In this document: one piece after another, positions 1 through 64,000 of the stretch
How the letters are laid out: each line of letters opens with the position of its first letter
Numbering within the stretch: the stretch's first letter is position 1
Source: an uncultured Gemmatimonadales bacterium
GTDB taxonomy: Bacteria; Gemmatimonadota; Gemmatimonadetes; Gemmatimonadales; GWC2-71-9
Length of the DNA stretch: 64,000 nt
Assembly: GCA_963779755.1 (NCBI GenBank)
Contig: CAVZZO010000003.1
Location: 1,504,001 to 1,568,000, forward strand
Direction: 5' to 3'
Notes under the pieces: model-generated
The model's database searches: none
The model's input: only the letters and a program-made list of their open reading frames with translations
Told to the model about the DNA's origin: nothing
Program-made: the position numbers and the translations under genes

Positions 1-139
1 GCTGGTTCTTATCTGGGCACAGCCCGAACGGGTCGCTGAACGCAACCGGATTCCCCCCCGCATACGCATACAGATTGACCCCGCCGGCGAGCCCGAGGGG
101 ATCCTGGGTGAGGAACCGTCCCGTCCTGGGATCATACCA
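1..139 (-). pseudogene. Orphan RHS core fragment leading into a C-terminal toxin that runs off the left edge
   Basis: Minus strand from 139 reads [46 protein letters not shown], nearly the same as the RHS-A core at about 3370-3485. No start codon; abuts a GxxExxY repeat arm at 140. Confidence 0.85.
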
Positions 140-819
140 ATCCGCCGATTACCCAGATTACACCGATTCACGAGTCGGGAAGACCTGGGGAGGCGGATCT
201 GAGTAATCGGCGCAATCTGCGGATTCATCCCGCTACCCGGCCGACTTTGTCTGCTTCCATTGTGGAACTCAAGGCGTTGGCAGCGCTGACGGGCGTCGAG
301 ACGGCCCAGGTTCTCAACTATCTCAAGGCCAGCGGCCTGAGTCGTGGGTTGTTGATCAACTTCGGGGGCCCGAATCTGCAGTACCGCCGCTTCGTCCTGA
401 CCCCGAAAGGCTCCTCGGCGTAATCGGTGCAATCTGCGGATTGGTGAGGAACCGTCCCGTCTTCGGATCATACCAATCCGCCGATTACCCAGATTACACC
501 GATTCACGAGTCGGGAAGACCTGGGGAGGCGGATCTGAGTAATCGGCGCAATCTGCGGATTCATCCCGCTACCGGGCGGACTTTGTCTGTTATGATCGGG
601 TCATCGTGGAACTCAAGGCCCTGAGCGCACTCACCGACGCCGAAACCGCCCAGGTCCTGAACTATCTCAAGGCCAGCGGCCTGAGTCGTGGGTTGTTGAT
701 CAACTTCGGGGGCCCGAGTCTGCAGTACCGCCGCTTCGTCCTGACCCCGAAAGGCTCCTCGGCGTAATCGGTGCAATCTGCGGATTGGTGAGGAACCGTC
801 CCGTCCTGGGATCATACCA
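107..819. repeat. Tandem array: three 33-bp RHS-core direct repeats separated by two GxxExxY-derived units
   Basis: ggtgaggaaccgtcccgtcctgggatcatacca at 107-139, 443-475 (2 mismatches) and 787-819, also at 3453-3485 in RHS-A. Units 140-442 and 476-786 each hold a hairpin of 9-mer arms plus the 3' half of a GxxExxY gene ([29 protein letters not shown]). Confidence 0.9.
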
Positions 820-958
820 ATCCGCCGATTACCCAGTTTACACCGATTCCATGTAAGAGGAAGGGCAATCGGTCGAATCTGCGTCATCGGCGGATTCCGA
901 ACCACGCCGGCGTTACAATGGTGACGCGGGTGAAGCGGCGGGCGGGTAGCATGGCGGG

Positions 959-1381
959 ATGCCGGCCCCCGCCTTGCCCCACGACCCCGACACTTACGCC
1001 ATCATTGGCGCGGCCATGGAGGTCCATCGTGCCCTGGGCCCCGGCTATCTGGAGGCGGCCTATCGGGAGGCCCTGGCTTTCGCCTTCGCCAGTCGGCGGA
1101 TTCCGTTCGCCAGCGAAGTACCCTTCCGGCTCTTCTTCAACGGCCGCCCGCTCATCACTCGTTACCGGGCCGACTTTGTCTGCTTCGACCAGGTCGTTGT
1201 GGAACTCAAGGCGTTGGCCGCCCTGACGGGCGTCGAGACGGCCCAGATCCTCAACTATCTCAAGGCCAGCGGATTGACCCGGGGACTCCTCCTGAATTTT
1301 GGGGGTCCCAGCCTTCAGTACCGGCGCTTCGTCTGGAGCCAGGTGCTGTCTCCCGAACCATCGGCGCCATCGGCGGATTGA
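959..1381 (+). CDS. GxxExxY protein (PD-(D/E)xK nuclease-like family)
   Basis: TYAIIGAAMEVHRALGPGYLEAAY (G-x-x-E-x-x-Y), [25 protein letters not shown]. Confidence 0.92.
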   Translation: MPAPALPHDPDTYAIIGAAMEVHRALGPGYLEAAYREALAFAFASRRIPFASEVPFRLFFNGRPLITRYRADFVCFDQVVVELKALAALTGVETAQILNYLKASGLTRGLLLNFGGPSLQYRRFVWSQVLSPEPSAPSAD

Positions 1382-1656
1382 TGTTGGGTCAGCAAAGACC
1401 CGGTTGCGATCCGTCGTACCGCTGCCCGCCGCTAACTTGCTGCTGTTGTTTTTCTTAGTCGCCCCGCGTCAGCCGTCTGCATCATAACTTACGCGTTTTG
1501 GCCCTAGACGCGAGTTTCGAGATCGACTCACCCGGGCCCGAGGGCCGGCGGCCAGGCGCGGCCTCAACGGAGGGATGCCGGAGTCTCCCGGGTCCTGCTA
1601 TCGTTCGGGGGTCTGTTGGCCGCCGTCACTATGGATCCGCCCTCGGACAGGCCGGT

Positions 1657-1917
1657 ATGCCGCGCATCAGCCAGTTCTTTGGAGTCACGATTGTGATGTA
1701 CTTCAACGATCACGCGCCACCACATTTTCATGCCCGGTATGGCGAGCATGAGTCCGCTATCGCGATTGACACGCTGGGCCCCATCTGGGGGGACCTACCG
1801 CCCAGGGCGTTGGCACTGGTTCTGGAGTGGGCGGTGGGGCACCGAGCGGAATTGCTGGCCGACTGGGAGCGCGCCCGCGAAGGGCGGCCGCTCCTGCCGA
1901 TTGCACCCCTGACTTGA
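1657..1917 (+). CDS. DUF4160-family protein, putative TA toxin
   Basis: MPRISQFFGVTIVMYFNDHAPPHFHARYG...LVLEWA..HRAELLADW; start moved to the ATG at 1657. Confidence 0.85.
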   Translation: MPRISQFFGVTIVMYFNDHAPPHFHARYGEHESAIAIDTLGPIWGDLPPRALALVLEWAVGHRAELLADWERAREGRPLLPIAPLT

Positions 1918-1933
1918 GCAAAGGGAGGTAGGT

Positions 1934-2215
1934 ATGTCGACTCGCGTTCGGCTCCGCGCGGTTCAGCCTCTCGAAGGCACTACCGTGCAGCTTGAATTGA
2001 CCACGGGTGAAGAGCGCCGCATCGATCTGGCGCCCTTCCTTCGGGGTCCCGTGTTTGCGGCGATCCGTGAGTCAGCGGAACTGTTCCGACAGATCTCCGT
2101 GGACCCGGAGCTCGGCACCGTCGTCTGGCCCAACGGTGCCGACATCGATCCGGACGTACTGATCGGGGGGTTCCGTCCCGCTTGGCAGGACGAACCGGCC
2201 CCGACCTCCAGATAG
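1934..2215 (+). CDS. DUF2442-family protein, putative TA antitoxin
   Basis: IDLAPFLRGPVF...GTVVWPNGADIDPDVL; directly follows DUF4160 with a GGAGG RBS. Confidence 0.85.
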   Translation: MSTRVRLRAVQPLEGTTVQLELTTGEERRIDLAPFLRGPVFAAIRESAELFRQISVDPELGTVVWPNGADIDPDVLIGGFRPAWQDEPAPTSR

Positions 2216-2280
2216 TCCAAGGTCCCCCGGCGCTGCCGGGGGCCATGCTCGCGGAGTTGGCGCAAGCGCTGAAAGTCTCC

Positions 2281-2469
2281 GCCGCGTTCGCCACTCGGGG
2301 GATTCCGTTCGCCAGCGAAGTGCCTTTCCGGCTCCTCTTCAACGGCCGCCCGCTCACCACCCGTTACCGGGCCGACTTTGTCTGCTTTGGCCAGGTCATT
2401 GTGGAACTCAAGGCGTTGGCCGCCCTGACGGACGTCGAGACGGCTCAGGTCCTCAACTATCTCAAGGCA
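2281..2469 (+). pseudogene. Internal GxxExxY gene fragment
   Basis: [62 protein letters not shown], closely similar to 959-1381 but missing both ends. Confidence 0.85.
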
Positions 2470-2662
2470 TTTTCGAGGCCGACTCGCGCCCGAGCGTCGG
2501 CAGCCGGGCTCACTTGTAGTCCTGGTTCTAGGAGCGTCTGTTCTCTCAGCCTCCAAACGGAAGCGATCACTGCGAGGCAGTGGCAGGCTTCAAGCCCCTC
2601 AGGAAGGAATCCTGCACGGCGACTTTGGCGCGAATCGCTTGAAGGCTCGCATCCGGCTGAAA

Positions 2663-2911
2663 TCACTCCCGCCTCTTGACTGCGACCAGCGCGGATCCGC
2701 CATCCATTTCCCGCATTTCGCACAGCACGAGGCTGCCGGGAGGAAACTCCCAGGCTTCGTCCTCTTGGTCATAGTCAGGCGGAGCCTCGAGCCGGTACAC
2801 GGCATCGCCGACATGCCGTGCCGGCGAGGGCCTGAACACTACCGTACCCTCGTCGAGGAGACGCACAAAAACCACTGTACGGTTAGTACTTGAATCCGTC
2901 TCCACCAACAT
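2663..2911 (-). CDS. Putative immunity protein for RHS-A toxin
   Basis: Small acidic ORF (VFVRLLDEGTVVFRP...YDQEDEAWEFPPGS) overlapping the RHS-A stop; exact start uncertain. Confidence 0.7.
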   Translation of the reverse strand: MLVETDSSTNRTVVFVRLLDEGTVVFRPSPARHVGDAVYRLEAPPDYDQEDEAWEFPPGSLVLCEMREMDGGSALVAVKRRE

Positions 2912-5900
2912 GAATTACCTCCCGCGTCGCATCGTCTACAACGACAGACCGTCCGGTACTCGGATGAACATACCTCGTTGCTGCGTTGCCCTTATTCACT
3001 AGGTTCTCTGCAGCGACGCGCTCGCCCGTCTTAATGGCTTCTGTAATCTGCTCCGCAGTCCATCCTCTCCGTTCCATCTGGGCGGCCCATCTGGTTGCCG
3101 ATTTGTTGGCCCCAAGCTTCCAAGCAGCGGCCTCTTCCCCGCCGGGAAATGCACTGACCGTAGCAAGAGCTTGCGCGGCGATTCGCTCGCCACTCCCCAC
3201 GTTCCTACCTGGTGATTGTATATCAACCCCAGTGACGGCTTTCGGGGAAATTGGTGATAGGGCCTCAACAATGCCGCCAAACACTCTCCCCATGGTGGTC
3301 AGTTGTTTGCCTACCCACGCTCGGGCTGCGGCTATCCAATCTGGGCCGCAAGGGGGATCCTTACACAGCCCAAACGGATCACGAAACGCGACCGGATTCC
3401 CCCCCGCGTAGGCGTAGAGATTCACCCCGCCCGCCAGCCCGATGGGATCCTGGGTGAGGAACCGTCCCGTCCTGGGATCATACCACCGGTTCCGGAAGTA
3501 GGTGAACCCGCCCGTCTGGTTCGGGGTGCTCCCACCGGTGAAGCCGGTCTCGGTGTTGGTGGCCCCCGCGGAAACATTCCCGACATCGAAGCCGCCGAAG
3601 GGATCCCGCCCAAAGTAGGTGGCGGAGTTCTCCTTGTTTCCATCCGGCTTGATGGCCGCCAGGGTCGTGCCCTGCCGGTCCCCCACCAGAGCCAGATTCA
3701 GCGTGCCGCTGGGGCCGCCGCTGAACCGGCCGGCCAGGACCTGGTCCACCCCGCCGGTCAGGTAGCGCTGGCGGATGTTCCAGGAGCCGCCGGTCTTGAC
3801 CACGGTCAGGGCCACGTTGGCCCCGTCATACAGATAGAATGACGTGCTGCCGCCCGCCGTCAAGGGCTCGGGCAGGGGATTGTACCCCACCTGGCTCTTG
3901 ACCTGGGAGATCACCCGCTGGCCGTTGGCGTCGTACCAGTGCCAGTTGAAGTCCCAGTTGCCTGCCGCCGAGGTGGGCGTCATGGAGAAATAGAGCTGGT
4001 TGGCGGCGGTGTAGGCCATCTCCGAGCGCTCGACTACCGTTGGAATGGAGTCGGTGGACCCCAGCCGGTTGCCGGCCTGATCGGTCCAGTAATTCTCCCC
4101 GCTGGAGCAGCCGGGGAAGGTGTGCTTCGCCGTGATCCGGTTGTCGAAGCTGTAGCTGTAAGGCCGGATACCCTGGCAGCTCACCCCACTCTCGGTGGTG
4201 CCGAAGTTGTCGCTGAGCCGGTTGCCGAAGACATCGTAGGTGTAGATATGCGTCTTCGTGATGGTGCTGGCCCGGCTGGAGGAGAGCAGCCGGCGGGTGC
4301 CGTTGGTGGCATAGCCGTAATCATATGTGAGGGACGGGAAACCCGGCTCGGTGGCGGTGTAGTGGGTGAGCTCGTCAATCAGGCTGTAGACCGGGCTGCC
4401 GAACTGATACCAGATGGGCCCGCCCGGCTTGCTCACCAGGGAACGAGTCAGAATGCTGGTGACCCGGCTATCCGGCCCGTAGGTGGTGGCGGTATAGATC
4501 GAGTCGGTCCCGGGAGTGGCGCCGGCGTAGAGACGGATGGAGCGGTTGGTCTCGCGACCCGCTCGATCATACTTCCATACGATCCGGGCGATCCGGAGGG
4601 TGTTGGCGCCTGAGTCGACCTCGGCGATCATGGAATCCAGCCGTGCGGTGACCGAACCCCAGTAATAGTGGGTGCGCCCAGTGGATTCGGCCAACGTGGC
4701 GCCGTTCGGCACGACATGGTCCGTCGCCAGGGTGCGCTGGCCGCGCCGGTTGTACTGGTAGTCCCGGCTGAGGGTGACCTGGTTGGGAAACACCACGGTG
4801 TCGCCCGTCAGCATGTTGCTGGGTGTGTAGCTCCAGTAGTGGAAATTGGTATAGGCCCCCAGATAGGTATCGTAACTGGACGAGCTGATCGGCCGGCCCT
4901 TGTGGTCATAATAGCGGTTGTGGTACCCGCCGGCCGCCAGCTGCTTGCCGGTGGCCATCGCCCAGCCGTTGTAGGTGTTCAGGGTGGCCGTGTCGGCAAA
5001 CCGCTCTCCGTCCACGGCATAGCCGGGAATTACCGATGGCTGGTATTCCTGACTGAGATTCCCCATCCAGTCGTACAGCCGCCAGACGAACGTCCCGTTC
5101 CCGCCATAGACGATGGCCGGCTGGTCGTTCGGGGCATAGGTAAACGCCTGCTTCCGCGCCTGCTTCCCCGTCCGGGTACCCGGCGTAATGAGGGAATCCA
5201 CCCGGCCCATGGCATCGTAAAAATACCGGGTGGCCTGCAGGGCCGGCGTCCCGAAGGGCGTGGTCAAATCCGCAGCAGACGACGCGTAGACGTCCCGCTC
5301 GGTGACCAGTCCGCCCGGGCCATAGAGCGTTCGCATGGTCGGGGCGAGCGAGTCGGTCCCCGTCTTGGTATGGGTTACCCGGCCCGGATAGTCGTAGAGC
5401 AGTCGTGTTCTGGTCCCCACCGGATCGATGATCGAGTCGGGCCGCCCGAAGACGTTGTAGTAGAAATGGGTCGCCGCCCCGTCCGCCACGCGCGTCTGCG
5501 TGGCGTTGTTCCAGGTCGCACTGTAGTAGGTGAAGGTGTAGGCGTTCCCAACGGGATCGGTGACCTTGAACGGCCGGGTGCCCGCCGGGTGGCCCGGAGT
5601 CATGGCGAAGTAGGTGAACGTGGTCGTGTCCGCCGCCGGGCCAATGATCGTGCTCGGCTCGCAGCGGGCCACCCCGCTCGTCCCGTAGCGGGTGACGGTG
5701 GTGTCCGCCGCGCCCATGACCCCCCGCACCTTCAGCAGCCGCGAGCACCAGGTCTGGCCTGAGGTCAGGGACAGCGAGTCATAGACGAACGTGACGGTAT
5801 CGAGCTGGATCTGCGCCGTGGCGGGATATTTCAGCGTGTTTCGTATGAGCGTATCCACCCGCCCCAGCGCATCGTAGTGGTACATCACCGAATCGGCGTC

Positions 5901-7014
5901 GCTGGGAAAGTCGCGCCCGTGGACGATCCGCAGGACGCGGCCCACGCTGTCGCGGACGATGTGGCGATAGTCGTCGGCGGCAGAACTGGGCACATAGAAC
6001 CCGCCGGCCACCGCGCCGTTGGAGATGCGGCGGACCATGGTGGGCCCGCCGTAGGGATCGACGGTGTAGTCCGTGGCCAGATTACTGAAGTCGACGGCGG
6101 TCCCGCGCAGCTGACTGAGATAGATGAGCCGTTCCTGTAGTTCACCGGTATGCCGGCCGTATCCAATCCGGGGCACGGCGCGGCGGTATTGGGACCGGAA
6201 CCGGGCCATGCCGCCGATGGCCGAGCCGCGGGTCATTGACTCCGGCGTCCACGTCACCGTGTCATAGGTAATGTTCGCGATGATTGGATGAGCCGTCGTG
6301 CTCCGCGGATCCGTGATCGAGGTGAGAAAGGCCCCGTGACTCAGGTCGGCGTGATAGCCGAATTTGGTCGTGTCACCGGCAGAGGCACTCGTGAAGGTGA
6401 CCATCTCGGTCAGCCGGCCGGAGGTGTAGTACAGCTGGGCCATGAGTTTACTGGATCCGCCATTCGGGTGCGCGGAAATCTGGGACACCTGAGCGCCGCT
6501 CCCATAGGCGAACTCGAACTGCCCACCCGTCGTATCGTGGATCGATGTGATTCTGCGGGAGGTCCCGGTCAGGTAATTGTAGCGGGTCCGGTTCCCGATG
6601 ATGTCCGCGGCCCAGACGATCATGCCGTCCGCGCGATAGCCCCGGCTGGTGCCATCGGGGAGATAGATCTGATAGACCGACCCGGCCAGGGCACTGAAAA
6701 CGAGCCGCACAGACTGGCCTGCCGGAGCGTGCCAGACGCTCCCCACCTTGTGAAAGAGCCAGTAGCTGCCATCACCGGAAAGCCACATGGCCACGCTGTC
6801 TCCTGCGGTGTTCCGGGTGAACCGCAGCTCGCTCAGTTCGGCCAATTGCCAGCCCTGGCCGAAGTTGGTGGTGGTGGTATCCATCAGCGTAAGCTGCACC
6901 AACTCCTGCGTGAGGACGGTATCCTGCATTGCACCCGGGTAGAACCCCCGCACCCGCAGGGTGGCCGTGCGGAGGCTGTCCCCCGTCGCCGGCGCCGGGA
7001 CCTCCCCGCCCAGG
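2883..7014 (-). pseudogene. RHS-A: 5'-truncated RHS/YD-repeat protein with colicin E5-like RNase C-terminal toxin
   Basis: YD repeats, core [17 protein letters not shown]...DPFGL, CT QMERRGWT..ATRYVHPSTGRSVVVDDATREVIHVGG. Lacks the signal peptide and N-domain of its paralogs; 5' end joins an unrelated gene at about 7015. Confidence 0.8.
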
Positions 7015-7257
7015 ACCGTCGTTCTGGTCATAGACCTCTTCCAGGGCGCATCCACCCAGGATCGGCGTCACATGATTCCGGGCCACGATGCTATCCGCCG
7101 CCGATATGTCGTAGGTATCCCAGTCCCCGACGAAGAAATCGAACTGGTGGTATTCCGTGGCGGCGCACGGCGGGGGCGGCGCTGCCGGGACGCGGGCCAC
7201 CACCGCACCGGCGCCCAGCGCCAGCACCGCCGGGGCGATCAATCCCCTGGGAAACAT
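7015..7257 (-). pseudogene. 5' fragment of a secreted DUF1579-like protein
   Basis: Signal peptide then PPCAATEYHQFDFFVGDWDTY...LGGCALEEVYDQNDG; family-like sequence stops abruptly at 7015. Confidence 0.65.
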
Positions 7258-7258
7258 C

Positions 7259-7627
7259 TCAATGCCTCCCATCGGGAGGCCGGGTGACCTGCGCGGAGAC
7301 GCAACGCCACTCCCCGTTCGCCAGCACATAGACGTCGACATAGCGGCTGAGGCCGCGGGTGCCGTCCCTGGCCACCCAGCGGCCGGTCGCCCGCACCAGT
7401 CCCACGTTGCTATAACATCGCACGTCCACCTCCTCCAGCCGGTAGAGCACCAGATCGGAACCCGCGGACGTGTGCCGCAGAAAGGCGGCCTTGTCGAGCA
7501 CCGTTCCGTCGGACTCGATGCAGACGAAGTCGTCGGCCAGCCGCTGGCTGTACCAGCGGACGTCGCCCGCCAGTGAAGCGCGCACGTATTCCTCGTTCAG
7601 CTCCAACAGACACTCGCGATCGGACAC
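7259..7627 (-). CDS. DUF4440/NTF2-like protein
   Basis: LADDFVCIESDGTVLDKAAFL...RYVDVYVLANGEWRCVSAQVT. Confidence 0.85.
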   Translation of the reverse strand: MSDRECLLELNEEYVRASLAGDVRWYSQRLADDFVCIESDGTVLDKAAFLRHTSAGSDLVLYRLEEVDVRCYSNVGLVRATGRWVARDGTRGLSRYVDVYVLANGEWRCVSAQVTRPPDGRH

Positions 7628-7796
7628 GCAGCCTCGGCCGCCGGGGAAGCGGGAGTGTATCGCGTCCGCAGTGGCGCTGCTCGCCGGTTTGGGACCTCGA
7701 ATCGTCCGCCGATTCCAGGTCCGGAAGCAGCGCGCCGGGTGAGCGGCCGATCGCTACGGTCGTTGCGGTGCGTGCCACACACCACAGGAGGACAGC

Positions 7797-8982
7797 ATGA
7801 GGCACATCACCTGCAGCGCGATTCTGGCCGCCGCCGTGCTGGGCTGCGGCCGGGAGGCGTCGGTCACCAGGCCGAACGACCAGAGTTCCCGGGTTCCCAC
7901 GGTCTCACAGTACGACATCCACGCGATCCCGGCGACGCTGGGCGGGACGAGCAATCGGGCCAACAGTATCAGCCAGCGCGACTGGCTCGCGGGCTTCGCT
8001 CTGCTGCCGGATAACCAGACCCGGCACGCGGCCCTGTGGCGCGAGGGACTGATCCAGGACCTGAAGACGCTGGGCGGCCCTAACAGCAGCGTCGTCTGGC
8101 CTGGCCAGAATCATCAGGGGACCGTCGTCGGGATTTCCGAAACCGCTGAAACGGGCACGCTGGGCGAAGAATGGAGCTGCAGTGCCTTCTTCTCCTCGGT
8201 GACCAATCATATCTGCCTCGGCTTCGTCTGGAAGGATGGCGTGATGACCGGCCTGCCGACCCTGGGCGGCGAGAACGGCTACGCCGCCGGGGTGAACGAC
8301 CGCAACGAGGTGGTGGGCTGGGCGGAGACGCCGGTGCACGACCCGACCTGCAATCCGCCCCAGGTGCTCCAGTTCCGCGCCGTGCTGTGGGATGCGTCCG
8401 GCAGCGCGCACGAACTGCGCCCCCTGCCCGGCGATTCCACCTCCGCCGCTACCGCCATCAATAACCGGGGCCAGGTGGTGGGGATCTCCGGCGATTGCGA
8501 CGTCGCCGTGGGCGAGTTCAGCGCCCGCCACGCCGTGCTCTGGAATCCAGGGAGAGCCGATCGACATCGGCAACCTGGGCGGCGTGGCCTGGAACACGCC
8601 GACCGCGATCAACGAGGCGGGCGACGTGGTCGGTTTCTCCGATCCGCCGGGCGACGAGGACGGCAGCTTCATCGCCCACGCGTTTCTCTGGACCCGCGCG
8701 GGCGGCATCCAGGACCTGGGCACGCTTCCCGGCGACGAGATCAGCGAGGCCCTTGGCATCAATGCCCAACGGCAGGTGGTAGGCGTCTCCTGCGGCGCCA
8801 TTTGCCGCGCCTTCATCTGGCAGAACGGGGTGATGCAGAACCTGAACGACATCGTGCCCGGCGGATCGGACCTGCTGGTCTCCGCTCGGGACATCAATGA
8901 CGCCGGGGAGATCACGGGCGACGTCGCGACCAGCAACGGGACTCTGCCCTACATCGCTACTCCCGTGGCTCCTCAGCCGTAG
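7797..8982 (+). pseudogene. HAF-repeat extracellular lipoprotein, frameshifted near 8547
   Basis: Lipobox-like VLGC, repeats DLKTLGG / AINNRGQVVG / HAFLW..GGIQDLGTL. ORF 7797-8900 switches into frame 8392-8982 at tggaatccaggga (one extra base; may be a sequencing error). Confidence 0.8.
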
Positions 8983-9096
8983 GGAGGGTTGGTCAGGCGG
9001 GTGGCCGGTACTCACGCCTCGAGGCTGCGGCCCAGTCTCGACGACCATCCGCCCTGACCACCCCATTCCGCCTTGCGACCGCGACACTGATGCCGG

Positions 9097-9310
9097 GTGA
9101 TGCATCATGGCGACCGCGGGTTCTCGATTCGCAACACCGAGCGGCTGGCGATAAGCCGGGATCGAACCCTCGCAAGGGGGCTACGTCAGTACAGTCAGCA
9201 CCAGCGGCAGCGTTCAGCACTTGGCTATCTCAGCCCGACCGCCTTCGAGGTGCGGCTCTTCAAACCGCCTCGCTCTAACCCCAGATGTCCACGAGATCAG
9301 GTCAGGACCA
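9097..9310 (+). mobile_element. Decayed IS3-family right-end remnant
   Basis: HHGDRG and YSQHQRQRSALGYLSPTAFE resemble the IS3 integrase C-terminus; ends tgtccacgagatcaggtcaggacca. Confidence 0.65.
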
Positions 9311-9329
9311 ATCGATCCTCGGTCATAGG

Positions 9330-9653
9330 TCATCCCCCTCGCGTTCTCTGGATCTTCTCAAGTTCCTCCACAACTCCTTCGGCAAGGGTAGCTATGCAGT
9401 ACCAGCACAGGCAACCAATGGTAACACCCATCGTCACTTCTGTCGCCTTAATAGGCAAGTCAAAGATCAAGCTAAATAAAACCAGGATCAGCGACAGCCA
9501 AAGGCCAACACCCGAATAGACTCTCTGGCTTCTCCAGCGCCTAATCTTCTTCGAAGCATACCTTCCTTCCCGCCAATACCAGCGGAACAGCCTTGCGAAG
9601 AACCACCCACCGGCTGCGATAATCACCAGATTGACAGAGAGCTCTATCGACAC
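9330..9653 (-). CDS. Putative membrane immunity protein for the orphan RHS-CT
   Basis: 107 aa with about 3 hydrophobic segments, starts immediately after the CT stop at 9654, lower GC. Confidence 0.7.
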   Translation of the reverse strand: MSIELSVNLVIIAAGGWFFARLFRWYWREGRYASKKIRRWRSQRVYSGVGLWLSLILVLFSLIFDLPIKATEVTMGVTIGCLCWYCIATLAEGVVEELEKIQRTRGG

Positions 9654-10684
9654 CTACTTGCCTCCACTCTTGCACTCCTGGTACTCCTGCCATAGGCGCG
9701 CCGTCCTGACGCCTGGAACAAACGCCTCGACCGCCTTCCTTGCTGGGGTCAATTGTTTTTGCAGGATCCAGCTCGTCAGCCCAGCTTGAGCCGTGCGTTC
9801 AGTCACGCTGGCCCCGATTGTGAGAGCTGCTCCTTGAAGCGCCATCCGCCTTCCGCTTAGCCCTACAACAATTTCGGGCGCAGTCCGAATAACCGCCTTC
9901 TCGGCAAGTACTGCACCGCCCTCGAGTACAACGCCAGCCCCGAATTGCACAAGCCCCCTTGCCACCAACGTCACTGGGTTCATCAATAACGCAACAGTGA
10001 GGACATCCGAGCCGAAGGATACGAAGACCTGAATGCCTTGCGCCCTGCACGATGGCTCTCCGGTAGAGGATTGAGTGGCACCATTGGCCTTGCCTGTTCG
10101 TGGTAATTCGGTTCCGGGTATACCTTCCTGAGACGCCGGCAAACCTATTGTCCCGTAGCACATCTTATCTGTCTTGTGCCAAGGGGTAAGCTGAACATCA
10201 CCTTGGAACATCGCCTCCCACCACTGGGTGCAAACGACATCGGTACCCGTCGGATCGAGCCTGTTGACCGGGTCGTTGGCCGCATACTCGTACAGATTCA
10301 AGCCTCCTTCAATGCCTACGGGATCTTCGCTGAGGAACCTCCCCACTTCGGGATCGTAGTACCTCGCCCGCATGTAATAGAGCCCGCTCTCGGGATCGTA
10401 TTCCCGGCCCGCCATGCGGAAGCGGGTAACCACGCCGGTGTCCGGGCTGGCGATCCGGCCCCAGGCGTTGAGATCGTACTTCTTGAGCGGGGCGCCCGCG
10501 CTATCCCGCGCAATCCCGTGCACCGACCCGATCACCGGGTCGGTGACCACGATCCCGCTCCAGCTGGCGTTCTTGATACTGAAGAGCTGATCGCTTCCCG
10601 GCAAGTGGCCGTATTGGTTGGCGACGGCGAAGCTGTTGTTGAGGTCGAGCGCCACCTGGTCGCCGTCGTAGACGTACCACTGGT
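9654..10684 (-). pseudogene. Orphan RHS core plus hydrophobic C-terminal toxin (alternative tip for RHS-B)
   Basis: 10321-10684 is near-identical to 12301-12664 (QWYVYDGDQVALDLNNSF...RYYDPE); unrelated after DPTG; no credible start. Confidence 0.88.
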
Positions 10685-11009
10685 ATGGTAAGCGGTGAGC
10701 GGTAAGCGGTGAGCGGGCACGCAGAAACTGCGGAAGCCGGCCAGGCGCCAAGGCGCTGGCTTCGAGCGGTAAGCAGTGGGCGGGTTCGCGCGTGAAGCTC
10801 GGGTGAGGTCCTTACAGAAAGGGATACGACCTTGAGATTTTCTCGTCGCCCCCAAGCGATGCTGTGCCCCCCTGCGCTCGGGGCAGCTCAGCGGCGATTT
10901 CAATCGCATGGATGGGGCCCTCTGGGTGGATCGCTACTGAGTCTATTTCGACCCATGGCCCAACAGGAGCGGAATGCCACCCGGGGGCCAGGCCGCCGGT
11001 GACCGAGTA

Positions 11010-11137
11010 CCTGCGGTGGTACAGTCAGTACCACCGCAGCATTCAGCCCTAGAGGTTACCTTACGCCGGCCGCCTTTGAGGCGCGGCTCTCCGGCCGCGT
11101 CGCTTAACCCAGGTGTCCATGAAATCAGGTTAGGCCC
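11010..11137 (+). mobile_element. Second decayed IS3-family right-end remnant
   Basis: Homologous to 9181-9310; ends taacccaggtgtccatgaaatcaggttaggccca. Confidence 0.55.
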
Positions 11138-11194
11138 ATAGAGTGAGATAACTTCTAGCCCGAGGAGTAGAACCTCGAACAACCCTACATTGCC

Positions 11195-11628
11195 TCAATC
11201 GACAATCTCGCTCCACCGCCGCCTCGCAATGATACCTCCAATTGGGCCAAATGCGACCGAGAGTATCAGAATCGTAATTTGGCTATCAGGTGAAAAAGCA
11301 TCGCGACCGCTTGCCGCGATGGCAAAGCCTGTCCATATGGGAACTGCACATAGGAGCCCCAGTAAAGCTGCCCCCCACCACCAGCGTGCCAATGGCCGAA
11401 GCGCACCGAGTACCATCCCCGCACTTATCCCCCCCCCCAATACGCAAGGATTGTACTCCCTAGGGTGCTGTGATGAGTTTCGAAAGCCTGCGTACCGTTG
11501 AGAGCATAAATGCCCAGCGCTATTACGGAGTACAGCACGGCACCACAAATCCCTAGCCCGCCCCCCCAGAGAACGTTCTGGGTCAGCGTCTTGCCCCTAT
11601 ACTTCCGATCCTTTACTAGTGACGACAC
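11195..11628 (-). CDS. Putative membrane immunity protein for RHS-B, split at a G10 tract (11429-11438)
   Basis: ORFs 11425-11628 and 11195-11548 join into one multi-TM protein if the run is G11 or G8; overlaps the RHS-B stop. Confidence 0.7.
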
Positions 11629-14600
11629 GCGGCTACCGCCTCCATCACGGCGTCATAGGTGGCCAACCCAGGAACTAGGCTCCTAAGAAACCCCCCTACG
11701 GAGAACCCTCCCGCCAAGGATGGGGCCGCTGCGTCAAAGCCAATTGCGGTTGCCCCCAACGCCCCCCTCGATCCCAAATATGCAGAGGCTAAGCTACGGC
11801 CCCCGCGAATCAGGTTCCCGCGAGCGTACACCAAGTCCATCTTTGTACCCCATTCTGTAAGGCTCCTAGCAACGTACCCAGCTGCCCTCGCTCCTCTGAA
11901 AATCCCGGACAACCCCCCAGTGAAAAAGAACGAGCCGTCAATAACGCCAGTTCCGATTGCTATTAGAACAGCATCCCTACAAGCCATCTTGTCGCCTGGC
12001 TTGGGCGGACTGCCCGCGCCCGCCCCGCTCGTCGACACGATCGGGTTCCCATTGGGGTCCTCCCGCGGCGTGAACCCACCACACGTTGTCCACTGCCATT
12101 CGGTCCAAGAGCCTTGATCGCTGTTGCACGCTTGCGGCTCGGAGAAAGCACTCGGAAGATCATGATGTGCATAGCCCTCGATCTCCGGGAGGCAGACAAC
12201 GCCCTCGTCGCACTTGGGATCCATACCAAATGGATCCGACCCACTGATAGGATCATTGCCAGAGTACGCGTAGAGATTGAGCCCTCCCATTATCCCAATC
12301 GGATCTTCGGTCAGGAACCTCCCCAGCTCCGGGTCATAGTACCTCGCCCGCATATAATAGAGCCCGCTCTCGGGATCGTACTCCCGCCCCGCCATGCGGA
12401 ACCGGGTAACCACGCCGGTGTCCGGACTGGCGATCCGGCCCCAGGCATTGAGATCGTACTTCTTGAGCGGCGCCCCCGCACTGTCCCGCGCGATCCCGTG
12501 CACCGACCCGATTACCGGGTCGGTGAGCACGACCCCGCTCCAGCTGGCGTTCTTGATACTGAAGAGTCGGTCGCTGCCTGGCAAGTGGCCGTATTGGTTG
12601 GTGACGGCGAAGCTGTTGTTGAGGTCGAGCGCCACCTGGTCGCCGTCGTAGACGTACCACTGGTTGCCGCTCGCGGTGGTCTTGCGCACCCGGCGGCCGA
12701 AGGGGTCGTAGGCGAAACTGTCCACAAAGGCCCCCGGGCCCGTGAGCACCTGCTTCAACCGGCCCAGGGCGTCCCAGGTGTACTGTTGGCCGATATAGCA
12801 GTAGACGTAACCCGAGCACTTCGACACCATGTTCCCGTTGGCGTCATAGGTAAAGTACCAGCCGGCCGAGTAGGCCAGCCGATTGCCCGCCCCCACGTTC
12901 GCGACCAGCTCGCCCGCCACGAGGCGGTTGCCCGCTGAATCATAGACATAGGCCGGACCCGTCCAGCCCCACTCGTTGGTGCAGGTGGGGCCGCTCAGGT
13001 CACAGGCATTGGTCAACCGGCCCAGGCTGTCGTAGGTGAAGGCCCGCTTGAGCTCCCCATTGTACTGCTGGGTCTTGAGCCGGTTCAGGGAGTCATAGGT
13101 GACGGTGACGCCCAGCAGGTTGTTCAGGGCGGAATTGCTGTAGGCCTGGAGCGAATCGGCGTGATTCTTCGTGAACGTACGCGTCTCGGTCCACTGGCCG
13201 GTGCTTGGGGTTCCGGGCCCAAACGTGAGGGTGGTCGCCAGCCGTTCTTGATTATACGTGGGGCTCAGATGCCCGCCCGGAGCCGTCAAGCTTGTGAGGG
13301 TTCCATTGCTGCCGCTGTAACCCGCACTGACGGGGTAGTTGTTCCCCGGGTCCGACCGGGCCGTGATCCGGTTCTGGCTATCCCACGTGTAATTCCACTG
13401 GTAGGTGTGGCCGCTCATGGTCTGGATCGAAGTCGTGAGCCGGCCTGCGGCGTCGTACGCCAGGGAGTCGTAGGCCACGGCATTCTTCCCGACCAGCCAG
13501 CGGCCCGCCGGATCATAGCGGAAGGTATCGGCCGGAAAATCCGGGCCGGAGCGCGTGAGCAGTCGGCCGGCCACATCATAGGTCAGGGTGATCGTATCCC
13601 CGCGGCGCGTCTTCACGGTCCGCACGTTCCCGGCCACGTCGTACCAGGTGCTGTCGGCCTTGGTGGTGTCGCCCAGATCGTGCTGGGCCGTCAGCCAGCC
13701 CAGGGGGTTGTAGCGGAACTTGTAGACCTCATGTTTGGGATCGGTCACCCGGACCAGGTTGCCCAGCGAGTCGTAGCCGAAGCTGGTGGTGTACCCCCTG
13801 CCGTCCATCGAGGTCAGGGTCTGGTTCAGGACCCCGTAGGTCACCTTGCTCGTGCCCGATTGGGGAACGTGCGTGGTGTCCGCTCGCCCCAGCGCATCGT
13901 AGTGGTAGGTGATCCGGTTCCCCCGGGCATCCACCTGGGTGGCGACGTTCCCCCAGGTTCCTTCATAGAGTGTGCTGTCCCGGTGGGCAGAGTCGGCGTG
14001 GATGAAGACCGTGACCCGGCCTCGGGTATCCTCCAGGTAGCGGCCCCCGAAGGCCCCGGCGATCTGCACGCTGTCGAGTGAACCCGCCGGCCCGCCGGTG
14101 CCGCTGTGGTAGGTGTAGCTGACACCGGCCGGGCCGCCCGTGATGGTGGCGACGTCGCCCAGCGCCGTATAGGTGTAGTTCAGCGTGCGGTTGGTGGTCA
14201 GATCCTTGGCCTGGAGCAGGAGGTAGGGCGAATAGGCCGGTGGTTCGTTCCCGTTCGAGTAGCTGAACTGGCTCGCGTGGCCATTCGGTTCGGTCACATA
14301 GGTGGGCCGGGACAGGGTGTCCCGGGTGATGGTCGTGATTTTCCCGAAGACGTCCTTGATCCAGATGGGCGCTCCCAGCCGGTCCAGCCGGAAGGTGATG
14401 ACCGCGCCTTGGGGGTCGGTCGCGGTCGCCAGCGCGGAGTCGGGCACCTGGGCCGTCTTGGCGGTGGCTTCGCTCGTTCCGGTGGTGCCTGGCTGCCATA
14501 CCACGCGGTCCGCCGCCTTCAGGACCACCGTTGGCCGCCCATTGCCGCCGGTGTAGAGCGGAACACTCGGCGCCTTGAGACTGTCCACCCGCCCGAGAGC

Positions 14601-16028
14601 GTCGTAGGTGATATTGGTCGCGTGTCCTGCCCGGTCGGTGACCTGGGTGAGCTGGTTCGTGGACGTGTTATAGGCCAGGACCGTCGAGATATTGTCGGGG
14701 TCTTTCACATTCACCAGCCGGCCGCTGGTGATGGTATAGGTCGTCACCCGGTTGCCGGGATCCTTGACCGTGGCCAGCTTGCCCGAGGCGTAGGTCAGCG
14801 TATCCCGCTTCCCCATGGGGTCAGTGATCTTGACCAGCAGCGTATCGTTGGGCGCGGTCCCCCAGGTGAGCGTGGTGGTATTGCCGAAGCGATCCACTGC
14901 CTTGGACATCCGGCCGTTCGAGAGAAACTCCACATAGGAGCCGTCCAACGCCACACGCCGCAAATGCCCTCCGACAGTCGCCAATGTGGTGGTCACGCCC
15001 GCCGGCGGCGCGCCGTTCTTGTACACCAGCACGGAGCCGTCCCCTTCCACCACTACGACACCATCCGATTGGGAGAAGACCTGTTGTAACCCGGCCATGC
15101 CCACGCCCGCGCCGAACGCACTCTTGCCGCGGTCGTTGACCAGGACATAGCTCGGCACGGTATTGCTGATCGTGCTGTCCGTTCCGTAGTGCGCCGTGGC
15201 CACCACCAGGACATCGTACCCCCCGGTCGTGAGGCCATTGGTGCTGTCATCCAGGACCGCCTCCACGCGCACCGGCGTGGTGCCCTGAGCCATGTAATAG
15301 ACCGCCTGCTGGCCATTCAGCAGGGTCAGGAAGGCACCGGTAGACACCCGCTTGACCTGCAGGCTGTAGCTCGTGGGTGTGTGCCCCGCGGTCGCATTCA
15401 GGTCCATGGCGATCACGGCCTTCGGGTGGACCGTGGCGCTGTTGTAGACCAGGGATACGGTGCGAGGCTGGCCGAGGGAGAAGTACGGGACGGTGCTATG
15501 GGTCCAGACCATGTCGAAACAACTGGCGAGGCACTGACCGACGCTGCGATTCCCGGGACTATACGGGGCGAGCGAGATTACCGGGGCTCCCGGCGGGGCG
15601 ACCACCGGCACGGAAACCCACCCAGTATCCGAAGCCTCGCCGTCGGCATGCAGCGTGATCCGCCCCGTGCCGGCGGCTCCGACGTGGAAGTACGCTTTGA
15701 CCTTGGTATTCTGCGCGCCCGCTGCCAGGGATAGCGAGCTGGGCTGCACGCTATCACAGGTCGCCGGGGCGGTGCTGGCGCAGGAAAGCCCGTACGTGTC
15801 GTCGTTGATCCCGTTATTCCACACCGTGAAGAACTGAATGAACTCGGTAGGAGCGTACGGGTTCTTGGTGGAGGTCGTCCCCCAATCCGGGGTGACGACC
15901 ACACTGAAGTCGTTGCAGCCCTCCACACAAAGCGGCTGGGCTTGCCCGGATAGCGGTCGGGAGAACGTCAGGCAGGCGACGAGGACAGGAAGGAAGGGGA
16001 GCAGGGCGAGGAAGCGGCGAGCGGACAC
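11616..16028 (-). CDS. RHS-B: signal-peptide RHS toxin with Gly/Ala-rich hydrophobic CT
   Basis: GTG start at 16028 after ccggag; signal peptide, QPLCVEGC domain, YD repeats, RYYDPELGRFLTEDPIG...DPFG. Confidence 0.92.
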   Translation of the reverse strand: MSARRFLALLPFLPVLVACLTFSRPLSGQAQPLCVEGCNDFSVVVTPDWGTTSTKNPYAPTEFIQFFTVWNNGINDDTYGLSCASTAPATCDSVQPSSLSLAAGAQNTKVKAYFHVGAAGTGRITLHADGEASDTGWVSVPVVAPPGAPVISLAPYSPGNRSVGQCLASCFDMVWTHSTVPYFSLGQPRTVSLVYNSATVHPKAVIAMDLNATAGHTPTSYSLQVKRVSTGAFLTLLNGQQAVYYMAQGTTPVRVEAVLDDSTNGLTTGGYDVLVVATAHYGTDSTISNTVPSYVLVNDRGKSAFGAGVGMAGLQQVFSQSDGVVVVEGDGSVLVYKNGAPPAGVTTTLATVGGHLRRVALDGSYVEFLSNGRMSKAVDRFGNTTTLTWGTAPNDTLLVKITDPMGKRDTLTYASGKLATVKDPGNRVTTYTITSGRLVNVKDPDNISTVLAYNTSTNQLTQVTDRAGHATNITYDALGRVDSLKAPSVPLYTGGNGRPTVVLKAADRVVWQPGTTGTSEATAKTAQVPDSALATATDPQGAVITFRLDRLGAPIWIKDVFGKITTITRDTLSRPTYVTEPNGHASQFSYSNGNEPPAYSPYLLLQAKDLTTNRTLNYTYTALGDVATITGGPAGVSYTYHSGTGGPAGSLDSVQIAGAFGGRYLEDTRGRVTVFIHADSAHRDSTLYEGTWGNVATQVDARGNRITYHYDALGRADTTHVPQSGTSKVTYGVLNQTLTSMDGRGYTTSFGYDSLGNLVRVTDPKHEVYKFRYNPLGWLTAQHDLGDTTKADSTWYDVAGNVRTVKTRRGDTITLTYDVAGRLLTRSGPDFPADTFRYDPAGRWLVGKNAVAYDSLAYDAAGRLTTSIQTMSGHTYQWNYTWDSQNRITARSDPGNNYPVSAGYSGSNGTLTSLTAPGGHLSPTYNQERLATTLTFGPGTPSTGQWTETRTFTKNHADSLQAYSNSALNNLLGVTVTYDSLNRLKTQQYNGELKRAFTYDSLGRLTNACDLSGPTCTNEWGWTGPAYVYDSAGNRLVAGELVANVGAGNRLAYSAGWYFTYDANGNMVSKCSGYVYCYIGQQYTWDALGRLKQVLTGPGAFVDSFAYDPFGRRVRKTTASGNQWYVYDGDQVALDLNNSFAVTNQYGHLPGSDRLFSIKNASWSGVVLTDPVIGSVHGIARDSAGAPLKKYDLNAWGRIASPDTGVVTRFRMAGREYDPESGLYYMRARYYDPELGRFLTEDPIGIMGGLNLYAYSGNDPISGSDPFGMDPKCDEGVVCLPEIEGYAHHDLPSAFSEPQACNSDQGSWTEWQWTTCGGFTPREDPNGNPIVSTSGAGAGSPPKPGDKMACRDAVLIAIGTGVIDGSFFFTGGLSGIFRGARAAGYVARSLTEWGTKMDLVYARGNLIRGGRSLASAYLGSRGALGATAIGFDAAAPSLAGGFSVGGFLRSLVPGLATYDAVMEAVAACRH

Positions 16029-16061
16029 GGCGGGCTCCGGAGAGAGGTCGCTCCCTGCCAT

Positions 16062-16078
16062 GGCAGATTACATGCCCT
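16062..16078 (-). promoter_or_regulatory. sigma54 -24/-12 promoter of RHS-B
   Basis: Minus strand aGGGCATGTAATCTGCc = GG-N10-GC, about 35 bp upstream of the GTG. Confidence 0.72.
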
Positions 16079-16145
16079 GCGGCTCCAGGATTCACCTCGT
16101 TATCCGGGAACAACTTAGGCGGCCGGCGCACCTTCCTTCCTCCCC

Positions 16146-16202
16146 AAATGTTCAGAAATGTTCAGCTTTGTTCGGAACATTTCCGAACATTTCTGAACAT
16201 TT
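16146..16202. promoter_or_regulatory. Putative enhancer (UAS) array B
   Basis: TGTTC(A/G)G x3 then inverted GAACA x3 at 10-bp period; contains the EBP-B stop codon. Confidence 0.7.
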
Positions 16203-17169
16203 CGTTCGCGTGCTTCGCCTCCCGCAGCGATAGCCCATGCGTCCGCAGGCGGGAGTAGAGGGTCGTGCGGCTGATCCCGAGTACCGCCATGATACGCTTG
16301 GCGTTCCAGCCATGGGCTGCACAGATCGCTACCAGTTGCGCGTCTACTGTCCCCACGCGACCAGGAACCCGCGGGTCCAGATCACGACACCCCATCTCGA
16401 TGGCTTCCGCGAGCCCGGCGCCCGTGATTTGTCCCCCACCCCCCAGCCACCCTGCCCGCTCCACCACATACCGCAGCTCGCGCACGTTCCCCGGCCAGGC
16501 GTAGCCCGCCAGCACGGACGCGACACCCTCGCCCAGGCTCCAGCCCTGCCGTCTCGCGAAGTGCTCCGCCAGCGGCAGCAGATCCTCCGTCCGTTCCCGG
16601 AGCGGCGGCAGCCGCACCAAGGCCCCGCAGATCCGGTGATAGAGATCCGCCCGGAACCGGCCAGCTTCGATCTCGCGGGTCAGCGGCCCCTGCGCCGCCG
16701 CCACGATCCGCAGATCCACCCGTCGCTTCCCGGTCTCGCCCAACCGCCGCACTTCCCCCTGCTCCAGCACCCGCAACAGCTTGGCCTGCGCCTCCAGCGC
16801 CAGGCTGGGCAGCTCATCCAGCAACAGGGTCCCGCCGTCGGAGGCCGCGATCAGGCCCTCGGCATCGTCCGCCCCGGTATAGGCGCCACGCCGGTGCCCG
16901 AACAGCTCCCCTTCCACCAGCTCGCGCGGCAGCGCCGCACAATTGAGGTCTACCAGGGGCCCACGCCGCCCGCTCCAGGCATGCATCGCCTGGGCGAAGA
17001 GCTCCTTCCCCGTCCCCGTCTCCCCCACGAGGAGAACCGGCAGACTGGTCGTCGCGAAGCGGAAGGCCAGATCGAGCGCGCGCAGGAAGGCAGGCGCTCG
17101 GCCGATCATTGCCGGCGCCGCGCCCGGTGCCCCCGGGCCGCTGATTTCCGGCGTGCGGCTAGCGGTCAT
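16162..17169 (-). CDS. EBP-B: sigma54 enhancer-binding protein without a sensor domain
   Basis: GETGTGKE, GAYTGA, LLLDE, WPGNVREL, Fis-type HTH LGISRTTLYSRL. Confidence 0.93.
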   Translation of the reverse strand: MTASRTPEISGPGAPGAAPAMIGRAPAFLRALDLAFRFATTSLPVLLVGETGTGKELFAQAMHAWSGRRGPLVDLNCAALPRELVEGELFGHRRGAYTGADDAEGLIAASDGGTLLLDELPSLALEAQAKLLRVLEQGEVRRLGETGKRRVDLRIVAAAQGPLTREIEAGRFRADLYHRICGALVRLPPLRERTEDLLPLAEHFARRQGWSLGEGVASVLAGYAWPGNVRELRYVVERAGWLGGGGQITGAGLAEAIEMGCRDLDPRVPGRVGTVDAQLVAICAAHGWNAKRIMAVLGISRTTLYSRLRTHGLSLREAKHANEMFRNVRKCSEQS

Positions 17170-18433
17170 CGCCCGCTCCCATGTCTCCGAGCCGCGGTTG
17201 GGTGACCTGATCGGCGTCCTCGTCCGTCTTCAGGATCCTGGGCGTGATGAAGAGATATAGCTCGGTCTGGCTCTTGCTCCGGCTGGCACTCCCGAAGAGG
17301 CCGCCCAGGATCGGGAGGTCCGAGAGCAGGGGCACCCCCGACTGGCTCTTGTCCCGCTGCTCGTCGGTGAGGCCTCCGATCACGATGGTCTGGCCGTCCC
17401 GCACCAGCACCTGGGTGGCGGCCTCCCGGGTCGAAATGATGGGCGCATCGAACTGGGTCTCGCTGGTGGCGGCATTGATCTCCTGCTGGATGACGAGGGA
17501 GACGTAGCCGTCCTGGTTGATGGTGGGGCGCACGGTGAGCTTGGTCCCCACATCCTTGTACTGCACCACCTGGTCCCGGCTCGGGGTGTCGGTCGGCAGC
17601 GAGCGGCTCACCTGCACGAAGGGCCGCTGGCTCCCCACCAGGAATCGGGCCTCGGTGTTGTTGGAGGCGAGGAGGACCGGACGAGAGATGATGTGCACAT
17701 CGCCGTGACTCTGGGCCATCCGGAGCGTGGCATCAATGTCCGCCTTGCCCAGGCCCATGAGCCGGACCACCAAGTCGCCCAGCCCGCCACCTGCGGTATT
17801 CGCGTCGATGCTGCCGCCGTCCAGCTTTTGCTTCGGCAGGTGCAGGTCGGCCCCCAGCGAGAAGCTCCGGTCGTGCCGGGCCTCGACAATCAGGACTTCG
17901 ATCAGGACCTGGAGCGGCCGGATGTCGAGCTGGTTCACTGCCTCCTCCAGGACCTTGTAATCCTCTGCGGAGGCGCGGATCAGGAGCGAGTTGGTCAGCT
18001 CGTCGGGCACGATGGTGACGGAGCCCGAGAGGGCGGACAGGCGGACAGGCGGGAAGGCGGGAGGGCGGGAGGTGCTGCCCGTGCCGGAGTTCCCTGCGGA
18101 GGCACTACGTTCCGCTGCAGTTCGTCGGAGAGCGTTCCGCTCGAAAGTCCGGAGCTGCCGCTGAACTCGCCCGACCCGCCGAAGAGCTGATTCACGGTGG
18201 CGGCGACGTCGGCGGCGCGGGCGTGCTTGAGCCGGATGACAAAGAGGCGGATGTCCTGGGGTGCGCCCGGTGTCCCCGGCCCCGGCGTGGGCGGCGGCGG
18301 AGCGGGGGGCTTGGGTTCGATCCGGAAATAGGCGGAGTCCTCGGTGAGCTGCAGCCCGTTGGTTTCGACCAGGTCGCGCAGCAGCGGCAACACGGCCGCC
18401 CGGGTGACGGGAGCCGGCGGCTCCAGGGTCACC
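17159..18433 (-). pseudogene. gspD: Duplicated secretin gene, 5'-truncated and frameshifted
   Basis: Paralog of 25973-27236; lacks the signal peptide and start; five octamer repeats at 18031-18070 versus four in the intact copy shift the frame. Confidence 0.88.
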
Positions 18434-18487
18434 GTTCCGAACCGACCCTTGCACCAGGAAATCGCCCGTGGATCTAGCCTGTTGGCG

Positions 18488-18686
18488 TCCGCAGATGGCG
18501 CAGATTGGTCCTGTTGACGTCCGGCTTTTTACGAAGATACGCCGATAGCATCGCTCGACGCCGGATTGGAACGTGCCCTCTTCCGACTTCTTGGATCAGC
18601 AACCTGGAGTGCCGGGTCGTAATCTGACGGCCACATGGGAGGCCCATCGGCGACTCCCCCCCGGGGCATCTGCGAGATCTGCGGAT
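18488..18686 (+). mobile_element. Decayed GxxExxY-type element
   Basis: Left arm tccgcagatggcgcagatt, right arm atctgcgagatctgcggat, internal remnant AGLERAL...LECR similar to the GxxExxY C-terminus (RLERALLLNFG..LEYRR). Confidence 0.55.
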
Positions 18687-18939
18687 GATCGGCGAGTTCA
18701 TCGAGCAACGGGGCCTGATCCAGCGGGCCGCGGCCGAGCTCAGGGGGGTGGACCCGTCCAAGGTCTCCCGTATCCTCCATGGGCGGCACGCGGACTACTC
18801 CACCGAGCGCCTGATCGGCTTTCTCCGCCCGCTGGGCCGCGATATTGACATCGTGATCCGGAGCCCGGGCGGCGCCGGGGACCGGGCCGGCTCCGCGTCG
18901 TCGCCTGATTCCACGCGCTGCACGCGCTTTCTTCTTTAG
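18685..18939 (+). pseudogene. 5'-truncated XRE/HigA-like antitoxin
   Basis: IEQRGLIQRAAAELRGVDPSKVSRILHG...YSTERLIGFLRPLGRDIDIVI; its ATG comes from the repeat arm. Confidence 0.65.
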
Positions 18940-19126
18940 CCGTCGGTTTCTTCCGACGATCTTGCCTGGCAAAGCCCCGCCGCCTCTCGATCCTCCGGCC
19001 CCGGCAAGCGAGCCCCTTCAATCCAGAGGCTGGTGCGCTCACAGCAGGGGCTCTGGAAAAGCTTGGCGATTCACACCGCGAAGAAGTAAAACGCCCCCCT
19101 TGGGGAGACCGGCGGCTAGCGAGGTC

Positions 19127-19858
19127 CTACGGCTTGTCTGGCGGACGGCCGGCAGCCGGGATCGAGTCGACGACTTCGAGACTTGGTGGTGCACCAGCCT
19201 GTAGCCTACACTCATACCTGGCCATACGTCCCGGCTCCGCTACCCACTCCTGGACGATCCACTGCCCCTTGCCCATGTGGGTTACCTGAGGGGCTCCGAC
19301 CCGCGTGCCCCACGGAGGCCCACGGGAAGAGAAGCCCATCTTACGCCAATCGTCGGCATTCTCGAACACGATGGGGCGCATGGAGGACGTACTTGCGTGC
19401 CCAACCGTCGCCGCTAGCTCGGTGCACGCCCTCTTGGCGGCATCCGGGCCGTCCGGTACCCAACCTGCGGACACTGCGGTGAAGTCCTCCGGTGTCCGCA
19501 GGATCAGCAGCTGGGTGTCACGCTGGGCGAGGATCACCACGGACTCCATGTGCGCGCTGCCGACCGGCCTGTATACGCTCCGATAATAGACCAAGCCAGG
19601 AACGACCCGTGATGACTCGGCCGTAGTCTCGAGCATATCCGGGTCGAGGCTGCTCACTGCTTCATGACGCGCGGTTGCGATGGCCGTAAGAGCCACGGAA
19701 TCGGTAGCTGAAAGTCGGCTCGCCTGGCCCATTCTCCCTGGCTCACGACTGCAAGCGACTAAGAAAGCGATCGCCATTAGGCGGCTGGCGGCTCTGGCGC
19801 ACGCTCGCCGGCCAACGAGCAGAGGCCGCACGTCTCGCGTGGATGCCATAGCGATCAT
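19127..19858 (-). CDS. Lipoprotein, putative immunity protein for RHS-C
   Basis: ATGA overlap with the RHS-C stop; lipobox AFLVAC. Confidence 0.65.
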   Translation of the reverse strand: MIAMASTRDVRPLLVGRRACARAASRLMAIAFLVACSREPGRMGQASRLSATDSVALTAIATARHEAVSSLDPDMLETTAESSRVVPGLVYYRSVYRPVGSAHMESVVILAQRDTQLLILRTPEDFTAVSAGWVPDGPDAAKRACTELAATVGHASTSSMRPIVFENADDWRKMGFSSRGPPWGTRVGAPQVTHMGKGQWIVQEWVAEPGRMARYECRLQAGAPPSLEVVDSIPAAGRPPDKP

Positions 19859-22800
19859 GGGCAGTACGTCGGCTCGGTAGCTCCGCTTCGGCATGCGTCG
19901 CTCCACTGTTTGTACCAACTGTTCGCCATCATCGCCGGGGCAAGGGCCGCGTCGAAGCGTCCCCAGACCGTGAGGGCACGACGCCATGCAAGCGCCTCTT
20001 CATCGGGCCTGTTGAAGAAGTGTGTTGCTTCATGCGTCAGTCGTGTTGCGTTGTCCACCTTACTCTGGCCTTCGAGGATGTAGATGGTTTTGCCGGTATT
20101 ACATCCCGTGGCGCCCTGGTCTTTGCATATTCGATCGAGCTTCGACTGAGAGAGGGGCTTCACGTCGGCCTTATTCGTTGCGACCAGAATGATCGTTGAG
20201 CGTCCCTCCTGCCCACCCTCGGACTTCAGAAGTCGGAACGCGTCACCTACCGTGTCTTTGGGACAGTCGTCCACGTTGGTGGTGTGCTTCCCTGTGTACG
20301 GACATAGCCCAAACGGGTCACTGAAGTTGATGGGATCGCCATTGGCGAGGCCATAGAGATTAAACCCACCCGCCAGGCCGATGGGGTCTTCCTGCGTGAA
20401 CCGCCCTGTTGCCGGATCGACAGAGCGATTTCGCCTGTAGAGCGTGCCGGCCCCATCCTCCTTGCCTTGAATCAGCGTTCCAAACCATCCATTGGGAGTC
20501 GGCGAGACGATATTAGGACCTGACCACAGGGCTTCTTTGGTGAGCCCGGTGGCAAAGGCAAGGCCACGCCATTGAACCTCCACACAATGAGAGCCGTCGA
20601 CGCACGTCTCCACCCCACCGTCGCCAAAAGTGCCGAGATCCGCCTCACCACGCCAGTTCCACAGCGGGAATACCTCCACCGGCGGCCAAGAGAATTGTCC
20701 CTGGTTCGTTCGCCGCAACAGGTTGAGTCGCGTAATTCCAATAGGCTGGTCTAGCGCACCCGCGTAGGTGTAGGCAGTCTGCCCGAATAACGGCCCAGGG
20801 TCGGCCCAGAGACCGCGATAGTCTAGTCCAGCCCACGGCGCGGCGGGACCGGTATCAGTCTCCAGATAGACCCCGTTATCATCTGCGGGCCCTATCTCTT
20901 CTGAAGCGTATGGCCTCTGGATTTCCCAAAGCTCCTGATTACCGTCCCACACTGTCCTACGGATCAAGCCCATTTGACAATCCGAGAATGCGAGGCTGTC
21001 ACCCCCCAGCCAACAGCTTCGCCTGCTCATGACAAGCACACGCCGGCCCAAGGCATCATAGCGATACTCGTCAAAGACATCTTTCCACGCTGGCACCCTC
21101 ATGTCGCCTTCCGCATGGCGCCACTCGGCCACACGAAGACGATCGTCTGCGCTATACCATGACGCCCGCTCATCGAAGAGATTGGCGCTGCCCCCATAAT
21201 AGAAGACGGTGTTACCGGCCGAGTCGTAGATAGCGTCGTGGTGTCCGCCGGCGTCCCACATTGACGTCAATCTGCCAGTCCCCGCTTGATAAAAACTAGA
21301 ACTAGTCGACCCTTGGGAGAAGGTGTTCTCGTAGTTGATGTTGCCATGAACCGATGAGTACCCGGCGTAGGCATTGCCCAACGGATCGTACGTGAAGCTC
21401 TGGCTGGCTCCATCCCCGCCGATATACACGTACAACACCGAATCGCTGAGGTTCTGGGGTCTCTCATAAGTCAGTGACGTCAACTGACCTAATCCCGAGT
21501 ATGTGGCGGTCACGGTATCCTTCCAACCGTGGCTGTTCTTGGCGGAGGACACACGAGTCAGATCAGCCCATGCCAGTTGAGCCAGACGGAGGTAGCTGTC
21601 CGGATCTTTGTAGGGAGACAGGCTCCCGTTGGCGACCTGGTCAAGAGTCATGCGGCCCAACGAATCGTACACCATCGAATCCACGATCTGTCCTGGTAAG
21701 CCCTTTCGAACTAGTTGGCCACGGGTATCGTATCCGAAGGTGACCGCATTGCCGAGTAGGGCCGTAACCTGGTTCAAGTCTCCAGTCGTATCGCTATACA
21801 CGTACGATACGCTGTCGCGCATACCTGTTCCGACGGCGAGTTGCGACGGATGGTGAATCGACGCCAGCCGTCCGTTGACATCGTAGGTGTGGCGAAGAAC
21901 ATAGAGATGTCCAAATGTACCGCTACTATAATTCCGAATCCAGAGAGAATCCCTGGCCAGCTGGCCGTTAATGAAGTAGGTGCGGTGGATCCTCGCGTCT
22001 CCATTGTCCGCTTTCAAGAGCGAGCCGTCAGGTGCGTAGGCAAACACAGCGGTGTCGGCGAAGATCTTGAGCCCGCTGCCGTTGTTGGGGAACCAGGGGT
22101 ATGGGCGTCCTTGGAGGCTGTCAGGATAATTGTCGTACAGTAGATCTAGCGTATTGATGTTTCCCGGCGTCGTCCGCGCGGCGTAGGACACCTCCGGCAC
22201 AATTCGCTTCACCAGACGGTTCAGCCGGTCATAGGTCATCCGAACAATGTGGCCGGTTCGTGCCTTGGCACTGTCCACATTCCCCGAAGGACCATACCAA
22301 CTGGTGTCGCGAATCCCGTCCGGTGCGATTCTGACGATCGACCGATTTGCGGCGTCGAAGACCCATTGAGTCGTCAGAGGGCCGAGGCTATCGTGGTCCG
22401 GTGACTGGACCAGCTGGCTTTGCGTCAGGTTGCCCTCATTGTCATAGGCATTATAGGTAGTCAAGCGCAAGGCTTCCGCCCCGCCGTGTGCAGGCGCCCA
22501 CGACGAGGTTAGGATGGTTCTGTCTGCGGCGTCATACGCCACGGAGTCGGTGCGAACTTGCCCAGCTCCAATCGCCGTCTGAAGAAAGATGAGCTTCCCG
22601 TTCGCATCGCTCTGATACCACGTCGGGTAGTAGTTGCTGCTCGCCACGTAGCTCGTGTTCCCCTGACTGTCATACCCGACCGTCGTAACCGCACCGATCG
22701 GCGGGGTAATTGTGCTGAGGAGGTACGCTCCGTTCCCAGAACTATTGTAGCCGAAGGTAGTCCGATTGATCGTGCCTCGGGCATCTTGCACCCACAACCG

Positions 22801-24822
22801 GTTCCCATTCGCCGCGTCAACCCCCAATTGCGTGACCTGCCCATTCGGCTGAACGACCTGCGTCAACTGATCCCAGGTCTGGTTCCAGGTGTAACGAGTC
22901 GTCGGATTGAGGCCGTTGGCATATGGGTTGGAATCTGAGACGGTGGCGAGGTTCCCGCGCAGGTCGTAGGTGGCACCAGTGACGAAACCGCCAGGTCCCT
23001 GGACCCGTGTTGGAAGCTCGGGCCAAGTCGCATTGGTCCTGGCGATGGAGGTCAAACGTCCGTAGGGGTCGCGAATCTGACTAACCGCCCCAAGGCTGTC
23101 TGTCCAGAAATGGATAACATCCGCGCTATCGGTGCGCGGGCCATCGTAGATGGTGTAAGTGCTCTCCGGAGCGGTGAGCCCAGACCCGCATGACCAAGCT
23201 CGCACCTCGGCTGGGCAGAAGGTTTGCGCGATCGTGTGAGCCCCTGCAACGGGAAGCGAGTCTCCCACCAATCTCATCCCCACGCCAAGCTTGTACCAAT
23301 GGGTATTGCCCCGCCGGTCGGTGCGCCTGGTGATCGTGCCCGGATGTGCGACGCTGTCGTAGCCGAATTGGACGCTGGCGGCAATCCCTGGATCGGTAAT
23401 AGATGTGATCCTGGCCCCCCCTGTGACTGCCGTCCCGATAACCCTGGTTACACGGCCGAGGCCCGTGACGTCTGGGGCATCAATCGAGCTGAGGGTCCCG
23501 TTCGGCCCAGCGTACTGGAACGTGTAGGTTCGGTTAGAGGGCGAGGGTGGCAAGGTGATGCTGAGGAGCCGGCTAGCACCGTCCGGAGCAAAGACAGTGG
23601 CATACCCAAGGCGATTCACCGTTTGGATATGGAAGCCGCTGCTATTGAATACCACTTTCACGCCGGCTTTCAAGTGCCGGGTATAGGTGCCGCCGCTGTA
23701 CGAGAGGCTGTCACGTCCATCGAATGCCCGGGCGACATACCAGGTGGTCCCAGTACAGCAGTTTGTCTTTACATAACGTCGTGAACTCCCATCCCCACCG
23801 ATCCAGAGGATGGAACCGTCACTGAGAAATTGGAGTTGTTCGAACCCTGCCAGCCACCATCCTGCACCGAAGTAGCTCCCCAGGCGATTGAGGATCACAA
23901 CACTGCCCGTATCGGTCCGGATCGCGATGTAGCCCGTCCCCGTCACATACTTGTCCAGTTCCAGTTGGAAGGCATACAGCCCAGTCGACAGGTCGCTGGC
24001 GGAGAAGTTAGTCATCACGCGCCGCGTCGCTGCTTGGCTAGGGGATCCCCACTGGGTCCCGGCCCAGGCCCGCCGGTCCCGCTGGATAAAAGACCCACCA
24101 ATCTTGAGCCGTGCGATGGCGACAATGGAGTCTGGCCGGTCGTTAGCGGCCAAGGCAAGATCGGCGTTCAGGGAAGGAAACGGATAGGCACTCTGAACGT
24201 TGTAGAGGAGGGTTGGTGTCCGAACCTTGTTGAGTGTTCGGGTCGATGGCAGCGGATGCACGATCCGAAGGTCACCACATTCATAGGCCGCATCGGAACC
24301 CGCCGCAATGGTCAGGCAGAGATCGCGTTCCACCAAGGGCCCAGTCGGTGTGACGGGAGTGGGTTTGACGGTGTACCAGCCCTGATTCGAGGCATGGCCG
24401 GTGGCAGTCAGGTACACGTTGCCATCTACGGTGGCGCCCACATGGTAGGTCACAGTCACCGTAATGCTGCTACCGCCGCCACAGCCAAAGCACAACGGCG
24501 CGAGCGGACCGCCTGGATCAAGCGTGGCGGAGGTAGGGCTCACCGACACACAGCTTACGCCAAGCGTTCGGGAGCAGGAGAACGTATAGGTGTCCGTGTA
24601 GTCCCCAGTATTCACGACCGTGAACGACGCCGTATGGTTGGCGTTGGGGGATACGGTGAGCGTTCCCCCGTGCGGGGTGACGGACACCGAATAGTTCAGG
24701 CAGCCGCTGACGCACAGCGGGCTAATCGGCTGCTGAGCAAGCCCTAATGAAGGGGAGAGAACGGCTGTAACCAACACCCCCGCAACGGCCAAGAAAGAAT
24801 GGACCAGACGGCGACCAGCCAC
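19855..24822 (-). CDS. RHS-C: signal-peptide RHS toxin with HExxH (metallopeptidase-like) CT
   Basis: Signal peptide, SPLCVSGC domain, YD repeats, DPATGRFTQEDPIG...DPFGL, CT motif LTHEATH..EE. Confidence 0.92.
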   Translation of the reverse strand: MAGRRLVHSFLAVAGVLVTAVLSPSLGLAQQPISPLCVSGCLNYSVSVTPHGGTLTVSPNANHTASFTVVNTGDYTDTYTFSCSRTLGVSCVSVSPTSATLDPGGPLAPLCFGCGGGSSITVTVTYHVGATVDGNVYLTATGHASNQGWYTVKPTPVTPTGPLVERDLCLTIAAGSDAAYECGDLRIVHPLPSTRTLNKVRTPTLLYNVQSAYPFPSLNADLALAANDRPDSIVAIARLKIGGSFIQRDRRAWAGTQWGSPSQAATRRVMTNFSASDLSTGLYAFQLELDKYVTGTGYIAIRTDTGSVVILNRLGSYFGAGWWLAGFEQLQFLSDGSILWIGGDGSSRRYVKTNCCTGTTWYVARAFDGRDSLSYSGGTYTRHLKAGVKVVFNSSGFHIQTVNRLGYATVFAPDGASRLLSITLPPSPSNRTYTFQYAGPNGTLSSIDAPDVTGLGRVTRVIGTAVTGGARITSITDPGIAASVQFGYDSVAHPGTITRRTDRRGNTHWYKLGVGMRLVGDSLPVAGAHTIAQTFCPAEVRAWSCGSGLTAPESTYTIYDGPRTDSADVIHFWTDSLGAVSQIRDPYGRLTSIARTNATWPELPTRVQGPGGFVTGATYDLRGNLATVSDSNPYANGLNPTTRYTWNQTWDQLTQVVQPNGQVTQLGVDAANGNRLWVQDARGTINRTTFGYNSSGNGAYLLSTITPPIGAVTTVGYDSQGNTSYVASSNYYPTWYQSDANGKLIFLQTAIGAGQVRTDSVAYDAADRTILTSSWAPAHGGAEALRLTTYNAYDNEGNLTQSQLVQSPDHDSLGPLTTQWVFDAANRSIVRIAPDGIRDTSWYGPSGNVDSAKARTGHIVRMTYDRLNRLVKRIVPEVSYAARTTPGNINTLDLLYDNYPDSLQGRPYPWFPNNGSGLKIFADTAVFAYAPDGSLLKADNGDARIHRTYFINGQLARDSLWIRNYSSGTFGHLYVLRHTYDVNGRLASIHHPSQLAVGTGMRDSVSYVYSDTTGDLNQVTALLGNAVTFGYDTRGQLVRKGLPGQIVDSMVYDSLGRMTLDQVANGSLSPYKDPDSYLRLAQLAWADLTRVSSAKNSHGWKDTVTATYSGLGQLTSLTYERPQNLSDSVLYVYIGGDGASQSFTYDPLGNAYAGYSSVHGNINYENTFSQGSTSSSFYQAGTGRLTSMWDAGGHHDAIYDSAGNTVFYYGGSANLFDERASWYSADDRLRVAEWRHAEGDMRVPAWKDVFDEYRYDALGRRVLVMSRRSCWLGGDSLAFSDCQMGLIRRTVWDGNQELWEIQRPYASEEIGPADDNGVYLETDTGPAAPWAGLDYRGLWADPGPLFGQTAYTYAGALDQPIGITRLNLLRRTNQGQFSWPPVEVFPLWNWRGEADLGTFGDGGVETCVDGSHCVEVQWRGLAFATGLTKEALWSGPNIVSPTPNGWFGTLIQGKEDGAGTLYRRNRSVDPATGRFTQEDPIGLAGGFNLYGLANGDPINFSDPFGLCPYTGKHTTNVDDCPKDTVGDAFRLLKSEGGQEGRSTIILVATNKADVKPLSQSKLDRICKDQGATGCNTGKTIYILEGQSKVDNATRLTHEATHFFNRPDEEALAWRRALTVWGRFDAALAPAMMANSWYKQWSDACRSGATEPTYCP

Positions 24823-24855
24823 GGCAAGCTCCGGTGAGGTTTGCCTGCCCCTCTA

Positions 24856-24872
24856 AGCAGGCCGCGTGCCGT
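24856..24872 (-). promoter_or_regulatory. sigma54 -24/-12 promoter of RHS-C
   Basis: Minus strand acGGCACGCGGCCTGCt = GG-N10-GC. Confidence 0.78.
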
Positions 24873-24938
24873 TCAGGTTTCCGCAGCAATCTCGTTCTGG
24901 ATCATGGAGTTAGCGCACACGGCACCGTCCTGTCAGTA

Positions 24939-24990
24939 GAGAATTTCTCAGAATTTCTCAGAACCTCTGAGAATTTCTCAGAATTTCTCA
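24939..24990. promoter_or_regulatory. Putative enhancer (UAS) array C
   Basis: GAATTTCTCA at 24941, 24951, 24971 and 24981, with palindrome TGAGAATTTCTCA; last box contains the EBP-C stop. Confidence 0.7.
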
Positions 24991-25983
24991 TGGAACCCGA
25001 GCATCGGCGGGAGCTTTGCTCCAGGAATCTCGCCGGACATCGCGCAAACGAATGCGATGATCTGTCAAGCGACGGTACAGGGTCGCTTGGCTGATCCCCA
25101 GCGCAGCCGCGATAGACACGCGCTTGCCTCGGTGCTTACGACACACCGCCAGCAGTCGGTTTCGTTCCACGAGCGCCGTTGGAATCATCCCAGCAACCTC
25201 GTGGCCGACAGCGATTGCCTCCGCGAGATGCGGGCCATCAAGGGACCCGCTACCTCCCAGCCACCCCGCCCGCTCCGCCACATACCGCAGTTCCCGCACG
25301 TTCCCCGGCCAGGGATAGCCGGCCAGGACCGGCAGCACATCCTCGCCCAGGCTCCACCCCTGCCGTCCCGCAAAGTGCTCCGCCAGCGGCAGCAGATCCT
25401 CCGTCCGTTCCCGGAGCGGCGGCAGCCGCACCAAGGCCCCGCAGATCCGGTGATAGAGATCCGCCCGGAACCGGCCGGCTTCGATCTCGCAGGTCAGCGG
25501 CCCCTGCGCCGCCGCCACGATCCGCAGATCCACCCGCCGCTTCCCGGTCTCGCCCAGCCGCCGCACTTCCCCCTGCTCCAGCACCCGCAGCAGCTTGGCC
25601 TGCGCTTCCAGGCTCAGACTCGCTAACTCGTCCAGCAACAGGGTCCCGCCGTCGGAGGCCGCGATCAGGCCTTCGGCGTCGTCCGCTCCGGTATAGGCGC
25701 CACGCCGGCGCCCGAACAGTTCGCCCTCCACCAGCTCGCGCGGCAGCGCCGCACAATTCAGATCTACCAGCTTCCCCGGGCGCCCGCTCCAGGCATGGAT
25801 GGCCTGGGCCACGAGCTCCTTGCCGGTCCCCGTCTCCCCCACCAGCAGAATGGGCAGACCGGTGGTCGCGCAGCGCTGGGCCAGATCCAGCGCACGCACG
25901 AAGGCGGGCGCCCGGCCGATCATCTCCGGCACCCGGCGCGATGCGCCCGGGCCGCTGAACGCCGGCCGGCGGCTAGCGGTCAT
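24988..25983 (-). CDS. EBP-C: sigma54 enhancer-binding protein without a sensor domain; last gene of the T2SS operon
   Basis: GETGTGKE, GAYTGA, WPGNVREL, HTH LGISQATLYRRL; start overlaps the gspD end. Confidence 0.93.
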   Translation of the reverse strand: MTASRRPAFSGPGASRRVPEMIGRAPAFVRALDLAQRCATTGLPILLVGETGTGKELVAQAIHAWSGRPGKLVDLNCAALPRELVEGELFGRRRGAYTGADDAEGLIAASDGGTLLLDELASLSLEAQAKLLRVLEQGEVRRLGETGKRRVDLRIVAAAQGPLTCEIEAGRFRADLYHRICGALVRLPPLRERTEDLLPLAEHFAGRQGWSLGEDVLPVLAGYPWPGNVRELRYVAERAGWLGGSGSLDGPHLAEAIAVGHEVAGMIPTALVERNRLLAVCRKHRGKRVSIAAALGISQATLYRRLTDHRIRLRDVRRDSWSKAPADARVP

Positions 25984-27604
25984 CGCCCGCACCCATGTTC
26001 CCGAGGCGTGGTCGGGTGACCTGATCGGCGTCCTCGTCCGTCTTCAGGATCCGGGGCGTGATGAAGAGGTAGAGCTCGGTCTGGCTCCGGGTCCGGCTGG
26101 CACTCCCAAAGAGGCCGCCCAGGATCGGGAGGTCCGAGAGCAGGGGAATCCCCGATTGGCTCTTGTCCCGCTGCTCGTCGGTGAGGCCGCCGATCACGAT
26201 GGTCTGGCCGTCGCGCACCAGCACCTGGGTCGCGGCCTCCCGGGTGGAGATGATGGGCGCGTCGAACTGGGTCTCACTGGTGGCCGCGTTGATTTCCTGC
26301 TGAATCGTGAGGGAGACATAGCCGTCCTGATTGATGGTGGGCCGCACGGAAAGCTTGGTCCCGACGTCCTTGTACTGCACGACCTGGTCGCGCGATGGCG
26401 TATCGGTGGGCAGGGAGCGGCTCACCTGCACGAAGGGCCGCTGGCTGCCGACCAGGAAGTGCGCCTCGGTGTTGTTGGAGGCGAGGAGGACCGGCCGCGA
26501 GAGGATATGGACATCCCCATGGCTCTGGGCCAGCCGGAGGGTCGCGTCGATGTCCGCCTTGCCCAGCCCCATGAGCCGGACCACCAGATCGCCCAGCCCC
26601 CCGCCCACGGTACTCGCGTCGATACTGCCGCCATCCAGCTTCTGCCTCGGCAGACTGAGATCCGCGCCCAGGGAGAAGCTCCGGTCGTGCCGGGCCTCGA
26701 CGATGAGGACCTCGATCAGGACCTGGAGCGGGCGGATGTCGAGCTGATTGACTGCCTCCTCCAGCACCGTGTAATCCTCCTGCGAGGCCCGGATGAGCAG
26801 CGAGTTGGTCCGCTCGTCGGGCACGATAGTGACGGAACCCGAGAGGGCGGACGGGCGGGAAGGCGGGAGGGCGGGAGGTGCTGCCTGACCCGGAGTTCCC
26901 TGGGGCGGAACGACGTTCCGGCGGAGTTCGTCCGAGAGGGTCCCATTGGAGAGCCCAGTACTGCCGCTGAACTCGCCCGAGCCGCCGAAGAGCTGATTCA
27001 CCGTGGCGGCGACGTCGGCGGCGCGGGCGTGCTTGAGCCGGATGACGAAGAGCCGAATGTCCTGGGGTGCGCCCGGTGTCCCCGGCCCCGGCGTGGCCGG
27101 CGGAGCGGGCGGCTTGGGTTCGATCCGGAAATAGGCGGAGTCCTCGGTGAGCTGCAGCCCGTTGGTTTCGACCAGGCCGCGCAGCAGCGGCAACACGGCC
27201 GCTCGGGGGACCGCCCCCGGCGGCTCCAGGGTCACCCGGGTACCCGGCACGTTGGTGGTGAGGACGGTCTTGGGGAGATAGCGCCCCAGGCCCTGGATGG
27301 CCGCGCGGAGATCGGTATCCACCAAGTGGATCACCAGGCTGTCGTGGGTCTCGCGGATGGCGGCGGTGCTTGAGTCCTGGGCCAGTACCGGAGGCGCGAA
27401 GAGCACGAGCATCGCCGTCATTGCGAGCCCGCGCAGCGGGCGAAGTAATCGGGGTCGGTGCGCACCCCACCCGACTGCTTCGGTCGCTTCGCTCCCTCGC
27501 AATGAGACGCACGGGAGGACCCTCCCTCGCAATGACAGCGGGAGTGTACCGCCGTACCGCCGTACCGCCGTACCGCCCGGCGTCCTGCCGTCCTCCGTCA
27601 CCAT
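25973..27604 (-). CDS. gspD: Type II secretion secretin (short form)
   Basis: QLDIRPLQVLIEVLIVE, YKDVGTKLSVRPTIN, VRDGQTIVIGGL, SGIPLLSDLPILGGLFG, TELYLFITPRI; ATG 27604 after a GAGGGAG RBS. Confidence 0.93.
   Translation of the reverse strand: MVTEDGRTPGGTAVRRYGGTLPLSLRGRVLPCVSLRGSEATEAVGWGAHRPRLLRPLRGLAMTAMLVLFAPPVLAQDSSTAAIRETHDSLVIHLVDTDLRAAIQGLGRYLPKTVLTTNVPGTRVTLEPPGAVPRAAVLPLLRGLVETNGLQLTEDSAYFRIEPKPPAPPATPGPGTPGAPQDIRLFVIRLKHARAADVAATVNQLFGGSGEFSGSTGLSNGTLSDELRRNVVPPQGTPGQAAPPALPPSRPSALSGSVTIVPDERTNSLLIRASQEDYTVLEEAVNQLDIRPLQVLIEVLIVEARHDRSFSLGADLSLPRQKLDGGSIDASTVGGGLGDLVVRLMGLGKADIDATLRLAQSHGDVHILSRPVLLASNNTEAHFLVGSQRPFVQVSRSLPTDTPSRDQVVQYKDVGTKLSVRPTINQDGYVSLTIQQEINAATSETQFDAPIISTREAATQVLVRDGQTIVIGGLTDEQRDKSQSGIPLLSDLPILGGLFGSASRTRSQTELYLFITPRILKTDEDADQVTRPRLGNMGAGDDR
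27417..27577. repeat. 90-bp GTCATTGCGAG palindromic element plus GTACCGCC octamers within the gspD leader
   Basis: gtcattgcgag...ctcgcaatgag at 27417-27506, extra half-site to 27536, octamers 27546-27577. Confidence 0.85.
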
Positions 27605-28170
27605 GGCTCCCTCACTCTCAACACCCAGGTCGTATCCATGCCCGTGAGCACCACGCGATCCCGTTCGATCCGGCGCACCCGGATCGCGCCGATGGCCTCG
27701 CCCGGCTGGACCAGCCGCGTCTCGGCGGTGCCGGGCAGGCCCTCGATGATGGCGGCTGGCCGCGTCCCCCAGACGATGCCGCTCAGCACCAGTTGCGGCC
27801 GCGGCTCCGGCGGGGGCGCAGGATCCGCAGGCGCCGGATCGGGGTCGAAGGCCACCGCGGCCGGGACGCGGGCCGGCCGGAAGGGATCGTGCGCGATCAG
27901 GGTCGCCAGCGGCGGCGCCGAGTGGGCTTTCGCCGTCCCGGCGGTCGAGTCGGTCGTGCTCGCCCGAGGCGGCGGCAACGCGATCCGGACCGGCCGCAGT
28001 GCATACCACCCCGCGGGCAGCACCGCTAATCCCAGCAGCAGCAATCCCAAGCGCGCCAACGGGGATATCCCACCAGCGAGGCCGCGCATCGTCCTCGCCA
28101 GGCCCTCCCGCCAAAGCAGGTCTCCTCCGCGTGGCTTCGCGCCCTTCGCGTCTTCGCGGTTCCCGTTCAT
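27598..28170 (-). CDS. GspC/GspN-like T2SS accessory protein
   Basis: Single TM, HDPFRP, LVLSGIVWG..AAIIEG..VQPGEAIGAIRVRRIERDRVVL; ATGA overlap with the upstream gene. Confidence 0.7.
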   Translation of the reverse strand: MNGNREDAKGAKPRGGDLLWREGLARTMRGLAGGISPLARLGLLLLGLAVLPAGWYALRPVRIALPPPRASTTDSTAGTAKAHSAPPLATLIAHDPFRPARVPAAVAFDPDPAPADPAPPPEPRPQLVLSGIVWGTRPAAIIEGLPGTAETRLVQPGEAIGAIRVRRIERDRVVLTGMDTTWVLRVREPW

Positions 28171-28742
28171 GGATGCTCCGTCGCATCGCTGAGGAACCAT
28201 CCCCGCACCGTCAACTCCGCCTGCAGCACCTCGGGCTGGTCGGGCGGGGTGGCCGGATCGGCTCCGATCACGCGGTATTGGGCAATCCGGAGCGGCACCC
28301 GATCCTCCGCCAGCGTCTCCAGCGTCTCTACCATGCCGCGGAGATCCCCCGTGAGTCGCGCCTCCACGGTGACGCGCTGCAAGGCGCCCGCTCGCGCGCT
28401 GTCCCCTGCCGGCACGGCGGCATCCAGCCGCACGCGATGGCGCGCGGCCGCGAGGCTCAGCCGTTCGGTCAGATCGTCCACCGCCTCCGCCCGGGAGCGG
28501 CCAGCCAGGATGCGCGGGGCGAGCTGCCCCAGACTATCCCGCACGCGCGTGCCTTCCTCCAGCAGAGCCGGCCCCGCCTCGACCTGCTCCCGCAGCGCGG
28601 CGAGCTCCCGCGCCTGCGTGGCCAGCGCGGCATGGGCATCCCGAATAAAACGGACCGCCGCGGGTCCACCCCGGACGAGGAGGAGCGCGGTGAGGAAGAT
28701 GCCGCTCCCCAGCACGAGCGCCCGGCGGTCGCGCCCCGTCAT
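28167..28742 (-). CDS. gspM: GspM/PilO-like protein
   Basis: MTGRDRRALVLG TM, coiled coil, VTVEARLTGDLRGMVETLETL; operon position. Confidence 0.72.
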   Translation of the reverse strand: MTGRDRRALVLGSGIFLTALLLVRGGPAAVRFIRDAHAALATQARELAALREQVEAGPALLEEGTRVRDSLGQLAPRILAGRSRAEAVDDLTERLSLAAARHRVRLDAAVPAGDSARAGALQRVTVEARLTGDLRGMVETLETLAEDRVPLRIAQYRVIGADPATPPDQPEVLQAELTVRGWFLSDATEHP

Positions 28743-29725
28743 GGGGTAGGTACCTCGAACTCCAGCGTGAACCGCTCCCAATCCCGGCCCGCAATGGGTT
28801 CCCGCACCACCTCCCCCCGGAGCGTGGGCTGCCCCACCATGCCACTCCGCTCCAGCAGGGCCACGACCGCCGAGGCGCGGCGGGCATAACCCGCCAGCGA
28901 GCCGTGCCCCAGCGAGTCCACGGCAACGGTGGTGAGAAAGGCGGAGTCGGGCAGGGTCGCGGCGAGCCGGGCGAGGAGCTGGGCCGGGGCGCCACGAGCC
29001 GCGTCATCCGCGGCCAGGACCGCGAGCATGCCGCGGGTCTCCCCCACTTTCCGCCGCACGGCGAGGACCGCGGCGGCCGGTTCCCGGAGGCTTTGGAGTT
29101 CCACCGTTATCGCCCGCCGCTCCTGCCGGGTCTTGGCCACCCAGGCGGACGCCAGGCCCAGCCACAGGAGTACCACGGCCACGCCCAGCCGGGTGATGCC
29201 CCGGGCCGACGACCGCCGGCGCGCGCGCGCGAGCGAGGCCGGGACCAGACTGAGCGGGACGCCCGCGGCCTCGGGCAACGCGCGCACATCCACCAGCGTG
29301 AGCCCGGCCTCGCGCGAGCCCGCGGCGATGGCCTCGACCAGCGGCTCCTCCACGGCCGCGGCACGCGCGCGCACCCGGTGCGCTCCCTGCCCTTCCCTGA
29401 TCCAGGTGGCGTTGGTCACCAGCGGCACGCCGTTCTTCCGGAAGAATCGCCCGGCCTGATGCTGCACCAGGCCGCGGAGCGCGGGCGTGCGCACCGGGGG
29501 CAGGCCACCCAGCGTGCGGAGCTGCACCAGGGGCGGCGCCACCAGGGCGAGCAGCCGGCGGACGCGGGGCCGAGCCGGGGCCCCTCGCAGCAGCGTGGAG
29601 AGGGTGCGGGTGAGATCCGCCGGATCGGCGTACGTCGCCTCGGCGCGCCAAGCCGCCCCCTTCCGGCCGGCGCACTCGGCCAGGACGCGGCCGAGTTCGA
29701 TCCGCACGACGAGCGGGCGGCTCAC
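28739..29725 (-). CDS. gspL: GspL/PilN-like protein
   Basis: GTGA overlap with gspK; TM then LARLAATLPDSAFLTTV..LAGYARRASAVVALLE..ERFTL. Confidence 0.72.
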   Translation of the reverse strand: MSRPLVVRIELGRVLAECAGRKGAAWRAEATYADPADLTRTLSTLLRGAPARPRVRRLLALVAPPLVQLRTLGGLPPVRTPALRGLVQHQAGRFFRKNGVPLVTNATWIREGQGAHRVRARAAAVEEPLVEAIAAGSREAGLTLVDVRALPEAAGVPLSLVPASLARARRRSSARGITRLGVAVVLLWLGLASAWVAKTRQERRAITVELQSLREPAAAVLAVRRKVGETRGMLAVLAADDAARGAPAQLLARLAATLPDSAFLTTVAVDSLGHGSLAGYARRASAVVALLERSGMVGQPTLRGEVVREPIAGRDWERFTLEFEVPTP

Positions 29726-30579
29726 CACGGCTCCCGGCGCACGATGGCCAGCCGATCGGCCAGGGGCACGGCCACGAGCGTGGCGGAAGCGGTGATAGGG
29801 GTCCCCCGAATGCCACCCGTCGCATGGACGGTGAGTTGCGCCGGCCGAAACCGCACCAGCGACAGCAACTCCTGATAGTGTGCGGCGAGAACCGCACGGC
29901 TGGTGGGCGAGACCCGCGCCGCCAGCTCGTCCAGACTGGCGACTGGCTGCCCGGCGGCCCGTTGCCGCAGCACCCGCTCGGCGATTTCGCCCGGGAATCC
30001 CGGCAGGACGGCGAGCACCGCGGGCGGAGCGGTCAAGAGGTCTACCAGGCCGTCGCCCTCCACCCCGAGCACCGCGGCGGCCTGCCCTGCGCGCTCCCCG
30101 TCGAAGCCTCGGATCCGCCGCAATTCGGCCACCGACGCCAGCGGCCCGTTCCGGGGCCTCACCCGGTGTTCGCGTCGGTACCAGTCCGCTTCGGCGCCCA
30201 GGGGCCGGGGCACGTCGTCCGGATCCCGCCAGTCGAGGAGGGCCTCCACCAGCGAGTCGTTGCCCAGCACCAGGCGCAGCGTCGCGGCGTCGGCCCGATT
30301 GAGATTGAGGCGGCTGCCGGGATCGGTGGCGGTCACGGTACACCACGCCGCGCGGCCCAGGTCTACCGTGTCGAGCCGCGGCAATGGGCCCAGCGCGTGG
30401 AACCGGGCCTGGAGAATGTCGAGACAGGCCTCCCGGGCCCATGCCGCCCGTTCCAGCCGGATCCGGTTGGCGCTGGCGCCCAGGCCCATGCGGAGAGAGA
30501 CCAGCGCCGTGGCGACGAGTCCGCCCACCGCGGCGAGCAGCCACAGGACCGCCACCAGGGCAAAGCCACGCCGCGTCAT
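29722..30579 (-). CDS. gspK: Minor pseudopilin K
   Basis: RRG|FALVAVLW, RLNLN, ALLDWRDPDD, GAE..Y, PRNGPLASVAELRRIRG. Confidence 0.9.
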   Translation of the reverse strand: MTRRGFALVAVLWLLAAVGGLVATALVSLRMGLGASANRIRLERAAWAREACLDILQARFHALGPLPRLDTVDLGRAAWCTVTATDPGSRLNLNRADAATLRLVLGNDSLVEALLDWRDPDDVPRPLGAEADWYRREHRVRPRNGPLASVAELRRIRGFDGERAGQAAAVLGVEGDGLVDLLTAPPAVLAVLPGFPGEIAERVLRQRAAGQPVASLDELAARVSPTSRAVLAAHYQELLSLVRFRPAQLTVHATGGIRGTPITASATLVAVPLADRLAIVRREPW

Positions 30580-31256
30580 CCCCGCCCCTTAATAAGGAAT
30601 AGGAGGGTGTCCACCCCAGGTGTACGCGCCAGCCGGAGCCGGACCGCCAGCGGTGCGCTCACCGGCGAGAGCCAGGTCTGCACCCAGTGGCTCTCGGCGC
30701 CCGGCTCCAGCAGGTAATCGAAGGCCAGCCCCGTCGCGCTGTCGCTCAGGATCCAGCGCCGCTCGTCCGTCCTGGCCTCCAGGTGACCGCGCACCAGGCC
30801 TAGCGCGACGTGCCGCCGCTCGGCCCAGCCGCCGGGCACCCGCACCCAACTGGTGAAGCGCATCGCGTCCGGCCGCCCCTCGAAGCCGCCCGCCTCGCCC
30901 CCCACTTCCAGCGCCAGCATCGTCTCCGCGAGCCAGCGGCGGGCGTTCTCCCGGCGATCCTGCGCGGCGGTCGCCGCGGTGACGCGCTCCACGCCATCGC
31001 TCACCGCGCCGAAGGTCTGATGCACCAGCAGCACGACGAACCCGGCGACCACCAGGGCGACGAGGAGCTCGAGGAGGGTGAAGCCGGCGATAGAACCGCG
31101 TCTCGGGGAGGGCCTTGCTCCGCGCGTCATTGCGAGGGAGCGCAGCGACCGAAGCAATCCCCCTCCGTGCGCACCTGAGGAGATTGCTTCGGGCGCTGCG
31201 CGCCCTCGCAATGACATGAGGGGCGCCGCTCTGCCCACTCTGCCCACTCTGCTCAT
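30576..31256 (-). CDS. gspJ: Minor pseudopilin J-like
   Basis: AG|FTLLELLVAL prepilin motif; leader lengthened by a palindromic insert. Confidence 0.8.
   Translation of the reverse strand: MSRVGRVGRAAPLMSLRGRAAPEAISSGAHGGGLLRSLRSLAMTRGARPSPRRGSIAGFTLLELLVALVVAGFVVLLVHQTFGAVSDGVERVTAATAAQDRRENARRWLAETMLALEVGGEAGGFEGRPDAMRFTSWVRVPGGWAERRHVALGLVRGHLEARTDERRWILSDSATGLAFDYLLEPGAESHWVQTWLSPVSAPLAVRLRLARTPGVDTLLFLIKGRG
31126..31215. repeat. 90-bp GTCATTGCGAG palindromic element within the gspJ leader
   Basis: gtcattgcgagggagcgcagcgaccgaagcaatc...gattgcttcgggcgctgcgcgccctcgcaatgac. Confidence 0.88.
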
Positions 31257-31615
31257 GGCGCCCTCGCCCGATACACCACCGTCACCAGCAGCTCCACGTC
31301 GGGATGCGCGGCCTCGGCGACGGCCAGCCGGTACAGCGCCGGCTCGGGCCGCTGGATGCCGGCCACGAACTCGCCGATCCGCCGCCGGCCCAAGCGCTGG
31401 TCAAGATCCGTCCGCGTCAGCAGGGTGAGCGCCGTCAGCACGCGGGCGGCCTCGACCACCTCGTGCTCGCGCGCCAGGGCCCGGCGTTCCTGGTCCAGCC
31501 CGTGCTGCACTACCCCGATCGCCGAGAGGCCGGCGATGCTCAGAATCGCCAGGGCGAGGAGCGCCTCGAGCAGCACCAGCCCGCGGACGGCCGAGCGCTG
31601 GTTATCGTTCGGCAT
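31253..31615 (-). CDS. gspI: Minor pseudopilin I-like
   Basis: RG|LVLLEALLALAIL; ATG at 31615. Confidence 0.72.
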   Translation of the reverse strand: MPNDNQRSAVRGLVLLEALLALAILSIAGLSAIGVVQHGLDQERRALAREHEVVEAARVLTALTLLTRTDLDQRLGRRRIGEFVAGIQRPEPALYRLAVAEAAHPDVELLVTVVYRARAP

Positions 31616-31889
31616 CCCGTCCTCCGGTCCACGGATCGATCCCCGATCCCAGTACCCGGCCGTCGGGCAGGAACTCCAGCAGGGACGGCCCATCCGCTCC
31701 CACACTGTCCACCGTGAGTTCCACCACCTGTCCGGTGCGGATCGCCGTGAGCCGGGCCCGCTCGATCGAGCGGCCGGCGAGGTCCGCCTGGCGCCTCGGC
31801 GGAACGGCGAGCGCCGTGACACCCGCCAGCAATCCCATGATGGCGAGCACCACCAGGAGTTCCACCAGCGACAGCCCGCGCCGGGTCAT
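31602..31889 (-). CDS. gspH: Minor pseudopilin H-like (short)
   Basis: MTRRG|LSLVELLVVLAIMG, ARLTAIRTG, LEFLPDG. Confidence 0.78.
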   Translation of the reverse strand: MTRRGLSLVELLVVLAIMGLLAGVTALAVPPRRQADLAGRSIERARLTAIRTGQVVELTVDSVGADGPSLLEFLPDGRVLGSGIDPWTGGRDAER

Positions 31890-33067
31890 CCCGCCACCCG
31901 CAGGCTGTAGACCGCCTGGAGCAGCGCCGCCGCCACCAGGGTGACCAGGCCCCCGAAGAGGATGATGAGCGCCGGCTCCAGCGCCGTGGTGAGGGCACGC
32001 AGCGAGCGCTCCGCCTCGCGCGCCGCCAGGTCGCCCGCGCGACGCGTCATCACGCCGAGCTGCCCGCTCGCCTCCCCCACGGCGAGCACCTGCAGAGCCT
32101 GTGGAGAAAGGGCTTTCGCGGCGTCAAGCGACGCCGTCACCCGTTCTCCTTCCCCCACCCGCGTACGAGCGGCGGACAAGCGCTGCGCGATGGCGGGATT
32201 GGCCGCCGCCTCCCGCGCCGCATCGAGGGCGGCCAGGATCGGCAGGCCGGACTGGAGCATTCCGCCCAGGGCCCGGCATACCCGGGCGCTGGCCAGCGCC
32301 AGGCGCAGCGGGCCGATGAACGGCGTGCGCAGCAGCAATTCCTCGCTGCGCTGGCGCACGGCTGGCCGCCGCAGCGCCGCCCTGGCACCCAGAAGCAGGC
32401 CGACCACGACGCCGCCAACGACGCCCCAATGCGTCGCCAGCAGGTGGGAGACGCCGAGGAGGGCACGGGTCGTCGGCGGAAGCTGCTGCCCCAGGTCCGC
32501 CAGGAGGCCGGCGAAGCGGGGAATCACCACCGTCGTGATAATGACCACCGCGGCGGTGCCGGTGACAGCCAGAAGGAGCGGGTAGGCCAGCGCCTGGCGC
32601 ACGCGCCCGATGAGATCGGCCTCCATCTCCAGATGGCCCGCCACCTCCTCCAGGGCCTGGCCAAGGTGGCCGCCCCGCTCGCCGGCGCGGATCATCCCCG
32701 TCACCACGCCGGGAAGGGAGCCGGTCGCCTCCAGCGCCGAGGCCAGGCTCCGGCCCTGCCGGACATGCTCGAACGCCTCGGCCAGCGGCGCCTTCAGCCT
32801 GGCCGGTGCCAGGGTGATGGTGGACTGGAACGCCCGATCGAGCGGCACGCCCGCCGTGGTGAGGGACGCCAGCGCCCGAAACACCAGGGCCAGGTCGTGC
32901 CGGCGCAGTTGCCGCCGCGGCAGGATCTCGGCGGACTGGACCAACTCCAGCGGCGATAGACCCCGCCGTCCCAGCAGCGCGTCGGCCGCCAGTGGATGCT
33001 CGGCTTCCACCACGCCGCGGACGATCAGGCCATCCGGCCGGGCGGCCCGGTAGCGGTAGACGTTCAT
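31886..33067 (-). CDS. gspF: T2SS inner-membrane platform protein
   Basis: YRYRA..DG, AGVPLDRA, AGERGGHL, ALAYP, GEASGQL, LEPALII. Confidence 0.93.
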   Translation of the reverse strand: MNVYRYRAARPDGLIVRGVVEAEHPLAADALLGRRGLSPLELVQSAEILPRRQLRRHDLALVFRALASLTTAGVPLDRAFQSTITLAPARLKAPLAEAFEHVRQGRSLASALEATGSLPGVVTGMIRAGERGGHLGQALEEVAGHLEMEADLIGRVRQALAYPLLLAVTGTAAVVIITTVVIPRFAGLLADLGQQLPPTTRALLGVSHLLATHWGVVGGVVVGLLLGARAALRRPAVRQRSEELLLRTPFIGPLRLALASARVCRALGGMLQSGLPILAALDAAREAAANPAIAQRLSAARTRVGEGERVTASLDAAKALSPQALQVLAVGEASGQLGVMTRRAGDLAAREAERSLRALTTALEPALIILFGGLVTLVAAALLQAVYSLRVAG

Positions 33068-33582
33068 GGGGTCGTCGTGTCCCAACTCACGATGTCCGCA
33101 TCCTCGTTCTGTCCGCCCGGCTGGCCGTCCCGGCCGTAGCTGGCCAGGTCATAAGAGGTCGGGCTGTGCACCCCCGGGCTGGTGTAGAGGTAGGGCCGGT
33201 TCCAGGGATCCAGCGGCGCCCGCTTGCGGAGATAGGGGCCGCGCCAGTTCAGCGCCGGCGGCGAACCCTGCGGCAGCTGCCAGAGGGCATCCAAGCCCTG
33301 CGCCGTCGAGGGGTAGTAGTCGTTATCCAGCCGATAGGCATCCAGCGCCGTCCCCAGAATCTCCAACTGGGACTGCGCGGTGGATCGCTTGGCGTCGCCC
33401 ACGTTCCGGAAGACCATGGGCGAGACGATGCTCGCCAGAATCGCGATGACGGCGATGACGACGAGGATCTCGATGAGGGTGAAGCCGGCAGTGGGGCGGT
33501 ACGGCGGTACGGCGGTACGGCGGTAGCAAAGGAAGGCCGACCGCCTGAGGGTCCGACCGCCCGACCACCCGACCGCCCTCAT
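33064..33582 (-). CDS. gspG: Major pseudopilin
   Basis: AG|FTLIEILVV, ALDAYRLDN..YPSTAQGL.AL, NWRGPYL...DPWNRPYLY, SYGRDGQPGG; ATGA overlap with gspE. Confidence 0.95.
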   Translation of the reverse strand: MRAVGWSGGRTLRRSAFLCYRRTAVPPYRPTAGFTLIEILVVIAVIAILASIVSPMVFRNVGDAKRSTAQSQLEILGTALDAYRLDNDYYPSTAQGLDALWQLPQGSPPALNWRGPYLRKRAPLDPWNRPYLYTSPGVHSPTSYDLASYGRDGQPGGQNEDADIVSWDTTTP

Positions 33583-35084
33583 TGTCCCACCACGCGCATC
33601 ACTTCCTCCACGGTCGTCATCCCCGCCTGCACCTTGCTCCAGCCGTCCTGTTTGAGCGTCGTCATGCCCTCCGCGGCGGCGAGGCGCCGCAGGTCCGTCG
33701 GCGACGGATGGGTGATCAGCATCTGCTGCAGCTCCTCGCTCATGGTGAGCAGTTCGTAGATTCCGGTCCGGCCCCGGTACCCGGTCTGGCGGCAGCCGTC
33801 GCAGCCCCGCCCCCGTTCCAGCCGCCCTTCCTCTATATCCGGCACCACCACCGGCCCCTCCCGCAGCAGCGCCAGCGCCCCGGGATCGGGGCGGTAGCGC
33901 TCGCGGCACTCGGCACAGGTCTTCCGCACCAGCCGCTGGGCCAGCACCCCCTCCAGGCTGGCGGCGATCATATAGGGCTCGACCCCCAGATCGGTGAGCC
34001 GGGTCAGCGCACTGACGGCGTCATTGGTATGGAGGGTGGAGAAGACAAGGTGGCCGGTCATGGCGGCCTGCACCGCGATCGCCGCGGTCTCGGCATCGCG
34101 CATCTCGCCCACCATCAGGACATCCGGGTCCTGCCGCAGAATGCTCCGGAGCGCGGCGGCAAACGTCATCCCGCTCTGAACGTGCACCGGCACCTGCGTC
34201 ACCCCGGGCAGGTGGTATTCGACCGGATCCTCGACCGTGATGATCTTCTCCTCCCCGCTGCGACGGAGCGCCAGCGCGGCATAGAGCGTCGTAGTCTTGC
34301 CGCTCCCGGTGGGCCCCGTGGAGAGCACGATCCCGTGGGAGCGGCCGGCCAGCGCCCGGAACCGCTCCAGCAGGGCCGGCGGCATCCCCAGCTCGTCCAG
34401 CCCCACCAGCCGCCCGCCCCGGTCCAGCAGCCGCAGCACCACCGATTCGCCGTGCAGCGTGGGCACGGTGGAGACCCGGAGATCGAGCTCTCGCGCTTCC
34501 AGCCGCACCCGGATCCGGCCATCCTGCGGCAGGCGCCGCTGCGCGATGTCCAGCTCGGCCAGCAGCTTGATCCGGGAGACCACCGCCGCCTGGAGCGCCG
34601 GGGGCGGGCTCGGCAGCTCCGTCAGGACCCCGTCAATCCGGAGCCGGACGCGGAGCCCGTCTGCCGTGGCCTCCAGGTGGATATCGCTGGCGGCGGCGCT
34701 ATGGGCCTCCCGGATGAGCAGGTTGACGAACCGGATGACGGGGGGCTGGTTGGCCAGGTCGCGGGCATCGGCCAGCGGTTCGCCGGACGCGTCTCCCTCC
34801 GAGGAGCCGGCCGAGCCCAGATCCCGGACCAGTTCCACCATGGATTCCGCCTGGGCGGCGGTGCGCCGGATCGCATCCAGCAGCTCGTCTTCGGCCACGG
34901 GTTGGAGCCGCAGCGGCACGCCATAGTGATGCCGCAGATCCTCCAGCACTTCCGGGTTCTCCTCGCCCGCCACGGCGACCACCAGCTCGCCCTGCTCCAG
35001 CGCGAGCGGGAGCAGACGGAAGAAGGCGAGATACTCAGGACTGAGGCCGGCGGGGATGCCGAGGGTGCTGTGGAGCAGAGGCAT
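33579..35084 (-). CDS. gspE: T2SS ATPase
   Basis: ASDIHLE, RLPQDGR, GPTGSGKTTTLY, TVEDPVE, LRQDPDVLMVGEMRD, two CxxC, GYRGRTG. Confidence 0.95.
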   Translation of the reverse strand: MPLLHSTLGIPAGLSPEYLAFFRLLPLALEQGELVVAVAGEENPEVLEDLRHHYGVPLRLQPVAEDELLDAIRRTAAQAESMVELVRDLGSAGSSEGDASGEPLADARDLANQPPVIRFVNLLIREAHSAAASDIHLEATADGLRVRLRIDGVLTELPSPPPALQAAVVSRIKLLAELDIAQRRLPQDGRIRVRLEARELDLRVSTVPTLHGESVVLRLLDRGGRLVGLDELGMPPALLERFRALAGRSHGIVLSTGPTGSGKTTTLYAALALRRSGEEKIITVEDPVEYHLPGVTQVPVHVQSGMTFAAALRSILRQDPDVLMVGEMRDAETAAIAVQAAMTGHLVFSTLHTNDAVSALTRLTDLGVEPYMIAASLEGVLAQRLVRKTCAECRERYRPDPGALALLREGPVVVPDIEEGRLERGRGCDGCRQTGYRGRTGIYELLTMSEELQQMLITHPSPTDLRRLAAAEGMTTLKQDGWSKVQAGMTTVEEVMRVVGQ

Positions 35085-35116
35085 GGGGATCCAGGGATCA
35101 AGATGATCGTTCCTCA

Positions 35117-35133
35117 GGCACACTACATACCAG
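35117..35133 (-). promoter_or_regulatory. sigma54 -24/-12 promoter of the T2SS operon
   Basis: Minus strand cTGGTATGTAGTGTGCc = GG-N10-GC, about 33 bp upstream of the gspE ATG. Confidence 0.72.
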
Positions 35134-35201
35134 AGCACCTCCTATGGCTAATCCTGTTGCTGCTCATCCGGTTATCTGGGGAAACGCGGCGTCCGGACCG
35201 G

Positions 35202-35250
35202 TGTGTCACGGGCCCCCAGAACTGTGTCATTTCTGGGGTCCGGTGTATCA
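35202..35250 (-). promoter_or_regulatory. Putative enhancer array D1 (three TGAYACA boxes, 21-bp period)
   Basis: tgtgtca 35202, tgtgtca 35223, tgtatca 35244; the last includes the EBP-D stop. Confidence 0.72.
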
Positions 35251-36171
35251 GGCTGAGCGGAAGGTGCGGGAATCGGATCGCTTCCGCGCCCGGTAGAACG
35301 TGCTGCGACACATCCCCAGGGTAGCGGCGGCTTTGGTCTTGTTGCCGGCGGCCAGTTCGACCACCTGGTCCAGCAGGTCCTCGCTCAGGTCCGGTGCCGC
35401 CAGGCGGGCAAGATCGCCCACACTCTGTAGAAACCTCGGGGGCAGGTGGGCGGGCCCGGCGAGGCCGCCGGGCTTCCCATGCACCGCGATATACTCGCAG
35501 ACGCTTTTCAATTGCCGGATGTTGCCCGGCCAGGGAGCGCTCAGGAAGATGGCCCGTACCTCGGGTGACAGCCTCGGCGGGGATTCCGGCGCGGCAAACT
35601 CGCGAAGAAACCGGGCCGCCAGGAACAGGATGTCGGGGCGCCGCTCCCGCAGGGGCGGAACCTCCAGGATGGCATAGCCAAACCGATCCAGCAGATCGGC
35701 CCGGAATTCCCCCGCCGCGGCGAGCGCGAAGAGATCCGCATTGGTGGCGCAGATCACGCGCGTATCCACCTTGATCGGGCGGATGTCGTGCAATCGGAAC
35801 ACCACCCCGTCTTCGATGACATGGAGGAGCGTCTCCTGGACCTCGGCGGAGGCGGAGCCCAGTTCGTCCAGGAAGAACGAGCCGCCATGGGCCGACTCGA
35901 TGAGCCCCTTGCGATCCGTCACCGCGCCGGTAAAGGAGCCGCGGGTGTGGCCGCCGAGGATGGAGGCGCCGAGACTGCCCGGGATCGCCGCCGCCGAGGT
36001 GTAATGGAAGCCGTGGCGGCCGGAAACCTGGTGCAGCAGACGCGCGAGCACCCCCTTGCCCGTGCCGCGCTCGCCCAGCAGGAGGAGGGGACGGCGCGTC
36101 GGCCCCCAGGCGCGTACTTCCTTCATGACCGAGTCCGGAAACTCCAGACCGTGCGGGACGTGTGGATCCAT
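35248..36171 (-). CDS. EBP-D: sigma54 enhancer-binding protein without a sensor domain
   Basis: GERGTGKG, GSFTGA, FFLDE, WPGNIRQL, HTH GNKTKAAATLGMCRSTFYR; start placed at ATG 36171. Confidence 0.9.
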   Translation of the reverse strand: MDPHVPHGLEFPDSVMKEVRAWGPTRRPLLLLGERGTGKGVLARLLHQVSGRHGFHYTSAAAIPGSLGASILGGHTRGSFTGAVTDRKGLIESAHGGSFFLDELGSASAEVQETLLHVIEDGVVFRLHDIRPIKVDTRVICATNADLFALAAAGEFRADLLDRFGYAILEVPPLRERRPDILFLAARFLREFAAPESPPRLSPEVRAIFLSAPWPGNIRQLKSVCEYIAVHGKPGGLAGPAHLPPRFLQSVGDLARLAAPDLSEDLLDQVVELAAGNKTKAAATLGMCRSTFYRARKRSDSRTFRSA

Positions 36172-36287
36172 GGAATCGGACGCGGTGTCCGGGGGCTGAG
36201 GTATGGCAGATAGGCTACCCCGAAATCTGAACTCCGCTAGAGGGAACTTCACCACGCCGTAAAGCGGGAACGGATTGCCCGGGGGTG

Positions 36288-36336
36288 TGACACACTTTCC
36301 GCCCGCGGTGACACACTTTTCTCCCCGCCTGAGACA
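36288..36336 (+). promoter_or_regulatory. Putative enhancer array D2 (three TGASACA boxes, 21-bp period)
   Basis: tgacaca 36288, tgacaca 36309, tgagaca 36330. Confidence 0.72.
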
Positions 36337-36404
36337 GTCGAAAACCTGCCCATCTTCTCCACCCAACTCTTGGAGCGGCGGGCAGTTGGCACGCGAGGAC
36401 GGAA

Positions 36405-36421
36405 CCGGCACGGTGCCTGCC
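36405..36421 (+). promoter_or_regulatory. sigma54 -24/-12 promoter of RHS-D
   Basis: ccGGCACGGTGCCTGCc = GG-N10-GC. Confidence 0.78.
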
Positions 36422-36455
36422 AAGGGCAGGATCAACCTCTGCCGGAGAACTCGCC

Positions 36456-39400
36456 GTGCATGCGCGCCGTTTGGCCGTTCTGGTTCCTGCGCTATTCCTT
36501 GCTGCTCTAGTCTTAGGCTTCCCCGATGCTCAGCCCCTCCCTGCGCAGAGCCAGCCGCTCTGCGTCAGCGGCTGTAACAACTTCAACGTCTATGTCACTC
36601 CGGATGGATCCACATCGCCTTCTCGGCCGGCGAACAGCAATGGTTATAGTGCCTTATTCCAGGTACAGAACAATGGGGCTCTCCAGGACTCGTACGACAT
36701 CACCTGCCTGGGGAGTAGCGGGGTTACCTGTACCGGTGTGAGTTCCAGCAATCTCACCATCGCATCCGGGGCCAAGAAGTTTGTCACGGCCTACTACAAC
36801 GTGGGCTCGCAGGGGACCGGCAAACTCCGTCTTACCGCCGCAGGAGAGGCCTCGGATACTGGCTGGTACAATGTTCCCATCACCGCTCCACAAGGGTTCC
36901 CCGGAGTCGCCCTGATCAACTTCAACCGCGACAACCATGATCGCTCGCTGTGTTTGACGGCAGGCGCGGGAGAGGCGGCCGCGTATCAATGCGGGTATCT
37001 CACCGTATATCACTCGATGCCGGGCTACACGACGAAAGGACGGGAGCGCTCACTGAGCCTGGTCCACACCTCGGAACAGGCGTATCCCAGCCCGATCGTG
37101 GTTGCCGGCGTGACTGAACCGGTCACGATTGCCAAGCCCGACAACATTTTCTTCCAGCTGTCCGTCAGTGGAGTGGTGCGGGATACCGGGCACATGGGGA
37201 ACTGGGGCGGCGGCCCAACGGACGTGACCCGCCAGGTGATCATCACCTACAACGCGAGTAGCGACTCCACCGGGCTGTATCCCATCTCGCTTCTGATCCG
37301 GAATGAGTACGGTGCGGCGACATATGACGTTGTCCTCGCCGATACACTCATGGGGGTGAACCGGACAGGGAGCGAGTTCGGGGCCGGGTGGGGGCTGGAT
37401 GGGATCGAGCATCTCTACTTCAACCAGCCGGTGGGGACCGCGAAGGGGGACATCCTGCTGGTGGATGGCGACGGCTCCGGCCGCTGGTACCACAAGCTCA
37501 CGGCCACGACCTGGGCGGGGCCCAGGGGCACCTATCAGGACACCCTCACCTACAGCAGCACAACCCAGCGCTACACCCGGACCCTGCGGCACGGGATCCA
37601 GGTGGTCTTCGACGCCAGCGGCCGGCATGTGAAGACGGTGAACCGGGTCGGCGATTCCACCGTCTTCGTCTGGAGCGGCAGCCCGGTGCGCCTCACCAGC
37701 ATCAAGGTGCCCCCGGTGGGGCAGACCGGCACGGTGTACACCCTGGCCTGGGACGGCAATCACCAGCTGGACAAGATCACCGATCCGGCGGGGCGGGTGC
37801 TGGATGCAACGGTGACGAGCAACACGCTCGTGAGCTTGAAGGATCCCGATTCGTTGACCACAACCTTCAACTACAACACCAATCAACTCATTTCGGCCCG
37901 CACCGATACGCGAGGTAACAGCAGCTATTACACTTACACGCTGAATCTGTTGTCAACGGCCCGGCTTCCCCTTGACACTGTGGGAACGAGCTACGCCACG
38001 ACGACCTACACGCCGTGGAACTGGAAGTTCGTAGATCCTGACACAGCCTACACCAAGATCCTGGGCCCGCGGCCGAATCTGGCGGATGACGCGACCTTCT
38101 GGCTGGACAAGTGGGGGGCACCGGTCAAGATCAAGGATGCGCTGGGGGCCGTAACCACCATCGTGCGGGGGAACAGTGCGGTCCCGGCGCTGGCCACCAA
38201 GGTCGTTCGCTCCAACGGCCATGTGGACTCGATGACCTACGACAACCGGGGAAATCTCTCCGAGGCGCGCAGCCTTAGTAGCCAATCGGGGGCGCCTACC
38301 AGCTATACCAGCTACACCTACGGCGACCTCACCAACGCGCCCGATTCGCCCACCCGGGTGACCGATGCCCTGGGCCGGCATACCGATTACACCTATACCT
38401 CCCTCGGCCTGACCAAGTCGGTGACGTCTCCCAACGGCCATACGATGGGATTCGCCTACCAGCTCACCGGGCTCCAGAAGGGCGAACTCCTGAGCGTCAC
38501 CGATTCGCAGGTGACCGTCTGGCATGAGAGCGCGGCGAAGGACACCGTGCTGAATCTGACGCAGCGCTTCACGTATACCTCCCCGCTGGGGAACATCCAG
38601 ACCACCACGGCGCCGAGCGGCGTCGTGACCAGTTATGTCCTGGACGCCTACGGCGGGATCAAGGAGTTCTTCGACCCCTACGGGACGCATACGCGCTACG
38701 TGGCGGACGTGATGGGGCGGGTGACGATTGACAGCCAGTTCAACGGGTGGTGGGACCAGGGGCGGCACCCGACGACCTGGACGCCGCTGGCCGGGTGTGA
38801 TTCGACGTATTTCAACTGCAACCCGGCGCTCGTCAACTACGTCCCCAACTACAACTATCTGCTCACCCACTACCACTGGTCGGCGGCCGGGGTGGATACG
38901 GTCACCGATCCCGGCGGCGTCGTCCGGTCGTACGCCTATGGGCCCAGGGGCGAGGTGGTCTCCGAGAGTGACGAGTTCGGCCATCATCGCACGGCGGTCT
39001 ACGACGAGGCCGGGCTTCTGACGAGCAGTACCTCACGCTCCAACTTCCAGGTGCGCTTCCACTACGACCTTGCCGGCCGGCGTACCTCGATGGTGTACCC
39101 AACCCGTATCTGGGGTGTCGTGTACCCAGGTGACACCGCCCATGTGGCTGGCGACAGTCTGTATTACCAGTATGACAGCCTGGGACACCTGACGCTGGCC
39201 CATGACCGGTGGAACGAAATCCGCCGGACCTACTATGCCAATGGGGCGCTGAAGGCCAAGCGGACCACGAGCCCGGCGGATTCCCTGGTGTACACGTATG
39301 ATGCAAGCGGCGCGGTGAAAACGATGATCGCCGTCCAGGGAAGCGGCTGGAAGGATTCCGTCGAGTACACCTATGACGCCGCCGGCGCCCTGGATTCCAT

Positions 39401-41045
39401 GCGCGTGACCTTCAATGTGCAGGGCACGCCAGTCGCCCGGGTGTTTACGTTCGACTGGGACGAGCTGGGCCGCCGCAAGCTGGTGACCTATCCCAACGCG
39501 ATGAAAGTTCATTACAGCTATGACCCCGCCGGCGCGCTGCGGCAGGTCATCGATACGAATCCGGGTAATCCCTCGGGTACTACGGACCGCTTCGACTTCA
39601 CCTATCGCAATACTAATGTGGACCCCGCCGGTCGTGTTTACTACCACACGGGCGACTGCCGCACCATTCAATTCGGTGACGCCAACAACTCGGCCTGTCA
39701 AGACAACGGGACCCAGCGGCAGATCACCAGCGTCTATAGCCGCCTGAGTGCGCTGGTCACCCAACGGCACAACCTGTATGCGGATACCATGGCCTACGAC
39801 AAGTCGGGGAACATGGTCTTCCACCACCTCGGGGCCAGTACCGCTACCCGGATGTGGCTGCACATGGTGCTCAACAGCAACCGGCTGAACTACGACTCCA
39901 CCGCCGGCGACGGTGCGGTAACGATTCGGCAATTCTATGACGCTGACGGTGCAGAGACGCTGCGTCGGCCCAGTGACAGCACCCTGAATACGGTGAGCCT
40001 CTGGCGGTGGTATTACTACGATGGACTGGGCCGGATGAGCGGCTATCGCTACGCCACCTGGAATCAGAGCTGGGGCCTGGATTTACACTACGACCCCGAC
40101 CACTGCCGCTACGATGCCGATGGCCAGCAGATGCTGGGCTGCGACAATCTGGCCCCGGCGATGGCCTTCGAGGGCCCCAATCCCTCCTGGGGCTCGACCG
40201 GCTGGCGCTATTTCCACGCCCCTGGGGTGGATGAGCCCCTGGTGGCCCTCTTCAGGTCAGGGGCGCCGCCCTCCGTTCTGAGCGAGATCTACTTCGTGAC
40301 GGATGGCCAGGGACGGCAGATTGCCGCCGCGCATCCGAATGGGGGTCTCTCCGCCGATGACCTGACTTCCGACAAGGCGGGCTGGCAATACGCCGGGGCG
40401 GCGAAGAACGCGGACGGCTTCGGCGCCGACCGGTACCAGCCGGCCAACCTCCCCCAGGTATCGCTCTTCCGGAATCGCGCGTATGATTCCCGGACGGGGC
40501 GATGGACGCAGGAGGATCCCATCGGGGCGGCGGGGGGGATCAATCTGTATCAGTTCAACGGGAATAATCCGGTAGTCAATACTGATCCGTTTGGGCTAGA
40601 CCCATGTAATCCTCCGGGAAGTTGCAAGGCTGTTGGCGTAGCGGTTGGAGCGGCGGCGGGGGCTGCAGTTGGAGATCTTGTCGCTGGTGGTTGTGCGGCA
40701 ACAACTGGTGGGGCGTGCCTTCTTGGCGCACCTGCGATCGTCGGCGTATCCGCTGGCATTGGCTCAGCTGGGGGAGGTCTTGTAGGGACTGTTGTTGAAC
40801 ATAAAGATGCATTGGAGCAAGTTGGGAAAAATGTAGTAAATTCCCTGCGGACAACTTGGCAGAAGATCAAGACTGCGGTCGGGTTGGCAGTGGGTCTTCA
40901 TGGTGGGCACCAGCCGCCAAAGATGCCGCATGATGACCCACCTCCTCCTCCAGTCAAGCCGGCACCAGCCCCTCCGGGGGGCGGGAAGCCCGATATCCAA
41001 ATTGGTCCCGACGGAGTTCCCAGAATGAAGATTCCTTCGCCGTGA
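36456..41045 (+). CDS. RHS-D: signal-peptide RHS toxin with glycine-zipper and Pro-rich CT
   Basis: Signal peptide, QPLCVSGC domain, YD repeats, RAYDSRTGRWTQEDPIG...DPFGL, CT GVAVGAAAGAAVG...GIGSAGGGLVG. Confidence 0.92.
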   Translation: MHARRLAVLVPALFLAALVLGFPDAQPLPAQSQPLCVSGCNNFNVYVTPDGSTSPSRPANSNGYSALFQVQNNGALQDSYDITCLGSSGVTCTGVSSSNLTIASGAKKFVTAYYNVGSQGTGKLRLTAAGEASDTGWYNVPITAPQGFPGVALINFNRDNHDRSLCLTAGAGEAAAYQCGYLTVYHSMPGYTTKGRERSLSLVHTSEQAYPSPIVVAGVTEPVTIAKPDNIFFQLSVSGVVRDTGHMGNWGGGPTDVTRQVIITYNASSDSTGLYPISLLIRNEYGAATYDVVLADTLMGVNRTGSEFGAGWGLDGIEHLYFNQPVGTAKGDILLVDGDGSGRWYHKLTATTWAGPRGTYQDTLTYSSTTQRYTRTLRHGIQVVFDASGRHVKTVNRVGDSTVFVWSGSPVRLTSIKVPPVGQTGTVYTLAWDGNHQLDKITDPAGRVLDATVTSNTLVSLKDPDSLTTTFNYNTNQLISARTDTRGNSSYYTYTLNLLSTARLPLDTVGTSYATTTYTPWNWKFVDPDTAYTKILGPRPNLADDATFWLDKWGAPVKIKDALGAVTTIVRGNSAVPALATKVVRSNGHVDSMTYDNRGNLSEARSLSSQSGAPTSYTSYTYGDLTNAPDSPTRVTDALGRHTDYTYTSLGLTKSVTSPNGHTMGFAYQLTGLQKGELLSVTDSQVTVWHESAAKDTVLNLTQRFTYTSPLGNIQTTTAPSGVVTSYVLDAYGGIKEFFDPYGTHTRYVADVMGRVTIDSQFNGWWDQGRHPTTWTPLAGCDSTYFNCNPALVNYVPNYNYLLTHYHWSAAGVDTVTDPGGVVRSYAYGPRGEVVSESDEFGHHRTAVYDEAGLLTSSTSRSNFQVRFHYDLAGRRTSMVYPTRIWGVVYPGDTAHVAGDSLYYQYDSLGHLTLAHDRWNEIRRTYYANGALKAKRTTSPADSLVYTYDASGAVKTMIAVQGSGWKDSVEYTYDAAGALDSMRVTFNVQGTPVARVFTFDWDELGRRKLVTYPNAMKVHYSYDPAGALRQVIDTNPGNPSGTTDRFDFTYRNTNVDPAGRVYYHTGDCRTIQFGDANNSACQDNGTQRQITSVYSRLSALVTQRHNLYADTMAYDKSGNMVFHHLGASTATRMWLHMVLNSNRLNYDSTAGDGAVTIRQFYDADGAETLRRPSDSTLNTVSLWRWYYYDGLGRMSGYRYATWNQSWGLDLHYDPDHCRYDADGQQMLGCDNLAPAMAFEGPNPSWGSTGWRYFHAPGVDEPLVALFRSGAPPSVLSEIYFVTDGQGRQIAAAHPNGGLSADDLTSDKAGWQYAGAAKNADGFGADRYQPANLPQVSLFRNRAYDSRTGRWTQEDPIGAAGGINLYQFNGNNPVVNTDPFGLDPCNPPGSCKAVGVAVGAAAGAAVGDLVAGGCAATTGGACLLGAPAIVGVSAGIGSAGGGLVGTVVEHKDALEQVGKNVVNSLRTTWQKIKTAVGLAVGLHGGHQPPKMPHDDPPPPPVKPAPAPPGGGKPDIQIGPDGVPRMKIPSP

Positions 41046-41052
41046 AGGAGCC

Positions 41053-41547
41053 ATGAAGCACATTCTTGAGAGAGCATACTGGTGGTGGATGCTCAAGACA
41101 AGCGACGTGGAGGATGTCCACGGATTGCGACTGGTGTATATCAGTGCTGACGCCAACCGGGCGAAGCCGACTATTCTGCGAGCGGTATCCGAGGCACTGG
41201 ACCGAATTGCTTCCGCGAGAGGTGGATTCGGTGAGTTGGTCACTTCACATCTGCGGTTTGTCGCAGCCTTGAAGGCGCGACGGAGTTGGATCGTACCTAT
41301 GGCTCGGGGATATGTTTCCCCCTTCTATAGAATTGAGGTGGAGAATCCACACTACCTTGCCTGCCGCTTAGTCTGGGCCGCAACCTATGTTCGACTCTTT
41401 CATGATGCTCTCGCAAATGGCGGACAAGGAACCGGTTTGGCTGCTATTCGCGATAGAGCGCGCGAATCGCAGGTCAGATTCCTGGAGCAGTTCCCCGATT
41501 CCGAACGCTGGCTGGAGTATATCGCCCAACACCCTGGTGGAATCTAA
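41053..41547 (+). CDS. Putative immunity protein for RHS-D
   Basis: Starts 7 bp after the toxin stop with an AAGGAG RBS; its TAA coincides with the IS630 end, so it may be clipped. Confidence 0.65.
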   Translation: MKHILERAYWWWMLKTSDVEDVHGLRLVYISADANRAKPTILRAVSEALDRIASARGGFGELVTSHLRFVAALKARRSWIVPMARGYVSPFYRIEVENPHYLACRLVWAATYVRLFHDALANGGQGTGLAAIRDRARESQVRFLEQFPDSERWLEYIAQHPGGI

Positions 41548-42150
41548 TGTTATGTAACAGAAGTTGACAGCATAAGTTATGCCAGGTACATTGGGGTACC
41601 CCTGACCAAGGAGAAGCATGCGCACGGGTCGCCCCAAGGCCGCGTTGACGTTGACGGAAGAGGAGCGGCATGAGTTGGAGTCGTTGGCCAAGCGTCGGCG
41701 CTCGGCGTCCGCGCTGGCCCAGCGGGCGCGCATGGTGCTGGCTTGCGCGGCGGGCCAGGACAACCAGACCGTGGCGCGGCGCGTGCGCGTGGCGCCGGCC
41801 ACGGTCGGCAAGTGGCGGCAGCCGCTTCCTTGAGGACCGCGTGGCCGGGCTGATGGACGAGCCGCGGCCCGGCACGCCGCGCCAGGTCACGGACGAGCAG
41901 ATCGAGGACGTGATCGTGCGCACGCTGGAGAGCACGCCCGGAAGGGGCGACGCATTGGAGCAGCCGGGACATGGCCAAGGCGACGGGTCTGAGTCATATG
42001 ACCGTCAGCCGGATCTGGCGTGCGTTCGGCCTCAAGCCGCACCTCGACGAGACCTTCAAGGTCTCCCCCGATCCGCTGCTCCTCGACAAGGTGCGCGATA
42101 TCGTCGGGTCTGTACTTGAACCCACCTGACCACGCACGCGGTGGTCTTCT
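41545..42150 (+). mobile_element. IS630-family element, frameshifted and 3'-truncated
   Basis: TA at the left end; MRTGRP..LTLTEEER..RARMVL..TVGKWR; DEPRPGTPR; VSRIWRAFGLKPH..FKVSPDP..KVRDIVG across frames. Confidence 0.85.
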
Positions 42151-42159
42151 GCGTCGACG

Positions 42160-42441
42160 TCAAGCCGCAGAGGGGCCTGCTGTGGGTTGACGGTCGGTTC
42201 AGGCGCTGTCTTCAGCGACCGGCTAACCACGGGTCTCGCGGAGGCGCCGTGGGCCACTCTTGAGCAACATGAATTTGGGCATACCCTCCAGTTCATTGGG
42301 CTCTCGGCGCTCAATGGGTATGTCAATATCGAGGCGCCCTGGGCGCCTTATCTTGGCCTTGGCGCCTTGGGGATTCCGTTCCCGTTCAACCCTTGGGAGA
42401 GCGGCGCCACTTGGTTGGGGCACGTTTCTGGTCTACCCTGA
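42160..42441 (+). pseudogene. Orphan toxin C-terminal fragment with HExxH motif
   Basis: TVG...QHEFGHTLQ...YL...NPWE; 5' part lost at the IS630 junction. Confidence 0.55.
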
Positions 42442-42784
42442 GTGAGACTTCCTGCCATGTCAAGAGCCATCAATCTCGCCGTCGTTGGCGCTTGTGCTGT
42501 AGCGGCACTGGGGACGTACTGCGGTAAAGGTGTGACGGTCGTAAACAGATATGAGATTGCCCCGTGTCCGGGAACTCAGTTCGCACTGCCCGATTCCGCG
42601 TCGGGCGAAGGGTTCGCGCTGACGTCAAAAGTCCCAAAGAACGATGCCATCCCGGACTGCGTGGGGTGCAGAGTCTATAGGCTGCGTGAAAATCGAGATT
42701 TGCGTATGTACTTGGAAGCTAAGCTGAATGACCGACCGACCGCTTGTACTCTCGATGTAATGTATCGTTACGTCGGTCACTCGA
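42442..42784 (+). pseudogene. Putative exported immunity protein cut by IS256
   Basis: Starts right after the CT stop; N-terminal hydrophobic signal, Cys-rich; ORF runs into the IS256 end at 42785. Confidence 0.5.
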
Positions 42785-44158
42785 GGTCGTGTCCCGAGTT
42801 GTGTAGAAAATCAATGGGCGCTGTCTCCGGGCCTCCAAGCGTGTCAGGCGCTCATGCAGCCGCTTGACGGTTACTGACACGGGGCAAGGTTCGCCAGCCG
42901 GCAATCCGCCGCAAGGGCAGTTGCCCCGTCGCGATCAGACCGTAGCCGAGCACCAGGACGGCCTCGGTGCTGGGCAGCGATCCCTGCGTTTTGACTCGCC
43001 GTCGCACCTCCTCCAGCACGCGCTCGACGATATTTGTCGTGCGCAGGCTCTTCCACTGCGCCTTCGGCAGGCGATAGAACGTGAGCAGCTCCTCGCCCGC
43101 CTCCTCCAGGCTCGCCACCACCCCCGGGAGCTCCCGGCCCCAGCGGCGGGTAAACCGCCCCCAGGCCCGCCGCGCCGCCTCCGCATCGGCGGCGTACACG
43201 ATGGCGTGGTAGTCGCGTTTGACGGCCGGATAGAGCCGCTGCGGGCAATGGGCCGCCAGGTTGCGCAGCTTATGCACCGTGCAGCGCTGCACCGCAGCCC
43301 GCGGCCAGATCTCGCTCAGCGCCCGGCGCAGACCCTTGCTGCCGTCGGTGATCACCAGCGCCGGCGCGACCAGGCCGCGCTCCACCAGCCCGCGCACGAA
43401 GTCGCCCCAGGCCGCGGCGCTTTCCGCGACGTAGAGCCGGAGATCCAGCAGCACCTTCTGCCCGTCGGGCCGCACCCCGACCGCCACCTGGACCGGGAGC
43501 GGCTCGACCCGCTTGAGCACCCGCACGTGGAGGTGAATCGCATCCAGATAGAGATATTGCACCCCCAACTCCCCCAGGGGGCGCTCGCGCCACGCCTCGT
43601 AGCCCTGCCGCAGCCCCCGCACGACGCGCGAGACCGTGCTCCGCGAGGCGGGACCGTCGGCCAGCAGCGAGCGGAGCGCCCGGGCGAGCCGCCGCTGATT
43701 GCCGCCCCCGCAGTAGAAGCCGATCAGCGCCGCATCCACCGCCCGGGCCCGGCGCGCGTACCGCGGCAGCAGCCCGCTCTGCCATTCCCGCAGCTCGGCG
43801 CCCGCCTGCACCCGCCCTCGCGGGATGGCGAGATCCACGGGGCCCAGACTGGTCGTCACCCGCCGCCGCCGGGTGCCGTGCCGATATCCCTGCCGGGCGG
43901 CGCTCCGCTCATGCCGGCCGCTGCCCAAGACGGCCGCCAACTCCTCGTGCAACATGCGCTCAATCCACCGCCGCGCGTCGCGGCGCAGGGCCGCCGTCAG
44001 CGGGTCCGCCCCGACCAGTGCTTCCCACCCCTGCTCCGTGGCCGTACCTTCTCTCATGGCGTATGCCTCCGGGTTAGATCCGCACTTCGGCGGATCGGGG
44101 TTCGATCATCCCGGAAGCATACGCCATTTCAATTTTCTACACGAATCGGGACGGCACC
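42785..44158 (-). mobile_element. IS256-family element (transposase 42852-44057)
   Basis: YLYLDA, LVITDG, QRCTVHKLRN, LRTTNIVER; terminal IRs ggtcgtgtcccgagttgtgtagaaaat / attttctacacgaatcgggacggcacc; no target duplication seen. Confidence 0.93.
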
Positions 44159-44470
44159 GGTTCAATGGCGTGGCATTGCCTTTGCCGCCGGGCTTACCAA
44201 AGAAGCCCTGTGGTCAGGTCCTAATATCGTCTCGCCGACCCCCAATGGGTGGTTTGGAACTCTGATTCAGGGCAAGGAGGATGGGGCCGGCACGCTCTAC
44301 AGGCGAAATCGCTCTGTCGATCCGGCAACAGGGCGATTCACGCAGGAAGATCCGCTTGGCCTGGCCGGCGGGCTCAATCTCTACGGCTTCGCGAATGGCG
44401 ACCCTGTCAACTTCAGTGACCCGTTTGGGCTATGTCCGTACACAGGAAAGCACACCACCAACGTGGACGA
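44159..44470 (+). pseudogene. 312-bp inverted copy of the RHS-C core and CT start
   Basis: Near-identical to the reverse complement of 20267-20578 (VQWRG...DPFGLCPYTGKHTTNVD). Confidence 0.9.
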
Positions 44471-44474
44471 GTGA

Positions 44475-45011
44475 ATGACCCTCGCCTGTAAGGCGAGGGC
44501 TTCAAGAGGGGTCGATTGGAAATCGACTATCGTCGGCGATCTGCTCTCCTTGTTGTTCGTCGATGTAGGCTCGGATCATCTCTTCAGTCACCGTGCCGCT
44601 GCTGACGGCCAAGTACCCACGCGCCCAGAAATGGCGGCCCCAAAAATGCCGCCGGATGCGAGGAAATTCTTGAAAGAGCACGCGCGAGCTAATGCCCTTA
44701 AACCATTGGGCTATTTGACTTACCCGTTGGATCGGGCGGTACCCGACCAAGACGTGAACATGGTCGCGTGCCACCTTGCCCGACAGGATCTCGAGTTCAT
44801 GCTCCATCGCGATTCGCCGGATCAGGTCGCGCACACGAATGGCCAAGTCCCCTGTCAGCACCGGCTTCCGATACTTCGGAACCCACACCAAGTGCACCGA
44901 CAGGTCCGTCTTCGTGTGCGCTCCAATCCGATAGTTTCGCACACGACCAAGTTACACGGACCTTCTCTTCGCCTAAAGGCGAGGGGTTCAAACCCTCCCC
45001 GAGGTGGAAAC
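44475..45011 (-). mobile_element. tnpA: IS200/IS605-family element (TnpA 44502-44942)
   Basis: HLVWVPKYRK, DHVH (HUH), KGISSR, FWARGY, YI..Q; subterminal hairpins ccctcgcctgtaaggcgaggg and cttcgcctaaaggcgagg. Confidence 0.92.
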
Positions 45012-47795
<2,784 letters not shown>

Positions 47796-47829
47796 GCGCG
47801 ACGTCCCCGCTCTCCGGTGGCGACGCAGG

Positions 47830-48129
47830 TCAAGCGACTCGCGACCCTCGCTCCGTGCTCAGGTGGACCTTGACTCCCGCGCGCGCCAGCATCTCGACCA
47901 GGGCATCGATGCTGAAGCGGTGGAGTCGGCCACGGACCAGGTCACTGACCCGGGGCTGCGATACTCCCAGGAGCTTCGCTGCCTGGGCCTGGGTGAGTTT
48001 CCTGCGTCCGATCAGCTTCTCAATGGCGATCATGAGCTCTGCCCGCACCCGGAGATGCTCGGCCTCCACCGGGGAGAAGCCGAGATCGCGAAACACGTTG
48101 TCGGAACCCTTCGTGATCTTGATCGCCAT
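47830..48129 (-). CDS. HigA-like XRE antitoxin
   Basis: GSDNVFRDLGF, LTQAQAAKLLGVSQPRVSDL..FSIDAL. Confidence 0.9.
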   Translation of the reverse strand: MAIKITKGSDNVFRDLGFSPVEAEHLRVRAELMIAIEKLIGRRKLTQAQAAKLLGVSQPRVSDLVRGRLHRFSIDALVEMLARAGVKVHLSTERGSRVA

Positions 48130-48138
48130 CTCCGCCTC

Positions 48139-48474
48139 CTAGTCTTCCGTGTGCGGCCGGCCCAGCTCTCTGAAGCGCGCCCGTGCGATATCCAGATCGA
48201 GTTTCCGTGTCCGCTGGGCCTTCTTCACAAAGGCGTGCAGCACGTACACCGCTTCCGGCCGTGTTGCGAGATACAGCACCCGAAATTCTCCATCCATGTG
48301 TACTCGGACCTCTCGGACCCCGGGCCCGACACTGGGCATCGGTTTCCAGTCGCTCGGCTCCTGCCCATCCTGGACCCGCCAGAGCTGATAGCCCGTATCC
48401 CTGCGCGCATCCGGAGGAAAGCGGCGAACCGCTGCCTGGGAGCTACCGAGCCAGCGCAGGGGCTTGAGGGCCAT
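48139..48474 (-). CDS. HigB/RelE-like toxin
   Basis: GYQL.RVQ.G..PSDWKPM..VGPGVREVR, YVLHAFVKK; toxin-first order. Confidence 0.9.
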   Translation of the reverse strand: MALKPLRWLGSSQAAVRRFPPDARRDTGYQLWRVQDGQEPSDWKPMPSVGPGVREVRVHMDGEFRVLYLATRPEAVYVLHAFVKKAQRTRKLDLDIARARFRELGRPHTED

Positions 48475-48749
48475 GGCTCAATATATCGGTTTGGATATGG
48501 CCTGCCAAGAGAGGGTGCCACCCACACTGTGCCTGCACTCGGATCAGGAGTTCTTTGATTTTGCCCAGACCATCGCTTGTCAGAACTCCCGTGCTGGCGC
48601 TGCGAATTTCTGTCTCCGGTTCGAGCAAGGCGTGCGGATTAGGGGCGGCGGCGCCCTGCGGGGCTTCTGTGGGAGGTGTACGGGGGTGGCCCGTCGGGGG
48701 GAGCTGCTGACGAAATGCGATCCCCGTGCCGGGGACCCGGGCGATCCTC

Positions 48750-49230
48750 GGTCCACCATCGTATGCCAAGCTGTCACGGCCGGATGAACTTACCGGCCGC
48801 TTCAACGCCCATCAAAAGGGGCGGCTATTGCTGCAGGTCGAGGAAGGCTTTTGGGCCGGTGATAAGAAGGCCGAGGGAGCCCTGAAGCATATGATAACCT
48901 CCGACAAGGTCCTGGTCGAACCCAAGTATGTGGATGCGTTCGAAGTGGCGAACTATGCCAGACTACTGGTAACCTCGAACAACGAGTGGATCGTCCCTGC
49001 CGGGTTTGGCGAAAGACGATTTGCTGTACTCGACGCCGATGATGCTCGTGCCAACGATCTTGCATACTTCGCAGCGCTCCGCCGCGAACTCTTTGAGGAC
49101 GGCGGTTGCGCCCGCTTCTTGAAATACCTGCTCGAAGATGTACGAATTGACTTCCAGACACTCAGACGTCCCCCAGCCACACCAGCGCTCCTCGAACAAC
49201 AACTCGAGAGTCTCGAGCCGGACCGAACGG
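48750..49230 (+). pseudogene. Phage/plasmid primase-helicase C-terminal fragment
   Basis: LTGRFNAH..LL..EE.FWAGDKKAEGALKHMIT..VEPKYVD..NYARLLVTSN..VPA..ERRFAV; Walker A region absent. Confidence 0.75.
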
Positions 49231-49494
49231 AAACACCTGCCGCCAAACGACGTCGCGGCGGCAGGCGGGTGGTTGGACACCGGACGCTGCAGCGCTGCTA
49301 TCAGCAGTGCGATCCGGACACGCTGAAGGAGGTCGTGGAATTCCAGCGACCCCGGTCACCGGCCTCCGGCCGCTTCCAAGTCACCAAGTGAGCCCGTGGT
49401 ACCTCACGCGGCAACTCACTCACTGACTCACACAGGAACTCACACACCTCGCAGATAGGTAAAGCCCGGCAACGCGTAAGTCGTTGTCGGGCTT

Positions 49495-49515
49495 GATTGC
49501 CCCTCCTGGGATCGA
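49495..49515 (-). repeat. att-like duplicate of the tRNA-Gln 3' end
   Basis: gattgcccctcctgggatcga identical to 50188-50208; adjacent hairpin aagcccggcaac...gttgtcgggctt. Confidence 0.85.
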
Positions 49516-49708
49516 CGCGTCCGGCGGCGGATGCCGCCGGCGCCGGGCGGAGCCCCGGCGAGCGGACCGAGGCGGCGCAGCCGCCGCAGGTCAACCAGGA
49601 CTCTCCAATCCGCAGATTGCGCGGATGGCATCAGGTTCGCGGCGAACGCGCTCCATTCCGCAGGAAAACGATACCGACCCCCAGCGGGAAGTGGAGTAGG
49701 GTCGGTCC

Positions 49709-50224
49709 ATGCCAGCTCCGTTCCATCGGACCCGCAGCGGCCGGGACAGGTCGAGGCGTGATCCCCAGACCTACGCTATCATCGGAGCCGCCATGGAGGT
49801 GCACCGCGCCCTCGGGCTCGGCTTCCGGGAGGGGGTGTATCACGAGGCGCTTGCACGGGAGTTTACTCAGCGGCAGATCCCCTATGAGGGGGAAGTCCCC
49901 TTCACCATCGCATTCAAGGGCAAGCCGCTCCGAACCTCGTATCGGGCCGATTTCGTATGTTACGGGGAGGTCCTGGTCGAATTGAAGGCCCTTCGCGCCC
50001 TCACCGGCGTGGAATTGGCCCAGGTGTTGAACTACCTGCGCGCCAGCAGGCTCGAACGGGCGCTCCTGCTGAACTTCGGCGCCTCGAGCCTCGAGTACCG
50101 CCGCATAATTCTCTCCGCGGACTCATCTGCGCAATCTGTGGTCAAATCTGCGCAATCTGTGGTCAAATCTGCGCAATCTGTGGACTGGATTGCCCCTCCT
50201 GGGATCGAACCAGGACTCTCCTGA
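49709..50224 (+). CDS. GxxExxY protein with flanking repeat arms
   Basis: GLGFREGVY motif; left arm ccaatccgcagattgcgcggat at about 49605; right arm three 21-bp repeats atctgcgcaatctgtgg(tcaa) at 50126-50184. Confidence 0.9.
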   Translation: MPAPFHRTRSGRDRSRRDPQTYAIIGAAMEVHRALGLGFREGVYHEALAREFTQRQIPYEGEVPFTIAFKGKPLRTSYRADFVCYGEVLVELKALRALTGVELAQVLNYLRASRLERALLLNFGASSLEYRRIILSADSSAQSVVKSAQSVVKSAQSVDWIAPPGIEPGLS

Positions 50225-50262
50225 TCCAGAGTCAGGCGTGTTGCCAATTACACCAAGGGGCA
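50190..50262 (-). tRNA. tRNA-Gln (CTG)
   Basis: TGCCCCT acceptor stem, anticodon arm cctga-CTCTGGA-tcagg, GGTTCGATCC; CCA not directly encoded. Confidence 0.95.
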
Positions 50263-50326
50263 CCGGGACCCTGCCGGGCTTCGGACCTACCGCCGTACCG
50301 CCCTTACCGCCGTACCGCCCTTCGAG

Positions 50327-50399
50327 TGGAGCTGAGGGGGATCGAACCCCTGACCTCTGCAGTGCGATTGCAGCGCTCTCCCAGCTGAGCTACAGCCCC
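50327..50399 (-). tRNA. tRNA-Ala (CGC)
   Basis: GGGGCTGTAGCTCAGCTGGGAGAGC, anticodon arm ctgca-ATCGCAC-tgcag, GGTTCGATCC. Confidence 0.95.
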
Positions 50400-50488
50400 G
50401 GCAAGGGCGGGTAAGTTATCAGCGGGTTTGAGCTTGGGCAAGGCAGCCGGGCCACCCCCTTTATGGAGAGGGACGGGGGAGGCGAGGG

Positions 50489-50872
50489 TCACCTCCCTTC
50501 CTGCGTGGCCCGCTGAATCAGGCGGCTGAGCTCGGCCATTTCCTCGGGAGAGAGCTTGCCGTCGTTCAGGGCGAAAAGGGCGGAGACCGCCTGGGACGGC
50601 GAACCGCCGAAAAAGGTCCGGACCACATGGGCCAGGGCCTGGCGGCCGGCGTCCTCCGTCTCGACCACGGGCAGGTACACGTAGCGCAGCCCGTCGCGTT
50701 CGTGGTGCAGATGCCCCTTGTCTTCCAGTAGATTGAGCATCCCGCGCACCGCCGAGTACGAGGGCGGGTCGGGAAGCTGCGAGCGCACCTCGGCGACGGT
50801 AGCGCGACCCAGCCGGTAGACGGTATCCATGATCTGCCGCTCACGACGGCCCAGCGTTTCAGGGTGGGTCAT
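50489..50872 (-). CDS. BlaI/MecI/CopY-family repressor
   Basis: LGRRERQIMD, SYSAVR..L..LEDKG, RYVY, FFGGS. Confidence 0.92.
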   Translation of the reverse strand: MTHPETLGRRERQIMDTVYRLGRATVAEVRSQLPDPPSYSAVRGMLNLLEDKGHLHHERDGLRYVYLPVVETEDAGRQALAHVVRTFFGGSPSQAVSALFALNDGKLSPEEMAELSRLIQRATQEGR

Positions 50873-50873
50873 G

Positions 50874-50906
50874 TGCTAATCCATTAGCAGGTGCCAGCAC
50901 ATTAGC
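50874..50906. promoter_or_regulatory. Putative BlaI-type operator
   Basis: Palindrome TGCTAAT-cc-ATTAGCA directly before the ATG plus a second imperfect copy tgccagcacattagca. Confidence 0.6.
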
Positions 50907-50975
50907 AACTGCCACGGGCCGACGCAAGTAGTTTCCGTAGGCGGGTAGATTTCCGGTTCCCTCTTCCCGGTCTCC

Positions 50976-51950
50976 ATGCCCACTCGCACCCACGACCTCC
51001 TGAGCCGTCTCCGGGCTGCCACCACCCTGCTCTACCGGGGAGAGTGGGAGCGGGCCGAGCTGGAGCTGGCCGCGTGCCGCGAGTCCAGCGCCGAGGAGGA
51101 TCCGCGGCTGCAGGACCTGGTCATGTTGCGGCTGGGAGAGCTGCAGCGCCGCCGCGGGCGTTTCGACGATGCCCGCCATTATTTCGAGGAAGCCGCGACC
51201 CATCCCCTCTCGCTGCTGGGCCAGGCGGCGTTGGCGCTGGACCGGGGCGAGGCGCGGATGGCGGTGGACCTGCTGCACCGCTATCTCCGCCGTGTCACGC
51301 CGGCGCAGCACGCCCTGCGGGCCCCGGGCCTGGCCCTGCTGGTCCGCGCCCGTCTGTTATTGGACGACCTGCGCGAAGCGGAGGTAGCGCTGCAGGAGCT
51401 GCGGGAAATGGCGAGAGAGGGCGCCAGCCCGGCCCTCCGGCTCGACCTCACCTGGTCGGAGGGGCGCATCGCCCTGGCCACCGCTCAGCCCGGGTCGGCT
51501 CAGGCGCGGTTCGAAGAGGCGGCCGCCCTGTGCGAAGCCGAGTGCCGGCCCTTCGAGGCGGCCCGCATCCGGATCGAGCTGAGCCAGGCGCTGGCCGCGC
51601 AGGACCGGCTGGACGCCGCCGAATGGGAGGTGCACCGCGCCCTCTCACCGCTCAGGAAGCTGGGCGCGGCGGGCGAGGTCCGGCGGGGAGAAAGCCAGCT
51701 GGCGGCGGTGCGGACCACCGTGCATCAGGCAGAGGACCAGCCGGTGCGGAAGTTCCGGCTCACCCGGCGGGAGGAGGAGGTCCTGCGGCTCCTCGCCGAG
51801 GGGCTGTCGGACCGGGAAATGGCGCTGCGGCTCCGGCTGACCGAGCGTACCATCCACCGGCACGTGGCGAGCATCATGGCCAAGACCGGAGTGAGCTCCC
51901 GGGCCGCCGCGGTGGAAATGGTCAGGGAAGAGGTCCGGGGCGGCCCCTGA
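50976..51950 (+). CDS. TPR plus LuxR-HTH transcriptional regulator
   Basis: C-terminal LTRREEEVLRLLAEGLSDREMA..TIHRHVASIMAKTGVSSR. Confidence 0.88.
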   Translation: MPTRTHDLLSRLRAATTLLYRGEWERAELELAACRESSAEEDPRLQDLVMLRLGELQRRRGRFDDARHYFEEAATHPLSLLGQAALALDRGEARMAVDLLHRYLRRVTPAQHALRAPGLALLVRARLLLDDLREAEVALQELREMAREGASPALRLDLTWSEGRIALATAQPGSAQARFEEAAALCEAECRPFEAARIRIELSQALAAQDRLDAAEWEVHRALSPLRKLGAAGEVRRGESQLAAVRTTVHQAEDQPVRKFRLTRREEEVLRLLAEGLSDREMALRLRLTERTIHRHVASIMAKTGVSSRAAAVEMVREEVRGGP

Positions 51951-51995
51951 CAGCGATTAGCTTTCGACCGATACTCTACCCGAAAGGGCACACTC

Positions 51996-52688
51996 ATGTT
52001 CCGAGCACTGAAGGGCACATTCGCACTCCTCGCCGCCTCGTCGCTGCTGGCCGTTCCGGCACAGGCGCAGAGCTTCGAGGGTGTGGTGAATTACACGATC
52101 ACGAGCGGCAAGGGTCAGACGATGGACATGACCTATATGATGAAAGGCGACAAGATCCGGCAGGTGATGCACACGCAGGGCCAGGAAGTGGCCATGCTCA
52201 TGGACCTCGGCAGTCATACCATGACCATGGTCATGCCTTCGCAGCAGGCCTACATGACGATGGACATGAACCACATGGCGCAGATGGCGCCGGGCATGCA
52301 GCACCAGTCCTCCGAGCCGCCCAAGATCACCGCCACCGGCAAGACTGAAACGGTCGCCGGGCACAAGTGCGAGCACTACCTGGTGGGCGAGGAGCAGAAC
52401 GTGGATATCTGCGTGGCCAAGGGAATGGGCTACTACATGTCGGGCAACGGCGTGCGGGGCCACGGCATGGGCGATATGCCCTCCGGCGCCAATCTCGACG
52501 CCTGGAAGAAGGTGTTCAAGGACGGGTTCTTCCCGCTCAAGATGGAAATGAAGGACCAGAACGGGATGACCATGGAAGCGACCAGCATCGAGTCCAAGTC
52601 GCTCCCCGACAGCCTCTTCGCCCCTCCCTCGGGCTATCGCCAGATGCAGATGCCGGCCGGCATGCCCAGCGGAATGCAGAAGCCGTAA
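51996..52688 (+). CDS. DUF4412-family exported protein
   Basis: Signal peptide, FEGVV, ATGKTETVAGHKCE, GFFPL, LPDSLFAPPSGY. Confidence 0.85.
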   Translation: MFRALKGTFALLAASSLLAVPAQAQSFEGVVNYTITSGKGQTMDMTYMMKGDKIRQVMHTQGQEVAMLMDLGSHTMTMVMPSQQAYMTMDMNHMAQMAPGMQHQSSEPPKITATGKTETVAGHKCEHYLVGEEQNVDICVAKGMGYYMSGNGVRGHGMGDMPSGANLDAWKKVFKDGFFPLKMEMKDQNGMTMEATSIESKSLPDSLFAPPSGYRQMQMPAGMPSGMQKP

Positions 52689-52690
52689 GA

Positions 52691-52777
52691 GGAACGGGAA
52701 GAGGGAAGCGGGAAACGGGAAGAGGCGCCATCCTCTTCCCGTTTCCCGTTTCCCGTTTCCCGTTTCCCGTTTCCCGA
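52691..52777. repeat. Inverted heptamer array (GGGAAAC / GTTTCCC) between convergent genes
   Basis: ggaacgggaagagggaagcgggaaacgggaa...ttcccgtttcccgtttcccgtttcccgtttcccgtttcccg. Confidence 0.85.
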
Positions 52778-52781
52778 AGTG

Positions 52782-54083
52782 CTAGACCTGCTCGGCGACC
52801 TTGCTTTCGGCTTCCCGCTTCAGTCCCAGGATGATCCGGCTCCCCCGATGCCGGGTGAAGTACTCGTTCGCCCACTGGAGCAGCACCAGCAGCCGGTTCT
52901 CGAAATCCACCAGGTAGAACAGGTGGACCCCGACCCACAGGAGCCAGGCGGGCAGGCCCCAGAACTTGAGGCCGCGGAAGTTGGCGACGGCGGCCGAGCG
53001 GCCGATGGTCGCCAGACTGCCCTTGTCGAAGTAGCGGAACGGCCCGGTCGAGCGGCCGCGAAGCCGCTGCTGAATGAGCCGGGCGACAAAGCGGCCCTGC
53101 TGCAATGCGGCCGTGGCGACGCAGGGAATCGGCTGCCCTTTGTGCTCCACATGCGCCAGGTCGCCGATCACCATGATTTCGGGGCGGCCATCAACGGTCA
53201 GATCGGGATTCACCCGCACCCGCCCCATCTCGTCCAGCTCGCAACCGGTGGCCTCCGCCAGCGCGCGGCCCAGCGGCGAGCCGCGCACGCCGGCCGCCCA
53301 GAACACGTTCCGGCTGGCGATCCGCTCGTGCCGTCCCTCCGTAGACACGATGACGCCCTGCTCGTCCACTCCGGTCACCCACACCCCGGTGCGTACTTCG
53401 ATGCCCAGTCGAACCAGCTTCTCGCGGGCGTGGCGCGAGAGCACCGGGGGGAACGAGGGCAGGACATCGGGAGTCGCATCCAGCAGTACGATGCGGGTAA
53501 GCCGGGGATCGAAATGCCGGAACTCGCCGCTCAGGGTGTGGTGCGCCAGCTCGCCCAGCGAACCGGAGAGTTCGACGCCCGTCGGCCCCGCGCCCACCAC
53601 CACGAAGGTGAGCCACGCCGCCCGCTCCAGCGGGTCGGGCTCCCGTTCGGCCGACTCGAAGGCGCCCAGAACCCGGTTCCGGATGTCCACCGCGTCTTCC
53701 AGGCTCTTGAGCCCGGGCGCGATCGCCGCCCATTCGTTGTTGCCGAAATAGTCGTTGCGCACCCCGGCGGCGACGATGAGGGAATCATACTCGACCACCC
53801 CGTCACGCAGCAGCAGGCGCCGGTGCGCCGCGTCGATGTCCGTCACCTCGCCCAGGATGACCTGCGCGTTGGCCAGGCGTTTGAGCTCGGCCCGCAGCGG
53901 CGACGCGATATCGCCGGTGCCCAGCCCGCCGGTGGCAACCTGATAGAGCAACGGCTGAAACAGGTGGAAATTGCGGCGGTCGATGAGCGTGATCTCCACC
54001 GGGGCGCGCGACAGGGCCCGGGCGGCGTAGAGCCCTCCCACCCCTCCCCCCACAATGACGACGTGGTGCGCGCGATCGGTCAT
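52782..54083 (-). CDS. ndh: Type II NADH dehydrogenase family oxidoreductase
   Basis: VVIVGGGVGG, HLFQPLLYQVATG, VVGAGPTGVELSG, WAAGV, FRYFDKGSLATIGR. Confidence 0.9.
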   Translation of the reverse strand: MTDRAHHVVIVGGGVGGLYAARALSRAPVEITLIDRRNFHLFQPLLYQVATGGLGTGDIASPLRAELKRLANAQVILGEVTDIDAAHRRLLLRDGVVEYDSLIVAAGVRNDYFGNNEWAAIAPGLKSLEDAVDIRNRVLGAFESAEREPDPLERAAWLTFVVVGAGPTGVELSGSLGELAHHTLSGEFRHFDPRLTRIVLLDATPDVLPSFPPVLSRHAREKLVRLGIEVRTGVWVTGVDEQGVIVSTEGRHERIASRNVFWAAGVRGSPLGRALAEATGCELDEMGRVRVNPDLTVDGRPEIMVIGDLAHVEHKGQPIPCVATAALQQGRFVARLIQQRLRGRSTGPFRYFDKGSLATIGRSAAVANFRGLKFWGLPAWLLWVGVHLFYLVDFENRLLVLLQWANEYFTRHRGSRIILGLKREAESKVAEQV

Positions 54084-54228
54084 ACCAAGCCAAAGGCCCG
54101 AGGACTGAGAACTGAGAACCGAGCATCAAGAAGCAAGATCGGATGCGGCGGCTGGCGGGGCAAGCACTGTGAAGGAGGTTTATGACTGTTTTTACTGCGG
54201 GAAGGGGAGCCGGGAAACGGGTGTTTCC

Positions 54229-55641
54229 CTATTCCCGGTTCCCCGTATTCCCGGCCAGTAACTTCTCGATATCAAACTTCCCTGCCGCCGCCCGGGTCGA
54301 CATGGAGCGGACGGTTCCGTATACCGGCCGGCGGTAGAATGGACGGTCAAAGCGGCCGAAACACCAGTGAACCCCCGCGTAGCTGTTGGGATCCCTCCCA
54401 TCCAGCGCGTACTTGTCGTTGAGCTCGCGCAGCACACGGAAGGCATGCCGCCAGCCGCGGGTCCATTGCATCACCGTCTTGCCCCACAGCATGCGCAGGT
54501 AGTTGTGCATGTATCCCTCCCGCAGGTAACTCCGCTGGGCGTAGTTCCACAGCTCATCCTCGGTCGCGGCCCTCTCCAGCTCCGCGCGGGTGTAGACCGC
54601 GGGTCGCGGATCGGCGGAGTGGTCGTCCAGCTCTTTGCGGGCCCAGCCGGGCACCGCCGAGGCGCTCCGGTGCCGGGAGTCCCGCCAGGCGAAATTGCTG
54701 GCCAGTTCACGCCAGACCAGCGCCTGGTCCTGAAACTTCTCATACTGGGCGGAGGGGCCGGCCTCACGGGCGCGCAACAGAACTTCCTGTATGCTGATGT
54801 TGCCGAAGTGGAGGTAGGGGCTGAGCCGGCTGGTGGCTTCCGGCTGGTTGGGGTCCCCCCGGCCCTCGGCGTACTTGGGCAGCCCGCGCTCGAGAAAGCG
54901 CTCCAGCCGGAGGCGGGCCTCGGCCATGCCGCCCCGGAAGGAGGGGGAAGGGGCGACGGCGTGGTCGATGGCGCAGGATTGCAGCAGACGGCCGATCGCC
55001 GGGTCCCCTTTCCCGATTGCCCGCAGATCCAACGCGTCAAACCCCGGGTCCACTCTGCGCCTGGTCCTGGGCTCCACATCTCCCACCGGATGGAGATGAT
55101 GCGGCAGGAGTGCATGCAACCGGGGCCGAATGGCCCGCGCAGAGCTGAACGCCTGGTCGAAGGCCGCCAGCGGAACCACTCCCAGCGAGTCCACGGCCGT
55201 CACCGGTGCGTCGGTCCTCCGCGCCAGGCCGGCGGTCTGGTCGGGAATTATGAAGGTGGGAAAGAAGTCGGTGACAACGAGGGCGGCGCGCCGGGCCAGG
55301 CGAACCAGGGGTGAAGCGTGAGAGCTTTCGGAACCCCCACCGGCTACACTGCGAGTATCCAGATAAAAGACATACTGGATACCACGCTGCTCGAAGGCGC
55401 GATGGAGATCGAGGGCCGATTCAATAATGAAGGCATGGATCCGGTCGCTGGCATGGGGATAGTCGTGGCGCAGGCCGTGATAGACCAGCACGGGGAGCCC
55501 CAGCGCATTCGCCTGCTCCACCGCGTAATTGAGCGCGAAGTTGTCGTGGGCGCGGAGGGTGGTCTGCGTCCAGTAGAGGACGAAGTCCCCCTTCAAATAC
55601 CGCGACGCCTGTCCTATGAAATGAAGGCGCTGGCCATGCAT
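54229..55641 (-). CDS. phrB: Class II CPD photolyase
   Basis: VLYW..LRAHDNFAL, SRLSPYLHFG, GYMHNYLRMLWGK, LNDKYALDGRDPNSYAG..WCFG. Confidence 0.9.
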   Translation of the reverse strand: MHGQRLHFIGQASRYLKGDFVLYWTQTTLRAHDNFALNYAVEQANALGLPVLVYHGLRHDYPHASDRIHAFIIESALDLHRAFEQRGIQYVFYLDTRSVAGGGSESSHASPLVRLARRAALVVTDFFPTFIIPDQTAGLARRTDAPVTAVDSLGVVPLAAFDQAFSSARAIRPRLHALLPHHLHPVGDVEPRTRRRVDPGFDALDLRAIGKGDPAIGRLLQSCAIDHAVAPSPSFRGGMAEARLRLERFLERGLPKYAEGRGDPNQPEATSRLSPYLHFGNISIQEVLLRAREAGPSAQYEKFQDQALVWRELASNFAWRDSRHRSASAVPGWARKELDDHSADPRPAVYTRAELERAATEDELWNYAQRSYLREGYMHNYLRMLWGKTVMQWTRGWRHAFRVLRELNDKYALDGRDPNSYAGVHWCFGRFDRPFYRRPVYGTVRSMSTRAAAGKFDIEKLLAGNTGNRE

Positions 55642-55736
55642 CAGGACAGGGAAACGGGAAAAGGGAAACGGAGAAAAGTACAGTTTCGCGTAAAAATGAT
55701 GCCACCATTTCCGCTGGCGCGTAGAATACTGGCTGC

Positions 55737-56099
55737 ATGAAGGATCATCGTTCTCTCAGGGCATGGCAGGAGGCTCGGCAGGTTTCGTTGCTGGCGCTGC
55801 ATCTGGCCCGCGATCACTGGAAGCCGTGGGCCTCGGCTCTGTTCTACCAACTCCAACGAGCCTCCCTGTCTGTTCAGCTGAACATTGCTGAAGGGGCCAC
55901 CTTCAACCGGTCACCCACCTACACCAGGCACCTGGGAATCGCCTACGGCTCCCTGGTCGAAACCAGGGAGATCATCGAATTAGCCGTCGACGCCGGGGTC
56001 ATTTCGCGTGCGTCCGCAGCAGGCATCCGGAGTCATCTCACCGAAGCGCAGCGCCTACTGATCGGCTTGCTCAAGAGACATCGCCCCATGCGTTCCTAG
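55737..56099 (+). CDS. Four-helix-bundle protein (23S rRNA IVS/Avd-like family)
   Basis: L.AWQ, QLQRASLSVQLNIAEG, IAYGSLVET; flanked by inverted heptamer arrays 55649-55671 and 56113-56175. Confidence 0.9.
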   Translation: MKDHRSLRAWQEARQVSLLALHLARDHWKPWASALFYQLQRASLSVQLNIAEGATFNRSPTYTRHLGIAYGSLVETREIIELAVDAGVISRASAAGIRSHLTEAQRLLIGLLKRHRPMRS

Positions 56100-56258
56100 G
56101 ATCGCCTTGCCGCTTCCCGGTTCCCTTTTCCCTATTCCCCCATCTCCCACTCCCTACCCGGTATCCCGGTTTCGGTTCCCCCGGCTTGACCTCCCCGCCC
56201 CGGGGCCCTACCGTGCAATTGTAGGGGAAATGACGACACGAGCGGCCTGGAGGTGCGC

Positions 56259-56705
56259 ATGAACAAAAAGGATGCAGCACTGCTGGGGGGGCTCGGCCTG
56301 GGGGCGTTCAGCCTCGGGGCCTTGACGATGTTTCTGATGGATCCCAAGCGGGGACGGCGCCGCCGGGCTCTGGCCCGCGGCAGGCTGGCCCGGGCAACCC
56401 ACGAGGTGCGCGACGGCGTATCCGGCACCATGCACGACCTCCGCAACCGGGCCCGGGGTCTCCTGGCGGAAACCCGCGCCGAGATAGAGGAGTCGGACGT
56501 GCCGGACGAAGTGCTGATCGAGCGGGTCCGCAGCGCCCTGGGCCATGTGGTTCCGCACGCCGGCCGGCTGGAGCTGAACGCCTACCACGGCAACGTCAAG
56601 ATCCGCGGGCAGGTGCCGGAAGACGAAAAGCCGGGCCTGCTGCGGACGGTGCGCAGGGTGCGGGGGGTGGAGCAGGTCGAAGACATGGTAGGGACCTGGC
56701 ACTGA
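56259..56705 (+). CDS. BON-domain membrane-anchored protein
   Basis: FLMDPKRGRRRRA, DEVLIERVRSALG, VRRVRGVEQVED. Confidence 0.85.
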   Translation: MNKKDAALLGGLGLGAFSLGALTMFLMDPKRGRRRRALARGRLARATHEVRDGVSGTMHDLRNRARGLLAETRAEIEESDVPDEVLIERVRSALGHVVPHAGRLELNAYHGNVKIRGQVPEDEKPGLLRTVRRVRGVEQVEDMVGTWH

Positions 56706-56790
56706 ACCTCGGGGAAGGGGAAAAAAAGGGGAAGGGGTAGAGCGACTCGCCCTTTCCCCTTTCCCTTTTCCCCTTTCCCGGTTCCTTCGC

Positions 56791-57711
56791 CTATTCCCCG
56801 TCGGCAAACCTCACTTCGATCTCCATCCCGTCCCGCGCGATCACCGTTTCCGGGAAGATCGCCCGGGCTTCTTTCAGCAGATCGCCCGCGTCCAGGCTGT
56901 AGCGCGGGCTGATATGGGTGAGCGCCAGCCGGCGCACCCCGGCCGTCCGCGCCACCTCGGCCGCTTCACGGGCGGTGGAGTGCCCGGTCTCCTTCGCCCG
57001 GTCGATCTCCAGGTCCTGGAAGGTGGCCTCGTGCACCAGCAGGTCCGCGCCCCGCGCCGCCTCGGTGACGGCCCGCGTCGGCCTGGTGTCGCCGGTGTAG
57101 ACCACGGTGCGGCCCGGCCGGGGATCGCCGACCAGATCCTGCGGCCCCACCCGGCGGCCGTCCGGCAGTTCCACCGTCTCGCCCCGGTGCAACCGGCCCC
57201 AGAGCGGTCCTTCGGGGATCCCCAGCGCGCGCGCTTTTTCCGGATCGAAGCGGCCCAGCCGCTGGTGCTCCGCCAGGGCATAGCCCACCGTGTCGGCGCG
57301 GTGCTCAGTCGGGAAGACGCGGATGTCGTACTCCTCCCGCGCCAGCACCTGTCCCGGCTGGAGCTCGATGACCTCGATGGGAAACTTGTTGCGCTCGATC
57401 CCCACGCTCAGCGCGCCGCCCAGGATGCGCTCCGCCCCGCGGGGTCCGTAGAGCGTCATCGGCTCGCTGCGGTCCATCAGGCCCAGCGTGCGCACCAGGC
57501 CGATCACGCCCAGGAAATGGTCGGAGTGAAAATGGCTGAAGAAGATCTCGCGGAAGGAGAAGCCCACCCCGTAGCGCATCATCTGCCGCTGGGTGCCCTC
57601 GCCGCAATCGAAGAGGAGCGTCTCCCCTTCGCGCGCAAGCGCAATGCCGGCGACGTTGCGCTCGACGGTGGGGCAGGCGGCGGAGGTGCCGAGGAAGGTA
57701 AGAGTCAGCAT
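56791..57711 (-). CDS. rnz: Ribonuclease Z
   Basis: FLGTSAACPT.ERN, FDCGEGTQRQ, SHFHSDH, GIPEGP, YTGDT, HEATF, HST, LTHISPRY. Confidence 0.95.
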   Translation of the reverse strand: MLTLTFLGTSAACPTVERNVAGIALAREGETLLFDCGEGTQRQMMRYGVGFSFREIFFSHFHSDHFLGVIGLVRTLGLMDRSEPMTLYGPRGAERILGGALSVGIERNKFPIEVIELQPGQVLAREEYDIRVFPTEHRADTVGYALAEHQRLGRFDPEKARALGIPEGPLWGRLHRGETVELPDGRRVGPQDLVGDPRPGRTVVYTGDTRPTRAVTEAARGADLLVHEATFQDLEIDRAKETGHSTAREAAEVARTAGVRRLALTHISPRYSLDAGDLLKEARAIFPETVIARDGMEIEVRFADGE

Positions 57712-57760
57712 CCGGTAGGAATCAGGAACAGGGAATCAGGAATCCGGGAGGAAGCAGGAG

Positions 57761-58411
57761 TCAGGAACCTGATTCCCGGTTCCCGGGCCCTGGTCCCTCC
57801 TGCGCTATCCGCTCGATCTTGCGCACCACCCGCTCCAGTTCTTCCACCAGCCGGCTCTCGCGTCCCGCCAGTGCCTGGCGCAACGAAGTGAGCAGCCCGC
57901 GATAGAACCAGAGCTGCTGGGCCTCGCCGGCGTGGAACCGGTGCCACACGCCCGGCCCGATGCGGCGGAAATCGCCCAGAATGGACCAGGCGTTGTGCAG
58001 CTTGTCGGCCGCCACCACCCGGACCACATCCAGCGGAGCCTCGGCCAGGTGCCGGAGGTGCTGCTCCTTGCGGGCGTGCCACTCCGCCTTGGGATCGCCG
58101 TTGGCGGCCTGAGGATCGGAATCGGTGCAGGCCAGCACAATGCGGTGCACCCGGTCGCCGAACTGGGCGCGGATCTCCTCCTGGGTCTTGCCGTCGGCCG
58201 GCCGGTCTTCCACGGCATCGTGCAGCAGCGCGGCGATCGCCTCGTCTTCGTCGCCCCCATCCTCCAGCACCAGCGACGCCACCCCCAGCAGATGCCCGAT
58301 ATACGGCGTGGCCGCGGGACCCTTGCGGACCTGGGTTGCGTGCAGCTGGCTGGCATAGACCAGCGCCTCCTGGAACCGGCCGGAGAGAACGGTGGTGGAG
58401 GGGCGGGACAT
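57761..58411 (-). CDS. HD-domain hydrolase (Mesh1/small alarmone hydrolase-like)
   Basis: H..QVRKG..PYIGH, AALLHDAVED, ADKLHN. Confidence 0.85.
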   Translation of the reverse strand: MSRPSTTVLSGRFQEALVYASQLHATQVRKGPAATPYIGHLLGVASLVLEDGGDEDEAIAALLHDAVEDRPADGKTQEEIRAQFGDRVHRIVLACTDSDPQAANGDPKAEWHARKEQHLRHLAEAPLDVVRVVAADKLHNAWSILGDFRRIGPGVWHRFHAGEAQQLWFYRGLLTSLRQALAGRESRLVEELERVVRKIERIAQEGPGPGNRESGS

Positions 58412-58574
58412 GGTCCAATATACCCCACCCCACCCGACCGCCCCATGGTAAGGCGTGAGGCGTAAGACGTGAGGTGTCAAACCGTCGTTCGCCCTGCCGG
58501 CAGTAGCTGCGCCACGCTGGCGGCTGCGGGGCCAGGGCGTACATTGGGATTACCCCCCGCAAAGGTGTTGCCGC

Positions 58575-61367
58575 GTGCCCGCTTCCGTCCTGGAGCGCCT
58601 GCGCACCGCCCTCGCTCCGCACTACAGTGTCGAGCGGGAGCTGGCCAGCGGGGGCATGGGCACGGTCTTCCTGGGCCGTGATCAGGGGCTCGACCGTCCC
58701 GTGGCGATCAAGCTGCTACGGCCGGAGCTGGCCACCGCGGCGCACGCCGAGCGCTTCCTGCGGGAGGCGCGCGTCCTGGCGCGCCTGAGCCATCCCAACA
58801 TCGTCCCCATCCACGACGTGGGCGAGGCGGACGGCCTCTACTACTACATCATGGATTATCTGACGGGCGAGACGCTGTACCAGCGCCTCACCCGCGGGGG
58901 CCTGTCGCCGGCGGAAACAACCAGCCTCGCCCTGGACCTGCTCGCCGCCCTGGACGCGGCGCACCGGCGGGGGGTGGTCCACCGCGATCTCAAGCCGGGC
59001 AACATCTTCCTGGTCGAGGGCCGCGGCATGCTGACCGATTTCGGCGTCGCCAAGTCGCTCGATCCGGCGGAGAGTTCCATCACCGCCAGCGGGACCAATC
59101 CCGGGACGCTGGCGTACATGGCGCCGGAGCAGCTCAGCGGCGGGGCCATCACGCCCCGCACCGATCTCTACGCCCTGGGGATCGTCATGTTCGAGGCGCT
59201 GACCGGGCGGCGCTGGTGGATCCGCGACCAGCGGCAGCAGACCGACTGGTCCGGCGTACCGGCGCCGCTGGGACGGATCCTGCGGAAGGCGCTCGCCTGG
59301 AAACCGGAGGACCGCTGGGCCAGCGCCGCTGAGTTCCGCGCCGCGCTCCGGGCCCGGTCCGGCCCACCGCGACGAAGCCGGGTACTCTGGGTCCTCGGCG
59401 CCGCCACCGTGCTGGTGCTGGGTCTGTGGTGGCTGCGGCCCCCGGCCCAGCCCCCCCGGCTGGCGGCCATCCTGCCGTTTCAAGCCGGTCCGGGCGTAGA
59501 CAGCGTGCTGGCAGCCAACCTGACGGCCCTTGTGGTGGACGAGCTGCACGACGCGCTCCCTCTCTACAGCGACCGGCAATCCGAGCTCTACGCCGCCCAG
59601 ATCGTCCGCGATTCCGGCCGGTCCCGGGGGCTGAGCGCCGTCATCACCGCCCGGCTCGTGGGCCGGCCCGACAGCCTGCGGCTGCGACTCACCATCCTGC
59701 AGCCCGGCGGGGCGGCCCTCCGGCTGCGGGACATACTGGGCGACAGTTCCGGCCGGTACAGCATGAGCTTCGGCGCGGCCAGGGAGATCATGTTCGCCCT
59801 GGTTCCGGAGCTCCATGGGTTCGATCCCCGGAGGGGCTTCAGCCAGGTCCCGCGCGCCTTGAGCAGCTTCGCCGAAGGCATCCGGGCCTTCCGGCAGGAC
59901 CGCTGGAAGGAGGCGCAGCGAGCCTTCGAGGAGGCGCTGGGCATCGATTCCAATTTCGCCATGGCCTCGTGGCGGCTGGTGAACGTGCGCCGCTGGCGCC
60001 GGATACCCTTCGGCGTCGATGTGCGCCGGCTCTATCAGGAGCATGGGAGCGAGTTTGGCGAGAAAGACCAGCTCCTGATCCGGGCGCAGACCGAACCTGA
60101 CCTGAAGGCGCGCTTCGCCGATTACCAGCTGGCGGTAGACCGGTATCCCTACGACGGCTACGCCGCCCTGCTCTACGCCGACGAGCTGTTTCACCGCGGG
60201 CCGCTGGCGGGGCGCGGCCTCACCGAGGCACTGAACATGTTCGAGCATGCGGTGCGGGTGGACTCCCTCCTCGCCCCGGCCTACGACCATATCATCTGGG
60301 GCTACTCCCGGCTGGGCGACCGCGCCGCCGCCCAATCCGCCTACCAGCGCATGAAGCAGGTCGTGCCCCGGTCGCGAGGGGGCGGCGATCTCGACCTGAC
60401 ACTGCTGATGGGCCTGGTGCTGCGCGAGCGCTTCGCGCCGGACTCCCGCGTCGCCTTCGGGCATTGGGAGGACACGGCCGCGGTGAAGGACCTCATCGAG
60501 TCGTTCCGCTGGGGCATCGCGTTCGATATTCCACGGGCCCAGCTGAAGTACGGGCGCATCATTGCCTCCCGCATTCCCTATCCCGAGGTCCGGGCCAGCG
60601 GCCACAACGGCGAAGCGATCGCGCTGATCGCGCTGGGGCGGCCCGCCGCGGCGTTCGCGCAGTTCGACAGTGCCTACCGGATTCTCCAATCCCCCGCGTC
60701 CGACCTTCTGCGCGCCGAGTGGCGCGTACTGCCCGCGGCGCTCGGCCTGCTGCCGCGCGATACGGCCGAGGAAGCACGGGGACGCCGGTGGCTGGCCAGC
60801 GATCCCCTGAGCTTCCGGGCGCAGTGGGCGCTGGCGGTGGCCGACCTGATGGCGGGCGACAGCGGGGCCGCAAGCATGCATGCGGCCCGCGTGAAGGACC
60901 AGGCCGCCACCGACCAGCGCGCGCAGCGGCTGGCGCAGCTCTTCGCGGCCCTCGAGTCCGGGCACCGCGGCCGGTACGATGAAGCCCTCGCCATCTCCGA
61001 GCCGCTGCTGCAGTGGGATTCCGGCGGCCGCAGCGGCGACCCTTTCGCCCGCGCCATACTGCACCTCGCGCGCGGCCAGTGGCTGGACCGCATGGGCCGG
61101 CCGAAGCAGGCGTACAGCGAATGGCTCTGGCACGACAACACCGATCTCGAAGGCTGGCCCGTGCACGAAGTACAGGCGGGCGAAGTGGACTGGTCGTTCG
61201 GCACGCTGGGGCGGCTCTGGCAGGCGCGCGCCCTGCTGGCCACCGGCCGGACGGCCGAAGCCTGTCGTCCGCTGCACCGCGTCCTGGAGCTCTGGTCCGA
61301 TGCCGAGCCGGCCCTGCGCCCCCGGGTGGATTCGGCCCGCGCCCTGGCCCGCAAGTGCCCGCCGTGA
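58575..61367 (+). CDS. Membrane Ser/Thr protein kinase with TPR region
   Basis: GGMGTV, VAIK, HRDLKPGN, DFG, YMAPE, TM near residue 275. Confidence 0.93.
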   Translation: MPASVLERLRTALAPHYSVERELASGGMGTVFLGRDQGLDRPVAIKLLRPELATAAHAERFLREARVLARLSHPNIVPIHDVGEADGLYYYIMDYLTGETLYQRLTRGGLSPAETTSLALDLLAALDAAHRRGVVHRDLKPGNIFLVEGRGMLTDFGVAKSLDPAESSITASGTNPGTLAYMAPEQLSGGAITPRTDLYALGIVMFEALTGRRWWIRDQRQQTDWSGVPAPLGRILRKALAWKPEDRWASAAEFRAALRARSGPPRRSRVLWVLGAATVLVLGLWWLRPPAQPPRLAAILPFQAGPGVDSVLAANLTALVVDELHDALPLYSDRQSELYAAQIVRDSGRSRGLSAVITARLVGRPDSLRLRLTILQPGGAALRLRDILGDSSGRYSMSFGAAREIMFALVPELHGFDPRRGFSQVPRALSSFAEGIRAFRQDRWKEAQRAFEEALGIDSNFAMASWRLVNVRRWRRIPFGVDVRRLYQEHGSEFGEKDQLLIRAQTEPDLKARFADYQLAVDRYPYDGYAALLYADELFHRGPLAGRGLTEALNMFEHAVRVDSLLAPAYDHIIWGYSRLGDRAAAQSAYQRMKQVVPRSRGGGDLDLTLLMGLVLRERFAPDSRVAFGHWEDTAAVKDLIESFRWGIAFDIPRAQLKYGRIIASRIPYPEVRASGHNGEAIALIALGRPAAAFAQFDSAYRILQSPASDLLRAEWRVLPAALGLLPRDTAEEARGRRWLASDPLSFRAQWALAVADLMAGDSGAASMHAARVKDQAATDQRAQRLAQLFAALESGHRGRYDEALAISEPLLQWDSGGRSGDPFARAILHLARGQWLDRMGRPKQAYSEWLWHDNTDLEGWPVHEVQAGEVDWSFGTLGRLWQARALLATGRTAEACRPLHRVLELWSDAEPALRPRVDSARALARKCPP

Positions 61368-63259
61368 TCCACTGCCGGATCCTGGGGCCGGCACTGGTCA
61401 CGGTAGACGGCCACCCGGCTCCGCCCGAGCTGTTGTGGCGCAAGAACCTGGCGCTCCTCATCTACCTGGCCCGGGCGCCCCGTCGCAGCCACACCCGTGA
61501 GCACCTGACCGGACTGCTCTGGCACGACAAACCGGAAGCGGCGGCGCGACACTCGCTCAACGAGGCGGTCCGGGTGCTCCGGCGCATCGGCGGCACCGAT
61601 ACGGTGCTGAGCGACGGGGGACAGGTAAGCCTGGCGGCCGATGCGGTCCGGCTGGATACGGAAGAGCTGGCGGAGCAGCTCGCCGGCGGCAACCTCGCCG
61701 CCGCGGCGCTCGTGGCCGGCAGCTTCCTGGAAGGCTTCTCCATTCCCGGCGCCACGGCGTTCGAGGACTGGCTGGCCGCCGAGCGGGAGCAGTGGCGCCG
61801 CACCGGCGTGCAGGCGCTCGCCGGCCTGGCGGAACAGCAACTGGCGGGCGGACACCCGCATGCGGCGGTCGAGTCCGCCGAGCGCGCGCTGCGGCTGGAC
61901 CCGGCCTCGGGAGTCGCCCTGCGAGCGCTGCTCCGCGCGCTGGCCCTGGCGGGCGATCCGGGCGCGGCGCTGGCCCGCTACACCGCCTACACTGCCTATC
62001 TGGACCAGGAGTTCGGCGGGGATCCCGATGGCGAGACCCAGGCGCTGGCGCGGAGGCTGCGCCGTCCGGTGCGGTGGGGAGCGGCGGCACCGGCCTGGAC
62101 CGCCGGGCCGGCCCGGCGGCCGCCGCTGTCCGGCCGGGAGGCTGAGCTCGGCCGCCTGCTGCACCTGTGGAATGAAGCACGTGCCGGCCCCGCCCGCCTG
62201 GCGCTGGTCAGCGCGGATTCGGGCATGGGCAAGAGCCGCCTGGTGGAGGAACTGCTGCTGCGGACCCGGCTCGAGAGCGGTGCCGTGCTGCAGACCCGCG
62301 CGGTGCCCAGCGATGAATCGGAACCCTGCGGGCGGCTTCTGGACCTGGCGCGCGGCGAACTGCTGGACCTGCCGGGGATTGCCGCGGCTCCCCCCGCCGC
62401 CATTTGTGCCCTGGCCGAACGCATACCGGAATGGCAGGAACGCTTCCCCGGCGCGGCGGCGGCCGGGGCGCTTCCGCCCGTAACCCACGCGGTTGCCGAT
62501 GTGCTGCGTGCCGCGCTGGAGGAGAGTCCCGCCGTGCTGGCCATCGACGATGCCCAGTGGGCGGACGGGCCAACGCTGGAGGCGGTGGGTGCGCTGCTGC
62601 GCGATCTGCGCGCGCATCCGCTCCTGGTGGTCCTGAGCTTCGCACCCCGTCCCGCGCGCCCCGAGCTGGATGGCCTGCAGAGCCGCCTGGGGCGCGAGAC
62701 CCCGGGCGACACGGTCCATCCCGGACCCCTGCAGGAGGACGCGTTGCGGGAACTGGCCCGGTGGTGGCTGCCCTCCTACGATGAGGAGGCGCTCCATCGC
62801 ATCACCCGGCGGGTCGCGGCGGATTCCGCCGGCACGCCCCTGCTGGCGGCCGAACTGTTCCGGGCCGTGGCCTCGGGCCTGGACCTCGACCGCGAGTCGC
62901 CCGCATGGCCCGCCCCCTTCCGCACCATGGACCAGACCCGTCCCGGCGACCTGCCGGCGGCCATCGTCGCCGCGATCCGCATCGCCTTTCGCCGGCTCTC
63001 GGCCGCGGCGCAACACGTGCTCACGGCCGCCGCGGTGCTGGACGACCGGGTGACCGAGGCGCAACTGGCCGCCGCGACGGGGCTGGGCTCTCCCACGCTG
63101 CGGCAGGCCCTGGACGAGCTGGAATGGAGCCGGTGGCTGGCGGCCGACCCGCGAGGCTACACCTTCGTCGCCAGGCTGGTGCGGGAAGTAGTGGGGGACG
63201 ATATGGTGACGCGGGGAGAGCGGGAGAGGATACGGACAGCGGTGAGCGGTGAGCGGTGA
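61364..63259 (+). CDS. SARP/BTAD activator fused to an AAA ATPase
   Basis: GTGA overlap; ILGP..V, LLIYLA, REHLTGLLW, FLEGF..FEDWL, GREAEL, GMGKSRL, IDDAQWAD. Confidence 0.88.
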   Translation: MIHCRILGPALVTVDGHPAPPELLWRKNLALLIYLARAPRRSHTREHLTGLLWHDKPEAAARHSLNEAVRVLRRIGGTDTVLSDGGQVSLAADAVRLDTEELAEQLAGGNLAAAALVAGSFLEGFSIPGATAFEDWLAAEREQWRRTGVQALAGLAEQQLAGGHPHAAVESAERALRLDPASGVALRALLRALALAGDPGAALARYTAYTAYLDQEFGGDPDGETQALARRLRRPVRWGAAAPAWTAGPARRPPLSGREAELGRLLHLWNEARAGPARLALVSADSGMGKSRLVEELLLRTRLESGAVLQTRAVPSDESEPCGRLLDLARGELLDLPGIAAAPPAAICALAERIPEWQERFPGAAAAGALPPVTHAVADVLRAALEESPAVLAIDDAQWADGPTLEAVGALLRDLRAHPLLVVLSFAPRPARPELDGLQSRLGRETPGDTVHPGPLQEDALRELARWWLPSYDEEALHRITRRVAADSAGTPLLAAELFRAVASGLDLDRESPAWPAPFRTMDQTRPGDLPAAIVAAIRIAFRRLSAAAQHVLTAAAVLDDRVTEAQLAAATGLGSPTLRQALDELEWSRWLAADPRGYTFVARLVREVVGDDMVTRGERERIRTAVSGER

Positions 63260-63320
63260 GCGGTCCGGGCCGGCAACCGGTAGCGCGTGCCCGCTCACCG
63301 CTCACCGCTCACCGCTCACC
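63237..63320. repeat. Inverted heptamer array (AGCGGTG / CACCGCT)
   Basis: agcggtgagcggtgagcggtgagcgg...ccgctcaccgctcaccgctcaccgctcacc; related tract at 10688-10717. Confidence 0.85.
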
Positions 63321-64000
63321 TCAGAACACCTTCAGCTGCACCGTCACCTTCCCGGGACTCCGCGCGATGGTATCGGTGAGCGCGCGGACCGACTGCAGGG
63401 TGCTGCGCAGGTCGTTGTAGAGCCCGCTGTCGCTGGCGAGCTTGCCCAGCGAGCCCTGGCCGTGGTTGATGGCCGAGAGCAGGGTGTCGAGCGACGCGCC
63501 GGTGTGGGTCAGCTGCCCGGTCAGGGAACCGAGCTTGGCGGTGACCGAGTCGAGGTTGGAGAGGCCGTTGGCGAAACCCGGCAGGGCGATGAGCGAATCC
63601 AGCCGCTCGCTCAGCTGCCGGAGCGCGGCCATGGTGCGGATCGCTTCCTCGTTGGATTCCGGCAGCCGGTTGGCCAGCAGGTCCATCATCCGCCGCATGG
63701 CACTGAGGGTCCCCTGCAGATCTTTGGCGGTCTGCTGGCTGAGCAGCCGCTGGGCCGCCATCAGGACGCTGTCGGCCCGGGCGCCCAGGGTGGTGGCGAG
63801 ATCGCCGAGGCCCGGGTCCATGGTACCCTGAATCACGCCGTCGCGCGGGAGCGGTTTGGCCGCCTGGCCCGGCTTGAACGAAACGGCGGCATCGCCCAGC
63901 GCGGTGATGGAAATGATCTTCGCCGAGGCGTCGATCTTCGGCTGGATATCCTGGGACAGGCTGATCGAGACCATGACGCTGTCGTGCGGCGTCAGCTCGA
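63321..64000 (-). CDS. MlaD/MCE-family protein, 5' part outside the window
   Basis: A.IISITALGD..V...PG, long helical region, GQGSLGKL..DSGLY. Confidence 0.85.
   Translation of the reverse strand, partial: ELTPHDSVMVSISLSQDIQPKIDASAKIISITALGDAAVSFKPGQAAKPLPRDGVIQGTMDPGLGDLATTLGARADSVLMAAQRLLSQQTAKDLQGTLSAMRRMMDLLANRLPESNEEAIRTMAALRQLSERLDSLIALPGFANGLSNLDSVTAKLGSLTGQLTHTGASLDTLLSAINHGQGSLGKLASDSGLYNDLRSTLQSVRALTDTIARSPGKVTVQLKVF

Follow-up and report, generated by a model that had tools for sequence, protein, structure and literature searches.

A lineage-specific type II secretion system (T2SS) with a short secretin is probably the outer-membrane exporter of the Sec-exported RHS toxins (about 1500-1650 aa) encoded around it, and machine and toxins would together make up a self-contained toxin island. 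The DNA analysed (the window) is a stretch of 64,000 nucleotides from a soil-type Gemmatimonadota bacterium whose genome is 97% complete. At positions 11195-41547, a gspE-G-F-H-I-J-K-L-M-C-D operon is flanked by three full-length RHS genes, and three sensor-less sigma-54 activators (EBPs) lie inside the cluster; every RHS match of the host genome is located around the gsp operon. Conserved synteny, a separate T2SS clade, a shared sigma-54 promoter architecture and the absence of a T6SS give good support to the link between T2SS and RHS genes that was put forward in an initial annotation of this DNA, and the cluster layout, kept in many relatives, points to a dedicated export route.

The operon has the gene order that the initial annotation had read from it and, judged from its predicted proteins, the T2SS appears complete in the cluster (C, D, E, F, G, H-K, L and M).

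33579-35084, minus strand: GspE ATPase, likely start ATG at 35084
33064-33582, minus strand: GspG major pseudopilin, above the NCBIfam cut-off
31886-33085, minus strand: GspF platform protein
31602-31889, minus strand: GspH-like short pseudopilin with an N_methyl motif
31253-31615, minus strand: GspI-like pseudopilin, judged by its place in the operon and a hydrophobic N-terminus, without a family match
30576-31130, minus strand: GspJ-like pseudopilin with an N_methyl motif
29722-30579, minus strand: GspK minor pseudopilin (T2SSK_1st, 46 bits, cut-off 26.2)
28739-29728, minus strand: GspL-like protein, recognised solely via a PilN-type C-terminal domain
28167-28781, minus strand: GspM (GspM_XpsM, 47 bits, cut-off 60)
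27598-28200, minus strand: GspC-like protein (Pfam T2SSC, E = 4e-5, 23.9 bits, under the cut-off of 27)
25973-27421, minus strand: GspD short secretin, 482 aa, with signal peptide, one Secretin_N and a Secretin domain

The genes had also been described as translationally coupled. Starts and stops do overlap at most junctions, but the I/J and C/D junctions are gaps of 120-176 nt containing a palindromic repeat. The positions of GspC, GspL and GspM are conserved in relatives, and a prepilin peptidase and rpoN are encoded elsewhere in the host genome.

The three full-length RHS genes lie around this operon at the coordinates first assigned to them, and one small ORF after each corresponds to the immunity-like gene proposed there.

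11616-16028, minus strand: RHS1, with signal peptide, Ig/plug N-domain, RHS core and glycine-rich C-terminal part
11195-11548, minus strand: immunity-like small membrane protein downstream of RHS1, hydrophobic segments in its translation, no family
19855-24822, minus strand: RHS2, with signal peptide, Ig/plug N-domain, RHS core and an HExxH motif (HEATH) in the C-terminal part
19127-19852, minus strand: immunity-like protein downstream of RHS2, likely lipoprotein signal (AFLVAC)
36456-41045, plus strand: RHS3, with signal peptide, Ig/plug N-domain, RHS core and glycine-rich C-terminal part
41053-41547, plus strand: immunity-like gene downstream of RHS3, no family match

All three proteins match RHS_repeat (PF05593, E = 5e-45, 5e-16 and 2e-26) and Rhs_assc_core (TIGR03696, 3/3), and core-end motifs of the DPxGL type (DPIGLAGG...DPFGL) stand ahead of the variable C-terminal domain. 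GTG 16028 is the likely start of RHS1, since a longer ORF reaching to 16061 would include the promoter. Read by eye, each N-terminus looks like the signal peptide claimed for it: a charged RR, a hydrophobic run and A-Q, followed by a conserved PLCV(S/E)GC. The C-terminal parts differ as had been stated, with the HExxH motif in RHS2 and glycine-rich, hydrophobic sequence in RHS1 and RHS3. The small ORFs downstream matched no immunity family, and their immunity role is putative.

Regulation offers a further tie between machine and toxins. The initial annotation had noted a common promoter architecture, and we find candidate -24/-12 sites of the form GG-N10-GC 32-34 nt before the starts of gspE and all three RHS genes, each with its own repeats upstream.

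16162-17169, minus strand: EBP1, sensor-less sigma-54 activator, AAA+ from residue 21, GAYTGA loop, HTH_8
24988-25992, minus strand: EBP2, sensor-less sigma-54 activator, GAYTGA loop
35248-36171, minus strand: EBP3, sensor-less sigma-54 activator, GSFTGA loop, HTH_8, divergent from RHS3
16062-16077, minus strand: -24/-12-like site GGGCATGTAATCTGCC, 33 nt before the RHS1 GTG at 16028
16148-16200, minus strand: repeats ATGTTCNGAA, three in tandem and one inverted, candidate EBP1 sites
24856-24871, minus strand: -24/-12-like site CGGCACGCGGCCTGCT, 33 nt before the RHS2 GTG at 24822
24941-24990, minus strand: repeats TGAGAAATTC, four, exact and in tandem, candidate EBP2 sites
35117-35132, minus strand: -24/-12-like site TGGTATGTAGTGTGCC, 32 nt before the gspE start
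35201-35229, minus strand: TGACACA as a pair of direct repeats ahead of gspE, spaced by 21 nt
36406-36421, plus strand: -24/-12-like site CGGCACGGTGCCTGCC, 34 nt before the RHS3 GTG at 36456
36287-36316, plus strand: GTGACACAC as a pair of direct repeats ahead of RHS3, spaced by 21 nt

The activators match PF00158 (E = 4e-54, 2e-53 and 1e-39 for the three EBPs), with HTH_8 matches. EBP1 and EBP2 are 76% identical and differ mainly at the DNA-binding C-terminal end. The start of EBP2 overlaps the stop of gspD, which makes EBP2 the probable final gene of the gsp operon. All four candidate promoter sites were recognised by their match to the consensus, and those of gspE and RHS1 (score 7 each) are individually weak. 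The count of TGAGAAATTC in the window was matched in 0/100 shuffles, and the repeats upstream of RHS3 have the same motif and spacing as those ahead of gspE. Exact copies of GTGACACAC number only three in the 64 kb, all before gspE and RHS3, with a TGACACA spacing of 21 nt. Among relatives, a site scoring at least 8 precedes 9 of 12 T2SS-linked RHS genes (33-57 nt upstream) and 12 of 18 gspE genes, whereas only 2 of 13 T2SS-unlinked RHS genes have one; the background rate in random 300-nt stretches is 423/3000.

We then asked how the association holds across relatives, sampling all 16 places with a comparable GspD in 12 related genomes. The E-G-F...C-D order with usable flanks is present at seven, which come from different genera, and RHS genes with a homologous N-domain are adjacent in 7/7, with an EBP after gspD in five of these loci. 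Five other places have a different gene order and no RHS gene nearby (0/5), two are gspD'-EBP remnants with RHS pieces, and two lie on contigs too short for judging. In a GspE tree of 27 rows, one clade (SH-aLRT 98) contains all 15 RHS-adjacent systems together with three short-contig systems and two without RHS. The T2SS loci of G284 and G149, which belong to this clade, have no RHS gene within flanks of 13-18 kb. Five T2SSs of another type fall outside the clade, and none has RHS nearby. Across 401 genomes of the phylum, the RHS N-domain was found in 31 of 37 with a strong GspC match versus 51 of 364 without, a comparison that is descriptive only because related genomes are not independent. 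The six GspC-positive exceptions comprise one with a diverged RHS gene after the EBP, three on contigs that stop at the EBP or at gspD, and two with truly none. Signal peptides are conserved on the RHS proteins of relatives, and no other conserved candidate cargo gene was found in the cluster.

A T6SS route is not apparent in this host. No PAAR, VgrG, Hcp or other T6SS gene had been reported for the window, and the absence extends, TssC included, to the whole 97%-complete genome, in which PF05488, PF05943, PF05638 and TIGR03361 gave 0 matches. The same RHS family also occurs apart from this T2SS. Among 30 RHS-positive genomes without a strong GspC match (34 minus three at the GspC threshold and one unpublished), 19 lack any GspD match at E <= 1e-40, and same-family RHS genes in T2SS-less genomes likewise carry signal peptides. 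In five well-assembled T2SS-less RHS genomes we found no TssC, and no GspF except an ortholog of the pilus-type platform protein; their RHS genes are located among housekeeping genes. Of 23 RHS loci whose upstream flank extends a full 10 kb, only 5 show the T2SS. Since same-family RHS genes occur in genomes lacking both T2SS and T6SS, a T2SS is not obligatory for the family.

These genomes lend weight to an explanation in which linkage does not mean export: T2SS and RHS cassettes would move as one on a mobile island prone to recombination, under common regulators, while the T2SS secretes other proteins, and RHS would leave via lysis, vesicles or pilus machinery, as is needed in genomes that lack the T2SS. 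We regard this as unlikely, although it draws on the 19 of 30 genomes without a comparable secretin, the five with neither T2SS nor T6SS, the insertion sequence (IS) and integrase genes flanking the island, and the lower G+C of the RHS genes (0.57-0.64) relative to the operon (0.70-0.74). Against it stand the RHS adjacency kept at 7/7 usable loci from different genera, the confinement of RHS-linked T2SSs to one clade while the other T2SS type is never near RHS, the lack of another conserved candidate cargo gene, and the paired motif common to the gspE and RHS3 promoters.

The destination of the toxins is a separate question. T2SSs place lipoprotein substrates such as pullulanase on the cell surface, and the T2SS could display the RHS toxins on the producer for contact-dependent killing in place of releasing a diffusible bacteriocin. 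The RHS1 signal peptide is also compatible with a lipobox (LVAC), and the N-domain, whose structure model in RHS3 has a pLDDT of 88.7, is predicted to consist of Ig-like sandwiches, folds frequent in surface proteins. However, the lipobox cysteine is missing in RHS2, RHS3 and most RHS proteins of relatives, and the one tested precedent, Bcn-A, was active in cell-free supernatant (PMC7259588); we hold surface display to be improbable.

Component scores bear on the identity of the machine. T2SS components mostly fall under the NCBIfam curated cut-offs, and only GspG exceeds its own (154.7 bits against a GspG equivalog cut-off of 88.85). GspE (T2SSE, E = 1e-131), GspF (T2SSF, E = 2e-41) and GspD (Pfam Secretin, E = 8e-48) have the NCBIfam models GspE (577 bits, cut-off 630), GspF (268 bits, cut-off 424) and GspD (256 bits, cut-off 351) as their best. 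A pilus- or competence-type machine, whose closeness to RHS would be unrelated to protein export, could be read from the sub-threshold NCBIfam T2SS scores of GspE, F, D, K and M and from matches of GspE and GspF to PilB and PilC, but it is very improbable given that T2SS models score best for each component, that GspG passes its equivalog cut-off, that GspK, GspM-type and GspC-type proteins are present, that the cluster has no pilin-like major subunit and no PilT-type retraction ATPase (no PilT-like ORF was found in 25973-35138), and that a separate PilB-PilT-PilC locus lies elsewhere in the host genome.

Under the export reading, the RHS toxins would reach the periplasm via their signal peptides, where the shell would fold with the Ig/plug N-domain as its closure, and the pseudopilus would drive them out via GspD, onto the cell surface or into the medium. 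The C-terminal toxins would then hit competitors while the downstream immunity genes shield the producer. For regulation, EBP3 may act on the paired TGACACA sites to switch on the -24/-12 promoters of the gsp operon and RHS3, and EBP2 may act via its own TGAGAAATTC repeats on the RHS2 promoter. Since EBP2 is encoded at the end of the gsp operon, RHS2 is proposed to be made only once the machine is transcribed, a sigma-54 feed-forward in which the final gene of the machine operon would switch on the next toxin. EBP1, a diverged duplicate, would act in like manner on the RHS1 promoter.

T6SS Rhs effectors, linked to PAAR or VgrG, have an RHS shell around a polymorphic C-terminal toxin, a DPxGL-type core end, immunity genes and orphan toxin-immunity arrays. 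The proteins here share the core end and a predicted shell, and they too have putative immunity genes and an orphan toxin module beside them; however, the host lacks PAAR, VgrG, Hcp and TssC genome-wide, and a Sec-type signal peptide stands at the N-terminus. Bacillus WapA and the teneurins are signal-peptide or extracellular YD/RHS proteins with N-terminal Ig-like and plug domains ahead of the shell, as here, and teneurin structures were matched in our structural comparison. WapA crosses one membrane and teneurins are eukaryotic membrane proteins; neither needs an outer-membrane secretin, unlike the proposed route here. VasH (T6SS) and HrpR/HrpS (T3SS) are cluster-encoded sigma-54 activators that switch on machine and effector genes, and HrpR/S and PspF have no sensor domain; our EBPs are likewise cluster-encoded and sensor-less and would act on machine and toxins, but here the machine is a T2SS and each toxin cassette has its own activator and repeat motif. 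For the exit of RHS toxins without PAAR or VgrG partners from two-membrane cells, Bcn-A, which uses a general T2SS, is the one case known to have been tested. Gemmatimonadota are frequent in soil and little studied.

The initial annotation knew of no described system of this layout. T2SS-linked RHS proteins have in fact been published (PMC7259588; 10.1101/2025.05.08.652813; PMC3482391), but a complete, dedicated, sigma-54-wired T2SS-RHS island did not come up in our searches of the literature. The closest case is the RHS-family bacteriocin Bcn-A of Xanthomonas perforans, whose activity is lost in an xpsD mutant (PMC7259588). Like the proteins here it is an RHS protein of a Gram-negative bacterium, about 1400 aa long; a downstream immunity gene accompanies it, where the genes here have immunity-like ones, and its authors model teneurin-like plug and shell domains (PMC7259588). 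Bcn-A acts outside the cell in a secretin-dependent manner, whereas export here is predicted from genes; it also depends on the general Xps T2SS, encoded away from the toxin and in another phylum, and the accessible text describes no sigma-54 activators for it (PMC7259588). The Xanthomonas XRhs F VIII and Ralstonia RRhs F II families are linked to gspG, a T2SS rather than T6SS association, and are predicted T2SS cargo; gspG is the sole linked gene named in the available text (10.1101/2025.05.08.652813), whereas the present island carries an entire T2SS of 11 genes, including a secretin and an ATPase of its own, together with two or three activators. In Omnitrophota, T2SS-like loci upstream of giant genes are interpreted by the authors as cargo-dedicated (10.1101/2023.11.21.568195). 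A conserved T2SS-like gene set there likewise adjoins a very large secreted or surface protein gene, but in another phylum, with a mixed type II/type IV set and giant adhesin- or hydrolase-like cargo in place of RHS toxin-immunity pairs (10.1101/2023.11.21.568195).

If the fuller picture of a mobile, self-regulating killing island given below holds, no earlier T2SS would have been dedicated to polymorphic toxins as its cargo, and two-membrane bacteria would have a form of RHS delivery independent of the T6SS. Zhang et al. (2012) classed signal-peptide RHS toxins as 'T2SS/Sec' without signature neighbourhood genes, at least in the available text (PMC3482391), and a conserved T2SS-RHS island would provide that missing neighbourhood. 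It would also offer knock-out targets (gspD, gspE, the three activators and rpoN), allow T2SS-delivered toxins to be predicted from genomes, and hint both at how a secretin fits a folded shell of about 160 kDa and at a transcriptional rule of machine first, toxin second.

Additionally, the island carries signs of possible cassette turnover.

17162-18438, minus strand: gspD' pseudogene, copy of the gspD 3' part

A 431-aa secretin ORF (17159-18454) repeats the 3' part of gspD in truncated, frame-shifted form, without the first ~60 codons and with a frame change near codons 173-196. It lies within a 2-kb duplication (16438-18433 against 25252-27236, 88.8% identity). Such a truncated gspD'-EBP copy suggests a route by which new cassettes of EBP, promoter, RHS and immunity genes arrive: recombination within the gspD 3' end, with older cassettes shifted downstream. 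We tentatively extend this to a mobile T2SS-RHS killing island, in which a T2SS lineage with a shortened secretin, specialised on ~160-kDa Sec-exported RHS shells, may be run by a feed-forward sigma-54 cascade and cassettes may be swapped at the gspD 3' end, leaving gspD' stubs; this fuller picture is quite possible but is held with less confidence than export itself.

Further RHS modules lie beyond 11195-41547, three of them listed here and others outside the window to its left.

2883-7055, minus strand: RHS0, RHS core and Colicin-E5-like C-terminal domain, in the same RHS array
9654-10751, minus strand: orphan module, RHS core end and C-terminal toxin
44159-44470, plus strand: RHS core fragment, 92.6% identical to RHS2 20267-20578
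42852-44057: Mutator-type transposase adjoining the RHS core fragment

The RHS0 ORF is without a signal peptide and most of the N-domain, and positions 10321-10684 of the orphan module are 92.9% identical to RHS1 12301-12664.

Family scans and ORF reading confirmed the arrangement reported in the initial annotation, a type II secretion system (T2SS) operon amid signal-peptide RHS genes, in a genome of 4.23 Mb (68.5% G+C, four contigs, 97% completeness) of which the window covers C3:1504001-1568000. On the minus strand, the order is EBP3, gspE, gspG, gspF, three small pseudopilins, gspK, gspL, gspM, gspC and gspD, followed past gspD by EBP2, RHS2, a lipoprotein-like ORF, a gspD fragment, EBP1, RHS1 and a small membrane ORF. 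EBP1-3 are the sigma-54 activators of the island and RHS1-3 its full-length RHS toxin genes.

Features of the island and of the RHS sequences around it
2883-7055: RHS0, a further RHS ORF with a Colicin-E5-like end
9654-10751: orphan module
11616-16028, minus strand: RHS1
16162-17169, minus strand: EBP1
19855-24822, minus strand: RHS2
24988-25992, minus strand: EBP2, overlapping the gspD stop
25973-27421, minus strand: gspD, 482 aa, with its own signal peptide
33579-35084, minus strand: gspE
35248-36171, minus strand: EBP3
36456-41045, divergent from EBP3, as is the ORF after it: RHS3
44159-44470: RHS core fragment beside a transposase

Most junctions of the gsp operon are overlaps of a few bases; the exceptions are I/J and C/D, where gaps of 120-176 nt are filled by a palindromic repeat. 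This imperfect palindrome of ~80-90 nt (CATTGCGAGGG...CCCTCGCAATG) resembles REP- or MITE-type elements and is found at 27440-27530, 31126-31215, 52693-52764 and 63241-63320, two of the copies lying in intergenic gaps within the operon. Octamers of GGCGGTAC, in about four tandem copies, are also present at ~27545-27575, just before gspD, and at ~33490-33525, within the 5′-terminal part of the gspG frame; should ATG 33582 be the right start, they would lengthen the GspG leader to an unusual 33 residues. The platform protein of a PilB-PilT-PilC locus (C1:1136562-1137749) scores 400 bits on the GspF model versus 267 bits for the island GspF, indicating that the island T2SS is divergent.

RHS_repeat and the RHS-associated core were matched in RHS1, RHS2 and RHS3, each of which continues through a DPxGL-type motif into a C-terminal part unrelated to the other two: that of RHS2 contains HEATH (HExxH), and those of RHS1 and RHS3 are glycine-rich and hydrophobic. 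All three N-termini open with a charged RR, after which come a hydrophobic run, A-Q and a conserved PLCV(S/E)GC, and by inspection they appear to be signal peptides. Residues 30-345 of RHS3 gave an all-beta model (pLDDT 88.7, 39-row alignment) that Foldseek matched to Ig-like sandwiches and to the N-terminal region of teneurins (TMq 0.36-0.38). We read this domain as probable Ig-like domains with a plug closing the shell, which would make it part of the RHS structure itself rather than an obvious secretion tag. RHS-like sequence in the whole genome is confined to C3:1488800-1548500, around the gsp operon. No signal peptide or N-domain for RHS0 was recognised in 7056-9653. Further RHS core-end matches lie left of the window (C3:1488800-1504000) and short direct repeats occupy positions 1-2600, among them 107-505 with 443-849 and 1081-1266 with 2283-2468, so the array of orphan toxin modules continues for 15 kb or more past the window edge.

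Models of TssC, PAAR, Hcp and VgrG had no match anywhere in the window genome (97% complete), which extends genome-wide the earlier observation that the window lacks T6SS genes. The twin-arginine (Tat) pathway could instead export a folded RHS shell, and a twin arginine is indeed present in the n-region of all three window signal peptides (starts 16028, 24822 and 36456) and in those of two relatives, such as MHRRWF (loci looked at: L010, L011 and L002); however, several other relatives have no twin arginine and the hydrophobic cores look Sec-like, leaving Tat export improbable. The best available reading of these sequences, and the one toward which we lean, is that the island T2SS exports the RHS toxins.

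When 40 relatives and the window genome were searched with GspD, 26 of the 41 had a match at E <= 1e-20, a tally that takes in the unpublished genome G014. Full-length or 3′ matches of comparable kind were found at 16 places in 12 genomes, all of which were fetched and mapped by tblastn. The E-G-F...C-D order with usable flanks is present at 7 of these 16 places (G019_C171, G005_C43, G018_C50, G040_C63, G033_C2a, G025_C2a and G025_C2b), and RHS genes with the homologous N-domain adjoin the operon at all 7, with an EBP directly after gspD at 5. The remaining places are two on contigs too short to judge, two stubs of a truncated gspD copy and an EBP (gspD′-EBP), and five with other gene orders (D-E-F-G or G-F...D-E, one of them on a 10.4-kb contig), none of which has RHS nearby. 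The initial annotation would have counted homologous clusters mostly lacking RHS neighbours against its reading; at the 7 usable loci of this gene order the reverse holds. It had also proposed trees to see whether RHS-linked copies form their own clade, as they do in a 27-row GspE tree (quick IQ-TREE, rooted on the other two ATPases of this family in the window genome). A single clade with SH-aLRT 98 contains all 15 RHS-adjacent systems, three systems on short contigs, and those of G284 and G149, which fall inside it yet have no RHS in their flanks; the five systems with other gene orders lie outside. Since the tree rows were drawn from loci found through GspD, RHS or GspC, adjacency frequencies should be read from the GspD-first sample only.

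Starting from the RHS N-domain, a scan of species-representative genomes with a 6-row alignment returned 48 loci, mostly in Gemmatimonadota and including Longimicrobium. An island-type T2SS stands beside the RHS gene in 8 of the 48, and when only loci with 10 kb of complete upstream flank are counted, just 5 of 23 carry one. Weak relatives of the domain outside the phylum include L067 (Thermoanaerobaculia), with an EBP 5 kb upstream, and L071 (Omnitrophota), with a secretin-like match 8 kb upstream, hints that similar pairings may occur elsewhere than in Gemmatimonadota.

Of 401 genomes drawn evenly from the phylum, 82 were matched by the RHS N-domain profile (counting the unpublished G199) and 62 by the GspC profile. 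Among genomes with a strong GspC match (E <= 1e-15), 31 of 37 have the RHS domain versus 51 of 364 without such a match, a comparison that is descriptive only because related genomes are not independent. The six strong-GspC genomes without the domain comprise one in which a diverged RHS follows the EBP, three whose contig ends at the EBP or gspD, and two with none. As a sole marker of the clade, the GspC profile proved imperfect: it missed a full system in G346 and weakly picked up the other T2SS type. A strong RHS N-domain match without a strong GspC match was found in 34 genomes, 30 of which (all but G199 and three at threshold) were searched with GspD. A match at E <= 1e-40 is absent from 19 of these 30, and the other eleven include G346, in which the whole island is present. 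In five well-assembled T2SS-free RHS genomes no TssC was found, the single GspF-family match has a score similar to that of the pilus-type platform protein in the window genome, and the RHS genes lie amid housekeeping genes, one behind an EBP, with their signal peptides kept. The RHS family is thus not dependent on an island-type T2SS everywhere. The dependence appears to run mainly in reverse, in that where the island-type T2SS clade is present, RHS tends to lie beside it.

All three activators have a sigma-54 interaction domain from about residue 10-21, GAYTGA or GSFTGA loops and HTH_8, no sensor domain was found in any of them, and the window genome has rpoN. In line with the claim that operon and toxins share promoter architecture, a GG-N10-GC site precedes the starts of RHS1 and RHS2 by 33 nt each, that of RHS3 by 34 nt and that of gspE by 32 nt. 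Upstream of the RHS2 site are four exact tandem copies of TGAGAAATTC, a count reached by 0 of 100 shuffles, and upstream of the RHS1 site are copies of ATGTTCNGAA. The gspE and RHS3 sites are each preceded by two TGACACA copies 21 nt apart; exact GTGACACAC has only three copies in the window, all upstream of these two genes. In relatives, a site score of >=8 of 11 was observed before 9 of 12 T2SS-linked RHS genes (at 33-57 nt) and 12 of 18 gspE genes, compared to 2 of 13 T2SS-free RHS genes and 423 of 3000 random 300-nt stretches. TGGCAC-N5-TTGCW with 2 mismatches is not enriched over the whole window (19 found versus 25 expected), so the promoter evidence is the position of the sites before start codons and not their number. 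In G141, a 3-contig genome without T2SS, an EBP 49% identical to EBP1 lies directly upstream of an RHS gene (L080:1293-7208), showing that an activator-RHS cassette can exist without the machine.

EBP1 and EBP2 share 76% identity, most of their differences falling at the DNA-binding end, and 16438-18433 is a copy of 25252-27236 at 88.8% identity. The 431-aa ORF at 17159-18454 was considered as a second functional short secretin and rejected: only its last 308 residues are secretin (92% identical to GspD), its upstream part is out of frame with them, and ~60 codons are missing from the beginning. The ORF is a gspD′ pseudogene that travelled with EBP1. Two relatives carry comparable gspD′-EBP stubs along with RHS pieces, at G018_C40 and G022_C101.

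T2SS-dependent RHS toxins are already known. Bcn-A of Xanthomonas perforans is described as an RHS-family bacteriocin of 1398 aa whose supernatant activity is lost in an xpsD mutant (PMC7259588), and Zhang et al. 2012 class signal-peptide RHS toxins as 'T2SS/Sec-dependent', in their Table 1 without signature neighbourhood genes (PMC3482391). In a preprint, Rhs families of Xanthomonas and Ralstonia are tied to gspG and their export by a T2SS is predicted, by its authors' account functionally unconfirmed (10.1101/2025.05.08.652813), and T2SS-like loci are noted upstream of Omnitrophota giant genes (10.1101/2023.11.21.568195). The initial annotation, which knew of no described system of this layout, is to be qualified by the precedent of T2SS-dependent RHS toxins such as Bcn-A; our full-text literature search found neither a Gemmatimonadota T2SS-RHS island nor a sigma-54-controlled one. 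We found no published T2SS that is complete, phylogenetically separate and cargo-adjacent and has a sigma-54 activator for each cassette.

The right border of the island (42852-50224) contains mobile genes, namely a Mutator-type transposase, two rve integrases, DUF5906 and a PD-(D/E)XK protein. Further right, 58575-63259 encodes a Ser/Thr protein kinase with TPR repeats and then a BTAD/AAA_16-type regulator, both seemingly unrelated to the island.

Follow-up and report, generated by a model that had tools for sequence, protein, structure and literature searches.

In the window, a stretch of 64,000 nt of a Gemmatimonadales genome, three genes for predicted sigma-54 activators (EBP-B, EBP-C and EBP-D) lie among Rhs toxin genes and a type II secretion-like operon, and each of them ends in an array of short repeated boxes. 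What do these arrays do, why do the activator frames run into them, and can activator, array and toxin be exchanged as one unit? Sigma-54 promoters of the -24/-12 type are classically controlled from upstream activating sequences with an IHF bend in between, as for NtrC at glnAp2, NifA at nifH, PspF at pspA and XylR at Pu. PspF and HrpR/HrpS are activators without sensory domain, and HrpR/HrpS stand at the top of a regulatory cascade that serves a secretion system together with its effectors. Rhs and CDI loci are known for orphan or displaced toxin modules. The sections of PMC7259588 used here provide general background on Rhs elements.

Organization of the locus and its box arrays

A preliminary description of this DNA had named the activator genes, the arrays, the TGA stop codons within boxes and the promoters, and all of them were found in place. 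The features are the following.

36456..41045, plus strand: Rhs-D toxin gene, 1529 aa, RHS repeats (PF05593, 2.3e-26)
36406..36421, plus strand: sigma-54 type promoter of Rhs-D, CGGCACGGTGCCTGCC, 50 nt ahead of the Rhs-D start
36287..36337, plus strand: second EBP-D array, two GTGACACAC boxes at 21-bp spacing and a degenerate TGAGACAG, facing Rhs-D
35248..36171, minus strand: EBP-D, predicted sigma-54 activator of ~307 aa (PF00158, 1e-39; HTH_8, 1.3e-06), its start placed at the first ATG past the upstream array
35202..35250, minus strand: EBP-D array, three TGAYACA boxes at 21-bp spacing, with the EBP-D stop codon in the first box
35117..35132, minus strand: sigma-54 type promoter of gspE, TGGTATGTAGTGTGCC, 48 nt ahead of the gspE ATG at 35084
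25973..35084, minus strand: type II secretion-like operon, gspE to secretin (Pfam matches)
24988..25992, minus strand: EBP-C, 331-334 aa (PF00158, 2e-53), its start overlapping the secretin stop
24940..24990, minus strand: EBP-C array, five TGAGAAATTC boxes, one degenerate and one with inverted core; the first TGA is the EBP-C stop
24856..24871, minus strand: sigma-54 type promoter of Rhs-C, CGGCACGCGGCCTGCT, 49 nt ahead of the Rhs-C GTG
19855..24822, minus strand: Rhs-C toxin gene, 1655 aa (PF05593, 4.7e-16)
17159..18433, minus strand: secretin remnant, 5'-truncated, split over two frames (aa 318-447 and 430-737 of the complete gene)
16438..18433, minus strand: duplicated block, 88.8% identical to 25252-27236, its end near 16440 read as a recombination junction
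16162..17169, minus strand: EBP-B, 335 aa, intact (PF00158, 4e-54)
16146..16203, minus strand: EBP-B array, three forward and two inverted AAATGTTC boxes at 10-bp spacing, holding the EBP-B stop
16108..16117, minus strand: element TAAGTTGTTC, 40 nt upstream of the Rhs-B promoter, family-conserved and putatively IHF-like by position
16062..16077, minus strand: sigma-54 type promoter of Rhs-B, GGGCATGTAATCTGCC, 49 nt ahead of the GTG at 16028
11616..16028, minus strand: Rhs-B toxin gene (PF05593, 5.5e-45), start revised to GTG 16028

The operon comprises gspE, gspG, gspF, pseudopilins, a PilN/GspL-like gene, a GspM-like gene (a weak match, under the Pfam cut-off) and the secretin gene. The type II secretion core is present according to Pfam (T2SSE, 1e-131; T2SSF, 1.5e-41; T2SSG, 7e-37; Secretin, 3e-47). 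With its start overlapping the stop of the secretin gene, EBP-C closes the operon as its last member. Gene linkage and signal-peptide-like N-termini suggest that the Rhs proteins are exported by this T2SS-like system. Their C-termini are variable, with a colicin E5-like end on a 1390-aa protein, and orphan Rhs C-terminal pieces lie at 9696-10682, 44160-44471 and 2-145 of the window. As for a cognate immunity gene, a 286-aa ORF at 19127-19987 had no Pfam match in the profile search.

All three activators consist of an AAA+ domain (PF00158) and an HTH_8 domain alone, without N-terminal sensory domain. HTH_8 was scored at 23.5 bits in EBP-C and 28.4 bits in EBP-D against a cut-off of 22; EBP-B falls just under it (20.2 bits), yet its HTH aligns throughout. 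Walker motifs are visible in the alignment (GETGTGKE, LLLDEL), and the sigma-54 contact loop reads GAYTGA in EBP-B and EBP-C, GSFTGA in EBP-D and GAFTGA in most homologues. The genome holds 13 PF00158 genes and a single copy of rpoN (PF04552, 215.6 bits). On the strength of AAA+ domain, HTH, rpoN and -24/-12 promoters, we class the three as bacterial enhancer-binding proteins, with predicted DNA binding and activation. None of them reached an NCBIfam equivalog model; with 224, 216.5 and 207.2 bits, respectively, EBP-B, EBP-C and EBP-D differ from PspF in staying under the curated cut-off of 443.55 of its equivalog (TIGR02974), which was therefore rejected.

The module running from gspE through secretin, EBP, array, IHF-like site and promoter to Rhs was found again in 32 further genomes of this family, with a secretin gene directly upstream of the EBP in 23 of 33 loci and a same-strand Rhs gene directly downstream in 21 of 33. 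Box classes were assigned by hand, and by this classing 30 of 39 loci carry an array, with about 15 box types by our count. The other nine have none, two of them holding only tandem repeats left unclassified, and in several no promoter could be detected either. Where a source is named, the homologues are from Gemmatimonadota MAGs.

As previously described, each activator of the window ends in a different array some 70 bp ahead of a GG-N10-GC promoter; the near edge of the array lies 70-71 bp from the GG at EBP-B, EBP-C and EBP-D. A cassette with a toxin at its end had also been proposed, which does not hold for EBP-D: its putative downstream target is gspE, with Rhs-D on the other side. The box clusters are each unique in the 4.23-Mb genome. 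Clusters of AAATGTTC and of AGAAATTC occur in one place each, and the only two TGAYACA clusters lie on either flank of EBP-D, each facing a sigma-54 promoter, the second TGACACAC array having its own promoter and facing Rhs-D across EBP-D from gspE. Repeated 8-mers (at least 4 copies in 225 nt) were found in 10 of 39 EBP 3' ends, compared with 2.5% of windows in the one genome (G000) that served as background. Across the family, array centres lie ~60-97 nt upstream of the GG by our arithmetic.

The B and D promoters match 8 of 12 consensus positions, a level reached by chance 0.49 times per 340 nt, and their support is positional. Promoter and start codon are 48-51 nt apart in 17 loci, B and C included, with which the spacing at gspE and Rhs-D agrees in our reading. 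An ATG at 16061 was rejected as the Rhs-B start in favour of the GTG at 16028, which fits this spacing. In genus g13, the -12 element is TTGT and not TTGC. Of the 39 loci, 16 have an element resembling TAAGTCGTTG, against an expectation of 0.0023 per 450 nt; among 13 loci in which it and the promoter could both be placed, 11 have it 39-41 nt ahead of the promoter. The promoter-tied position, the genome-unique boxes and the EBP-D box at both flanking promoters support the view that the arrays act as enhancers of the adjoining activator, each array being probably the binding site of its own activator.

Duplication, probable exchange and the pairing of helix and box

EBP-B and EBP-C share a duplication of ~2.0 kb (blastn, 2001 nt between 16438-18433 and 25252-27236), which takes in the 3' 1.27 kb of the secretin gene and ends abruptly ~90 codons before the EBP stop. 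The two proteins had been called near-identical through the AAA+ domain, a slightly generous term for 91% protein identity, and the shared block is larger than that domain; the divergence of the HTHs beyond it was confirmed (55% identity). In 30-nt windows, DNA identity is mostly 0.7-1.0, falls to 0.57 in the window from 16437 and is 0.40-0.67 thereafter, which places an abrupt junction just past the AAA+ domain. The dN/dS ratio of 0.25 over codons 1-243 indicates that both copies have been kept.

Other genomes show junctions of different extent. In G602, a displaced second cassette has its junction inside the AAA+ domain; its EBP is truncated at the 5' end, and it also holds same-class boxes, a promoter and an Rhs gene. 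The two copies in G124 differ in only ~140 bp covering the helix end and the array, with 74% identity upstream of this patch and 88.6% downstream, in promoter and toxin start. The earlier proposal that recombination in the AAA+ region swaps specificity, enhancer and toxin as one unit is in keeping with the B/C junction and with G602, but not with the small exchange in G124, and the size of the exchanged unit is not fixed. On the AAA+ tree, box class changes 21 times (minimum 15), and starred sister pairs with differing class are B/C and L148/L149.

HTH and box had also been proposed to co-vary. They do change together among close AAA+ relatives, namely B/C and the two G124 copies, and one helix in particular is linked to a box type: SRATLY goes with at least three GTCTCA boxes in 6 of 7 loci, versus 2 of 32 for other helices (Fisher 5.7e-5, uncorrected for kinship). 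The same pairing appears in unrelated EBPs of soil metagenomes with LG[VI]SRATLY, where GTCTCA/TGAGAC occurs 7.66 times per kb in the 220 nt round the stop versus 0.26 elsewhere; at least two boxes were found in 52 of 77 such loci and in none of 77 generic EBP control loci. Where the helix begins with histidine, the boxes contain CGC in 5 of 5 loci, versus 0 of 25, a post hoc comparison. Over the whole HTH, the covariation expected among homologues is weak: identity predicts box class with a Mantel r of 0.18 (p 0.026), the partial r given AAA+ is 0.157 (p 0.044), an unbiased 6-mer measure gives a partial p of 0.10, and a sign test on phylogenetically independent pairs, only 2-3 in number, gives p 0.5. 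No simple code links helix and box: SRTTLY is found next to a different box in each of WB, L142 and L176, and the four TGAGAA loci each depart from SRATLYRR differently.

Could these differences have arisen without any foreign cassette? A duplicated EBP-Rhs unit might diverge in place, HTH and boxes changing together and fast to avoid cross-talk between paralogues. This would suit the G124 copies, alignable on both sides of their patch, the purifying selection on both EBPs of the window and the box types, which to our reading look like variants on one NTNNCA skeleton. However, the abrupt drop near 16440 speaks against it, as does the lack of any renewed DNA similarity in array, promoter or Rhs gene. 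The truncated, frame-broken secretin piece of the B cassette and the 5'-truncated EBP of G602 are marks of displaced cassettes, and the same box classes recur in separate AAA+ lineages, GTCTCA needing at least three changes on starred branches. We therefore regard divergence in place as rather unlikely, and cassette exchange as the better account.

A wider reading can be put forward tentatively, as possible but doubtful: the family would be a natural collection of about 15 sigma-54 activator-enhancer pairs that are orthogonal to one another. A few residues where the recognition helix begins would set specificity, Ser/Gly going with GTCTCA and His with GTCGCA or GTTGCG; L158 and L162, of the same genus, differ in one residue and one base. 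The five or six boxes (three forward, two or three inverted, about one helical turn apart) would dock the six HTHs of one hexamer. Each toxin cassette would carry its private activator, so that an acquired toxin would be expressed at once, only after the secretion machine and without cross-talk.

Position of the stop codons and nature of the arrays

Instead, the arrays could close the upstream operon as terminators or insulators, or be bound by a protein other than the adjoining activator. Many are composite palindromes (types +++-- and +++---), and as RNA the EBP-B array folds into a 20-bp hairpin of -31.5 kcal/mol (z -7.1) and the EBP-C array into one of -25.2 (z -3.6). However, neither EBP-D array has a significant fold (z -1.3 and +1.1), the U-tract of an intrinsic terminator is absent past the B and C hairpins (UUU or nothing), and a terminator would make no sense at the upstream EBP-D array, which is part of a divergent promoter region. 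The arrays also hold their distance to the promoter and not to the stop, and the SRATLY-GTCTCA link across two EBP families, with its empty controls, speaks for the activator's own site. This explanation is improbable in our view, and the enhancer reading is retained.

The stop codon of each window activator is a TGA within a repeat unit (16164-16162, 24990-24988 and 35250-35248), as had been noted. Among the 30 arrays of the family, this is one of three outcomes: the stop lies inside the array in 12 (overlapping a box in 11), the array is wholly coding in 11, and it lies past the stop in 7. Stop codons range from ~34 nt upstream of the array to ~47 nt downstream of the last box, and some use the TAA of TAAGT, a conserved element (L144, L164), or lie in the promoter itself (L178). 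At 68.5% GC, random sequence would have about one stop per 48 codons by our calculation, and TGA boxes at 10-bp spacing offer a stop in all three frames; at 9-bp spacing, the frame of L151 reads through all six boxes. The EBP-B array itself encodes the protein tail EMFRNVRKCSEQS, its first three boxes lying within the coding tail. The stop in a box is best explained without special design: activator frames run into the arrays because genes are tightly packed, the GC-rich DNA is stop-poor and the boxes contain TGA. That a frame ending in a box is itself functional, for example by coupling translation or read-through to enhancer occupancy, would suit the three window activators and the 11 family arrays with such an overlap, but is very improbable given the mixed stop positions, the stops in other elements and the supply of stops from the boxes themselves.

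A candidate activator cascade and its relation to known systems

We consider it fairly likely that this is a T2SS-linked Rhs toxin locus under a cascade of sigma-54 activators without sensory domain. EBP-D would bind the TGAYACA boxes on both its flanks and turn on the gsp operon and Rhs-D. Being last in that operon, EBP-C would be made along with the secretion machine; it would bind its own five TGAGAAATTC boxes, ~95 bp upstream of the -24 element, and open the Rhs-C promoter, helped by a bend at the conserved TAAGTCGTTG-like site. EBP-B would act likewise on Rhs-B through the AAATGTTC boxes. Each activator would have one private target, since clusters of its boxes occur at no other place in the genome. 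The B cassette (secretin remnant, EBP-B, array, promoter and Rhs-B) may be an older or alternative cassette, displaced by another that recombined in through conserved secretin/AAA+ sequence; as the junction follows the AAA+ domain, the DNA-binding domain would travel along with enhancer, promoter and toxin.

Much of this resembles classical sigma-54 systems, with an AAA+ activator whose C-terminal HTH is of the Fis type, a GG-N10-GC promoter with sites ~80-150 bp ahead of it, and a conserved element in between, where IHF usually bends the DNA. In contrast to the one or two classical dyads, an array has three to six short boxes at 8-11 bp (or 21 bp), in many cases three forward with two or three inverted. 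It reaches into the 3' end of its activator gene, each activator seems to serve one promoter of its own, and the family has many box types. With PspF and HrpR/HrpS the activators share the composition of AAA+ and HTH only, and with HrpR/HrpS the cascade for secretion system and effectors; control may here be exerted by expression alone, EBP-C being the last gene of the secretion operon. As in Rhs/CDI orphan modules, cassettes stand in tandem and the downstream one retains a piece of conserved upstream sequence. The homology for exchange is however the secretin gene and the AAA+ part and not the Rhs core, so that a displaced cassette retains regulator, enhancer and promoter in full. In Xanthomonas perforans, the Rhs-family bacteriocin Bcn-A depends on XpsD, the secretin of the T2SS (PMC7259588), and is likewise a large Rhs toxin with T2SS export, which for the present toxins is suggested by the genes. 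Bcn-A uses the general Xps system, with no mention of sigma-54 control in the sections of PMC7259588 used here, whereas the T2SS-like operon of the window lies beside the toxin genes and would have its regulators in common with them.

Sigma-54 enhancer control is already known, and what is new is its tie to polymorphic toxin cassettes. Since the activator gene runs into its private array, regulator, site and toxin could move together, which would extend the cassette logic of polymorphic toxins from toxin and immunity to regulator, enhancer, promoter and toxin. The locus suggests that Rhs toxins of this little-studied soil phylum have a T2SS-like export route of their own, and if the cascade is real the toxins would be made only after their secretion machine. 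Activator/enhancer pairs of apparently differing specificity on a nearly constant AAA+ scaffold may help in reading the DNA-recognition rules of Fis-type HTHs and in building orthogonal sigma-54 switches.

The soil-metagenome EBPs, with the helix LGISRATLYRKLKRYNI, share the recognition-helix start and have GTCTCA/TGAGAC boxes directly past the stop. They differ in their 470-590 aa frames, which match response-regulator EBP models over the full length, no named family reaching its cut-off. The gene downstream is an ORF of 116-117 aa, without NCBIfam match in the three loci examined, and the boxes number two or three, as against five or six here.

Activators, arrays and promoters of the window

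The observation made in the preliminary description was sound, and its main reading, in which HTH, array, promoter and toxin form a cassette, is held here on comparative grounds: the activators and the box clusters at their 3' ends would be matched pairs of activator and enhancer, moving together with toxin cassettes. The regulatory kind is known, and judged from sequence the form seen here would be new. A search by title or abstract start found no publication describing sigma-54 activators tied to Rhs/T2SS cassettes.

The host genome (G000; 4.23 Mb in 4 contigs, 68.5% GC) carries one rpoN gene and 13 PF00158 genes, three of which lie in the window. These three small activators, EBP-B, EBP-C and EBP-D, combine a sigma-54 interaction AAA+ domain, beginning near residue 21, with a Fis-type HTH; domain matches gave no sensory domain in any of them, and none reached an NCBIfam equivalog cut-off. 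The genes are ordered as follows.

Gene order from about 36.2 kb down to 11.6 kb, with the divergent gene last
minus strand: EBP-D, first in order
minus strand: T2SS-like operon after EBP-D, with gspE, gspG, gspF, pseudopilins and a PilN/GspL-like gene
minus strand: GspM-like gene of the gsp operon (weak match, below the Pfam cut-off)
minus strand: secretin of the gsp operon, 737 aa
minus strand: EBP-C, its start overlapping the secretin stop
minus strand: Rhs-C, 1655 aa, after EBP-C
minus strand: ORF of 286 aa after Rhs-C, without Pfam match
minus strand: secretin remnant, 5'-truncated, between the 286-aa ORF and EBP-B
minus strand: EBP-B, then Rhs-B, last in order
plus strand: Rhs-D, 1529 aa, divergent from EBP-D

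Each activator ends in a different array of short boxes, read as a putative enhancer. The B array has five AAATGTTC boxes spaced at 10 bp, three of them forward and two inverted; the first three boxes encode the protein tail EMFRNVRKCSEQS, and the EBP-B stop falls within the fourth unit. The C array comprises five TGAGAAATTC units, the first TGA being the EBP-C stop, and the D array has three TGAYACA boxes 21 bp apart, with the EBP-D stop in the first. From the near edge of the array to the GG of a GG-N10-GC element, the sigma-54 type promoter, the distance is 70-71 bp at B, C and D and also at Rhs-D. The arrays, the stop codons in boxes and the array-promoter distance of about 70 bp were all borne out at the three activators. 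Clusters of AAATGTTC and of AGAAATTC each occur once in the 4.23 Mb, and TGAYACA clusters twice, both flanking EBP-D: one before the gspE promoter, the other at 36287-36337, 70 bp before a promoter that lies 50 nt upstream of Rhs-D. The B and D promoters match 8/12 consensus positions, a score expected by chance 0.49 times per 340 nt. When homologues were compared, the GG-N10-GC element lay 48-51 nt before the start codon in every case (17 loci); this constancy gives the weaker B and D promoters positional support and led us to revise the Rhs-B start to the GTG at 16028.

Homologous loci and the position of the array

At a cut-off of E <=1e-68, 15 of 401 genomes sampled from the phylum had matches; G000 is one of them, and all belong to a single family (f1). 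In a search of 401 genomes of this family, 33 had matches, a tally that counts the unpublished G562 and G630; the locus set excludes the loci of these two genomes and of the unpublished G014. Two genus searches supplied five further loci. After 38 loci had been fetched, one (L172, G504:C463) was dropped because its contig end past a partial EBP resembles a sequencing adapter followed by poly-A and is probably an assembly artefact. A second (L146, G513:C102, oriented 7914-14040) does not enter the array counts, as its EBP and Rhs genes form one fused frame with no intergenic region between them: the frame runs stop-free into the Rhs gene as a 2047-aa open frame, without the array and promoter present in the same-genus L153, whose EBP is 90% identical. 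This left 39 EBP 3' ends, including the three of the window.

Of the 33 loci scored, 23 have a secretin gene immediately upstream of the EBP and 21 a same-strand Rhs gene immediately downstream; the 12 loci without the latter include the artefact locus and five in which less than 500 nt follow the EBP. Arrays, assigned to classes manually, were found at 30/39 loci. The maximum 6-mer count was rejected as a repeat statistic, since 12.4% of genome windows reach 5, and 7- and 8-mers were used instead. An 8-mer present at least three times occurs at 17/39 EBP 3' ends versus 11.9% of G000 windows (binomial 8e-7), and one present at least four times at 10/39 versus 2.5% (binomial 3e-8), related loci not being independent in either comparison. 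A TAAGTCGTTG-like element was found at 16/39 loci versus 0.0023 expected per 450 nt; of the 13 loci in which this element and the promoter could both be located, 11 have it 39-41 nt ahead of the promoter. The element resembles the IHF consensus and, from this resemblance and its position, may be a bending site. Five loci of genus g13 (L162, L175-L178) have TTGT in place of TTGC as the -12 element, with spacing and flanks otherwise kept.

The preliminary description also held that each activator ends inside its own enhancer. This is so for the three EBPs of the window, but it calls for no special design: of 30 arrays across the family, 12 enclose the stop, which overlaps a box in 11 of them. 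Eleven of the 30 arrays are entirely within the coding tail, and seven begin 3-34 nt past the stop. By our own arithmetic, the GG is about 60-97 nt downstream of the array centre. The position of the array follows the promoter, and that of the stop floats: the stop is the TAA of a TAAGT element in L144 and L164 and is within the promoter itself in L178. In a random frame at 68.5% GC we calculate about one stop per 48 codons. Where TGA-bearing boxes recur every 10 bp, the codon comes up in all three frames, and at 9-bp spacing, in L151, the frame stays open through all six boxes. The ending of an activator inside its enhancer follows from tight packing and base composition, and is incidental rather than designed.

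Covariation of recognition helix and box

We then assessed whether HTH and binding site covary, as had been claimed. The box classes are GTCTCA (10 loci), TGAGAA (4), AATCCCA, CGCAACC and GTCGCA (2 each) and ten singletons, among them B and D of the window. Taken over all 22 residues, the HTH correlates with box class at a Mantel r of 0.18 (p 0.026), or 0.157 (p 0.044) as a partial r given AAA+ identity; replacing the manual classes by shared 6-mers gives r 0.13 (p 0.04), with a partial p of 0.10. These whole-HTH statistics are weak, and specific positions do better. At least three GTCTCA boxes accompany the helix SRATLY at 6/7 loci versus 2/32 for other helices (Fisher 5.7e-5), and CGC-containing boxes go with His at the first helix position in 5/5 versus 0/25 cases, a pattern noticed post hoc. 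Within genus g13, L158 pairs SRATLYRRL with GTCTCAC, and L162 pairs HRATLYRRL with GTCGCAC. On the AAA+ tree the box classes need 21 changes, the minimum being 15 and the shuffled mean 26.1. Box class differs within two starred sister pairs, B/C and L148/L149. Starred branches supply only two or three independent pairs, of which the differing ones all go in the expected direction, but a sign test can get no further than p 0.5. The claimed covariation stands at some positions, where the code is real, but it is not a simple code and the link over the whole HTH is weak.

The strongest support for covariation comes from outside the EBP family of the window. A whole-protein EBP alignment yielded only generic patterns (GxTGTGKE, WPGNVREL) for a scan of genome contigs, and the resulting 80 generic EBPs were kept solely as a control set. 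A narrower C-terminal alignment gave the pattern LG[VI]SRATLY, with which the metagenome scan returned 80 loci, mostly of another EBP family: response-regulator EBPs with open frames of about 470-590 aa and a helix continuing …RKLKRYNI. Across the 77 distinct loci, the density of GTCTCA/TGAGAC is 7.66 per kb in the interval from -20 to +200 around the stop versus 0.26 per kb elsewhere, and at least two such boxes are present at 52/77. The corresponding figure for the generic EBP control loci is 0/77, none of which has SRATLY. Because most of this second family belongs to one lineage, its 52 loci count as no more than one or a few independent cases. In these metagenome loci (L189-L268) the helix is LGISRATLYRKLKRYNI and TGAGAC…TGAGAC directly follows the stop, with a sigma-54-like promoter, recognized by eye, after the boxes; an ORF of 116-117 aa, without NCBIfam match, follows in the three loci looked at.

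Cassette movement and control of the secretion operon

The B and C cassettes share a single duplicated block (16438-18433 versus 25252-27236; 88.8% identity over 2001 nt by blastn), which is longer than the AAA+ stretch first described: it takes in the first 244 or so EBP codons as well as the final 1.27 kb of the secretin gene. In 30-nt windows, B/C identity is mostly 0.7-1.0 (0.93-1.00 from about 16800 to 16530), drops to 0.57 at the window starting at 16437 and then remains at 0.40-0.67, so the junction is sharp, not gradual. EBP-B is intact (dS 0.28, dN 0.069 and dN/dS 0.25 against EBP-C), and the secretin copy upstream of it has decayed to a remnant split between two reading frames. Within the secretin gene there is an 8-bp repeat run (GGCGGACA-like; 18029-18070 versus 26843-26878), and the reading-frame change of the remnant copy is near it.

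Displaced modules are known from Rhs and CDI loci, and two cassettes bear the same marks. That of B retains 2 kb of upstream homology with a decayed piece of secretin. In G602 a second cassette follows the first Rhs gene: its EBP lacks the first ~100 residues, its boxes belong to the same class, and it also carries a GGCACG…TGC promoter and a further Rhs gene. Unlike in the Rhs and CDI modules, the homology for exchange here is secretin/AAA+ sequence, and therefore the DNA-binding domain, enhancer, promoter and toxin would remain linked. These two cassettes fit the proposed swap as one unit, but the copies in G124 differ only over a patch of about 140 bp (helix end and array), flanked by 74% identity upstream and by 88.6% over 800 nt that include the promoter and the Rhs start. 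The exchanged unit is thus not fixed in size, and the small patch is compatible with co-divergence in place or with small conversion patches. Among the genomes covered, G000 is alone in its genus, without sister strains for comparison.

Autoregulation of the gsp operon by its terminal EBP, the activator that follows the secretin gene (EBP-C in the window), was rejected, because in most of the six genomes with a box type for that EBP its box is missing before gspE, where other arrays stand. By manual reading of eight long-contig genomes (L180-L187), gspE is preceded by a sigma-54 type promoter of its own, and in most of them also by an array whose box type is different again, such as CTGACCA x5 in G343, AACTGTGCA x3 in G071 and GCACAAGTA x3 in G076. 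An EBP-D-like gene adjoins the gspE region in 4/8 genomes; no activator gene adjoins it in the other four. In four of these six genomes, the 330 nt upstream of gspE contain no copy of the terminal EBP's box; G076 has a single copy there, and the match in G071 is only a 5-nt core, non-specific at 50 copies in 8.7 kb of locus. These other arrays and the usual absence of the terminal EBP's box suggest a cascade, in which a master activator would switch on the secretion machine together with the terminal activator, and the latter would switch on the toxin. Bcn-A of Xanthomonas perforans is a precedent for a T2SS-dependent Rhs toxin (PMC7259588).

Further features were noted in the window. Orphan Rhs C-terminal pieces lie at 9696-10682, 44160-44471 and 2-145; one of them, which adjoins a Mutator-family transposase (42852-44057), shares 93% identity with residues 1416-1519 of Rhs-C. 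A 344-bp unit is present in 2.2 tandem copies at 107-849 (92% matches), a 186-nt repeat family occupies three sites (1081-1266, 2283-2468 and 49858-50043), and a perfect 21-bp tandem repeat, ATCTGCGCAATCTGTGGTCAA x2.8, lies at 50125-50183. The last 12 kb contain many short intergenic 7-bp tandem repeats, unlike the EBP arrays (52679-52776, 54100-54253, 55648-55678, 56121-56139, 56750-56785, 57718-57749, 58448-58474 and 63238-63320), for example TTCCCGT x5.9, GGGAAAC x3.9, CCCTTTC x4.3, AGCGGTG x3.9 and CCGCTCA x4.3.
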